A DNA stretch of 64,000 bases, taken from contig NW_002060945.1 in assembly GCF_000150275.1 (NCBI RefSeq), positions 8,076,011 through 8,140,010 of the forward strand, written 5' to 3'. This DNA comes from Trichoplax adhaerens. Lineage: Eukaryota > Animalia > Placozoa. The notes below the pieces were generated by a model. That model did no database searches, was not told where the DNA came from, and saw nothing but the letters and a program-made list of their open reading frames with translations. Positions 1 through 64,000 of this stretch are shown here, in pieces (position 1 is the stretch's first letter; each line of letters opens with the position of its first letter). A program made the position numbers and the translations under genes.

Positions 1-1764
1 TGTGCGGTTACATTTTTACAAGATAACATGTACTAATGTACAAATATATAGTAAGGTCACCACATTCGAAATTTATTACAATTACTGCCCATATATATAT
101 ATTACAAATGACAAATGAATAACTAAAATTTGCATGACAGGCAGTCAATTTACATGGAACTTAAACACTAATGCACGCACGCCATGTAGCATGGTCTAGT
201 AAACATACAATACATATACGTATATATATCAAGATAGTGTAAGTTTTACATTTAGTGAACGAGATTCATGTAATCTTGTGTTGATTTGTACAAATGTTAA
301 ACGCAAAAAGTTAACGGACGATTAAACAGCTATGTAAAGGTGATTACAAAAGTTTTTAGAACAAAAAGCAAACATTATCCAAATATTTATATGGGGAAAC
401 GATCGAATAAGTTGAAATCACTGAGGTTCAGTTGAACAAATCTGAAATGATAGCCGTTGTATTTACAGAAATTGGTATCATAATTTTATACAGTATTTGC
501 GAATATCCTAAATAATATAATCGCAATGTACGAAACATGCAAATACTGGATCCCTTGATTTGTATTCCATTTGCATATCGCTATATCGTCTATACTGGCA
601 TATGCATAATTCCGAAAATACAGTATACATTTTATATGAATACACATATTCCTTGTTATAGTTAACTAAATATAGGAGAATACTGCCGCACAAGTAATAC
701 TTTTTCACTATTTACAGGTCTTAATCGTGGCAAGGTCTACGCAATTCGATATCATATTCAGTTTTACGTATTCCGTATTAAATGCAAGAAAAGATTTATA
801 AAACGAACATTTAATAACTTACCTTATGGTAAATAATATGCTATATACAATAACTCAAGTAAAATCAACACAACATAACGAATTATCTTCAATACAGTTA
901 TCTTCTTGCCTATCTTTCACCTGAATTGCAACAATTTCTAGTACAGTTTCTATAATGCAGTAATATGCTATGGACTTTCACGCTTTACATCGAGAAACTT
1001 TAAACGTGTACAGAGACATTCAAAGAAGGCATTATTATACACACACGTCATTCATCAACATTAATGTCGAATGGAAATCATATAAAATTACAGATCTCAT
1101 GTGCCACATGATATTCAGGGGCATAATTTTCGACCATTTGCAAGTCCAGTTACGCTAGAAATCGAATACTGTACTGTATGTACTTTTATGCATCATATCT
1201 CTAATCTGGATACTTTTCTGACAGGATGACATAATGAAAGATCAAACTATACGTAAGAAACCCTTCACCATGCGCAACGTTGGAAACAATTGTTTGCAAG
1301 ACAATTTCTATACCCCGAAATTCATTACTGAGGAAGGAATTAAGACTTTGATCTTGGCACTTTATATAAAAAGAATGCCCATAAATTGTCGTGTTTCTCA
1401 GTAAAAGTTACATATATTTGCAACAATGAAGAGCACTAACGTGCGCAAATATTTCGTATCATTGGTGAAGTGTTATACTGTACACTTTGAGATTAATTCT
1501 ATTTAGCTATATATATTTATATTAACAGGTACTGCATACAAAACAGATTTCGGCGATAACAAAAAGTCTTGATACAACCAATAATACATTGAAATATATA
1601 TTTTACATCAGTCTGGTGGTATTTCTTATAATTTTTCTAGTATCTCAGAGTATACGATGTCGACATTGCCTTATCATCCCCCAATTGATAAAATCTTACA
1701 GACATGTAAGTGAACATGTAACGGAATAGGAAACCACATCAAGAAAATATCATTCATTTAGCAA

Positions 1765-4700
1765 TCAAAATTGACTGCCAGCTGAGCTCAAGTTGCTTCC
1801 GTAAGAAGAACTATGGCGAATGGTAGGACGTACTTGTTTATCCTAAATAGTGAAATGACATTAAATATATTTCAATTTTGAGCTGAAGCTACTACAAAAG
1901 CCATTTTCTCTTCATGAATATTACACATACCGTACCATGTGGTGGAGGAGATTTAGGAACAGTAATACCTGAAGAAGGTATACCTCCTGGATTAGCTGGC
2001 TTCACTTGCGATCCAGCAATTGACTGGTTGCTACCTCTTGCTGAGTGCACTGTGAATTGTCTGCCACTTTCTAATGACGAATTATTCGTTGCTACAACTG
2101 ATTTGTTACCTGATTGGGCCTCTAATCTTTCTTCCTTTCGTTTCTGTCTTTTTAAGTTTTTATACCATAATTCGTGGCAATCCTGACTTGGAAAACTAAT
2201 AATAGAGGAAGATAACAAATTATTGCGATACCATTAAAGTAAAATTACAACTATACGTTCAATATAGACTTTCGTTATTAACTTACTTTGGTAAATTTTG
2301 AGGGGTTGATGGAGCATCACGAATAAAGGGATGCTGTAATGATTGTTCAGCGTTGTATCTCATTGAAGGATCAAGTATGAGCATGTATTGCATTAAATCG
2401 ACAGCTAACTCGGGCAAGCTGCAAGAATACATTGGCAAGATATTCGAAAGGAATCGAGCATGAGTATAGAATATGATAGCCGGTGATAATAAACATCTAA
2501 GCAAAGCATACTCATGAAATTCTTGTTCTAATCGTCTTTCATATTTTCGTAATTTAAAGTTGTTATAGTAAGGAAGTTCAACTACAGAGGGCCAGTTTTC
2601 TGGACATGGCGTACCACATATTTGGCTATTTGGTACAATCATGGTAAAGTAATATCACAATTAGATGTTGTCAATACGGATCAATATGTCATTGAACGAT
2701 CACCTACCTAATTAAATCTAACTGATTAATTTCCGAATTTGCTTGAAATATTGGCTTTTTCGTAAAGAATTCACCCAAAATGCACCTTTTTGATCAAAAG
2801 AGTTGTATTTTTTTACCAAATTACCGTAAGTATTTATTAATGTTGCCTAACAGCATACATACCCGCAACTCCAAACATCAACGGAAGGTCCATAACGTTC
2901 TTCTCCAAGTAATAATTCTGGTGGACGATACCATAACGTTATAACTTTATTTGTATACGGGCGACTATCGATGTGACAAAAAATAATGATACATAAAATG
3001 AGATCTTCTTCAACGAAGCTTATTTAGGAATGTAGCATCAATAAGATCATTACCTTTTATCGTCCGGATTGTAGAATCTTGCCAGACCAAAATCAGCAAT
3101 TTTAATTTGACCCCTTTGGGAATAAAAGCGGCCTTGATTAGTTTTATTGCCTACTTTAGGTGGAAAAGCTGTAACAGTACTGCCCAAAAAAGTTCTTACT
3201 TATTATTCATTAGTAAATTGGAACATTTGATATCTCGATGCAATAGCTGGCGCTTATGACAATAATTTAAGCCTTCCATGATTTGCCTCATAAACGATCT
3301 TATATGCTCCTCATCAAAAGTGACCAGACCAGATTCTAACAGGCCCATTAGGTCATGATCCATATATTCAAATACTAGATAGAAAGCACCTATAGAGAGT
3401 ACAATAGGTGGGTTCTACGTCAATGAACTAGAGCTATTGACTATCGCATATTATTCAGTATAATTCAATCTTACATCGATCAGTTTTAAAATTATTAGCG
3501 TCAACGTTTGAGACTATCCCTAACAGGTTCACGATACTTTGATGATTCAGTTGTTTAAGTATTTTGATTTCACGGACTGCAGTAATGGGAAATCCTTCTC
3601 TTTCATGATCCGTGCGGACTTTTTTCAAGGCAACTAGCTTATCTGGTAGTAAAAAAAAGAAAGCATGAGGTTGTATTAGGATTATTCTTTTCAAGATAGA
3701 CACTTGTAGGATAAAACAGGATTGATATTACTGCTACAATATCGAGTGAGTGATTTTATGATCTTTGTATCAGTTGTCTATTTCATAAGCAACGCTATCT
3801 TACGCTACAACGTGGTCAAACAAGTTACCAGTATCTTTAATTTTAGCTTTGAAAACTTGACCATAAGTTCCTTCACCAATTTGCTTCAGAATATCAAATA
3901 ATTCATAACAACCGCGGCCTTTAAATTCAAAGTCGTAGGGTGGGGGTGAGAGATCGTCACTGATAGAAGATAACGGTTCTACAGGAAGTGGTACAATGCT
4001 TAATCGATCTTTCTTGACCGTTTTACTTGCTTCATTTGGAGATGGAGGTAAAGGTGGCGGGATATCAGGTAATGGAGGTGGTTCCTCTTCGGGTGGTGGA
4101 GGTGGTGGTGGTGGTGGTAGCGGCGGTGGTGGAGCAACGCTAGTCAATGCACTTGTAGAAGGTATTTTAGGCGTTGCTATGCTATTGGTCGATGGTATAG
4201 GCAGTTTGGTGGTAGAAGGAAGCGGTTGCTCTGGTGATTTCAATTTTCGGCTTGGCTTATCATGGCTGATGGGAGATGCTTTCCTATGTTGAAGCTTTCT
4301 TGAAGAAGATTCGCTCTTATTACTGCCTTTGATATAGCGACCATCTGCATCACTTGGGGGACTACGGTCAACATCGCTATCACTACCATAATCGTATGAA
4401 TAATGACCACCTCGATCACTGGTACGCTTACTACTTGAAGAGGTTGCTGCTCCACGTCGATCATAAGACGATGTCCGATAATTAGTAGGAGAAGCTCGAT
4501 AATTGGGTGGACTTCTATAGCTTGGTGAAGGGCTTCTACGATTTCGATAGCTTGAATAGCGCCGACTACTTCTACTACTGCTACTATAATAAGGAGAACG
4601 TGAACGACTGCGTCGTCTTCTTGACGTAGAATTCCTATACCTAGAAGAATGATAGGATCGATCGTGGCTATGCTCTCGACGTCGACTCCTATAAGGTGAT

Positions 4701-4951
4701 CGTGATCGATCCCTTGGTGAATAAGCTCTTCTACTTCGACGTGGCGAAGAATAATAATCTGAACTATGAGAGCGACGGTAGTCTCGCTTGCCTCGATTAG
4801 AATCGGAAGTACTGCTATCAGTGCATTCACCTGATGAAATATCTTCGTAATAAGGATCATTTAACATGTCTTTATCAGCTTCATCGTTGCGTTTTTTCCT
4901 CTTTCTTTCATCATTTCGTTTCTCACTGGAATCCTCCGACGGTTGGCCCAT
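1765..4951 (-). CDS. CDK12: Cyclin-dependent kinase 12/13 (CTD kinase), multi-exon
   Basis: The N-terminus has an RS-rich region and a poly-Pro tract. The kinase motifs run across GT-AG exons: [68 protein letters not shown]. The last exon, 1842-1765, ends SAGSQF*. The start is taken at MGQPSED (4951); an in-frame ATG at 5023 is an alternative. Confidence 0.93.
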
Positions 4952-5129
4952 TCTACCTTCTTGAAGGATAAAATGGAGAATGAGGATGCTGAAAATGTTC
5001 AATTTTTCACTGTTAGAGCGCATGCGTAGTTTAGTTCAGCACGCAAGGCCTCATAGCTCAACCAGAGCTGTCCTGGACTCTATTGTGTCTGTGTCTGGCC
5101 AGTAAGGTTTGGTAGAAAATGCTATGGCG

Positions 5130-5660
5130 TACAGTCCTGTATGGCACATTCTATAGTCTATACTATGCAAAATCATTGCAGGACTCTTTTAACAGCAAAA
5201 CCCCCTCGAGTACGGTTCGGTACGGTTCGGTACGGTACGTAGCTTTGACTTGCTCGTACTGCACACGTGCAGACAACGAGGTATACAGTACTGTACATTA
5301 AAATATCAATCTCCAAATCTTTCCAATTTTGGCTCGTGAACATCGAGATTTCTTGTATCTCTATGGGCTCTTTACTATTTTAGGATACATATCATGCTTA
5401 TTATTCCATGTATGTTACTTTAAAGCCAGGCATACACCAAAATTGCAAGTTTAATAGCAAGCAACTTTGCAAAATGATGTTTTGACCCAGTTGCGCTGGC
5501 AAGGGGGCAGTCAGCAAACAACCGCTACACTAGAGACCACACCATACACTACTGTACACTAGAGTTGATACGGCTGCATCATACAGTATAGTGCCATACT
5601 GTACTCTACAGTATGCTTGGTATGGATTGTACAGTACAGTGTACAGTACTGTGCACTGTA
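5130..5660. promoter_or_regulatory. Bidirectional promoter CDK12/YAE1 with TACAG/TACGG/CTGTA arrays
   Basis: Lies between divergent start codons (4951 and 5940). Arrays include tacggttcggtacggttcggtacggtacg (5211-5239), tatacagtactgtaca (~5282-5297) and tgtacagtacagtgtacagtactgtgcactgta (~5628-5660). Confidence 0.65.
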
Positions 5661-5939
5661 AGCAAGGGCAACACACAAAGATCTCGACTGCCCAAACATG
5701 GAATCGAGAAATGTCGATCAAAACTGCTACAATTAGCTGTTGATGTAACTTCAAAATTTGATGTAAGAATTCAGCTAATTGCCATCGATTACAAAGAGAA
5801 CACTATCCTCATTCGGCTGGAGAGAAAGTTAACTGCTATCATCACGAATTCGTTCGTTTTCCACCCTATTTGCGGCCCTTTTATCATCATTATCGAGGAA
5901 TGATACCTGCAGGTGTAAGCAATCACCTTCGTCGATGAG

Positions 5940-7313
5940 ATGGCTGAATCTTTGGAAGGCTCTCCTGCTGACGATGAGCTGCAAGTAGCAAACCGTGATT
6001 ATGAGAAACTACTAACTGCATATGAAAATGTAAGTATAGACAGTACACAATCGAATTCAATGATAATGTGCATACGGTGTGCTTTATTCGTAGTCTCCGA
6101 TTGGCACATTATTATTTCTGGCTATAGAATTATAGTTGGATTCGAGAAATCCGTAGTCTACTTGTCAGATGGATCAATATAGCTGCCAATGTTGATAGTG
6201 CTAGAGTATCGATCTTATTTCTAATGCAGTACGTATCAGCCGATAAATTATTCTTTTGCAATACTAAATAATCAGCAATAAGATACTGTCCTTTCAAGTC
6301 ATTGCATCCATGGTCTTCATAAAAATAAAAAATGATATTTCAATACTTGGATTTATAACTACTGTGCTATATATACTGCCACGATTTCATCAGGTAGGAT
6401 ACAGTGATGGTGTTGTCGCCGGTGAAGATAGTGCTTTACAGCATGGATTTAACCAGGGATTTGTCCAGGGATTTCGTCAAATGATGAAAATTACCAGAAT
6501 AAAAGGCATGATAAGGTAGATGTTACCTGCTTAAAAGGATATGCACAGGAAATACACATACAATACATAATTTAGTGAGCCATTGTCAACGATTAATTTT
6601 GATACCATTTGAAATACTACTGTACCGTTTCTTTCATATTAATTGCTGTATGTAGTTCTTGTAGTAAAAATTAAATTTTTTTAGCATCTCAGTGGTCTTG
6701 TATACAATTTATAGCTAGGCATAATAAGAAACCGTAGTGTTTCTTGCTATACTCACAGCAAACATTAATCAAAAGATTAAAAATGGATTCTTGGATCATT
6801 TTTATTAGTGCCTTGCAAGCTTACCAACAAAACGATGACGTTGGAATTAGACGTTCACCTGCCGGCATTTCGAACATGGAAATATTACTTACTCGAATAA
6901 CTGAACTAGAAACTACCACTATTCAAAATATTCAAAATATACCTAATGAATCCCGTCTTAAAGACAGTGGTAAAGATAATGAAAACACAAAAAGTAGCAG
7001 CAGCAACCAACTTGATAAATGCAATAAAACAAGTTGCTGTCGTGAATCCAATACGACAGCAGTAGATGATGATAATGATAACAATGATCGGAAAACCCAA
7101 TATAGTTGTGGGAAAGAAAGTGGTTATGTTTGTAACAACGATGAGAAGGCAATTACGAAGAAGTGTGATAATTTGGCAGATGAAAGTGTAGAAAATAATT
7201 TGTCCAATTTAAATGAGGTATTAACGACTATAGTCGGTGAATTAAAACAAGTGCTACAAGATTATGATATAAAAATATATAGCGCAATGGCGCAATTTCT
7301 AGATGTATCATAA
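5940..7313 (+). CDS. YAE1: YAE1 homolog (Yae1_N domain; ABCE1/Rli1 Fe-S maturation adaptor), 3 coding exons
   Basis: Exons are ~5940-6029, 6394-6515 and 6809-7313. The GX3-repeat motif VGYSDGVVAGEDSALQHGFNQGFVQGF is typical of Yae1_N. Confidence 0.8.
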
Positions 7314-7572
7314 ATACGTTATACACAATATCTTGTAAAGCATTTTATGGCTGAGTATTTCATGTTGAAATTGCATATGGGCGTATTATGCAGATTTTTT
7401 ATTAAATTATAGATAAAATAATTACGGTACATTCAATTTTACAACGAAATTTGTTGTTGATCATTTTCTTCTTTAAAGAATACATTTGTCTTGTAACGTT
7501 TTTGCAAATTTGGTGATGACTTTATATCATATTCAGCTGACAATATAAACAAAAACAAACCTGCGCTGAATT

Positions 7573-10341
7573 TTAACTTGTGTTTGGTATTTGAAATGCT
7601 GGAAATGCTGCATTGCTGATATTGAGCATGTCAGTTAAAAAGTAGATGGTTCCTGACAATCCTGTATATTTAAATCAATTTTTATTATCGAACGATATCT
7701 TCGTAAATAAAAAATCGTATTAATTAGCTATATTTGACAGATCTTTCAATTTTGTAGTGGAATGAGTAGTTACCTTCCATTAAAGATATTGGCCTATCAG
7801 CGGTTCTAGCGTGTCCACTTGACGAATCCATGCACCATTCAGCAAACTAAAGCATAGATAGAACTTCTTGTAAACTGCAATGGCAAAGTACGTACTGAGC
7901 GAGTATTCATTATATATTTTTAGCATCGTCTCCGATCTTACCTTGCAAGCCATGTATAAATAAGTTGGATCTGTCGTTGTCTTGTATATACACAAAAATG
8001 CGTATCCATTACCAGCCACTCCGTGGCATAAACCATATCCTTTGTAAAGTAATCCTCGTTGCCAGATAGCCCTAGCACAAGTTTTGGCCGCATCTAGATA
8101 TTTAATTTCGTTAAATACCTGTTGATAATAGACCAGCACATTTCTAGGTTAAAGCTTCTATGTTTAACACTTAATAACAACGAATCCACATTAAATGGTA
8201 CAGTCTTGATTGCAGCACCTTGTGTGCTTCACAAAGAAGGTAAACTATACCAGGCGCACCATGACACCAATGAACTAGGCGATCACGGCTATTACCGAGT
8301 GATGACGGAAAATTCCCTTCACGAAATTGTATGCTAAGGATAAAATCGATTCCACCTTTGATTACTGATAAATTTTCTTGTACAGCAGCGGATTTACTTT
8401 TGTCCTATAAAATTTGGGTCAAGTTGATATTACATATTTTATCAAGAGTTTTGCTACGTGATATTCGAAAATGCACTTGCAATGAATCTTCATTTATTTT
8501 TCTACCTTTAACAATAAGTATAGTATACCCGCGAGTCCATGAGCTGCACCAATATACTCTTTATCATGCCATTTATACATTAACGTTGAATGACAGCTAT
8601 TCACCTGAGCATAGTTCATGCCACTATTTATTACAATCTTGATCACCTATAATGCAGCCGTCGTCAACAGTAAATAATTAAAATGATAGCAGCAATGATG
8701 GATCGATAGCGTGAATGTTGACAAGAAGAGTTCATTAATACATAGTATATTTGATGCAAGAGAACCTCGTCAATAATCTGTTGTTCTTCACAGCTGAGGT
8801 GGTATTCAATAAATTTCATAGCATACACATATCCAATTCTTCCCGTCAATAACTCATCTGGTAAAGATTCATTTTGACATAAATTTGATAATCTTCGAAG
8901 TTGCTTCAGACATTCTGCCTTGCGATTTTTATCTCCCATACGATCGTAAATTACGCAAGCGATGGCTAGCAAACCGGCAACCCCAGACATAAAGCTGACT
9001 TGGTTTTTATCTTTTAAATGTTTAAAGGAAACTTGCAGCAAGTTTTCTGCTTTGCGTAAGTAATTCTGACTATAGCCATCTTGCATCATCTTTGATAATT
9101 GTAAATATGTTAATGCAATACCTAGATGAAATCATATTAGTTATCGTTATTTATTAATTTCAGATATTTAATGGCTTTTTGAAAGCGTAAAGAATATTAT
9201 CGATTTATTCAGTTTTTATTTGCAGATCCCTACGATAATGAATACGTGTACTATGTATCAGATTACTTTTGCAAAAGTATAAAGTAGATGATTTGGCTAC
9301 AGATCACATGAGTACATAATCTATAGATCGAATATCATTGTACAATTTGCTTGTACATACTCCTATACCAGTAAATTAGAGCACAATACTATCACCAGTT
9401 ATTAGGCTTAAAAATATCTACAGACTCTAAAATCTTTATAGCAGGTTTATAGTTGTATTGATGCTCTTCATCAGTACGTTGATTCATGTAATTTTCTTTA
9501 CAAAAACTGATGTATGCTACTGCTGAAATTGCACAAAATTCACGCTGATTTGTACAAATATTCTTAGTTTATGCAGTAATATAATGGACAACACATCGCA
9601 TGGAGTTTCACAATTTTTACCTCCGGATCCACCATAGACTGATCCGCTCAGGCGATGATGTTGCAAGCTGAGACCATCCTCCAACTTCCTGAGGTATGCG
9701 TAAATACTTTCCATTAACTTCTTCTTCCACTGATTGGTGCACTATAGTAGTAATTGGTAGAAAACGTTATGATACATTTTATAGTGTTTTATTTCATATA
9801 TGATAGTTTTCATTGCAGCAGCAGGAGAACCGAATGTATCCTCATTCGTTTATATCATGCTGTCTACTCAAACTTGGACGTCATAAGTATTTTTATGTCG
9901 TAGTATCCCATGCGGGTACATTAATTAGCCTCAGTCATTTTAAATAATGACTAGAGCTAACATGCATGTTTATCACTACTCTGCTACTTTATCTCGAAAC
10001 AATTTAGCATCCAAGAGAATGGTCAAGGTAAAATTATTGATGAAATTGTATCTAGAATTCGTGATTATGCTGACTACGATAACTTTCAAGTACAGTACTA
10101 TGCAATTATAGTAGTAAAGCTAATGCCTTTTTAACGTATAAGCTGAAAAGATCAATATTAGAATACGATAATGGATACGTATGATCATCAAGAAGAGAGA
10201 TTTGAAAAAGAGTAATAGCTGTTGGATAAAATGGCTCTATTGATAGCTATTTCTTACATTTCCCAGTTGATCATAAAATTCTTTTTCCATACCCGGTACA
10301 TAACTATCAAAATCGTTTTTAAAGTGTCTTCCATCATCCAT
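7573..10341 (-). CDS. LANCL: LanC-like protein (LanCL family), paralogue A, 8 coding exons
   Basis: Starts MDDGRHFKNDF. Motifs: SVYGGSGG, SFMSGVAG, LPDELLTGRIGY, YIGAAHGLAG, LVHWCHGAPG, GLLYKGYGLCHGVAGN, DRPISLMEGLSG, FPAFQ. The Zn ligands (Cys of WCHG, Cys and His of CHG) are intact. Confidence 0.93.
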
Positions 10342-11438
10342 TTTAAGTTTGTTATTATTTCCCTATTAATAATTAATATAGGGAACGTCTTAGGAGCGTA
10401 GTCTGTGCTAGTTGTCCAATTCAAGTGATGGATTATTATTGATATTACAGTGGTGGGACTGACCGTCTGGACTGCCTTTGTACCCTTTTCAATATACTGT
10501 AGTCTTGTACAGTAATTTAGTAACTGGACTCATTCAAAGATGGAAATCATCAATCAGTCATAAATTATGCATGAGCTATTAATTAAGCTAGTATAATGCA
10601 ATACACACAACGCGTATTAACTTAATATTATATCATGCTAGATAGGATCTCATCAATTGACATTGTACATTCAAAAATACAATTAAAATTTCAATCCAGT
10701 AAACGTCAGTGGATGAAAAATAGCGTTGATTTATTGAGAGTCCAATGGAACGGAGAAGAAGAACCAACAGCAAGACCTCACTATTCGTATAGACAACTGA
10801 TATTGTGTATTACTATCTACAGTTAATACTAACAAGCATATTGAAGGCTCGTACTATTCTCAATCAGCATGGAAAACAAGAAATTGTACACGCAGTTGAT
10901 GTTATTATAAAATTTAACTACTAACTCCTATTCTCACTTTATTGTATTGAAAAGCGGCGGCTTAGATACGTCCGCCATTCACGTTTACAACGCATTATAA
11001 TTACAAGTTATGACGTTCTAATTAGTAACGTCAACAGCGATTTAAGTTAATCAATCTTGCTCATGTTGCAATATTGTCTTGTATCATTATACTTCAACAT
11101 GCATTATGAGAGGGAAAAGAACATCTGTATTCTTTTGCATGGAGATTTGAAAGGCAAACCACAATGCACTACAATATTATTATTATTACACCGTAGAGGA
11201 TAATGCTGCTCACAGAGCAGAGTGGATTCCATTTCTACAGTACGACTAAATACGGGAAATGCGATGGCCATTCATTCATGAAATCATTATAATTATTGAT
11301 TGCACAAGTGTACCTGGACAATGTTGCTACTTGAAGTATTATTTATTTATATCTATGCTGGTAAATAGCCTTGTTCAGATAAAGTAAGTTTTTTTTTTGA
11401 ACTTCCCAACGTACAAGATTCAATACAAGTGAAACTCA

Positions 11439-14412
11439 ATGAACGACAAACGACATTTTACCAATCCTTATCCACCATTTTTATTACCGGAGTTGAAGAA
11501 GTATTACGACGACAATGGCAGAGTAAGTTTCTCCTTTTGATACTTACTGAAAGTATACGTTAGAAGGATGAGAAGAATAACACGATCTATCTTACAATTG
11601 ATGGATTAGAGATAGGAGAAAGAAACTCCATGACCAACTAAACTTCTAAATGAGATATTTTTACACTATCGAATTTTTCATTATCTTAATTGTATCCATG
11701 TTGTTAAGCCTCAATTAATAACAGTAACTATTGAAAGTAATAACAGATAATTAATAATAATACTTTAGGCGCCTGTGATCAGTGGTACAACCAAAGGAAT
11801 AAAAGTACAATTGCTCCAATTACTTGTAATTAATTTTTTACCATCTTCAGCTATTTTATTGCATTAAGCGTGGATAGAGAGGGTATAAAAGATAAAGTAC
11901 ATTACTATGCGCTTTTGCGGGCTGTTGAAATTTTCTTCTTGGAGAACAATAGAATGATTTTTTGGATGTCAATTTTTCGACTTTATACCGATCTACTTTG
12001 ATTTATCAGTAGTTATACTGATATTCTAAATTTTCTTGGATAGTACATAAAATACTTGCAGATCAATCTCAGCAGCACTAATACACCATTTAATATAGGT
12101 GTCGAATGAATGGTAGCTGAAGAAAATTAGTCTAATTTGCTGAAATACTAAATTAAAATTGTAATCCATTTGCAAGATTAAACATCAGTAAATTAATGAT
12201 CCTACAGTAGTAATAATTAATGGATACAGTATTCAATATAAATCTTACCCTGATATTATGAGTAAACTAGTGTTTTCGATAATACAAGCTGCTCTTTTGT
12301 ATCACTAAAGACAATATTAGTAACGACTCAAACTATACCAAGTAGCGTGCTGGTAGACAAAAGGGCATTCAAATTTTGGGTTACTACAGTATATGCCATT
12401 AAAGTACAACAAAAGCCCAAGATTATAGCTTTTATTTCATGCTTAGGAAAGAAAAATAATGTAAAAAAATATCTGAAATGAATAAGTAATACTGTTCGTA
12501 TTTTGATCGCATATATTTAGTGTACCGAAACTTGGCGGACTAAATTGCTTCAATATATCGACATAAAACTGAATGAATTATCTGCAGGAACTCAGCGCCG
12601 GTATCAACGAGCAGATCCAAGTATTTACGTTGGTTATGCAGGTACCTCTTAGAGCGTTATTCAATCATGACCTTTTAGAAATTATAGATACGGCACCATC
12701 TGAAATTATCTGTATTCTTCGACGAATTTGAGCATTGATTGTATACTACTATCACAATATTGCTTACGGAAATATCACTACTAATTATAATAATTCTGAT
12801 TTTAATATAATATAGGAGTTGCTATGCTTTATATTCGCTTGTCAGAAGCACTAGATAATGGGAAAAAAGAGCTATACCTGAAAACTGCATGGAATTATTT
12901 GAGTATCTCCTTGACTATGATTAGTAACACTAGGCGCCATAAAGATGTAACGTTTCTTTGTGGCGATGCTGGTATATATGCTTTGGCCGCTGTTGTATGC
13001 CACAAGCTTGGTGTTGAACAGCAATCTAAAGATTTAATTGAACAATTACAAGCCTTACATGTTCACTGTGATGATAGAAGCTTACCCGATGAACTTCTAT
13101 ATGGCAGAAGTGGTTATCTACACTCTTTAAAATTTGTTCAATTACATCTTGGCAAGGATGCTATTAAACAAGAGATTATTGATAAGGTCTGAAAAACTTG
13201 TTATGCTTCTTCTAGTAACATTTCTTTTATCATTTCCAGAGATAAAAGTAGCAAGTTTTTTATTTCTCTAGCAATCGTATTCAGGAAAAATCGGTATTCA
13301 AATTTACCGAGAGTAAGTAACATTTCTACATGTACTTCAATTAATTTATAGGTAGTAAATGCCATCATCATGTCAGGAAAGAATTTTTCTCGTGGAATTA
13401 AAAGTCGCTCTCCATTAATGTTTACATGGTATAATGACCTTTACTTTGGGGCAGCCCATGGTCTATCTGGAATTTTGTATATGTTATTAAAAGTAGGTAT
13501 AACGATATCTCATCATGACTGGGAACCGTCCTGCTTTAGCTACTAATATATAATGATGGATTTCTTTCTTAGTCAGAATCTCCTGTTGCTGTACAGTATT
13601 ATGTCAACTTGATCAAGCCTTCAATAGATTATATGTTGTCGTGTAGACTATCTTCAGGTAATTATCCCGCAACTATCGATGAATCGAGAGATTACTTAGT
13701 TCATTGGTGTCATGGGGCACCTGGAGTTATTTATACCTTCGCTGCGGCATATCAGGTAGTTCTTAGTCTTTACTTATTGAAATTCGATGTCTATCATAGC
13801 CACTATCGTTAATTTATGATGTCGTAATTTTAAATTTGATACAAATATATTTTGAAGGCTTTCAATCATACACCTTTCCTCGATGCTGCAATTGTCTGTG
13901 GTAGCACAATATGGGAACGAGGACTACTTCATAAAGGTCATGGATTATGCCATGGTGTAGCTGGCAATGCTTACGCGTTTCTGTGTTTGTATCGACTTAC
14001 CAAGGATCCGATACATCTTTATCGGGCAACACGAGTGAGTTCTTATCGTTGTTTTATTAACACTACATAACCAAATGTTAAGCTCGTATTAAACGATGGC
14101 TAAACTTATTTTAGTTTGCTGAATGGTGTATGGATAGCACAAATCATCACGCTAGAGTTGCTGATTCTCCTTATTCATTAATGGAAGGTTTGTTTCATCG
14201 TGAATGCTTACACAGAATCCTGTCTACTTAATCAATTTTTCGTTCCGAAATTATAAAATATCAAAGTTTAATTATGATTTAATAATTTAACTGGCGATAA
14301 ATTACAACATTTTGTATCACCCATTATACTTATAGGCTTGGCAGGTACCCTTTGCTTTTTATTAGACATGCTAAACGTAAAGAAATCGGCTCTTCCAGCG
14401 TTTGAATTATAG
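11439..14412 (+). CDS. LANCL: LanC-like protein (LanCL family), paralogue B, 8 coding exons
   Basis: Starts MNDKRHFTNPY. Motifs: SIYVGYAG, TFLCGDAG, LPDELLYGRSGY, YFGAAHGLSG, LVHWCHGAPG, GLLHKGHGLCHGVAGN, DSPYSLMEGLAG, and ends LPAFEL*. Confidence 0.94.
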
Positions 14413-14924
14413 CTACAGGACCTTTTATTTGCTTATTCTCTACTTTGCTATTAATTACTATAAATTATGAGATAGGCTACAATAACTATATCACCTTGTA
14501 CAGTATGTGTAAACATACCATTATTAGTCAATATACTGTACTATGCAATGCAAAAGTGTGCATCTTTCGTCGTAGAAGTTTACTTAACTAGCATTTCTTC
14601 CATCATGCATTTTAATCTGAAATTAAACTGTAAAATAGATGTGGAGATAGCATATTTTGACAATGGCAAATATTCTGCCTATTTGCATTGGCTAACTTCT
14701 TAAATTTCATTGAAATTTCATCAAGAGTCTTGTATTATGATATGCTTTCAATCTAGGTGCTTATAGTAAAATTACTATGAACAGCTGTAGAAAGATTTTA
14801 CCAGATGGGTCAATATATACCGATTCTACAATTCAACTCTTAGCATCCACCCTAGTCTTGAATATCAACACATAAATTACTTAGGTAATTGATACTCATT
14901 ACTTCATTACTATACGCCAATATT

Positions 14925-15043
14925 AAGTTATCCATCGACATAATTCCAATAAAATACTTCTATGGTAACTTATTCTATCGACATGATTCCAATAAAATAC
15001 GTCTATGTTAACTTATCCCCCAATCGATATGATTGTAATAAAA
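14925..15043. repeat. Minisatellite, ~3 copies of a 43-46 bp unit
   Basis: atcgacat(a/g)attccaataaaatac recurs at ~14934 and ~14977, and in diverged form at ~15023. Confidence 0.8.
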
Positions 15044-15528
15044 TGAAGGCCCAAGCTAATGTCCAATGCGAGCGTCGATGCAGTATTACTGATTAGCTTA
15101 AAAGGCCAGGCTAATGATGTAACTAGTTTAAAAATATCTCCAAGTTAGCAATGTCTCTCATCGTTATTGGTGAATAGTATGGTGTCGTTGCCGTGATCGA
15201 GATAGGAGATTATGAGCTCGAAATAATAATGATGACATGTTAGATCATTCCAGTCGTCTTGCACTCTTGCGCCATTTACTATATGTAATTTTATATGATG
15301 GCAAAGTCTGTACGTCTGTATGCAGGGTATACAGCGCATAGAAGCGACAGTTTTTCTCTACAGTCGAGCAGTCAGTACGCAATCTTCTATGTTTTACTAT
15401 AGATTACGATACTATCATCTCGTGTACTATACCGTAGCATTCTCTCGAATAGTCACTACCGTGCTCGTCTTGTTCGCCGCCATTCTCAATTAAAGGGTTA
15501 AGCACAGGAAAGTTGAGCACCAGCAAGC

Positions 15529-17500
15529 ATGGCAAACAAACTTTACAGATTGCAATCTCAAATGATGACCTCGTCAGGTCTTCGTGTTCTTACGATGCAA
15601 TCGTTGTCGTATGTAAGAGGGAATTTTACCGCGGAAGCCAGTAAACTTACCAGGAGTAGGTTGCAATCAGCAGACCTTGGAAATTTTAACACGATGTGGG
15701 TACGTGGTATGGCTGGACATAACAAATGGTCTAAAATTAGGCATAAAAAAGCTGCAAATGATGCTAGTCGAAGCAATGCTTTCAGTAAAATTATCCGAGA
15801 TGCAACGCATGCCGTTAAAGGTACAACTATGAGGCGTAAATTAGTGCAGTTATACTTTGAAATTGATGATAGGATACCTTCAAACGTCACTTGATCAATG
15901 GGAATACAACTGCAGTTGATACTATACTTGATGTCATTTGCAGAAGGAGGACCTGATCCTGAGTCTAATTATCGTCTTGCAAGCTGTATCTCACAAGCAA
16001 AATCCATCAATATGCCCAAGGCGACGCTCGAATATGCCATTAAAAATGCTGCAGGCGTAAGTTGCATTTTCAATCAACGTAATACACTAGTACAAGTACA
16101 GTAATGACATCTCCATTTCGCTACACATTCTAATAGGAAAATAATGATGTGGCCACTGATCAAGTACTTTATGAAGGTCGGGGCCCTGGCAATGCTGCCT
16201 ACCTTGTTGAAGTTCTGACCACCAATCGTAATCGAACGCGTTTACAAGTCAAGCAGATATTTACCAAATACGGGTTTGTATCTTATTAGTAGAAAAAGAC
16301 TTTACACGATTAGGATACGATTGAAGCACTAACGGTGAATATTTGGTTGATTCCCTTACAGAGGGTCGCTCGCTGATCCTAATTCTGTAATATTTCAATT
16401 TTCTCGAAAAGGTATCTAAGAAATAATACAGTAATTTGCATTATAGCTTGGTGTATATGCATGTATAGATGTCAGTAGTAATAAGCTTACGTCTAGAAGC
16501 TATGCTTTTCCAGTTGCACATAGCGCTTATGTAATGCTATCTAAGGACCCTTTCTAATATCCATAAAATATTGCCTGTTTGAAGGTTAAGATTGACAGCG
16601 TTTTTATCACTGTATTGAATAATTTGCGTAGTCTTTGGTTCCCTTAACTAAAATTTCTTAGCTATCAGTCAAGATCAAATATGTGATGGCAAAATACTTA
16701 TACGCGTATGTGCACCTCTCGAACAGTTGAAACCCATTAAAGCACATTATGTTCCTGTAACACACTAATACATATGTTATGACATGTATATATATAAAAG
16801 GTGCTTACTCTGTTCTATCGCCCTAAAAATAACTACTTATAATAACTAGGGTGTATTGCGGTAGAATCATCCAAGATTGATAGTAAAGATGCACTAAATA
16901 AGGTGGGATGTTGTATAGGATAGTAAATAAAAGCTTAGTAGTATGCGGTTGTGATTTGGTATTTATGTTAATGTGATAAATTATGATCTTATTGATCAAT
17001 TAATTATAATTATAGGCCTTCGAACTGGCAATTGAGATTGGAGTAGAAGATGTCAAGCAAGTAGAATTTAACGACCAAGATTGCATTCAAGTAGGTTCAT
17101 GATGATCTACAAATTTGACTATCAATGTGCTAATATTACGAACCCTTTTTATGGCTGCTTTTAAGTGTTAGATACGGAATCTAGCATTGTTTACTAAAAT
17201 ACTTTTAATAGTAATCTTAGTATTTTGATTGACTATGCTTTTTTGTTGAGATAATTCGATAATTTGCGATTATTTTCTATTGGACTATAGTTCGTATGTG
17301 AAGTGAGTAGACTTAATTCCTGTAGTAAAAGTCTACAACTCATGCAGCTGGAGCCGGTATCTGCAACACTCGAATATTTACCGCAAGCACCGATTACGCT
17401 ATCCAAATCAAAATTGGATCAGGCATCGAAATTAGTTGAAGAATTAAGCGACCATGACGATGTAATTCGTGTACATGATAATATCTCTATTTCAGGCTAA
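15529..17500 (+). CDS. TACO1: TACO1/YebC-PmpR family mitochondrial translational activator, multi-exon
   Basis: An Arg/Ser/Leu-rich presequence precedes [14 protein letters not shown]. Further motifs: [42 protein letters not shown], and the C-terminus [14 protein letters not shown]. Confidence 0.93.
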
Positions 17501-18006
17501 CTTAGCTAGAAAATTTAGAAAATCTATGCAAATGCTTGCATGGTAAATGATAGCTATTCTATGTTTTGAATTATAATCATGCTACTGCATTTGAGGATGG
17601 TCACCGAGATAATGGATAATAGCGAACTTGAAAATACATCTATGTTTCGAAATTAATACTGATTTAATATATATTGGCATATTCGGTTAATTTGGTTTGG
17701 TTTCAGTATTGAAAATTGTGAAAGATTTCTAACTTAAACCAAACTGTGACTAGATGTAGATAGGAGGTTGCATGATGTAGTACAGTGTATTGTATTGCAA
17801 TAGTCTGAGTATGGTAATAACAAAATGGCTGCGGCTGTAATCTATTGCAGTCTTAGGGATCATCATCGGATTAGCATTCTATAATAATTAACAATTGATA
17901 AGAAAGTAAAATATATTTTAATGGATTTATCAAGTAAGTTCTATTGACTTTATTATTCCATCCTATCATTATTTACAAAATCATTAAGCAAGCTTGTCAT
18001 AAACTG

Positions 18007-21000
18007 CTATTTTATGATTTTAAGTTCCAGTTCTACTAATTCTATCCGTCTCCTTAGCATTTCTATATCTACTTTAGTTGCCTTGGATTTTTCTAAATGA
18101 CGGAGCACATAATGTTTTAAAAATATCAGCAGGCCTTCTCTAAGGTCTGACAGGTGTGATAAATTTCCTACTCTGCCAAAAATTGACCTAGCAATGTAAA
18201 TAAATTAAACAAGCTATATGTCAAAGAGTTGATTTTAATACAAGCGTAGTAGTTTTAAAAATCAGCGCCTAATCAGGTTGCACAATTTTACCTGCAAGAC
18301 TTTTCCGATTTATCCAGTAATAATTGCAGCAATAAAGAGCGATAGAATTTGATAGAAGTTTCATTCAATTCGCCAAAATTGACAATCTACGATATAAAAT
18401 TAAACCCAGTAAGTTAACGACGTCTACAGCGTTGCCAATGCTAGATGTGGTATAAGTGCAATGTTAAGTTTAAAACTTAATTAAGCTCAAACATTGATAT
18501 AAAATTTTTCCATAGTTAACAAACCTTCAATGCAGAAAGCGATAACGAGTTGGATAAAAATAAATTAGCCAATAATTTAGAAAAGGTCAGGCGTTGAATT
18601 TTTGAAAGATCTTCCAGCCGCTTCAAGCGATCCCATATCGAATACTGGAACGTGATCTATATCAACGAGAGTAATTGTCTCACTATCACGGTTCGATATT
18701 CAAGAATATGGTTAAAATAATTGATTACTTCTTTACATTGTTAACGAACCTGGTAATTGCGTTTATATTCACAAAATTTCTGTCCTAGGTACGCGTAAAA
18801 TGGATTAAAAGATTTCTCCTACAGTGTAAGAACATCCCATTAGACTTGTAATACACCAATATAGAAATTACGTCATGCCCGAGCAAATCTTAACATACTT
18901 GCAAACAACAATCCAATAAAACATGAATTATGTCCCTTTCTTGTTTATTTTTCAGTTTCAATTTCAGTAAGTTCTCAAATGCGTTAACATAGTCCTATTA
19001 TAAATCGGCAATGCAATGTCAGTGAAAAGGAATACGTACACATATGCAATGTAAAATTGAACAATTAACATAGTTACATACCTGACTTGACATTATGATG
19101 CAAAAGATATTTCGTCTGATGTCAGTATTCATTCTTTGCTTCTTAGCTAGTTCTACTAATCGATTATCGCCAATACCACTACCTGAGAGTTCTTTATCTT
19201 GCCCTGTAATGTTGCAATGGACTTAAGAAAGAGTTCACAAATGAAAATTGTGCTAATACAATAAGCTGAATAGCTTACTTCCAAAAGTCTCTCTATCGGA
19301 CCACGATGAACCTATAACCCACCAGCGACCTTTTTACAAAGACAAGAAGTTATCAGAAGAGTTTTTGCATGTTAACATTGCATTACCTTAGTTAAGTAGT
19401 AATACATGTATTACCTGTTTTATTGCAAGCTAACAGATCTTTCAAAGAAATTTGCATTTGTGCATCACCTTGGCGCTCTATAATCATATCGCAAGGTACA
19501 TACGCATATAAAAGATAGTGATGTAATTCAGTACTGTATACAACTATAAATGTAATTATGCCTACATAAAAGAAATTTTACCTTTACTTAAACGCCTGCA
19601 TATAACCTTTAAATTTTCTAAAAGAGTTGGATCGAATAAAGCTAATTTCTTCGAATTATTATTGCAGACATACTTGAGCGTATCAAGCATAAAATTAATT
19701 CGCGATCTAAAGTTATTTATACACATAAAAAGAAATTCCTCGGTATAGAGTATAATTGTATCATCGAGTTTCATAACGATAAAATTGTATACTCAATTAT
19801 AGACTTACGCGTCATCTACTGTACAAACCAGACTGCCAGATTTAGAATGAATTTGACTAGCGATCTCCTAATGATTGATAAATGCTTATAATTTTGAACA
19901 AAAAATCAAAAGAACGAATTATCACATCATGCCATACCTTCAAGGCGGTGGGATCATCATTTCGAATTTGTAGCCCAACATCTTAAGTCATTTAATTAAC
20001 ATTGTATTCTTTTAGACTTTATCGATAATATTGAAGTATTCTTGATTTCGATGAAAGTTTTAAATCTGATCTATAAATCGAAAGACTAGTAAACTTACTC
20101 CGGAGGATATGCAATAGTAATTCCACGTCAAGTTGGTTCATACTTTCAATAGATTTTCGAATCAAATCGTATATTAAAGTGCAATGAATAACCTGCAAAG
20201 AGAAAGAACGCGACATCGTTCAATCTAACTCGCTTAGTAACTGAAGTCGTATAGACAATTTATTAGCAAATTCAATCATGATTGACTATTCTTCTTTCAC
20301 CTTAAAGTTATATAAATGGCAAAACAAAGATAATGCATTATGGCACCGCTTATTCGTACCAATAGGACCAATTTCATTGTATAAATTTTTGTAAAATAGA
20401 GCTAGTTTTTCTATAAAGTGAGCACCTATGCAAAGTGAGAAAATTTCGTTGAAAAAGTGCTACTTTACGCCTTGAATATACGCACATTAGTGAATTCTAA
20501 CCGATTTCAGTGCCAACGTTGGAGTGTAATACTGTGATAACAACAACATGCTCCATAATTAACTTTTCAGGAATCAGCGTATTTTGGATGCAGCTATCAA
20601 AAATCAGTTGAGTCAAGGTTTCTGTTACGCCTGTTCAATTATATATAACATATATGTAATTATTTACAATAGAATTGGAGAAAAGATTAGTCGTAACATA
20701 AAAGCTGCTTAAGATTGCTTGTAGTTGATTAAATTATTAACCGAATCTACTGTAGTTCCGATATAAATTTTCAATCTGATTAATGATAATCCCAATGTTA
20801 GACTCGCTCAATCTGGTAAAAGCAACAAGTTGATATAATTAGTACAATTAACCGCATGGAAAAATACTTAAAGTCTACATTGAAATGTAATATTTTCTGT
20901 AAATAATTAATTAAATTTGGTAGAATAACCTATTAATATAGCCCTTCATCTGTTTTCGAATAGCATCTATTTCTTTGGAATCATTCTCATTTCGCATTCT

Positions 21001-23766
21001 TTGTTGAGGAGGTATATATTTTTCTGTCTTAGTCGTGAGTAAATCCTTACGTAACTCATTACTTTCATTATTTACGGATTCCGTGTGGCTATCACCATCA
21101 TTGCTAGCGCATTCATCAGCTGTACTGTTAGATTTATTTTCTAGGTCAACTTCAGAGTCTTCCTCCAAACTTTCTTCGTCATTTATACAATCGCTGTTAT
21201 CACTGTCCAAATTCACATTTTCTCCTTCGCTACTCAAATCTTGGCTTACGAAATTATCTTCGTCTGCCTCGCTTAGTACTTCATCATCACTTTCACAAGA
21301 ATCATTATCATCGCTAGAATTGTCTGACTGACGTTTTAATATGCTCTTTGTCTTTTGCTTTTTCCGAGTAATAACCTTATCAACGTTAGTATTTGAATCA
21401 ATTCTATCGCATGCCTCAAGTAAATCTGAATTTCAAAGTTAAGGATTTATTACTGTAAATTTAAGCGTATACAATAGATCATCCATTAAACTTGATAGTA
21501 TCCTACTTTGCAATTAATTACCTCTACAAAATTTGAAGACAGTATCACTGGATATTGAAATCATTGTACACGTAGAATATACTTACTGTAGAATAATTAA
21601 TTAAAGTTATTTATCATCTGCTAAAATATTTTATTACGAAAGATTGGAGTTAATTTGGCAAGGTAGATACAGTCAAGCCCATCACTTCGAAAGGCTGATG
21701 GCAATGGATTTTTCTTATTAAGTTTTAATTTCCACTCTAATTTTGAAATTACTTTATCATCCACTTTATTAGCCATGGAGAGATTTATCTTTGAATTATT
21801 GAATGATTGATTATCCTGAATGAATTGAGTATTAAAGTCATCAAAGAAATTTAGATAGTAAACAAGGTAATATTATAGTGCTCGTTATGCCATACTATCG
21901 TATAAGTACAGTAAATTGATCATTTTATATAATATTATATTTGCATGGCGCATTCACAAAACAAGGTGTCTATCGATGACTTACTTCATCTTGAACCTGG
22001 TTCCTTTTCCTTTTTTTCTTTGAGCTAAGGGATTTTTTACGATTATCGGATGTAGGTTCTTGGCTACTCTTAGGATGTTTTGCTTCAGTGCTATTTGTGG
22101 TCATTTTCTGTCAAAGGGAGTATTTTATAATTTCCATTGAATGATGTAGTACTAGCTTATAACATAATCTATAGCATAATGGAATATTTTTAATTTTTTG
22201 CAACTTCTCCAGTATTATCAGCGTTATTACAGCGTGGATTATTCAGCTTATATAAGGATAACTGTACAAGTAATGGAAGTGCATTATAGATCTATTATTA
22301 ATACTGCAAATTAAAATAATTTATTGGAGAAAAGTGAGCACGACAGCAAGTTAAGCTTCCATACAGTATCTATTTATTAAGTAAAGACATGAAGCATTTT
22401 TGTAGGTGCTATGGAATCGATTGATACGCAAATTAAGAGAATAGCAAATGCTTGAGGTGAATTACTAGTACTTTATAGCCATTCAACTGAATAGACTAGC
22501 TTGATGTATATCATAGGCGAAGATGGAAGAGTGGCAGAGTTCATAATGAAAAATGGTAAAGCGTCTGCTATCATTGTATAATATTTATTATCAATATTTG
22601 AAAAGTATTTCTGAGTGGAGAATAACTAGCGCTAATTAACTAGATCGAGAGTGATAATAAAATTGCAAGTTACTTTTAGAGTTTACATACAGAATAATAT
22701 GCACGTCTGTTTTGTTTTTTAGCTAGTCTTGATTGCTTTCTTCTTTCTTTTCTAGAAATGGTTGATGAAACTGACTTTATGGCATCAAAGTCTTTTTCTA
22801 TTGAAGAGAAATAATATTAAGTTGAAATTTTGATTTATTGTGCAATAGGTTTGAAACATGTAAGCTCAATGTAATCTGTAATTTAAGCTATAGCAATCGC
22901 ATGTAGTTTTACTCAACGTATTCATACTCGTCAACTCTACTTAAAGGTAGTATGCAATTCAATCAAAATGTAGCTATAATCGACAAGAAAAAGTTCTTGG
23001 CTAAAACAAAGTTCATGCGTGATGAAGCTAGTTTCACTACCACTGCCTAGCTTGATTCCATTCTACCGCAAGCTACTGTTGAATTATTTTCGGATCGGAT
23101 TGACTATAGCTATTTCATCCAAGTACCCGCTACTATAGCACAGTAGTCGCTATCACACCCAAAATTGAAGCTTATATCCCCCCATTGAACAAAGCTCAGT
23201 AGACGGCTAGCACGGACTACAGGGCATCCATTCTCTTATTCAAGCAGTTGAAGCAGTCTCTGTAACTAGCTAGCATAAGTGATAATCTGCTATAACGATA
23301 CGATATCGTATTTTGTCATCTTTTACAATATTGGCATCATCCTACCGCAGCGTGATTGCAATGTGGGCATCGATGATTCTATCCTGTCAATTACGACAAT
23401 GCCTTACAACAGATCAAATATGAAAATCAATGAATGATGTATCAATGGTGGAGATGTTCACTGCTGTACAACTACTAGGCTGCCATTAGCAATACATGTA
23501 TCGATTACATCTGATGTGCTGTTGAATGGGTGCTGGCTGAAAGCTGAGCCAACAATGCAAATGCAATGAAGTATTTTGCAGACTGGATGACTGTCAAGGT
23601 ATGCAAAAGTAACATGCCTGACCATAGTAATTGAATTTTGCAATAGTAAATAGCAGTGATTGTCGATAATCTATCACCGTTTTATTGTTGTTATTTCCAC
23701 TACTTTATGCATGCAATTGTAAAGCCAGGCATTACCTTCTCCTCGAGCTGTTTTTGCCTTTCCCAT
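18007..23766 (-). CDS. NOM1: Nucleolar MIF4G domain-containing protein 1 (NOM1/Sgd1; MIF4G + MA3), many exons
   Basis: Motifs: SRKERRKQSRLAKKQRR, an acidic tract, KYIPPQQR, KGYINRLSESNI, GLQIRNDDPTALK, RINFMLDTL, GRWWVIGSSW, AKKQRMNTDIRRNIFCIIMSS, FNPFYAYL. The first exon MGKAKTARGE at 23766-23736 is less certain. Confidence 0.88.
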
Positions 23767-23819
23767 TGCTTCTCTTTCTTTCTGCCACCACTATTGAGCA
23801 GAGTCAAATCTCGGTCGTC

Positions 23820-24710
23820 AGGTCCTGTACTTGTACAGTATTGAACAAGATATCCGATTCTATAGTACTGTAGAGAAAGCTGAACGGTATCCTAGTAACG
23901 ATAGTACTGTATTGCGCAGTTTGAACTCAGTGAGTTGGCAACTTGGCATACTGAACAGTCTACTGTACAGTGTACAGTACATTGTCACAGCACTGTACTC
24001 TTTCAACTTGGTATTGTACACTGTCGCAGTTGCGCAGTTTGAACTCAGTGAGTTGGCTTACAGAACAGTCTACAGTACTGTACTGTACAGTGTAAAGCAC
24101 ATTGTCACAGCACTGCACTCTTTCAACTTGGTATTGTACACTGTAGCTTGTGGTCCTGCCGTCCTGTAGTCCTGACTCCTGACGCCTGACAGCCGGTCGG
24201 CCGGCCCACCCCTCCCTGAAACCTCGCCCAGGTGTGAGTCAGCTTTCCCGTAAAAGAAAATGACAGAAACTGAAACCGCAATCAATCTACAGTACACTAC
24301 TAATTTAAGCAGAAAATGTCTAGGTTGTAGAAAGAGTGTACACTGTACTGGATCAAGCAAGACCTGGTGGGAAAGATGTCATTTTCCTTGTCCACCATAC
24401 TGGACTGTCAGGGACTACTAAGAAAGACCCAGTCCTGACTCAAACTACTGAACCCAAAGGAAGACCACTGCACTAGTAAGGCACTCACTGTACAGTGCAC
24501 AGTGTACAGTAGAAAGTGAATTTCCACACCCAATTACTGTACTGTACTGTACACTGTGACTCTGTACTGTACGTACACTGCTGTCCATACAATACAGTAG
24601 TGTAGTGCATACTGAGTGCAGTACCGCCCAGCAGTCTTGGAATAGTACAGTACCATAGTAGGAAAGGCAACTTGCTTGCGTCACTGGACATCCTCCTGTG
24701 ATTGGTGACA
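23820..24710. promoter_or_regulatory. Bidirectional promoter NOM1/Ral with TACAG/CTGTA arrays, GC-rich core and CCAAT box
   Basis: Lies between divergent starts at 23766 and 24837. Dense arrays occur at 23825-24145 and 24485-24660, with a GC-rich patch at 24150-24240 and gtgattggtg at ~24698-24709. Confidence 0.65.
23912..24145. repeat. Tandem duplication, 2 x ~118 bp
   Basis: ttgcgcagtttgaactcagtgagttgg...attgtcacagcactg..ctctttcaacttggtattgtacactgt occurs at ~23912-24028 and again at ~24030-24145. Confidence 0.9.
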
Positions 24711-24836
24711 ACCAGAGGATGGAATCCGATTGTCCGACTTGGCCATACAAATCCTTCAATTAAGGTGAAGACTTGCTTGAACGTCCATTTGTTGTAGAAG
24801 AAGCAAATAGTGGGGGGAAAAAGCCACCAATTCATC

Positions 24837-27800
24837 ATGTCGAAGGCGAAAGAGAAGCAATTACCACTGCATAAGATCATTATGGTCGGTACAGGTGGAG
24901 TTGGCAAGTCGGCACTAACTTTGCAATTTATGTACGATGAGGTATGTCTTACTATGTAGAGGGTGGTTGATCCTTGTTAGTTTAGCAATAGAGTATCAGT
25001 ATAAACTGGAGGCAAATTGACCGCCCAGTCGTTAAAAGTAACACAGACTCTCTCTCTCTTTCTATCCCAATGGATGACAATTTGCCAATATCAAGTCTAG
25101 CAGCCTTATTGAAACAGATACTTTATAAACTATTTTTACAGTGATCGATTGCATTCGTTTGCAATGTATAATTTGATAAAGCCTTGGTAATTTTTTTCCG
25201 TCCGCCAACCGTTGCAAATTGCCATGGCTATCCTAGTACAGCTGCTCGTTGCGGTCAAAGCGTATGCTAGATCGTACCCATTTCTCTTCCAATAATGACT
25301 TACTATAGACTATACAGTAGCCCACCATGGCAATACAGTCGTCTTATGGAACCATAATAATTCAATACTTTCATCATAATTTTGACAGCTTTACTCATCA
25401 ACAACTTGCACAGTAGACAGTCGTTTCACTTCCAAAAGATACCCTGAAACTGGAGCAATCCTTGATTCAATACTAGAATTTTCTCATTTTCAATATTCAT
25501 GTTGACTTGCTTGCGAGATTTGACTGGGTCGTGATTCCCAATATCGTTGTATCAAGAGTAAACAAAAAGTGACTTGGGCTACAACATTAAATGAATATCG
25601 CTCAACTCTTGATACTAATAAGTAACTGGCAAATTGTTGCTAAAAAGTGAAATAGACAAGTAGTTCTATCCAACAAGGAAATGAAATAGGAACGAAAATT
25701 GCCTATAGAAAATGAGAACGTGACTTGGTGGCTATTATTGTACACCTTCACTTTTATATAATTTTAGAGAGAAAGTTCTCATCCATCACAATTGAAAAAA
25801 AAACAGCCAAACTAGCATGCATAAACAGCCGACAATATACCCCTTATCCACTGCCCATACAGTCGGTACAATTTTCCAACCTGATTAATGATTGCTCTCT
25901 CCGCTTATCAAGTCAAGTAAATGATACAAAATAAAATGGCTACCTTGTATTATTTCCTTACCATCAAGCGCAAAGAACGACATGATGACGAGTCGTTTTG
26001 ATGATAATGAGTACAGAGCATAGAAGAGCTAGCCATATCTTCGTATACTATGATGAGTACCATGCTTAAACTGTAGCATACTTCTTGACGGCAAGTTTTA
26101 GTTATACATTGCTATTTATTATGACAAATGATATACTGCATTCTCTACCATTTCGTCATTTTCCAGTTGGAAACCTACCAGAGCACCCTTACCCATTTTA
26201 TGCGGCATATTATGATCCAACTCTATACCAGACAGTTTAATAAGAACAACCGCTAATGATGATATCCATAAACTAAGTAAACTTGAAAATACTTTTCTTT
26301 ACCCTACAGTATATTGTAGTATAGAAAGTGGAGAACAAAAAATGACTAAGCAGAACAGGTTCGCTTAACATCGACTCTATTGTTGTCTATAATCCTCGTA
26401 GTGTATATCTAAATTGAAAAAAAAAATATTTTAATAGCCGAACTTACGCTCGTGATGGAATCGGATCATCAGTTATAGGGTTATTCTTCGTCTTTGTCAT
26501 TGATTCATTTAGACAGGCTATGAATACTTGCATTGCAATATTCTCTCTCTTAATACACGTATGTACTACTTGCATGAGATTGTGTCATAAATTTCTAGTT
26601 CACTGCAGCTGATGCTGCGACCGTAGATATGTCTGTATTCTAGATAGAATTAAGATAATAAATTAATAGTATTTACTTGAAAGCAAGAGATTGAAAAAAT
26701 CTTCATCTGTACTGCATCTTTTACATTTAGTTAAGCACATTCCCAATATCTAAATTTTTGCAATTTCTTATACTTATTATGATCTCACAGCTGCACAGTA
26801 CAAAAATGGGAATAAAAGGTAAACCCCGTAGACGCACAATTACTCTACTGTATCATAATGATGATTGCTTACGCATTCAAATACGACATGATATCGATTT
26901 CTTCTAGCTGTGATGCATGCTATGGTATACTTTCCCTTATTATAATGTGTGATATTTTACATTCTTGACTACTACCATTATAATGATTCTCAGCAGTATG
27001 TGTTTAGCGATTCCATTGACTGTGTTATCAGTAAAAATACAATAGCACATTTCCGCATTTTACTGTACACTAATCCTACCAACTTGGAATGACACATTAC
27101 TTGTTGTACTTTGCAAAGTTCTAGCTAGTAGCCAATAGATTATAGCTGTGCTATATTTCTACAATCTTGATTTCAAGCCATATTGTATGTGTTTCAATTA
27201 GAACAGCAGATTATAACATGCACGAAAGTTTTCAATGAGTTCAATTCTTTACTCACGACCCAAACTAAATAGCCTATACTGTGCGCACATATAGGATTTA
27301 ATTGCTCATCTATGATTGACTTATACTTTTATTTATTGAAGAAATGATCGTCAAAAGTAGTTGTTATAACAATTGACAAATAATATTATATATCATCAAA
27401 AGGAAAATGGATCGTTGGCTGAATAATTAAAATGGTGTACGTGATTTTATACATGTTCAACTGCGCATGTAGATAATACATACATATAAATAGAATCGAT
27501 CATGTAGCCTATGCAACAGAATAAAAGAAGATGTAATATATATATATTAATCATTAGTATACGAAAATATGGTTTAAAGTACTATACGGGTATGACGGCT
27601 TACATTAAACATTAAAATATATACTCGTATAGAATTCTTGAATTTTCCTTAATTTATTGTTATAAGTCTGACTTAATCTTCCCCCCCCCCCCCCAATAAA
27701 AAACAATTTCTCTTAAATGTACAATAAAGAGAAGATGTAGTGTTGTTGATCGTAGATTAATGTAAACGTCGTATTGTAGAGTAATAATTCAAGAAATCAA

Positions 27801-28778
27801 AAGTCGCCCACTATGCAAACTTGAGGTAGCTGTGGCCTTGATGATTATCACTTTTTGACTTTGTAGTTGCAGCCGAGGTGCTTATTTGTATTTCCTTGTC
27901 ATCACTGGCAAGATTATTATTATATGCTGTGATGTACTACAGTACTGTACTTAGAAATAATGAAATGAAAAGTCCTCCGTATAATAATGTAATAAAATTT
28001 TTCAATCAGTCTTTCGAACCAAATGTATCTCTTACGACTATTTTCTATATACAGTACATATAAACATCGGCTAATGACTTTATTATCATCATGAACAATT
28101 TTCTATCACTGTATGCCTCATAAAAGCAGAGTCAATATCGTCAATATAATTATTATTGCCCTGTATAATATATATTCTTTAAGTAAAAATTTTTGATTAC
28201 TGCCAATAATAGACGAAATTTGTAATTAACTTTGCATTCGGCTTAATTGTAAGAAGTAGATGCTAATTTTCATTTCCGAACGCTTTTATTTACAGTTCGT
28301 CGAAGACTACGAACCAACTAAAGCCGACAGTTATAGGAAAAAAGTTGTATTGGATGGTGTCGAATGTCAAATTGATATTTTAGATACAGCAGGGCAGGAA
28401 GATTACGCTGCTATTCGGGACAATTATTTTCGGAGTGGTGAAGGATTTCTGTGTGTTTTTTCCGTTGCTGAGCGAGAATCATTTCAAGCTACAGCGGAAT
28501 TACGTGAGCAAATTCTTCGTGTTAAAGCTGATGAAAGAATACCCATATTATTAGTTGGAAATAAATGCGATTTGGAAGATAGACAAGTGACTGCGGAGGA
28601 ATGTCAATCTAAAGCGAATGAATGGCGTATTTCGTATGTGGAAACATCAGCTAAAACAAAGCTAAATGTTGATAAAGTATTTTATGATTTACTCCGAGAA
28701 ATTAAAAATCGTAAAGATCAAGGCGTTGCTAAAGCTCCTGGTAAGAAAAAGAAAAAGAGCAAATGTACTATATTGTAA
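24837..28778 (+). CDS. RAL: Ral small GTPase, 2 coding exons (24837-24941, 28296-28778)
   Basis: [25 protein letters not shown]|[16 protein letters not shown] is the Ral effector loop. Also [30 protein letters not shown], and a polybasic tail with the CAAX box CTIL. Confidence 0.97.
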
Positions 28779-31700
28779 AATAGGTGTCCTTTTACATTGT
28801 GGGTTATTTAGCCGTAAGCGGATAGAATTTATGAATTGGAAAGAAAATGGATTACAAGTTTTTTGCGTCTATAAAAGTTGCTACAATTTAATTTTCTGTG
28901 TGTTGTTGTACATTCAATAAACATTTGGAATATGATACACCCATATGCTTACCTTCTACAGTACACTAACATGGGTATCCTCTCTATATATACTGTAGCC
29001 TTGTTTTTACCATCACCGTTTTATGCCTGTATTGGAATAGTGCTATTAATTGTTAATTGCTCTTAGCCTCTTTTTCACGCTTTTTGTTGTATGTCAAGTT
29101 TTATTCTAGGCTTCGATATTGTTGTTAGAGTTTAAAGTTATTGATGCATATTATACTACTTAAATAATCGTTTATAGGATTAATGATAAAAAATCATTAT
29201 TGGATACTGTTTAATATTTCCGATAATAAGAATTTTGTTTTAAAATATGAAGGCAATTAATCGAATGGATGATAGATCTACGATTCGTTGATGTGAATGC
29301 TGATCTCTCAATCATAGTTCTATGTTGATCCGTTTTGATAATAGAATTTAGTGGCTGAGATAATTTAATATGCGCTGATTGACCTTTTAAATTTAGTATC
29401 AACATGACTATAATTTGAATTCAACTAGTCGTAAGAAATGAAAGATTTTCAGTTTATGGATATAAATAAGCGTTATTAAACCTCATTATCTCCAATACAT
29501 GATGTCTGATATGACCTTGATTCATCTGGATCTGTTAAACTTTGTATCACTACTTTTCGTACTTATAATTAATTGCTCTGTTCCTTCGTTAATACTAAGT
29601 TTCATCAGCGTAAAGATAATAGTGATAATACACTATTATTCCTCTAACGTGTGTCATAAAATAACGGTATGTGAAGTATTCAATTCTTTAACAGTTTCTT
29701 AATCTTCTACTGATAACAACTATCGTCAATGTGATGGTAATGAGGATAACATCGTTATATCGACGTTGGACGTAAAAAGTAGTACTTATTGAGGGATTTT
29801 ATGCTCGTTTTTTTGTCATAGTAAAACTTTGTAACGTCAAAGTTACAAGTACTACGTTGTATTTCCATCATACTTGTGTGTTAATATATGGCAGAAATAG
29901 ATTGCATAATGAACACATCTAGTTATAATTCCAGTCTCTTTTAGTGTCATAAGGTTTTTCACTGAAACAGTTTTCGATCATTGACGAACATGGGCTGTAA
30001 TCATGTTTACCGATAGCATTTGTATAGCATCCGAAATCGCAACAGATACTAGAAATTTATTATATAATAGCGGAATGTATTCGAACGTTTTTCGTTTTAA
30101 ATAAAATTCACATAAGCACAAAATGATTGAAATAAAAGACCTTCATTGCAATGATTTCCATCTAGTGTAGACCCTTAATATGTTATAGACAAACCTAATG
30201 CTATCTCAAGTCCAATTAAATTAGAAATACAGAAGAAATGCATAATGTACCAAAGTACGATGTTGTAAAGGTAAATTATCACTAGTGAGCTGCGTAAGCT
30301 GCAGATTCAACGTTAGTAATACCGAAACGGCTATACACGTATCAAAGGCTTAAATTTAAACGGAATGTGGTCATTATACGTCATAATAATGATGAAATAC
30401 GAAAGCACAACCTTACAACAGTCAATTTTCGAACGTCTCTTTACACTTTGAAGTTTTACTTGCTATAAGTTGAATTTGTCTGAATTGTATAAATATACTA
30501 CTTTGTAATGATTTCAGCTAATTGTAGTCATACAGTAGTCTGGCTAATAGGATAAGACGGCGCACTTATACTGTCTCTAGTATAAGAGTGTAGGGCGTAT
30601 GTGAACCAACGGTAATAGCTGGAGACTATTACTCGGTCATTACATGCTTAAATGTAGTAGAATATGAACTATGATAGACTGATCGTATCGCTTTTCGGAT
30701 ATTTCTATAGCTTTCATATATTCGTAGTCTAAGTAGTATTAGAGTAATTAAAAGAGAAAAAAATTAAGTTATTTTACTTTGGACGTTGTTCAACTATTCG
30801 TCGTGCATACGTAAACAAAATCAAGTATTAAAGTAATTGCCATCAAACAGTCAAAAGTAACACTTAGACGGGAGATTTTAAACTATGGAAATAAGTCCAC
30901 AGCAACGGTTTTCCTGAATTACGATGTTAGGTACCTAGCAAATAGTAATTTACTAGTACCTATATTGGAATACATTTATTGAATGATTCAATTATCACTC
31001 GAATTAATTTACTCTCAAATCTTTGAGGAATCACGACTCGAAAGTTATTCTACTTTCATATAATGTAGGTATCGATAATCAATTATAGATTTGGAAGTCG
31101 ATCTAGCAATATAGATTGCATTACTTTCAATCATTAATCTTTCATTTGATACCAAAGAATAAATTAAATTTTGTAAAATTATGATAGAAAACACCACATA
31201 GAATAAGTTTCGAATCTAACTTTGAAGTCTGTACATTATATTACTGTATTTTTTTACATTAAACTCAGTAGCAATAGGCCAACAGGGAGTAGATTTTGTT
31301 GATATTCATATATTTCGCATCATCCTGAAGATGCCCGGCTATGGACTAGGTATAAGAAAGCTCTAATACAACCATAGGCTAATATCAGAATATTTAAAAG
31401 AGTTGAAGTACTGTGAAATGCAACATGTACTACTTACGCTTGGAGTAATATCGAAATATTCAAGGGAACTTAATAATATATATTTGCCTATACTCATTTC
31501 ATCTAAGATACTATGTATTTTTCATGAAATTATATGCCCCTTATGGCGTAAATATTTCAAAAATATCATTTGTGCGTATCTATAACAATAAACTCGTTGG
31601 AATAACAAGCAATGTCGGAGTACTCTTCTTAAATCTTCTAAATCGATTTTTTTATTTCGAGAAAGCATAAAATACAGGTCGGCATTGAGCATAATTACAT

Positions 31701-31958
31701 GAATATATCTTAGAAGAACGCGTAAATAAATACTCTAAGCAATACTTGCCAAGTATACCAATAGATTTGATTATTTCAATTATATATAATTATACACTAG
31801 AATTTTAATTACTTCCATACGACATGTAAGATACCGTTGATAAATCAGTCGATGCTTGTGCACCGAGATTTAAAAAATGTTAGCAATTCTAAGGTATCTA
31901 AAGTTAATACACGTACAATTACTAGCTCTTACTTTAGAATCGAATTATAACAAGCAAT

Positions 31959-33548
31959 TCAATTTAATATATTATACAGCATATTTTCTCTTTCCGAGCG
32001 CGTAAACAGCTCATGATTAATCATTACTTGTCTTAATTCTGGATTATTCATCTTGATAGATACAAGATGAGCGCGGATAGTTGGTAAATAAGGATCAACA
32101 AAATTCCGTAAATCATATTTCAAATGATCAATTAAACTAGTTAATTTACATCGTTTTCGAAAACAACATAAATGGAGATTTGCGACTACTTCAACCAAGT
32201 AGGATTTTTTACCTACAAATAATTCAAATGCAATAACTGTATCTCGAATTATTTTAATAATGTAGTATTCATCAAAGCGAAAATCAAAGGTAGAATTAAA
32301 GCAATATGGAATAGCTGCGTCTAACATGATTATCTTTACACGGACAGTATAATATAAAAAATAAATTATTTGCCACATGTGTTGAATTTCATAAAACTGC
32401 ATAATATACATTTTACTATTTTTTTTCAAGAACTGCAATTTATACGTATTACCTTTACTTTTTACCTTTTTACGATATATAGCTGTTTTAAGTGGATATA
32501 ATTGCTTAAGAAATTTGTTATAAAATTGAATAAAAATTTTAAAGTGGCCCGTTAAGGGCATAATTCCAACCCTACACGTAGAATTACCAATATGATGATT
32601 GAAATTGATACTGTTCCGCCCAGTCAATATTACAACCGCAGCATTTATCGCATCATAATGATATCGATTACAACTAATGGTATATTGATGTAGATTATCT
32701 TGCAAATAGGATGCAGCATCGGTATTACTTTCAAATTGAGTTATTAACGCTTGCAATGTATATACAAAAAACTGAAGAGTATTTTCTTTCGTTGTATAGC
32801 CCAGATAATTTTTCCATGTACCAAAATTTGATATTATGCTCATGCTGCTTGGTATAGAACAAGGATTGATGATACTGTAGTGTTCGCTTGGAAGAAGAGA
32901 TTCGTTAATGTCATGATCTTTAACATTATCTTGATTTAAATCGTCGCTAATAGATTGTTTCAACTCAGAATTATGTCTGGTTTGATACAATTCGTTTAAA
33001 CCTTGTTGAGAAAGATCTGTAGTCGATGGATTATTAACAATATAATTATTTTGACAGATTGTTGAAGTTATTTTAGGCGGTAGATAACTTGCTGATATAC
33101 TTGAGTTACAAGATATTAGATGATCTATTCCTTCCGTACGACTTCTGCTACTAAATTTACTAATAATTGGGTCTTGATAATCTTGACCTTCTTTATTGGA
33201 TTGAATCATTTCAACGTTGCCTTCAGATTTTTGCTTAACTGGATTAAAGCCTAATGAGAAAGTTGTACAATCGGTGAATTTAAGATCCATAGGATTACTT
33301 TGAAGTCCTTTAAGAGAGTGCAATCAGTAATATAGCGGCTTACTGCACTTGTAAGATATAGGATGATTTATTCTCTTGATTCGATTCAATGTATTAATAC
33401 CACGTTAACTATATTTCGAATCTTTTTTCCTTGCAATTTATTATAATTAAGTCAAATAGTTTTGAATTGGATCTAGATGTAAAGTGTGATCAGTGTTGAT
33501 CCTTTGCTTTTTCCTTTAACTTTACTTACTAATGTTCTTTCTTAACAT
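31959..33548 (-). CDS. Orphan protein of ~455 aa: micro first exon MLRKNI(R) plus one large exon
   Basis: A 454-codon ORF in very AT-rich DNA is unlikely by chance. An ATG at 33548, a GTAAGT donor at ~33529 and the acceptor ctctcttaaag at ~33308 join in phase to give MLRKNIRLQSNPMDLK. I recognised no family. Confidence 0.55.
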
Positions 33549-35061
33549 AGAAAATCAGAGTTGATTTATCAACTTCTTGTATTAATTCGATGTTCAGGTT
33601 GTTCTTGCGGTAAGGTAATTTCCTGTTTAACAGATTATGCAAACTGTCGTCACTCACACATAAATATGTAAGATTATCCTCAGTCCGAAAGGTTTTACGT
33701 CCATATTTCAACTGATGACAAATCGATTTCATTTGATAGAAGTATTTAACTCTATATAAGTCAATGTTGCTATTTATATTATACATAATCGCTTCTAAAA
33801 ATAGCTCATTTTTATTCCAGTGGTACATTAAAGTAAGTAAGTCAACATTTACAAGTTAGTATGACGTCGTTGGTTTCCCAAATTAAGTAAGTTATCATAG
33901 TTTTGGATAGGATATCATGAATTAGCTAATTTAGTATTTCAATGATTATGTTAGTAACTACCGAAGATTATAATACGCTGACATGGGTTATTATTTTACT
34001 CGTACTTAGTTATGTGTCCTAACCGTATCCCATTATGGCCTTTCCATATATGCCTTACGATACCTTATTTAAGCTTCTATCGCAGTTCGACAGTACAAAA
34101 AATGATCATATTCTACCTCATCTATGCCACTACTGTATGCCCGATTTAATACCAAAATAGAAGCAATTTTTATTCATATTAGGATGCTAAGCAAATATAT
34201 ATACATCAATCTTAATATGGATCATTTATCGAAAGTAAGGATTCTAGATTTTGTTCTTGCACTCAGCGGTTGCGCTAGGAATTTGTTGATATCATTGCAG
34301 CATTTGCGAAAATATTTCTATGGCGTAAAAAACAGGCATCTAAGGTTTACCATATTGAATTAAAAACAGACCGAGACAGTTAGCTTTATTAAATAAGTTA
34401 TCAAATCCTTATATCATTGATTGATCACACGTTTTCAGCTATCTTAAACCCACAGGCTTAGTTAGGCCGATTTTAATCTTTTTGTCAATCATCTTCTTGA
34501 ATTTTAGACTATATAGTGAAGATTAATATGGGCTTAATTTTATTGGCTGCCAAATATAGAGGTTAGGAACAACAGATTTCAATCGTATCGGTGAGAGAAA
34601 CTATCAGAAAGGCAAATACAAATTGATGTAATAATCTAGCTTCTACAGTATATACCACGAGGTAATGTTGGAAACAGTAAAATGACTTGCTATTCGGTAA
34701 AAAAAATAACTTGATTGCCTAACTACAAGAAACTGACTTAAAACCTATTTTAATATCATAACGTTCTAATGATTATTAGCAAAGGCACAATTTTGATAGA
34801 GATCAAGCACGTATCGCTATTTCAATATTTCACTATAAAATTTTAATTACTCTGACCATATCAGGCTTATTAATTAAAATGAGTGATTATAGAAAAGAGA
34901 CCATTTCTGTCTAACCATATTGCCTATTTACCCCCTGAAATGGCGGGTATATGCTTCCAGTAAAATCAGTATATGAATATAAATTAAGAACATATTGCAA
35001 CTGCTACAGTGATAATTATTTGCTAGATTAAAATCTATTATTGGCTAACGAAAGTTATCTA

Positions 35062-38000
35062 CTACTTTAAGGGAGAAATATCCTTCAAGGTAGTTACTTC
35101 GAAGCGAAAATTTGTTGGTATTGAGGATAATTTCAGCCGGTAAATAGCCTTGATGTCGTCAAGCTATAAAATATAATTTAAATTGATGAACACATTTAAT
35201 GAATGAGAGTATTTAATGTCAGTTAACAAGTATATGTATGGTATGTAAACTATTTAAAAATGAAAATCAACCTTGAGATATCGTAAACATTTACATATGC
35301 ATTGAAGTATCTATATACTAAACATGCAAATCGTCGCTCTAGTCAGATATAAGTTACTTTTAGACAATTATGACCTTTTCAGTCAAAACGCCAGTTTTTG
35401 ATTCGGCAGCTAAAATAAAACTTGATTCTCCTTTACCGGAGATGCTATGCCATAATTTACCAAGATCTGGTTGTTGGTTGGACTGCAATTTTTTAAAATC
35501 AACATAACAACCACTAACAATAGCTTTAACGTTATGTTTTATCATTGGTCGCTGATCTATATCCACAGCCTCTAGACTACTGAACGAAGTACTTCCTCGA
35601 AAGCAAAATGGAGAATTGGAATTGAACTCTTCGATATTTGACATGACTTCCTTGAAAGTATCGCTACTTTCACGTTGTGATGTCTTCATTTGCGCTGTAA
35701 AAGCTGATTAAAAGTCGATGAAATCTTAGATAATAAGTCTTTAAAACAATTATAATATATAATTGCATTATTCCGGTATTTATAATTATATCAAGGGATA
35801 TTGTTGAATTGGAATTAAAAATAAATGGTATTTATATATTACAGGCTACTAATAATTTAGCATACTCCTTTTAGATTGGCTTGATAGGAATGCAATCATA
35901 GAAGGCATCAATTTATCATTTGTAACAATCCCGTCGGCGACATGTGCAACATTTCTTTGTTGGATGGACATCGTATACCCTTTTAAAAATTTATTAAGTG
36001 ATGCGATGCCGAATAAATATCCAGTTTTGTTCAAGTTAGATGCATTGCCGTCGGTAAAATAGAGAGTAGCATGATGATGCTTGGAGTGCATTTTAAACGC
36101 GATAGATTTTTGTTGAACCTAGTGATAGATAATAGGATGATGCTTAAATACGATTTTAATGATTCCATTTTGTTAATTAATTCTAAATTGGTCCATTAGG
36201 CTACAAAAATCAGGCGGGAATATATCGTAAGTTAGCTAAAAACTGTCGCTAGCAGCTACAAACAACGAATAAGAGTTCTGATCGCAGTAGTAACATTTGA
36301 CGATTACCTGTTGGCAAATTTCATTATTTGATGGAGAATATTTAAGTAATTGAGTAGTAGTATTTGCCGTAATCATGTAGGTACTGCCCTGAGGAATAAA
36401 TAAAGTAGCTCCTGAATCTAATCGCGCTGCTTGGCCATTAATTTCAGCATAAATGTTGCCTTTTAGAATGTTAACCATGACTGAAAACCTATAAAAACGT
36501 TATAAGCATTTGTTACAACTTAAATGTAATCATTCGAACGTGATAAGCAAAGCACGCTATTTACCTCCTTTTGCTTAAAAAAAACAATTATAGATTAAAA
36601 AAAATCATCAATTTTAATATTTTAGACAAACATCAAAGATTGCATGATATTGATATCAATTTCACTCCATTTTGTCTATAAAAATCGACATAAGTAACTG
36701 ATGTTGTCGTATCATGTAGGTAAACGAGCGAAAGTACGATATACAATCAACTATATATTTACAGCACAATTAAAATAACGGTAATTAAGATTTGATATTA
36801 AATCAGAAATTATTATGATTTGGTTTAGAATAGCAAATTATTAATGCTGTTGCACGTCCCAGAAATATTGATCATGATACTGCGGGCTATATCGCAGATC
36901 GCAGGTACGATAAAGTTGATTGTAGTCATATAAAAATTCGCCAAACTTACTAGAATGAAGCACTGGTACTGAAACTAATGCAAACGTAGGTACGTAATTA
37001 GAGAAAATATTCAGTCAGCAGTTGTGTTACAAAGCAAATGAGGCTGGTAAAATGTAAAATTTTTAAGTTTAAAGGAATGAGGTAGAGGTGCTATTGATAA
37101 CGTGGGATGTTAGCAAATCGTGTAAGGACTGCCTACTAAAGTATAATTAGATAACTGTTGGCATTAAATCTGCGTTTGATAGTCTTTACTTTCGCAATAC
37201 TGCATAAAAATATAAACGAGATTGTTAGCTTGAAGTATACCCCACGAATATCTCCTGATATGTAGTTTAGATTGTCAGAAAAGAAATATAAATATCTTAA
37301 AAGGAAAAATTTTACGTTTATGATTATAGCTATAATTTAAGTGAGCAGAAACTACTAGTAATAAAACTTTCGGTAATTTCTGTAATATACCATATTGACT
37401 AAACTCACCAGTATAGCACAAAACATATTATCATATAATACGTAGGTCAATATTATACTTGTGTAAGAGGAAGACAAGTGTTCTAGCAAGACTATTACGA
37501 GAGTAACAAATCGTATCTTACCTTGTATTTTCACCGTATTCTCTTGCTTTAACAGCCATCGACTGATGAATAGACATTACATCTTCTTTACATAATATCT
37601 TCTGTTCAATTCCTTTCGATGGTTTTAGTTGGATATAATCTCGTTTTTTGTCTGGATAATATTCCTTCCTTGATACAGGATCAGCCGCTTTAGAATCGAC
37701 GCTTGATGCTTGATAAATTTGGATTACTGCACGAAGTGCCGACTGTATAGCTCCTTGAATCCAAAAATGGGTAAACGAAGTATGTTCACCGGCAAAGAAG
37801 CAGCGTCTTTCTCCTAAAAATTCAGTATACTATTTCATTAGCTAAAATGGCAGATTCAGTGCTTGCTTAGTTTCTACTTATTTGATAAATAGTAGACGGT
37901 ATCCAATTCATAAACTTCGTGCCAATTAGGTGAATTTTTGTAGATATACTCACGACTATAGCTGTTTCTGAATAACAGTTCACGTTGCTGAGGATAAAAG

Positions 38001-41000
38001 TAAGAAACCGCAGCTCCGGTATAAGGTTGGTTCTTCCATACTTGTGATGTTCCAGTTTCAAAAAGATCATAGGCTTGATCGCCATGCATTTTAGCTACAT
38101 ATTCTAGTGCGCGACGTAATCTACAATTTTCATCCAAAGATCCCCAACGATCTGCTTCTGCTTCCCAGGTGTATGCTGCTAAAAGTACCGCTATATACAT
38201 AATAAAATTCATACTGATTAGTCTCAGACTAGGATGATCGTTTAAAACGAAGTTTATTAAGAAAATGATGCATACTCTATGTATGTCATAAACTTCACTT
38301 TTTATGGATGTAGATGAAATGGTTTAACTCGGGAACATGCAAATAAGGGATTTCTGCAAGTTTGATTAAAATATTAATTTATAGAAGTTACTATTACAAA
38401 CCTCTTTGGTCATATTTTACACTTCCAGTCGGATAATAAATCGCTCGTAAAGGAAGATCTGTTGTTGAGCCACCTCCATTAATGATGCCGGTTTGATTGA
38501 ATTCAGCTGCAACCTAAATAGTAACATTAAAAATGATAGGTAAAGAGCTAAATCTTCATATTTCCTACGAACAACTTTATAAACGCTTAGGACCTAAATT
38601 TGCAAATGTATTATAAGAAACTGAGAAAGATTTGTAGAAACTAACCAAAGGATTTGGCTTAACCCAGAACGCTTTACGAAATTGTAGTAAAATTTTTGTT
38701 GCACTGATGTAATGAAACTCTCGGATAGATTGCCTTTTGGCCGGAGAAAATGGAGGATCAGTAAGAACATCTCGTAAGACGGTGAAGGGCAATGTAATCA
38801 AGACAAAATCGAAGGTGAGTTTCTTTTTATAGGAGTTTTGAACGGTATATTCGACGGTAGCTAGACTGTCTGATTGCTTAATGCTACGAACCAGTGCGCC
38901 AAATATTAAGTTGTCTTTTAAATCTAAATTTAATTAAGATATCACAGAGAGTGCTCCTTTAGTTAAAATTTGCAACCTACATAGAATTATTAAATTATAA
39001 TTGCCATTGTAAAATACCCTTATACGCGCACAAAGAAAGGACGATCGAGTGATAACTAAGTCATTTTATCCCATGACAGAATTACATACGGTAATTGATT
39101 AGTTATATTCATAAGTTCAGATAAACTGAACTTTATTTACAGCCTAAATTGAATCACTTAAGATTGAGACTCATTTGCATCAGCTAAATTATATGATTTA
39201 TAGTTTAGATTTCATAAGTTCTTGTAACCTAAAGTTTAACAGCCTAATTTGAAGAACTTAAAATTCAAATTCATCGGAATCAGCTAAATCAAAAACTTAT
39301 TGTCTAGATTACATAAGTTCATATAACCTGAACTTTAACTGTCTAATTTGAATTATTTAAAATTTAGACTTATTTATATCAGCTAAATTATATAATTTGT
39401 TGTTTAGATTACATGCATTCATATAACACAGTGGTGCAATATACTTTACCAATCGAGTAGTAGTTAGATAAAATTTAGGCTCGCTTAAGTTAGCTATCAA
39501 ATTTATCATATGGCTATGAATGCATAATGTTCAAACTTTTGCTATTATAGCATAATAAGCACCCCTATCTTTCTAATTCTTTTACCAATAGATTTTCAAT
39601 ATGTTAAATGAAAAAATACTTACGTTTATAGAATGCAGATGGTAGAGCATCAGTACCGTTCATTACTTGATGTAAGTGGCTTCTAGGTAATCCACGATAA
39701 AGATTGTCGGAATCATTCTTTGGATATGAATAATAGGCATTATCGCTCCAAAATTGCCCAACATAATCCTAATATCAATAGCATAATAAAGCTTAAAATT
39801 TAGAAAATTATTTCTATTAATTTTGAAATGATATAAACGCATTCATATCTCAAAATAGGTCAAACTGTAATGCACTGTAGATATTTTGTAGCAACAATGA
39901 TCACCAATCAATGGTCTAATTAGGTAGATGAAAACTCTCCCTCTGTAAATTTCTCACGTTTATACTTTCTTTTATATCGTATCATATATATTAAAAAGTG
40001 AACATTGGTTTATTGTTAAGGCACCTTAAAATACTCGATAAAACCAATATCCAAAAAGTTTTCTTGATTAATAACCACGGATAGGAAAGTAATATAATTT
40101 TTTGACCACATCAAGGATTCCAAAAATGTTCTGGTTGAGTATTGGTCATATTTCTGCATCATATGTTCCCATCCTATTTGCACATGTCAAAATGTGTTAA
40201 TTCGATTAATTATGATAGCAGTGAGTTAATGTTAGTAATCATCAATGTAAATCGTATATCTAGCATCAAGTGTGAATCAAACAACATTACCGCATAATTC
40301 TAATTCTTTGATTTGCGATTTCATCGCATCTTCAAATCGTTTAACAGGCCATATGCATTCTTTTGATTCGACGTTAAAATCAGCACATAGCTTCATGACA
40401 ACATCGTGCCGGTAATCTAAATATCCATTAAATAACGATGGATTGTTAGAAGGCTTCTGATCCTTGATGATATTATGTTAAAATATAGCATAATATAGTT
40501 ATTTCTGCTAAAGTTGTGTGTTCATCAAAGTAATTTGATTTATTGCACAATTGACTGTTTTCCAATAGTGGATTAGTCAAATGTTGCATGTAGTTCATAC
40601 TGTATAAATTGAATAAACGGCTTATACTTAACTAGTAATCACTTAATAAAGTATTGGGATGGGACTTCTTTAGAAGTTGTATTATATTTAATTAACCTAG
40701 AATTTGAATAGCTGTACTTTACGGTTTATTAAGGGCAAGGACAAACTCATGATGGACATACAAAATTTTGATACTATAGACGGAGCCAATTATACGTGCC
40801 ACAGGATACTTGTTGTCTACATTTTATACGCTTTCATTTCTTATGCTAATTTTTCTAGTTACCTTTGGTTTTCCAATTAAAAATCTTTTTTGGATAGGGC
40901 CTGCTTCTACCATCTTTACTGGTAAAGTAGTATAAAGATTCAGGTCCGGCTGTTGTAAAGCTGTTCCAACTCAAACCCATTTCTTGCAAATAAGCAAAAG

Positions 41001-44000
41001 TAAGGTAATGAGATGGAGGGAAACGCATTGGTCCTGCTTCGCCGTGTAAATGATCCTGATTGTGCATGGAAAGGATGTTTTAAAAAAATTTTATTTAAAA
41101 ATAAATTCTTCCTCTACTTATTCGGTAATTAATCGTACATACTATTAATAATAAATAGACTTGGTAAGATTTTTATAATAGTCGAAAGAGATTATGAGGT
41201 TACAAAACGAAATAACACATGAGAAAAGAAATGAAATGTGCCAAACATATTTCGAATTGAATTTGTTCCAAGAGATTCATTATATAGCAAAGCTTTCGAT
41301 AAGAGTTGCTACAATTTTTAATATTTTCTATTTTAAAGTGTTAAAATAATGATAGACTTACCGAGAAAATTTCACTTCGGAATGTTTTGGCTCTGCCTCC
41401 GATTCTTTGTGTGGCTTCTAGAATAGCTATGTCGTAGCCAAGGCGTTTTAATTCATATCCAGCAACCTACGGAATAATATGACAGGCAATGATCATACTA
41501 TCACAATTAGCAATATTTGAATACATATGAGTAGTTGTAATTATCTAATGTCAAGATTTAAGGAGATAACAGAATTTTAATATCAGCTAAGGTATTTCCA
41601 AGGCTAATTTGGCTTTTATTTTATTTATGCTCTATAGGTTAGGACTGAACACTTACCAAGCCCGACATACCAGCTCCAACGATTCCGATTCTGACTTTTC
41701 TTGTCACTTTCTTCATATTGCTTTTATTTCTGACAATTCTTAGTAGACATTCTCGAAATCGACTATCTTCGGTATGGGATTCCTTAACGAAGGTGTTGAA
41801 TTTCTTGGTAGAGCCTTTACATTGTTCTTTAGTGAACCTATTTATTGAGAAAGATATGGCTATAGTGCAAATGTAGTAACTGCTTAAAGATAATTAATTG
41901 GAGCTAAGGTATTGTCATATTTTTGCTTCTTTAGATTGCTTTGATACTTCCATGTTGTTATAATAATTATAAATGGTTTAGATATCGCTAATCATTTTAT
42001 ACTGTTCTTTAGAAGTTTAGAACTTATCGCAGAAATGAGTTGGAGCAAAGCAATATTTTAACGCCATTAGTCGTTGTATGCTACACCCTTACTGGTATTT
42101 ATCATAGCCTTCCCAATGCTTGCCAGGCGGAGAGTTTTCGACGTTATATAATACTGGTTCAGGTCCAGCAAGGTAATCTGCATCAACATTGCTGTAATAA
42201 TTTAAGATAGCACTACAGTTATAATCATTTCCACCATTACAGTACCTGCTAATTTATTTTTAATAGTGACGAAATTATTAAGTCCAATTTGCTTTGTATA
42301 AAATCTTTCAAAATTGTCAAATTATGAATATATTCAGTATCAACAATAAACTACAAATCGATATTACCAAGATTGAAATTTGATATTATTACATTAGAAA
42401 ACATGTGACGAGTTCAAAATGCCAAAGATAATTTTCAAAGATAGAAAGAGCTTTACTTACTCGAAATCGCATTGTTTTTGTTCTGAATTATTTTCCGCAG
42501 TAGCATAAACTGCAATCTGTAAGTAGAATATCTATCTTAGCCATTGACTCCATTATCCAATGTAAAGACTCCTTTCAATAGTAAGTAGAATTTGGCATAG
42601 ACCATGTTTATTCAAAATGAATAATCATTTGAGCTTGACTATTCGTTCTTTAAGGGTAGTTAATTCATCTTGTATGCCCCCCTCTACATTACTAAAAGAA
42701 AATCAAAACTAGAAGACTAACTCTATTATGATTACCGATATTCAAAGTAAAAGTAATACTGCAAAGATCTTGTTAATACACTAGCATAGGCCGAGCATGA
42801 TGAAAATATATAAATTGACGTGCTGTTATGGTTGTACCTATGTCCTGATCAACTCATTTCTCAAAAGAGCAAATGCTTACTACGTGCTTTTAGCTATTGC
42901 TTTAGCTAGCTTTTGCACAGCATTTGCGATAATTGTTGAAATAGCTACTGTAAAGTATAATGTATGGCACGTGCTTTGACATTTTAAGACGGCAGTCATT
43001 TTTTTAAAAAACCCAACTAGACACTTTTAAGGCCTCAGCTATCAATACCATGTTGCAAAATACAAGTAATGATCACATTTTTAGTCGATACCGTACGATT
43101 ATTGGCATAAAAGTCCTTGAACTGAAGCAATTGATCGTCTTAAATTAGTCCTTTTTAAATGTTCAATTCTTGTAACATTATAGATAAGTTCAAATATTGA
43201 GAGCCGTATATAAATGGTGAAATTAAGGTATCGGCCGTTTATATTACACTAGCCGTTACAGTATCTAGTTCCAATATTCAACAATCATATTATGGCCAAT
43301 CTTAAGGAATGTCCGGTCAATCCTAGATATTCCAAGGCAGTAACCATGTGTCTGTTCTAGACATTGCTATTTGCGTTGTCTTACAACGAACAGCACAAGA
43401 GGATTAATTTCGTAGAAAGAAAAAACATGTTTATTGTGAGATTAAAATTGAAATCTCGCGCGTAGATATAAATGTTGCCGTCAGTCCAAAGATTGACCTA
43501 CTATTCCTATGGAATTACTTGTACATTCCTTGGGATTGTTTAATTGTAAGAATTGACAAAAATAATTCAAATGTTCGCTGATCAAGATCAATATTTAAGG
43601 TTTAAATTACTGTAATATTTAATTAAATTAATCGCCTATTCTGTCGAAATACAAATGTTTTACACTATCGAGGTAAAGTACATTCGCTTTATAGTAGGCT
43701 AATTTTTAATGTCACTAGGACGAAAGGTCTACAATATCCTCTATTCATTTATTGACTTTTAATGGACAACACTAAACTTTAGAATAATTTACCTATCAAT
43801 TCATCGGTTAATACTCAAATTTATAGTATTTTAGAAATAGCAATAAACGCTCGATTTGCAGAAAGTAGGATAGACAGAAAACCCTTAGAGAAGCCTAAAA
43901 TCTTAGCAGAATAAACAGCTATTTCGGTACTACCTCGTAGTACCATAATTAGCTCTTTAATTAAGTTTCAAGGGATTTCATGTAAATTTGACTAAAATTG

Positions 44001-44872
44001 CGCCCAAATAGATCCTTAAAACCTTGTGCAATTAAGATTGAATGTTTTTTATTTAATTTTTACTGCAGTATTGAGTTACTTTATCCTTTATCAAATTTCT
44101 AATATTAACCCATCAGTGATCAATATACGATCGATTCAAACAGTAAACAAGTCACGTACTAAAATGGTTTAACCTTAACAGGAAGTTAAAATCATTTTAT
44201 TACATGCTTTCTAGTATAAATAACGTACGATGTGACCCAATTATTTCGAAAGTTATTAGTGATTCTATTGTGCTATTTCCTCGGATTTTTATTAAGGAAT
44301 AGGTTACCAAATAACACTGACTTAGAGCAAAACATCGGATCGATTCATTTTGTAGCGCCTTAGTTGACGATCATTTAAGATGAGGAATATGCCATGAAAG
44401 ATTAATTTGATATCGTATAATCATTAAAAATTAAAATCGGGGTGCGAAGAAATAAACAAGAAAGAGTTAAGCCCTATATATTCAATTGAGAACTACCGCA
44501 CAGAGTTGACAGGAAATTATCCAATTAGTTTATAAGCCGTATGGCGCTAATATCATATTATAACCAAGTGGATTTTGAATTTATATTATTATTAATTAAT
44601 ACCCACTTAAATCTTGGCTAATAAAGATAGACGTGCTTTTACTGATACACAGTAGCTCAGGCACTAACTTTAATGATTTGCAGTTTATGTGTAATATAGC
44701 CAATTTTGAAGGTCTGAATTATATTGGTTTGATCTTTCTATTGTACTGTATATCCAAAACTACAGTAATCAAGCATATTTCGATGTATTTGTAAAGCTTT
44801 ATTTTATTGTATAACGATATGTAGCTTACTTACCACAACAACCAGCAAGAATAGGATAGTCTTAGTTGACAT
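35062..44872 (-). CDS. Secreted L-amino-acid oxidase-like flavoprotein with C-terminal cupin-containing extension, multi-exon
   Basis: Signal peptide MSTKTILFLLVVV|IAVYATA. FAD motif RIGIVGAGMSGLVAGYEL, then ILEATQRIGGR, EAGPMRFP, FDFVLITLPF, YISATKILLQFRKAFW, GGGSTTDLPLRAIYYP, LLAAYTW, FFAGEHTSFTHFWIQGAIQSALRA. There is no stop after the oxidase domain, and four further in-phase exons run to DISPLK* at 35062. Confidence 0.85.
39108..39428. repeat. Diverged tandem repeat, ~3 copies of ~100 bp, in an LAAO intron
   Basis: cataagttc...ctaatttgaa...atcagctaaat...tagatt recurs at ~39110, 39213 and 39313, with a partial copy at 39412. Confidence 0.8.
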
Positions 44873-45811
44873 CTTTATTTGCTACCAGCTATAGGATGGT
44901 AATAGCACTACTTTAATCACGCTTGACCAAAAGTTACGGCGTCGTTTGAAATATTTAAATATCTCCAATCTGCAATAATATTCAATTATTTCAAATGAGA
45001 GTTGAAAAATTTAAAGTTCAAAGCAGATTTTTGTTTTAATCATAATATTGATCAATTTATTATATACGATCATTATAGGCGGTGGAAAATATCTGAAAAA
45101 GAGTTCTATACGCATAAAGATACAGTTTGAGTGATGGCAACATTAATTTTTATAAGAACAAATTCTCCGCACTCATCAGCACTTACTTATAATTCGAACT
45201 ATATTTTAGTTATAAGATAATGTTTGCATATAGAAAGAAAGTGATGCTATTAAGGAGGGTTGATGCTCATTATTAGAGAATTCAATTACTGGAGTGTGTC
45301 GACACTTACCGAAGCCAATTAATGTAATTTCGTTAAGGTGAAGCCAATCTAAGACTATCTTAATAAGAAAATTTGCAAAGGTTACTCAGTAAACTAATTT
45401 ATTTTTTTTTATCAGTTTATAAATAGCTAGAGAAACTGTAAAGAAATTAGGAAGATTCTATCGCTTCCAGACTTCTCTAGCGAGGTTTGTTCTGCTATGA
45501 GGACAATCACTAGCAGAGCTTTAAATATATGCTCGGACTGCTTGTTTATTCTATTTCAAGATTTCGCAGCGCAGTTTCCGAGACTCATTACCATAATTAT
45601 TTTCGGTATATTGTATAATATTGGATCCCTTAAATGCATGAAGATTCGCATCAACAAATTTTCGGTTTAAAAAATTTAACGAACGATGGCTGTATACGCT
45701 TAAGCTTTAGCTATAGGTCTACAGCTTTAAACGTGACTGCAAATCATGTGGACGTCATGCTGAAACCTTTCTGATGCAATCAGACAGTCTTCTATATTTA
45801 TTTATCTAGTC

Positions 45812-45833
45812 TATATATATATATATATATATA
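45812..45833. repeat. (TA)n microsatellite
   Basis: tatatatatatatatatatata. Confidence 0.9.
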
Positions 45834-47484
45834 CAGTACAATTATCTGATCAATTGTAGGTTAGAAAGATCTAGATACGTGTATACATGTTCTATTAGTG
45901 TTTGGTGGACATTGTTGTTACCGTACACTATAAAGTAATAACGAATTAGACTTGTTCATTTAAAACTAATTCTTAATAGTTATTACTATAAGTAATATCG
46001 ACTACACCATCAAAATTAAGTCTATGAATCATACTTGTATAAGATCATGACTAAAAAATTGAGGAGTTATTATGCTACCGTAGTTTAGGGTAAACCAGAG
46101 AATAAATCATGAAATCATATATTAGCCACATGAGGTCGGTCTATGCTATGGAATGTTGGTAAATTTTATCTATTCTTTCATAAGGTGTCACGTAATAATA
46201 TTTCAAAAATCTCGATATTGAACTTTGCTCCAACTGTTTTAGGAAAGATAACTTCCTATCATTTGATTAAGGATTTAATAATTGGTCTTGATTGCGCAAA
46301 AACTGGTAAGAGTAGCGCGTTTATTTTAATACGGATAGGAATAGAGTTGCTGTAGATAATGTTCACAGCATGAAAAACAAAGATAGGGAAAAACATCAGT
46401 TATACCTTATTAAAAAAGAAAACTCGTATTAGGCCGTAGAATCACTATATTGGCAGAAATCATGCATACGGGATAGTTTCAGTAATTAGCGCATTATATC
46501 GAATAGATGGCATCTTCATACGTTTCTTGTACATTGGAATGAACATAAATTAAAAATCTTGCGAAAAATTCCCATATGTCTACTCGTATAAATAATAAAA
46601 TTGTGCATTTTTAAATAAAAACGTAATTTATTAAATTTGTTGTAATAAAATCAAGGTTACAACAACACGATTTAATTCAAAGAGTAATTTTGGTTATGTT
46701 AAATTATTGATAGTTCAAGCTAGATGACGACAGTAATAAGCCTACGATGACCACATGCCTCATGGTTGCATGAGTAAGTTATAAATTTTTATTTCATTTA
46801 AGAATACGTCCGCATACCATAAAGCATAGACAGGAAAATTCTACATTTTCAAAACAACAGAGGGAGATATTTTATAAATGTTTCCCGCCTATATTATTAT
46901 CAATTTTCTGGCTTGATCGTTGCTAGGAATCAAAGTTCATAGATTCATTTTATTATCATTTGTCGTACTAAGCCACATAGCGACAGAATACCGCATCAGC
47001 AAAATAAGATCGATAAAATTTTTACAGCAAGCTTTAAAATTCACTTTATTATTTTCAAAGTAAAGTTGATGTAGTATTCCGAGCATAAGGCGATAGATTA
47101 TAAAGCAGAATTACTAATTTAATTATGGTGATTATTTTACATCTTGAAAGCCAATAAAAGCATAAATTTCGTAGAGGCAATTGATGGTATTGACAGCAAA
47201 TAAAATTACCTGCATATACATGTACTGTATGTACATTTTCGTGCTTATATTTAATTTTTACCGCCAGTCTGAACTGATATTATTCCCGCTTCAGAAGTTC
47301 TTGAAAAATTTTTTGTACTAACATTGAAATATATACAAGAATAAAACCTTCAAGTAATATAATCACCAACCTCCATTATAATTAGATTACGGCTATCACT
47401 TTCCAACTAACATGACATTATCGAAGGAATAAACGATGTGTTTACAGTTTGGCAATCTGGCATCTACTTGAAGATGTATCTTTG

Positions 47485-50400
47485 CTATCGTTTCTTATAT
47501 ACACATGGTTTCAATAAGGATAAATTAGCTACTTCAGTATTACTTTTCTTTAGCTGTTTTGATACTTCAACGAACTGGAAGCGGATAAACATTTTCGATA
47601 ATACAAGCTAGAATAGATATAAAACAAAATATGATAAATTTTTATAAATTGATACACTTCTTTGAATGCCATAGATTAAACAATACTGATTCGTATAACC
47701 TGTTCTACCCTAATAAAGATAGAATATATCGAACAGAATATACCTTCTCCTTTAATTTAAATCCAAACATCGATAAAGAACGAACGAATCTAGCTTCATG
47801 CTCAATCCTACTTAGAACTTCCGCAATTAGGAGGATTCCTCTATACGAAAGTGTAATTTTCGGTAAGGCATATAACAGTTAATTATGCTGACAGAAATGG
47901 TGTTTGATTAATTATCCATCTACCCTGGTTTAAGTATGCGCTTTGCTTCTTTAACATAATCTAGTAAATTGGTGCCCATAAGAGCCAAACAAAAGACGAC
48001 CATATCCACATGAGCATCCTCTAGCGGCGTCTTAAAAGTTGGCAAAAATTTAAAATTAGCATTTCTTATAGCATCTAAAGACGGTATCACCATACTGTTA
48101 TATTAGCTGCTGATTACACTGCTTTATCGTCTACTAGTAACTCTAAAGCCAATGAAAGGTAAATATCAACCAGATAGCACAGTTTTAGAAGTTATACTGT
48201 GCATATCGTATTACTGTAGATCGAAGTACTAATTTACTATACCGTGTGCATCATTTTAACTGTAGTCTACATACGTTTGCCATATCGCAAGCAATGATGT
48301 GGTCGGCGCGAGAAGCTAAGTCAATAGAATAGACTTTATTTGGAACTGACTGAGCCAAGCGACCTTCGCCACAACCTAAATCGGCAATAATTAAGTCTTT
48401 GGATCTAATAGAAGAGGTGGAGTTCAAAAGTATCAGGTTAAATTAAATACTTCCTTATGTATGAGCAGCAAATACTATATAAGATTATGTATAACCAGCC
48501 ACCCAAAAAAGCTCTCGGCCGGCGAATATATTCAGAGATTCTAAGTAAAGTAATATTAAAGCATATACAGTACGAGTATAATCTCCTAGGGATGTTAATT
48601 GTACGTGAGCATTTTAATACCATATAATAATTAAATCGGGCGTATAAAATATGCCGTGCTACCCAATATGCATCGTATCAACTTTCCATTTTAAATATCT
48701 TACTTTTAATTCCTAATATCGAAGTACGTATACGAGTATACAGTATTTTTGTTAATTTTAAGAATTTTCTTTTGAAAGTTACACACGTGCAAATAGATTA
48801 CACAAGTTGGTCATGGTTGCTTCTACTTCAACCACTGAATTTTAACGAAAGAATTTATTATTGTAGAAATGATTCAGTGCACGTAAGACTTGCACGCACT
48901 TTGGTATTAAATACATGCATGATGCTACCACAATCGTTCACTGGATCTTTCTTCAAACAAAGTAATTTGAGCAGAACTACCACCATGCATGAAAACAGTT
49001 ACTTGGATTTTATAGAAAAATTAGGCTACTAATGCACTTCCTCAAGCATTAAGTATTCGATTTATCTAGATTGTCTCTACAAATACCCGTCTCTTATAAA
49101 GGATTTATTTATTCATTCACTTTTTTTCAGGCCTATTTATTTTAGAGCAACTTTATGACGATATAAGATAAATCGAACATGGCTCAATATTATACCAATA
49201 CAAATGGTGTATTGTAGATATGCAGTAAAGTACATACTATAGAGTAAACGGCATGCATTCACTTCAAGCTTTTTAACCTAATAAACATTTCATATTGTAA
49301 TGTTGTATCATTGATTCGAAAGCACTATATCGAGAGCAACAGATTAGCTTATAAGTGTACTTGGGCTGGTCTTTTGACTTGGTGTGCAGAGGTCTGGCCC
49401 AAAGTGCATCTTCTTTTCTAACTGTCGGTAATTTCAAGCTAGTACAAGTAGTGAAAGTTATGTAGCTACTGATTTTGCATGCACTATACTAATGCAGTAA
49501 CAAATGCACCTACTCCTAAGCAAATTACCCATGATGTTCCAGCTAGGGTACGTTTATTCAGTTCATGGCATTACCTACGATGCTAATCTATTGCAATGTC
49601 AATCCTGAGCATGCTAGGCTACAGTATAGTGGTGTGCTTATCTCATGTCAAGGACTGGTACTAAAGGATAAATATCTTTTAGTAGGGGAAATTACAAAGT
49701 GTTGCAAATGTTTGGACTGGACTTTTGACTTGGTCTACAGAGGTCTGGCCCCAAAGTGCATCTTCTTTTCTAACTGTCGGTAATTTCAAGCTAGTACAAG
49801 TAGTGAAAGTTAAGTAGCTACTGATTTTGCATGCACTATACTAATGCAGTAATAAAATGCACCTGCTCCTAAGCAAATTACCCATGATGTTCCAGCTAGG
49901 GTACGTTTATTTTTAGTTCATGGCATTGCCTACGATGCTAATCTATTGCAATGTCAATCCTGAGCATGCTAGGATACAGTAAAGCGGTGTGCTCATCTTA
50001 TGTCAAGGACTGGTACTAAAGGATCAATATCTTTTAGTAGGGGAAATTACAAAAAGCAAATGTTTGGACAGAAGGTGAGCATAGTACCGTGCTGTATCAT
50101 ATTTCGATGAGATGCAGTCTTCATCATGCTCTAGTCAAAAGGGTATAGCAGTCAAAGATGCAGTCTTCATCATTCTCTACTCAAAAGGGTATAGCAGTCA
50201 AAGATGCAGTCTTCATCATGCTCTAGTCAAAAGGGTATAGCAGTCAAAGATGCAGTCTTCATCATGCTCTACTCAAAGGGTATGGCAGTCATCATCTCGG
50301 ATGGTAATGTCTATCTCACCTATTTCTGATGAAATCGATGATGTTATCCAACGGATTGATAGGCCATTTATCAACCTGAGTTTGGAATCCAGAATGATAA

Positions 50401-50858
50401 ATATCAAAGAGATTGGGATCACTTTTAAACATATGAAACGCTTCCAATCCTTTGATAGTATAGAGTTTCTCATTGACCCAGCGAAATCTTCCAGCTTGTA
50501 GTCTCTGAGCAAACTTATTATTTCCTTGTGTTTGGTATTGACCTGAGCCAACCTTGGTGTCTTTGCTGGTTGCTTGTACATTAGATAGACCTACACCATT
50601 TGCATGCAACTTGTCCATCTCCGATCGCTTACTGTTGTCTGACAATTTGACCTGAACTGGTGTGGACTTTAAGGGATCGGTATACAGTGGACAAGCCTTG
50701 ACCCTCTTTTCAACATTAGCAAGCATCTTCTTGTTCCTCTTATCCCTTATTCTCTTTCTGAAATGATTCCATTGCTTGCCTGTTAATTTCTTGAATAGTT
50801 GGAATTCTGCATAGGAATAGCGATTTTCATCACCCCGACGGTGATTTAAGGATAGCAT
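47485..50858 (-). CDS. RRP8: Ribosomal RNA-processing protein 8 / nucleomethylin (SAM methyltransferase), 5 coding exons
   Basis: [86 protein letters not shown], and the C-terminus LKPCVYKKR*. The start codon is uncertain. Confidence 0.94.
49361..50069. repeat. Head-to-tail tandem duplication, 2 x ~350 bp, in RRP8 intron 1
   Basis: cttttgacttgg...aaagtgcatcttcttttctaactgtcgg...agtaggggaaattacaaa occurs at ~49361-49711 and ~49712-50069, with scattered substitutions and small indels. Confidence 0.95.
50111..50291. repeat. Minisatellite, 4 x 46 bp, in RRP8 intron 1
   Basis: gatgcagtcttcatcatgctctagtcaaaagggtatagcagtcaaa starts at 50111, 50157, 50203 and 50249. Confidence 0.95.
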
Positions 50859-51019
50859 TGGCAATGGAGGGATTTGCAGACGATAGCGTTATTCGCTTCT
50901 TCTGCAGATTTCCTGTGCTCAATATCAAGGCAAATTTTGTACACAACCCGATCAGCTGGAAGAGAAATTCTCTTCTACTGTAAGTCGGTATAGTTGCTAT
51001 AGACATGTCGCGAAATTCA

Positions 51020-52130
51020 GGTACAGTACAGCGTACAGTACAGTACTGTACGCTCTACACGCCTAGTACTGTAGTGTACTGTACTGTACGTACAGTACAG
51101 TATACTGTAGTGTACAGTACTCGATCCAAATTGTACCGCCCCCCCTTTGGACAGGAGTGACAATGGTTATGCACGAAGTATCGTTTGGAATGGCGTCATC
51201 TCTGCCTCTTGACCCTTGACTGCAGTCAGTCAGCTACAGCACGTTTGATCTGCCAAGTGACGTGCCAGCGTTGCAAATCCTAATTGCAATGCAGTGCAGC
51301 CCAGTAGTATTTTGTGGATGGATTACTCAATGTAATAAGATGAATCAATCTCTGTGCCTTCGTTATGCTTGAAGTATAGTCCGATTTGAGTCAGGCTTAC
51401 ATCCAACTTCCAGAAGAACTGGACAATTTGGTTCTGCTGTACAGTGTACAAGTGTACAGTATACAGTAGTGTATACTGTATACACTCGTGTACTCGTCCG
51501 CCGCAAACGATGATCCATTTAGACTGCTATAATCCTATTTCTGGCGTACAGCCTACTGTAGCTAACTGAAGTTGAGTGATTGCGCAATACCTTATTACAG
51601 TCACAGTACTTTCCGTTATACGGTACTGTAGTGTACAGTGTACTGTACACTGCACAGTACTGTACTGTATGGTACTGTATGGTACTGTGTACAGTACAGT
51701 GACCACAGCGGCTCACCATTGAAGCCATCGCATTGCCATTGATGATTGGCTGAGTGTCTGCATTTCTCAGACAGTCGTGTCAATTCTCAGGGAAACGAAC
51801 CAACGCCACGACGTCCAACATAGGTGAATGACGCTTCCAAAGCGTCAAGGAAGTTGATTGCAACGCGTCCATTGAAATCAACGCAACTTCCAGAAGAACT
51901 TGGACAATTTGTTTATGCTGCACAAACGATGATCCATTTAGACTGCTATAATCCTATTTCTGGCGTACAGCCTACTGTAGTCAGCTGAAGTTGAATGATT
52001 GCGCAATACCTTGTTACAGTACAGTACTCTCCGTTATACAGTACTGTACACTGTACAGTGACCTAGACCTTGAGTGACCACAGCGGCTTACCATTGACGC
52101 CTTCGCATTGCCATTGATGATTGGCTGAGT
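51020..52130. promoter_or_regulatory. Bidirectional promoter RRP8/glycosyltransferase with palindromic TACAG/CTGTA arrays
   Basis: Lies between divergent starts at 50858 and 52426. Arrays occur at 51020-51122, 51436-51495, 51595-51700 and 52015-52060. Reverse CCAAT boxes (gatgattggctg) lie at ~51741 and ~52116. Confidence 0.65.
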
Positions 52131-52259
52131 GTCTGCATTTCTCAGACAGTCGTGTCAATTCTCAGGGAAACGAACCAACGCCACGACGTCCAACATAGGT
52201 GAATGACGCTTCTAAAGCGTCAAGGAAGTTGATTTCAACGCGTCCATTGAAATCAACGC
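51405..52259. repeat. Tandem duplication of promoter segment (copy A ~480 bp, copy B ~375 bp)
   Basis: aacttccagaagaact...tgatccatttagactgctataatcc...ccattgaaatcaacgc occurs at 51405-51884 and 51885-52259. Confidence 0.95.
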
Positions 52260-52425
52260 TACTGTCGTCAGTCTTGTGTCGCAAAGAAATGATTCCAATT
52301 TTGGGGGCACCCAGGTTGCCGCCACCTTGAATCCAATTTGAAAGCAAAAATTGGACTGTTGAGCATGGAATAATTCCAATCATTCCGTGGTAGGCATTGG
52401 TACCAAATTGATACAGTCAGCGCAG

Positions 52426-55400
52426 ATGGCTCGGTATACTTGTCATCAATTTTACATTCTTTTCCAACTATGTCTAGTATTGATTTTGATACAGTGGACA
52501 ATCCATCATGTCAATTATGCCAGTGATCGTTTATACCAACGCCGTAATGGCGCGTTCAAGCTGCATTCCCTACAGCAGTCAGTCCAAGTTGAAAAGGCGA
52601 ACCATAGGATCAGAAAATTAAGTAATAATAGTCGTCAATCAGTCAATTTAATCACCATCGAAAGTGCTAGACGTAGTAACCGTGATATCTTTCCTGTCAA
52701 GTCTTATTTTATACCAATGGTGATTTTTTCATCATTTCGGCTCCATTATATCACTCAATTATTACAATCATTAAAAGTGGCTGCTATGACTGCTAATTTA
52801 GATGGCGCAAGCCCTTGCTTATTTGTATTACATCGGAATAAGGATGTTTCACAACAGCATATCCGTGATATGCAACGACTGTTGAATACCATTCAATTTT
52901 GTAAGGTGTACCAGTGGAGAGTGCATGCTCCTAATCAAGGCAAAAGGACAGCTTCGTCCTTTAAAGCTGTCTGGTTTGATGCTGTTAAAAGAGCCTTTGA
53001 AAGCCAAAGTAAGTTCGAAATTAAAATACTGTAGTATGAATCCTGCGCTATGACCAAGTCGCGTAGCTCGTATTTCTTCTTCACAACGTAATAACTGGTA
53101 GTAGTAGATCAAGTTGTAATTCATATCAATTAGCATTGAATGGATCAAGGCCCATCATATTTTCTTGATAATTAACCAAAATGAGTACTAGTCTGGTTTT
53201 GTTACTTATTTTCTGTTCTATTGTCCATGATTATTATAATAATATTAATGATATGGAACACACGTTTGCGGTATACAACCTATCAAATGGACTGTATACA
53301 GTATGTTATGGCCAATCCTAGAACATCAACTCGACTATTTCTTTATACTTACTTTTCATTAGAATAAAGTCTGTTCTACAGCATTCTTATGGACAGACTG
53401 AATGGAGTTGACAAAATCTACTAATCGCTTACCTTGACTACTATTGGTACTCAAGATACGAAAATCACTCTTCTAATTTACTCACCACCGTAATACAGAA
53501 TAGTATACTATTATACCGGTGCTGTCTTCTTATTGATAGTGTACATAAAGTGTTTGTAAATGATTTTTTTTTCAAAACTTAATCAATCAATCATCATAAT
53601 GCAGAATACTAATCTACTATACAGTACTCTTATTAGCAGACTTCATGGAAATGATAGAAATCTATCAATAGCTATCGTAGTACTCTTTGGACTCTAGATA
53701 TTTCGTAAATGACTATTTCTTCAAACTTAATAATCACCATAAAATACAGAATACCATTCTAGTATACCGTACAGTATTATTATTAGCAGACATGCTAGAG
53801 AGGACACAATCTACTAATTACTCACGTACTACTAATTGTACTCAAAATAGATACTGGAATGATCTAGTTTACGTTTATGCATGCATATTCAGTTACTGAC
53901 AGTAGAATACAGCCGTTTTGATCACCTTTACTTTCTACACTCTGATAGGACTTTCTATGTCAGTAATGTCATCTTCAGCTGATTTGAAGCTGACTTGAAT
54001 GGTATCCTCAACTATATCAACTCGTATACCTTATGTGCGTTAACTCTATAATAAACTATAAATGATTGCTAGTAGAACAAAGATACTGTGTATGGAAGGT
54101 ACCCTCTTGCTATTGATCCAACCTAATGATGCCTTTTAACTGGAACGAGTCAATTTTCATTTATCAACATTTTTCCATAATTGAATGTGATTTATCAATC
54201 AATTGATCTGCTATATACAATTTATTACTAGTATGGTATTTTAGTGCCTCAAGTTCGAATATACTAATTAAACTATAATAATTCATATCAATCGAGATGC
54301 CAATTGCAATAGTACTCAGAATACTAATAGCTTATTCAATTATAATTTGTTCCAACAATTTTGATACTCTTAGTACCCATAATAGACGTTATATTATGCT
54401 AGGCCAAATATTACTTGATAATTCAGAATGTTGTCTTTTGTACCAAGATAGCTGGAAAGAATTTTTAAAGTATTCAACATAGATTACGTATTAAGCAACT
54501 GCTATGAATTATGAATTTTAAATTTGAGTGGTAGATGCAACTGTATTTGCTTTTATTGGATTGAATATATTACAACCGATATTCATGTTCTTTTGCCTAG
54601 TTTTAGTACCGATTCGTTTCCAGTAGTTAAATAATGTCGCTATTTGCTCGGGATTGGAATAGCGGCTATATTCAGACACTGTTAAAATTTGCGATTAATT
54701 GAACACTATTTCCTGATAGATAAAATAATAGGTTAATTTTCTACTTTATAGTATCCTTATTATGATGTATTACAATTCTATAGTATCGCCATGATATACA
54801 GTAAATATTTTAACAGACAATGAAGAACTGCTATAGCTTTGCTATAATGCGTAAAATTAGTTACAACAACCAATATAGCCTCTTTCACTCGTAACTTTCT
54901 GTGATCCTCCAAATTTCGAAGACTATACGTTTATCAGAGATGAATGAATAAAATCGATAAATTTTATAATGAGTTTCATAGTTATGCAACAGTTGAACTG
55001 CTAGTATTTAATCATCTATCTAGTTTCTCATATTTAGCAGTACATGAATATTAATCTAAATTCCTAGAGCCGTTACAGCAAATAGAGAACAAGCGTGAAA
55101 TTACGACGTGATATTCATTGAAATGTAATTTCCGGCATATGCATACTAGTAATAGATATGTGGTAACGTTTTTGCGATGTTGGTCTTACGTGAAGTACAA
55201 GTTCGCATACTACTGATGTAACTATAGATCAGGGGATACTGGATCCATTATGTATTCCTGTACATGATAACAACGGATAGAACATTTCATTTTGTGAAGT
55301 TAATTTCGCAATCTGTCCTAATCGATCATTTGCAATTACTGTATAATGGTAATGTTGCTTCAAAATTTACTTTAATAATAGTGAATGAAGACAAACAACC

Positions 55401-56423
55401 GCATATGTATTTAATGTAGTATCCAACCAATCATCCCGTAACCACAATGTATAATCTGTAAACTATGAGTGATATTGATTGATAATAAATTTAGCAGTAA
55501 TTCATGCACATCTTTTCGACATGTAACACCTAGCTTTTATCTTTGCATAATTTGTAACTTTAACCCATGATTTTTACGATTTTTATGATTTAATGTTGAC
55601 GTTGCCTGTAACGTTAGCAAAAAGTATACCTTTATGAACAACTTTACTGTAGGTCACAACACTAGCTAGTGCTATTTACAGGACGCACAAGTACAATTAT
55701 AGTAATGTTATTTTTTTATAACTTTTAGAGTTTGCTACTAGTACATCATCGTATGAAGATGATATCATCTTTTTGGAAGACGACATTATCTTATCGCCGG
55801 ATGCGTTAAAAGTCTTCAGATATGGTATTTATCAGAAAAATCGGCATAATAGCGTGATTGCTGTTGCATTAGGAGGTTGGTCGGGTGAGAACGTTATTAA
55901 TGCACATCCTGATACATTTATCGTGCGCCGTTCATTCCATTTTCCTTCTATGGCATATGCGTTTAATATGTCAACTTGGAAAATCATCAAGTCCTCTAAA
56001 TTCTTAAAGCATCGCAATAGAGATTGGTCAGAAGCTTTAGGCGATATCGTTAATAGACGATTGGGTTGGGTGCCTTATTTTATTGTACCTACACTTGGCC
56101 GTATTTGGCATATTGGTTCTCAAGGTTTAGGTTTAAGAGGAGATTCATCTATGAGGCGCCATGTTGAATTACGCGCTCATTGGACTAAGGCGCCACGATT
56201 AATTAATTTCCACAGTGCAAAAGTAAATAAAGGTTACAGAGATCTATTTGGTTTTTATTGTGGTCAATTTATTCTAAAGTCATCGTTATGTCCAAGATCA
56301 TATATTCGATTTCCTCCCGGCAGAAGGTTTGATATTATTTGCATAGATGCAGGGAATGGTCCGGAACCTTGCTTGCGGAAATATCCGTATCTTGAAAGAG
56401 ATTTTACTAATTGGATTCATTAA
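52426..56423 (+). CDS. Type II membrane GT-A glycosyltransferase, distant MGAT2/MGAT1/POMGNT1-like (2 coding exons: 52426-53008, 55729-56423)
   Basis: N-terminal TM segment FYILFQLCLVLILIQW. Motifs: MVIFSSFRLHYITQLLQSL, the metal motif IIFLEDDIILSPD, FPSMAYAF, DWS, and VPTLGRIWHIGSQG. The phase-1 intron joins in frame. Confidence 0.75.
53360..53870. repeat. Highly degenerate tandem repeat (~110-145 bp unit, 3-4 copies) in the glycosyltransferase intron
   Basis: Recurring segments: aatcaccataaaatacagaatac, tacagta..cttattagcagac and aatctactaat...tactcaa. Confidence 0.55.
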
Positions 56424-58770
56424 TTTGAAATGCATCGGCTTAAGCTTTGGTTGCATAATGGATTGCTACAATTCGCCCCATTATAACACGATATTTATTT
56501 ATCTTTACAATCTTATAAAGATTGTGAAGCGACCTTCATTGAAATCAAGATTTTATTTTGCGATTCATCCATAATCCGGTCCTAAAGTTAAATTTCGATA
56601 ATAGTACAATAATCCCAAAATATCGAAAATCGAAATAAGATTTACAAGAGCATTTTATGAATGTTTTAATGTTATTATACTTGACACTAAAGCATATATC
56701 TTGTAAAAAATTGATTCATCTGTTACTAAGAACAACTTAATGTATTAACACCTGCAGCTAACCGATGGCAACAAAAGACTTCATTGAATATCAGTTGCAT
56801 GACATGCCTATATATCCTGTCGTAAATTATTTAAATTTTAATTAGTTAAACAAATTAGTTATGCTGTATATGTTGCATCAATGGCATTCAGACTTTAAAT
56901 ATTGATTGAAGAACTGAGCGAGGCTTTCATAAGTTGGACTAGTATTCTGTTGATATATTTAATATGCTTAATTTTGATATATTTTAACTAATTAATTGCT
57001 GAAATATCTTTGTTATACCTAAATATATCCGAATTTACAAATCATTTCTGGTAGAAAATATGATCTAAAAATTGTACTAATTAAAATGAGCATAAGTTAA
57101 CCGTCAATAATATAATCTATGCAGTAATATGACAATGTATTGTACCATAGACTACTAGAAGAAACATAGTAGTCTATGATTGTGCATGCAGTGATATAAA
57201 ACTTATAATCCAGTATTTCTATAAAATTTTGTTAGTTAATACCGACTTATACCAAAAACTTTTCATTAATAAATATATTCAAGGTATAACAACCTTTACG
57301 TGCTTTTCTAATTTAATTTATCAACCAAAAAAATAACAGAGTAAACGTAATGCATAAGTGGATTATTTATGCCATTTTTGACAGTTTTCTTACTAGTAAC
57401 AGTTATCTGGTTTGAAGAGAGGATGAAGACGCATCGACTCCATTGCCTAACGATGATCTATTAATCCTAGCTTAAAATATTTTAGTTCAAAAACAAACGA
57501 TTACGTTCGGTAAACAATATACAGTACTTTTGTACTTTATGAAAATCGGTACGTCAATGCGAATGCACACTGTACTACACTACCATACTGGTTAATCTTT
57601 TCTCCTTTTCAACTTATTTAATTTATAGATAAACAACCCAATAAATATGCTACTGTACGTACAGGATTTCAAGAAATCTATCGTTAAGTCATTTCAAATA
57701 TCGTCCAGTAACACTAAATCTTGCGCTGAGAACTGCATAGAAATTGAGATTACTGTTTGGTGTTAAAATTTTAATATCATGTAATGGTAGCTTAAATTGT
57801 AATACTAGTACATTTCTTGCACGTCATCGTGGTCTCCAATTTCCTTTTATGTTATTTTGTTTTAATTTGATATCGAAAAATCAATATGTAACAATAAGCA
57901 ATTGCAATTTAAAGAATTACTTATTTAATATTTTTCGGTTATATATTAGGTTATCTATACATAAATTGGATGTTCATATTGACAATTTCTGGTCTACAAT
58001 AGTTTGCGGATAATCATTTATCAAGTCTTCAATCTGCTACGTTAATTATTTATGTCATTAAGCAATAGCTTTAAATAATGAAGAGCCAAGCTAATGCCAT
58101 AATTTTATAATGAACTTCGCCCCGCTGTAACTTAACCACAAAAGGAATAACTAATGAGATTATTTAACTTTAACCCACATATAATAAGGCATAATCAATA
58201 CAGAGTTGCTAATGCAAGCTTTTGATTGTTTACGATCAAGCTAAAGAAACTTTCGCTAAAATTTTGAAATTAGAGTGAGTATAAATAAATAAGACAAGGT
58301 TTACATCATTTTAAAACATTATATGGTTGCCTCTCATCAATTTTATAAATTGATAATCTAGGTATCCGTTTTTTTCTGTCAAAAAGGCTTAACAAATAAT
58401 TAAAATACAATACACCGAATGCAAAGTGATCTGCACGTATACTTGTTACGGCCAATGTCGGTAATCCCAACGTTACCGGTAATGGTACTAATTAAATGAC
58501 GGTGGAAATCATCTAATTGAATACAACAGACGCTATTTTAAATAATTATAGTATATTTACATAGTAGGTTTAATAAAATTTTACTATTCATAGCATACAT
58601 ACAATCTAGAGCTGCAACACTGGATTTAATTACATATCACAATCTTCATTAAATTTTAATATTACTGTGTCATCATATCCAATTATTCTCATTAATTAAT
58701 CGCGTCAATCAATTACGTATGATAATTCATTCATGATTTTGAGAACAATGCTTGCGGTTACCAGTATGTA

Positions 58771-58780
58771 TATATAAATA
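58771..58780 (+). promoter_or_regulatory. Candidate TATA box of the astacin gene
   Basis: TATATAAATA lies ~120 bp upstream of the ATG at 58898. Confidence 0.45.
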
Positions 58781-58897
58781 GCCTAGGTTCAATTTAGAAT
58801 TCCGAATTGGTCGATAGATCATCTTCCAAACTGGGTAGTTATTTATCTAAGTAATTGACTATAAAGCAATATTCACCACAGCATTTACCTAGAGAAA

Positions 58898-61800
58898 ATG
58901 ATGTTGAAAAGATCATCTTTGCGGGTATTACTTGTGATTGTCCTTGCCGTTGTAGTTTTGACATGGCAAGATGGCGTAGAAGCAAGAACTGGTCCTAGAC
59001 CACATCGAAAACTAAGTAACATTTTAAGCAAAACCAGTCATCATTCATGGATGACCTCCAACAGCTTCGGAACCAAAGTCCTCAATCGCTATTTGAACTA
59101 CTTTGATGATATATTGAAAGCTAAATGCATCACACAAAAAGGAACCAAATTTCGCTTCAGTAAACGATGGTATGATTTTTTTCGACGATTTTGGCGTTTA
59201 CGCAAGAGAAGACAATTCAAATTCTTCCCTCATACAAAATTCAGTACAAACGAGAAATTTCGCAATCGAACGTTCGATAATTTCTGTTACGGCTCTTTAC
59301 TCGATTTAAGTAACGCAGAATTCATTTATTCCAAGATCGATGCTGGCAATAAAAGTAAATAAAATAAGTTACTACTATCCACTGCTTTACATTGCTATTG
59401 AGAGTTCTTTGATAGAATAAAGCTATTTGCATAAAATGAGTGATAGCTTGATCTTGGGCTAGCTTAATTCTCAATTTGTGAGGTAGTAAAATAAATAATA
59501 TCACGGATTATTGCGTTGCAATATGTCAAATATAATGCGAATAACTCTTAATTTTTTAAATTCTACCTTATTTTTTTAGAACGCGGCCGAAAGATTAAAT
59601 ACTCCTTATGGGAAGGTGATATTTTAATACCTGATACAACTATGGATGCATTCTTAGAGATCGTAAAGAAAAATTCAAGTAAATCCGGCACTCGAGCAGA
59701 TTTTGATATACAAACTGGAATAAGTGGCTCTTTGTGGACTGATAATATAGTCCCGTATCAGTTTGCTTCTGGCTATTGTAAGTATCATATTATCATCATT
59801 TCAAGTCGATTGGATGTACTAATAATAATTCTGATACTATCACAAATCTTTAACAGCCCAAACTGATCAGCAAAATGTTAAAGCAGCAATGCAACGTGTG
59901 GAATCTCAAACTTGCGTCAAATTCGTTCCTAGAACCACAGAAATCAACCATATTGTGATCAACGCACTGACAGGGTAAGCTTAAAGTTATCCATCAATAG
60001 ATATTACAGAATTAATATAATTATGGATAACATAAGTATATATTCACTCTATTTGACCATCTTTACAGCTGTTCATCACTTATTGGAATGCATTCAGGAG
60101 CACAAACTTTATCCCTTGATAATTATTGCGCATCTCAACCGGGCATCATCGAACACGAATTGGCTCATACTTTAGGAATGCACCATACGCATTCCAGAGT
60201 CGATCGCGACGATTACGTCGCTGTTAATTTCAGCAATATTAGTCCAAGTTAGTACATGAAATAGTTAACCTTCGTCTTGTATAATATTATTTTAAATGAC
60301 TGTATCATAATTATATCAATAACCTGTGTTTACGCGTGTGCCGGCATAAAATCTTAATCACATGTTTTACGAGGAAAGACCAGAATTAATATCATAATGA
60401 ATAACATGCCATATTCTAACGTAGAGTTCAAGAGATTTTATTATCGTGACATCTAAAACTATAAGTAAAGAACTGAATTTACATCATAATAAAGAAGATA
60501 ATATAATCTAGTATTGAGTACTATAATGAGACATTTTCATCCTATTTTGATATAGTGTCTTTTTTTCATGAAGAAACAAAACGATGATTACTCGCTTAAT
60601 CATATAATCTCAACTCTCCTATATTTTCTTTGCACTCCTTAGAATTATTACACAATTTCAACATTTATCCTAATGTCCATTCGGATCCACTTAGCATCGA
60701 ATATGATTACTTTTCGGTCATGCACTATAGCGAGAGCGACCATGCCATAGATGACGATATACCTGTAATTGATCCACATGTTGAACAAGCAAGCATCGGA
60801 CAACGTGATGGTAGCAGTTACTTAGATTATGTCACGATTAATCAAATGTATGATTGCTACGGTAAGCAATATAATAGCTAAAAAATCGTATAGTTGATCA
60901 CTTAAAATGACCTTAAATGATAGTATAGAGGACATTTTATTTGTATTTGAGGACTCTAATAAATATTACTATAACTGTGTATCGTATTTGAGTCGATTCT
61001 ACTCGACGGAGTAATTCTAGCAATTGATGTTCTAAATCCAATTACAGTAGTAATATTGTTGCGATCAATAGATTTTAGTAAGACGATAAAGGTGGCATAC
61101 TGGTGATGACATGATCTTTCTTAGGATATCAGAAGCATTACAGATTGACCAATTCAACGTCATACAATTTTGATTTTAAATTTATATAAACATGTACTTG
61201 ATGCTAATCATGATTTTAGACAACTGTAACTAAAGTTATAAGGATATACTTATATTCAAACTACAAAACACCTTTGTCAATTGATTGATTTACTTCCGTA
61301 AAGAAAAGAAAATCAAAATACAGTATAGTTAGTTCGGATAGAAGTCTCTATCGACATGTTCAAGATACTAGTAGAACATTTTGGTATGATACTCCGCTTT
61401 TGTATACAGTTTCGACTCCTAAATATAGTATATAATTACATGTATACTAGTATCATGGTTCTACCTAAAAGTCGAACTCTTATAGATAGCTGTTTCAAAT
61501 ACTATAATTACTGGTATATCTAAGCCTGTTCATTGGTCTGTCATTATAGACAAAACTCCTCATTACTGGCCTATGGATGAAATCGATGAAACGAATGGTT
61601 ACATCTTGGGTAGCGATCTTATCTATCCTCCTCCTGCTAGTACTCGAAGTTCTGAATATTTGTTAGGCCTAGATGTTGGTTATAAACTTAGTGCATTACG
61701 CGTTCGCGGTGCTGATTCCTTTGCCGACATCGGCTCTTATCCAAATAAATGTGTGGTTGATCCTGAATTTTGCAGCAATGGCTTAACTGTAGCTTTCTGG

Positions 61801-62617
61801 TATAAGTTCGACACTGCAACATTACCAACGCCAACCTACTTGATATCAACCATGAACGAGAATTTACTTATTGATGCGGATCGCGGCTATGAAATAGTAG
61901 TCAATCGTGCCTTTAATGATAAACTCCTCTTTAGAATCTCTATTGTCCAACAAACAACTTGCTATATTGGATCAACTTTACCTTTCGGTGATTACATCAA
62001 CGATAACTGGGGTCATTTTGCTTTCACTTGGGATGCAACAATAGGTATGAAAGTAATTAAATTAAAAGAACGATTTTACATGACCGATTGGTAATCTATA
62101 TAATAATTGTTACTATATGGACGAATTTTGTGTCTCTATCAATAGGTGTTCAAATGTACGTCGATGGAGTTAGCCAAGGCTTTTCTGTCCCATGTGGAAT
62201 TTTAGGTTCTTCATTTAGTGTTGACGAGAAAAATCCATCATTAATCATTGGAAAACCTGCTAGTTTACCTGATAATCAATATAATACTGACTTTTATATG
62301 GGTAAGATACAGTAATAGCTGCTTCGTTGATAAAAATATTACTGATTAATCATTTAGCTAATGTAAGGTCATCATGCAAAGATGAGATTTAAATAGTAAA
62401 GAATTCGTTTCAATGACTATTTTCTATGCGGAGATTATTTTAATCTGTGTTTTGATGTATTTTAGATGATTTGGTAATATGGGAGAAATCCTTGAGTAGC
62501 AATGAAATTAATAGCATAAGAAATGGCGGTCCTTATCACGATATGCCGAGTAATGTCGGCAGCCTTGGCAGAAGAGAGATTGTTATAGGAACTGTGGCCG
62601 GTTACACGGAATTGTAA
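58898..62617 (+). CDS. Secreted astacin (M12A) zinc metalloprotease with C-terminal LamG/pentraxin-like domain, 8 coding exons
   Basis: Signal peptide; pro-peptide motif WEGDILI; LWTDNIVPY; TCVKFVPR; HELAHTLGMHHTHSRVDRDDYV (HExxHxxGxxH); Met-turn YDYFSVMHY; IGQRDG. Then HYWPMDE...CSNGLTVAFWYK...WGHFAFTWD..GVQMYVDG...DDLVIWEKSLS, ending YTEL*. Confidence 0.92.
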
Positions 62618-64000
62618 TAAAAATACTCATTCTATGCTTTCCTATTATACAATGATTTATACGCCTTTAAGACAGCAGAATTGCCTTAATTGGAGATAGT
62701 TAATCTTATAATATAATCTACTTCACCAATTCCTAATTTACGGGCCTATAGACTTAACAGTCTGTATACTGTTCTTGATAACCTATTAGTACAATATATA
62801 ATTACAAATTACAGTTATGTAATTTATCAAATTTTCCCTGGCCGTAACATTGACGAATAGTTTATAATATGCATTAATACGATAGATACTTGTATTAGCG
62901 AATGTCGGTATATCTAGCCAATAGCCAACTATTATAATAATAATTAATGAACTAATGGATTAATTGCATAATTACTAGCAATAAACAGGAGAAATTAAAC
63001 TCTATTGTGAAGTTCAACGCATGATTTGTAACAACTACGGTAATATAACAAACGTATTTCTTGCAATATGCTACTAGTAGCAGAAAACAAACACGGCGTT
63101 TTTTAAATACTACTATTTGTCCATTTGGATTCACGACCAATATCTGCTTAGTTGATTAATTTTGGACAGTTATCATGGGTTGTTCATACCGTAGTAATTT
63201 TAAGGTCAACCTACGCCGGAATATAGTATCGTAGCAAAAGTAGATCCAAAAGACACTAGAATAACATAGATGGTCAAACAATACTAGTTAGTATTTAAAT
63301 TAAGCTGTACGTTCGGCTTTGAAAAAGGTTGCAGATTGCATATTAATACTGTAATTTTTAGTGTTAACTGATCAAAGCAACTGTTATAAGGAGCAAGACA
63401 CTTTTCTAATAATGGAAAGATTATTTAATTATACGACTTCAATGGTTCGATTGATTATTCTAAGAAAGTTAATCCTGATCCAATTTTAATTCAAACGATG
63501 CTCGATTAGCAAAGAATACAAAAGTCACTCTATGATTCAAAATTAGCTTGGAACAATAGTAACATTTCATAAAAATTTCTAACACAGGACAAATATAGCT
63601 AATTTATCATTACTAAATATAGAATAGAAATATAGGTATAGAAAGAAGTAAAACAATGTCGGTAATTCGATATACAGTAAATGTAGTTGATAGTTTTCCT
63701 TTATTAAAAAATGATCGAAATTCCTGATCGAAATGTTTACTAGTTTTTGTTAGAGCTAATTTCTTTATTGTTGTGAAGAGTTCCTGAATTTAAGATTATT
63801 GTAATTGAAATTAAACTAGCCTAGTCATTAGCAGACAGTTGCTATCGTTTAGAAATTAATTAAACTGCTTCTGGAGATTCAGCTATGATTTACTTTAAAG
63901 GAGGTCGGCTTCTTTGCAAAGCAGTAATGACTAGATCATATAGGTATTAAGTGTTGAACTCTGTTCATGATTTGGTTACCACATTAAAAATTGTCGATAT

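Follow-up and report, generated by a model that had tools for sequence, protein, structure and literature searches.

The window analysed here, a 64-kb stretch of the Trichoplax adhaerens genome, contains three head-to-head pairs of broadly needed genes together with two LanCL genes, TACO1 and an amine oxidase. Gene exons were searched singly, and identities rest on domain matches, ORFs and start codons, which mostly bore out those proposed in a preliminary description of this DNA. The first pair consists of a CDK12-like gene on the reverse strand, recognised by a kinase C-terminus and a 407-aa first-exon ORF ending at ATG 5023, and a gene with a YAE1-type GX3G motif on the forward strand (ATG 5940). 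The ORF 5613–5903 was rejected as YAE1, as it reads through an array and the true start is ATG 5940. In the second pair a putative NOM1 gene (reverse strand), with a weak MIF4G match that is consistent with this assignment, faces a Ral gene (forward strand, ATG 24837), and in the third a Methyltransf_8/RRP8 gene (reverse strand, first coding ORF 50319–50888) faces an MGAT2-like gene (forward strand, first coding ORF 52363–53031). A protein atlas search with the 454-aa ORF 31962–33323 gave no match, and a search with the Ral exon returned Trichoplax sp. H2 as the only close relative. Between the genes of each pair lie arrays of a short repeated word, measured as 7-mers of (ACAGT)n/(ACTGT)n counted across the whole window, and the following features were located:

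5129–5147, no strand: short copy, GTACAG..CTGTA, forming an arm of inverted pair I1; the CDK12-like ATG 5023 (reverse strand) follows about 106 bp downstream
5210–5240, no strand: ACGG-type tract, GTACGGTTCG three times, a CpG-containing GTACN variant and the sole such tract in the window
5284–5296, no strand: short palindromic copy ACAGTACTGTACA, from 7-mer clustering
5550–5652, no strand: array with 17 seven-mer matches, ending 288 bp upstream of the YAE1 ATG 5940 (forward strand)
23825–24091, no strand: array with 27 matches, starting 59 bp upstream of the putative NOM1 ATG 23766–23764 (reverse strand)
24288–24350, no strand: small central cluster with 6 matches, from 7-mer clustering
24487–24653, no strand: array with 26 matches; its end is followed after 184 bp by the Ral ATG 24837 (forward strand)
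24701–24705, forward strand: ATTGG (reverse CCAAT) in the context GTGATTGGTGA, located 48 bp past the array, with the Ral ATG 132 bp further on
50976–51120, no strand: densest array, 39 matches, upstream of RRP8 (reverse strand) and about 90 bp from the 5' end of its first coding ORF
51439–51700, no strand: array with 31 matches, including one ACGG-type unit at 51619
51504–52263, forward strand: array plus CCAAT module in local tandem duplication, copies 95–97% identical
51745–51749, forward strand: ATTGG in the context GATGATTGGCTGAG, 45 bp past the array
51973–52059, no strand: array with 15 matches, a duplicated copy; the first coding ORF of the MGAT2-like gene (forward strand) starts about 300 bp downstream
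52120–52124, forward strand: duplicate ATTGG box, 61 bp past the array

In the duplicated module the parts 51504–51601 and 51698–51888 recur as 51923–52020 and 52073–52263, and no copy of this promoter module was found elsewhere in the genome. The NOM1-side array contains a tandem duplication of its own with a period of 118–120 bp (23912–24027 and 24030–24147). All three ATTGG boxes (24701, 51745 and 52120) show an NF-Y-like context (TGATTGG) and follow the array ends by 45–61 bp, in line with the earlier observation, for two cases, of a reverse CCAAT box directly after the array. The array clusters are found 60–370 bp upstream of start codons. Of the clusters described before near each of the two gene starts, the one on the CDK12 side of the first interval is weak, with the two short copies at 5129–5147 and 5284–5296 and the distinct GTACGGTTCG tract. 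The third interval begins at 50976 rather than at 51020.

The 7-mers occur 302 times in the window versus 43.8 ± 8.2 expected, and GTACAGTAC is present in 25 copies versus 0.26 expected from dinucleotide shuffles. Within 5130–5660, 23820–24660 and 51020–52060, which make up 3.8% of the window, we found 165 of the 302 (55%), a 14.5-fold enrichment over the share of these intervals, with densities of 41–81 per kb, whereas the rest of the window has 2.2 per kb. When interval triples of the same lengths were placed at random, 0 of 20,000 reached this count, and every one of the 25 densest 200-bp windows overlaps or adjoins the three intervals, so the confinement of dense TACAG/CTGTA arrays to the three divergent promoters is real. 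Isolated copies of two to three units, already mentioned in the preliminary description, occur at 1167–1178, 10089–10098, 14498–14542 and 27938–27951, and the neighbouring specialised genes of the window are devoid of arrays. Perfect tracts of at least 10 nt number 17 in the window, the longest being 18 nt. As stated earlier, GC content is locally raised, amounting to 0.414, 0.453 and 0.446 in the three intervals compared to 0.336 in the window.

To describe the unit itself we used the window plus 140 kb of further genome sequence (204 kb) and the assembly (105.6 Mb, 1414 contigs). The unit is best written as (GTACW)n, in which a palindromic GTAC core recurs at 5-bp intervals and the spacer is A or T, occasionally G or C. 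Distances between GTAC cores show a peak at 5 bp, with 26 such pairs in the window and 59 in 204 kb, and A and T are used as spacer about equally; an apparent strand switch of the unit is merely an A<->T change of the spacer. Genome-wide, GTACWGTACWGTACWG has 11,108 forward matches compared to 3 for a control. The form with A spacers throughout accounts for 2,021 and, judging by the reverse-strand count, the pure T form for a similar number, so that both spacers are mixed in about 63% of three-unit stretches. The longest perfect tract in 204 kb is 19 nt and GTAC chains mostly have two to three units. The mixing of spacers fits a cluster of words better than a pure slippage tract. Neighbouring spacers are nevertheless alike (AA + TT) in 11 of 13 cases locally, and homogeneous triples reach about 37% versus the 25% expected for an independent choice of A or T, so that slippage clearly contributes.

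Units of the ACGG type (GTACG/GTACC) are embedded in the arrays, with a 4-fold excess where these are dense (p = 6e-6), and all nine sampled ACGG-type loci lie in ACAGT-rich DNA. As a pentamer this form is rare, since (GTACG)n gives 53 genome 16-mers versus 4,154 for the ACAGT form, with one tract in the window, and the 16-mer GTACGGTTCGGTACGG has 6 matches in the whole genome. The tetramer (ACGG)4 has no match in the genome, so in this assembly the "repeating ACGG" of the literature does not correspond to an array of tetranucleotides.

The arrays are the (ACAGT)n promoter-proximal repeat of Trichoplax, and both the element and its promoter association are already known. Wang, Zhang, Meyer and Bao (2010, Biol Direct 5:18) described ACAGT as the dominant microsatellite of this genome with 78% of all pentanucleotide repeats, located within 1 kb upstream of genes in 54% and within 5 kb in 85% of the cases and enriched at translation, protein-modification and kinase genes (PMC2871265). 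Genome, unit and position are the same here: the window arrays consist of ACAGT/ACTGT units in tandem, including perfect tracts that exceed 12 bp, the assembly holds thousands of copies (4,154 matches for the (ACAGT)n 16-mer versus 3 for a control), and the array ends lie 59 to about 300 bp, hence less than about 1 kb, from five gene starts (start codons or first coding ORFs of NOM1, Ral, YAE1, RRP8 and MGAT2-like). Wang et al. counted perfect tracts longer than 12 bp only (PMC2871265). New here are the anatomy with its palindromic GTAC core, the A/T spacer mixing, the paired clusters at divergent promoters, the embedded ACGG-type units, the single-copy flanks and the turnover by whole units between H1 and H2. 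Outside the window the association with gene starts rests on Wang et al. and a few sampled sites, the sole additional one confirmed by Pfam being arrays between divergent galactosyltransferase paralogs. A nearest-ORF strand test (ORFs of at least 90 aa, 204-kb sample) was discarded as a promoter test, being too noisy because of spurious ORFs, some of which read through arrays.

Two recent studies connect placozoan promoter motifs to chromatin architecture. Kim et al. (2025, Nature 642:1097) reported that housekeeping GP1 promoters form hubs, with EDTA Mutator annotations enriched at these promoters and a loop-anchor motif inside the TIR (PMC12221973). Their motif is likewise promoter-proximal, placozoan-specific and found at hub-forming housekeeping genes, and the genes flanking our arrays are of the same functional type. 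Chimaera (NAR 2026, gkaf1516), a network trained on T. adhaerens Micro-C data, recovered repeating ACAGT de novo, and lists it separately from the transposon-linked, insulation-associated motif of Kim et al., which it calls an ACGG repeat (PMC12817080). The Chimaera motif is the same pentamer as ours with a computational tie to contact patterns; it is network-derived and comes without locus-level anatomy or a binding factor. The preliminary description proposed that the arrays mark a promoter class in a lineage-specific manner and may play a role in 3D architecture; this agrees with Wang et al. and these two studies and is thus correct in outline, but not new.

For the evolution of the arrays a comparison with Trichoplax sp. 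H2 was informative. Window positions 23385–38774 are 98.6% identical to contig NOWV01000133.1 of this strain. The NOM1–Ral spacer represents 7% of the H1/H2 alignment, yet it contains 42 of the 143 differences and 12 of the 24 indels, and with a divergence of about 3.9% versus 0.7% elsewhere it evolves about 5 times faster than its surroundings. Several differences are exact 5-bp units or A<->T flips, and within the arrays H2 shows additional GTACA, TACAG (twice) and ATACA and a loss of TCTACAGTAC. The NOM1–Ral array is kept in both (59 matches in H1, 73 in H2), its exact sequence is not conserved. The arrays thus gain and lose whole units where they stand, through slippage and local tandem duplication, while the array itself has been retained at the corresponding promoter of the sister lineage.

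Unit-length indels between close lineages, as seen here, are typical of a classical slippage microsatellite, whereas the long homogeneous tracts of such a repeat are missing. The arrays might nevertheless be a passive and functionless by-product, namely a slippage-prone pentanucleotide microsatellite that preferentially arises and expands in open, transcribed, nucleosome-free promoter DNA. This would account for the whole-unit 5-bp indels and a 10-bp deletion between H1 and H2, for an array content differing by about 25%, for the likeness of adjacent units and for local direct duplications at 11 of 23 array sites versus 20 of 149 control segments, and a neutral by-product would also show the fast evolution of the spacer. 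We consider this explanation unlikely, as one pentamer alone dominates the pentanucleotide repeats (PMC2871265), the short perfect tracts and the extensive A/T mixing are unlike a slippage-homogenised repeat, the specialised genes of the window also have promoters, yet without arrays, and the independent Micro-C-trained model gives the motif an effect (PMC12817080).

A second possibility is that the arrays are TIRs or remnants of Mutator-type transposons, inserted or domesticated at housekeeping promoters. It draws on the Mutator enrichment reported by Kim et al. (PMC12221973), on the many inverted pairs of 20–45 nt that the arrays form 300–1000 nt apart and on the transposon-linked ACGG-type units inside them. 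The flanks of the arrays, however, are single-copy in the genome apart from local tandem copies, no homology was found among 25 array sites (47 kb, arrays masked), and the 47 internal repeats at these sites are all direct and none inverted. The Pfam MULE transposase (PF10551) has 4 matches in 105 Mb, and inverted-repeat searches around two of them, covering 10 kb and 6.4 kb, yielded no TIR of the GTAC or ACGG type, so we rejected an autonomous Mutator source. The published transposable element content is 0.13% with 6 MuDR fragments (PMC2871265), and the H1/H2 differences are in-place unit changes, making a transposon origin very improbable. A Mutator-derived transcription factor as reader of the arrays was rejected as well, as no FHY3-type gene is reported from Trichoplax (PMC10027918). 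The earlier suggestion that the arrays could be the Mutator-derived motif is therefore not supported as stated, given that this motif is reported as ACGG and not ACAGT, that the flanks are single-copy and that no Mutator-like structure was found, although the presence of ACGG-type units within the arrays rescues it in part. One might speculate, although we hold it for rather doubtful, that the hub code is not a domesticated transposon at all and that inverted (GTACN)n arrays grown in place, with the common A/T and the rare ACGG form side by side, underlie GP1 promoters and loop anchors; in that case an artefact would explain the "Mutator TIR" association, with EDTA taking inverted array pairs for TIRs.

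The arrays could also act without any protein, either mechanically, by excluding nucleosomes or by extruding cruciforms or hairpins when transcription supercoils the DNA, or as an initiator-like CA/TA field with dispersed starts. Every unit carries CAGT, an initiator core, on both strands. For single-stranded array DNA the folding energy is -20 to -30 kcal/mol per ~100 nt compared to -5 for the control, with z-scores of -4.2, -3.3 and -2.5 in three of five arrays, while the other two are not more stable than shuffles (z -1.3 and -1.2). Among ESTs, too, ACAGT is the most frequent pentamer (PMC2871265), which indicates that some arrays are transcribed. The orientation of the units relative to gene direction is inconsistent at five or six gene starts, and in our own comparison the units fit extended initiator consensus sequences poorly, so that we regard a protein-independent element as quite improbable.

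Similar marks are known from other animals. Vertebrate CpG islands are likewise a compositional mark of constitutive, often bidirectional promoters with raised GC, but the Trichoplax signal is a specific repeated word and not CpG density. CpG observed/expected is 0.73, 0.40 and 0.82 in the three intergenic regions, below the 0.92 of the window, and their GC is 0.42–0.46, so they are not CpG islands in the usual sense (observed/expected >0.6 and above background, high GC); the proposed CpG-island-like role holds as a functional analogy only and not for composition. In Drosophila, DREF binds the DRE TATCGATA, BEAF-32 binds CGATA clusters and M1BP binds Motif 1. These short, partly palindromic words at divergent housekeeping promoters and domain boundaries are alike in role only; they differ in sequence, have no tandem 5-bp phasing and their binding proteins are known. 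In Chimaera the M1BP motif scores in T. adhaerens because of a common 4-nt pattern (PMC12817080).

We lean towards (GTACW)n arrays being a multivalent binding platform at constitutive promoters that works with the CCAAT box and contributes to hubs. A candidate placozoan DNA-binding factor would read the GTAC-centred words, and as successive GTAC sites lie on opposite faces of the helix, many copies of it could bind. Together with the adjoining NF-Y-type CCAAT box the arrays may keep constitutive promoters open, and the platform may have a part in the insulation and in the contacts of promoter hubs that Micro-C reveals. Against this model counts that a (GTACW)n binding protein is neither known nor was found here, and none of the animal DNA-binding families that we are aware of has a GTAC core.

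Although CTCF-type loops are missing in placozoans, about one third of their genes are found in promoter hubs. The window shows putative promoters of this hub type at base resolution, as paired 5-bp-phased GTAC arrays beside a CCAAT box, and these arrays turn over in place rather than coming with a mobile element. With this anatomy a defined bait, (GTACW)n versus (GTACS)n, is now available, it offers a way to tell apart the ACAGT and ACGG motifs of the two recent papers, and the arrays provide a concrete check on the transposon-domestication story.

Dense arrays are confined to a small part of the window. GTACAGTAC occurs 25 times, where dinucleotide-preserving shuffles give 0.26, and perfect (ACAGT)n/(ACTGT)n 7-mers number 302 against an expectation of 43.8 +/- 8.2. 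The intervals 5130-5660 (CDK12/YAE1), 23820-24660 (NOM1/Ral) and 51020-52060 (RRP8/glycosyltransferase), which separate head-to-head gene pairs, make up 3.8% of the window and hold 165 of these 302 7-mers (55%), a 14.5-fold enrichment that none of 20,000 random interval triples of equal lengths could match. All 25 of the densest 200-bp windows overlap or abut them. Thus the restriction of dense arrays to three divergent promoters, as proposed in the preliminary description, is borne out, as is the raised local GC (0.41-0.45 inside the intervals vs 0.336 for the whole window). The clusters are:

5284-5296, CDK12/YAE1 interval
5550-5652, CDK12/YAE1 interval
23825-24091, NOM1/Ral interval
24288-24350, NOM1/Ral interval
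24487-24653, NOM1/Ral interval
50976-51120, RRP8/MGAT2-like interval
51439-51700, RRP8/MGAT2-like interval
51973-52059, RRP8/MGAT2-like interval

Outside them only isolated copies of 2-3 units are present (e.g. 1167-1178, 10089-10098, 14498-14542 and 27938-27951). A cluster by both gene starts, as had been described, is found generally, but the CDK12 side of the first interval is weak, consisting of two short copies plus a tract of another kind (5210-5240, GTACGGTTCG x3). The earlier gene map is backed by scans of the exon ORFs, taken one by one and unjoined:

kinase tail and 407-aa first-exon ORF ending at ATG 5023, minus strand, CDK12-like kinase
ATG 5940, plus strand, YAE1, with the GYSDGVVAGEDSALQHGFNQGFVQGF motif in the following exon
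7783-9089, minus strand, LanCL gene 1
12824 onward, plus strand, LanCL gene 2
15529, plus strand, TACO1
20022-20216, minus strand, NOM1 (weak MIF4G match)
ATG 24837 and main exon 28260-28775, plus strand, Ral
37877-41067, minus strand, amine oxidase
50319-50888, minus strand, RRP8 (Methyltransf_8)
52363-56420, plus strand, MGAT2-like glycosyltransferase

The closest relative of the Ral exon is Ral-a from the sister lineage Trichoplax sp. H2. From array end to first coding sequence the distance is 59 bp for NOM1, 184 bp for Ral, 288 bp for YAE1, ~90 bp for RRP8 and ~300 bp for the MGAT2-like gene. The reverse CCAAT box expected just past the array was recovered three times, as ATTGG in an NF-Y-like context (TGATTGG) at 24701, 51745 and 52120, 45-61 bp past the array end. 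The specialised neighbours (amine oxidase, LanCL, TACO1 and an orphan gene) lack an array. This single-exon orphan gene of ~443 aa (31962-33290, minus strand) is annotated in H2 (L032:8583-9914) and gave no Pfam match and no usable protein-atlas match. A 14-nt perfect inverted repeat, ATTGCTTCTCTTTC/GAAAGAGAAGCAAT, lies at 23765-23778 and 24848-24861 with its arms 1,069 nt apart, one over the putative NOM1 start codon (23764-23766) and the other 11 nt downstream of the Ral ATG, just within the coding sequence; the repeat is purine-rich and may have arisen by chance.

(GTACN)n is a better notation for the repeat. In our 204 kb sample (the window, G000:C1414:2.0-2.1 Mb and C1413:5.00-5.04 Mb of the same genome; L033-L046) the GTAC-to-GTAC spacing shows a sharp peak at 5 bp (59 pairs, 26 of them in the window) and a minor one at 7 bp, and A and T are about equally frequent as spacer base (27 and 29 cases), with G in 3 cases. 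Since the GTAC core is palindromic, the self-complementary, strand-switching appearance of the arrays comes down to A<->T variation of the spacer. In the whole genome (105,631,681 bases, 1414 contigs) GTACWGTACWGTACWG matches 11,108 times on the forward strand and 11,203 times on the reverse, compared with 3 and 2 for the controls, and forward matches of the pure A form number 2,021. If the pure T form is assumed to be about as frequent as reverse-strand matches of the pure-A 16-mer, only ~37% of the three-unit stretches prove homogeneous, whereas 25% are expected if A and T are independent and ~100% for a pure, classical microsatellite. GTAC chains mostly have 2-3 units in register, and perfect tracts reach at most 19 nt in the 204 kb. 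Made up of clustered short tracts together with degenerate units, the arrays thus resemble a homotypic site cluster more than a classical microsatellite. Many ~1-kb unplaced contigs (C26, C100, C103, C112, C200 and others) are full of arrays, which suggests that the repeat hampered assembly and that the genome-wide counts are lower bounds.

ACAGT has been reported as the dominant microsatellite of T. adhaerens: it accounts for 78% of pentanucleotide repeats, 54% of its copies are found no more than 1 kb upstream of a gene and 85% no more than 5 kb, it is enriched at translation and protein-modification genes, and it was put forward as a possible transcription-factor site (Wang et al. 2010, PMC2871265). 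GP1 (housekeeping) genes, about one third of placozoan genes, make promoter hubs whose loop anchors bear a motif found in Mutator TIRs, with TEs annotated by EDTA (Kim et al. 2025, PMC12221973). A network trained on T. adhaerens Micro-C recovered repeating ACAGT de novo, and the same study names the transposon-linked motif of Kim et al. as an ACGG repeat, listed apart from ACAGT (Chimaera, NAR 2026, PMC12817080). Earlier publications thus cover the element, where it lies relative to promoters and its connection with 3D contacts, and the promoter-signature and 3D-architecture reading of the preliminary description is correct in outline but not new. What we add is modest: the (GTACW)n formulation (W = A/T), the co-residence of ACGG and ACAGT, the single-copy flanks and the unit turnover between lineages.

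Genome-wide there are 53 16-mers of (GTACG)n and 4,154 of (GTACA)n, which makes the former ~80 times rarer, and (ACGG)4 does not occur. All nine ACGG-type loci sampled lie in ACAGT-rich DNA, often in one run (e.g. ...GTACAGTACAGTACGGTACGGTACGGTATGGTACAGTACAG...), and zones dense in ACAGT, 4.7% of the 204 kb, contain 17 of the 102 ACGG-type 7-mers, a 4-fold enrichment (p = 6e-6). The two published motifs thus seem to be forms of a single (GTACN)n array system. The tract at 5210-5240 is a CpG-containing GTACN variant of 10-bp period, its 16-mer GTACGGTTCGGTACGG has only 6 matches genome-wide, and an 'ACGG' motif of this sort may be what others tie to a transposon. Among the most over-represented 8-mers of the 204 kb are the palindromic TACGCGTA (14 vs 2.0 expected) and the related ACGCGTAT (21 vs 3.2), as single, dispersed copies away from arrays.

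The suggested identity with the Mutator-derived motif is unsupported as stated, and that the arrays are remnants of Mutator TIRs appears very doubtful to us. For the flanks at 51700-51960 and 23900-24230 the only genome-wide matches are the flanks themselves and local tandem copies. Once the arrays are masked, no homology is seen among 25 array-bearing sites (47 kb), and all 47 internal repeats at these sites are direct and none inverted. Only four MULE transposase matches exist in the genome, and searches of 10 kb and 6.4 kb around two of them gave no GTAC-type TIRs. We found no sign of transposon arrival at these loci. Arrays yield many inverted pairs of 20-45 nt, 300-1000 nt apart, which a structure-based TIR finder could mistake for terminal inverted repeats.

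H2 contig NOWV01000133.1 aligns to 23385-38774 with 98.6% identity, and at this one promoter 42 of the 143 differences and 12 of the 24 indels fall in the 1,070 bp of the NOM1-Ral spacer, which is 7% of the alignment; divergence there is ~3.9% vs 0.7% elsewhere. Relative to T. adhaerens (H1), H2 has additional exact units (GTACA, ATACA and TACAG, the last twice) and lacks 10 bp (TCTACAGTAC); spacers have flipped between A and T, and point changes create or destroy GTAC words (GTAAAGCA vs GTACAGTA; GTGCACAG vs GTGTACAG). The arrays hold 59 matches with 27 GTAC in H1 and 73 with 34 in H2, with positions kept. Promoter modules are also duplicated in tandem:

51504-51888 / 51923-52263, 95-97% identical
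23912-24027 / 24030-24147

The first is a ~375-420 bp module of array, CCAAT box and unique sequence upstream of the MGAT2-like gene (51504-52263) with no copy elsewhere in the genome. Local tandem duplications occur at 11 of 23 array sites vs 20 of 149 control segments, a comparison confounded by segment length and locus choice. Two galactosyltransferase paralogs, each a single exon coding for 338 aa, stand head to head at G000:C1414 ~2.077-2.082 Mb (L040:7356-8369, minus strand; L041:1300-2313, plus strand) with GTACW arrays between them (block coordinates 79185-80106) and a third paralog 3 kb downstream. The arrays might have no function and be a by-product of slippage in open promoter DNA, which we regard as unlikely.

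Quite improbable is a protein-independent role in DNA mechanics or as initiator-like start-site fields: folding energies of single array strands are -20 to -30 kcal/mol per ~100 nt, the lowest z being -4.2, but for two of five arrays shuffled sequence folds equally well, and the orientation of units does not follow that of the genes. Likening the arrays to CpG islands holds for their role but not for CpG content, with an observed/expected ratio of 0.40-0.82 in the intergenic spacers vs 0.92 overall. Having observed the position, composition, phasing and turnover of the arrays and their absence from specialised neighbours, we consider it somewhat probable that they act with NF-Y as a multivalent platform for a putative GTAC-reading factor at constitutive promoters. 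Such a factor would recognise GTAC-centred words, and as sites spaced by 5 bp lie on roughly opposite helix faces, many copies could bind. Together with NF-Y at the neighbouring CCAAT box it would hold constitutive promoters open, and the platform may contribute to insulation or hub contacts.
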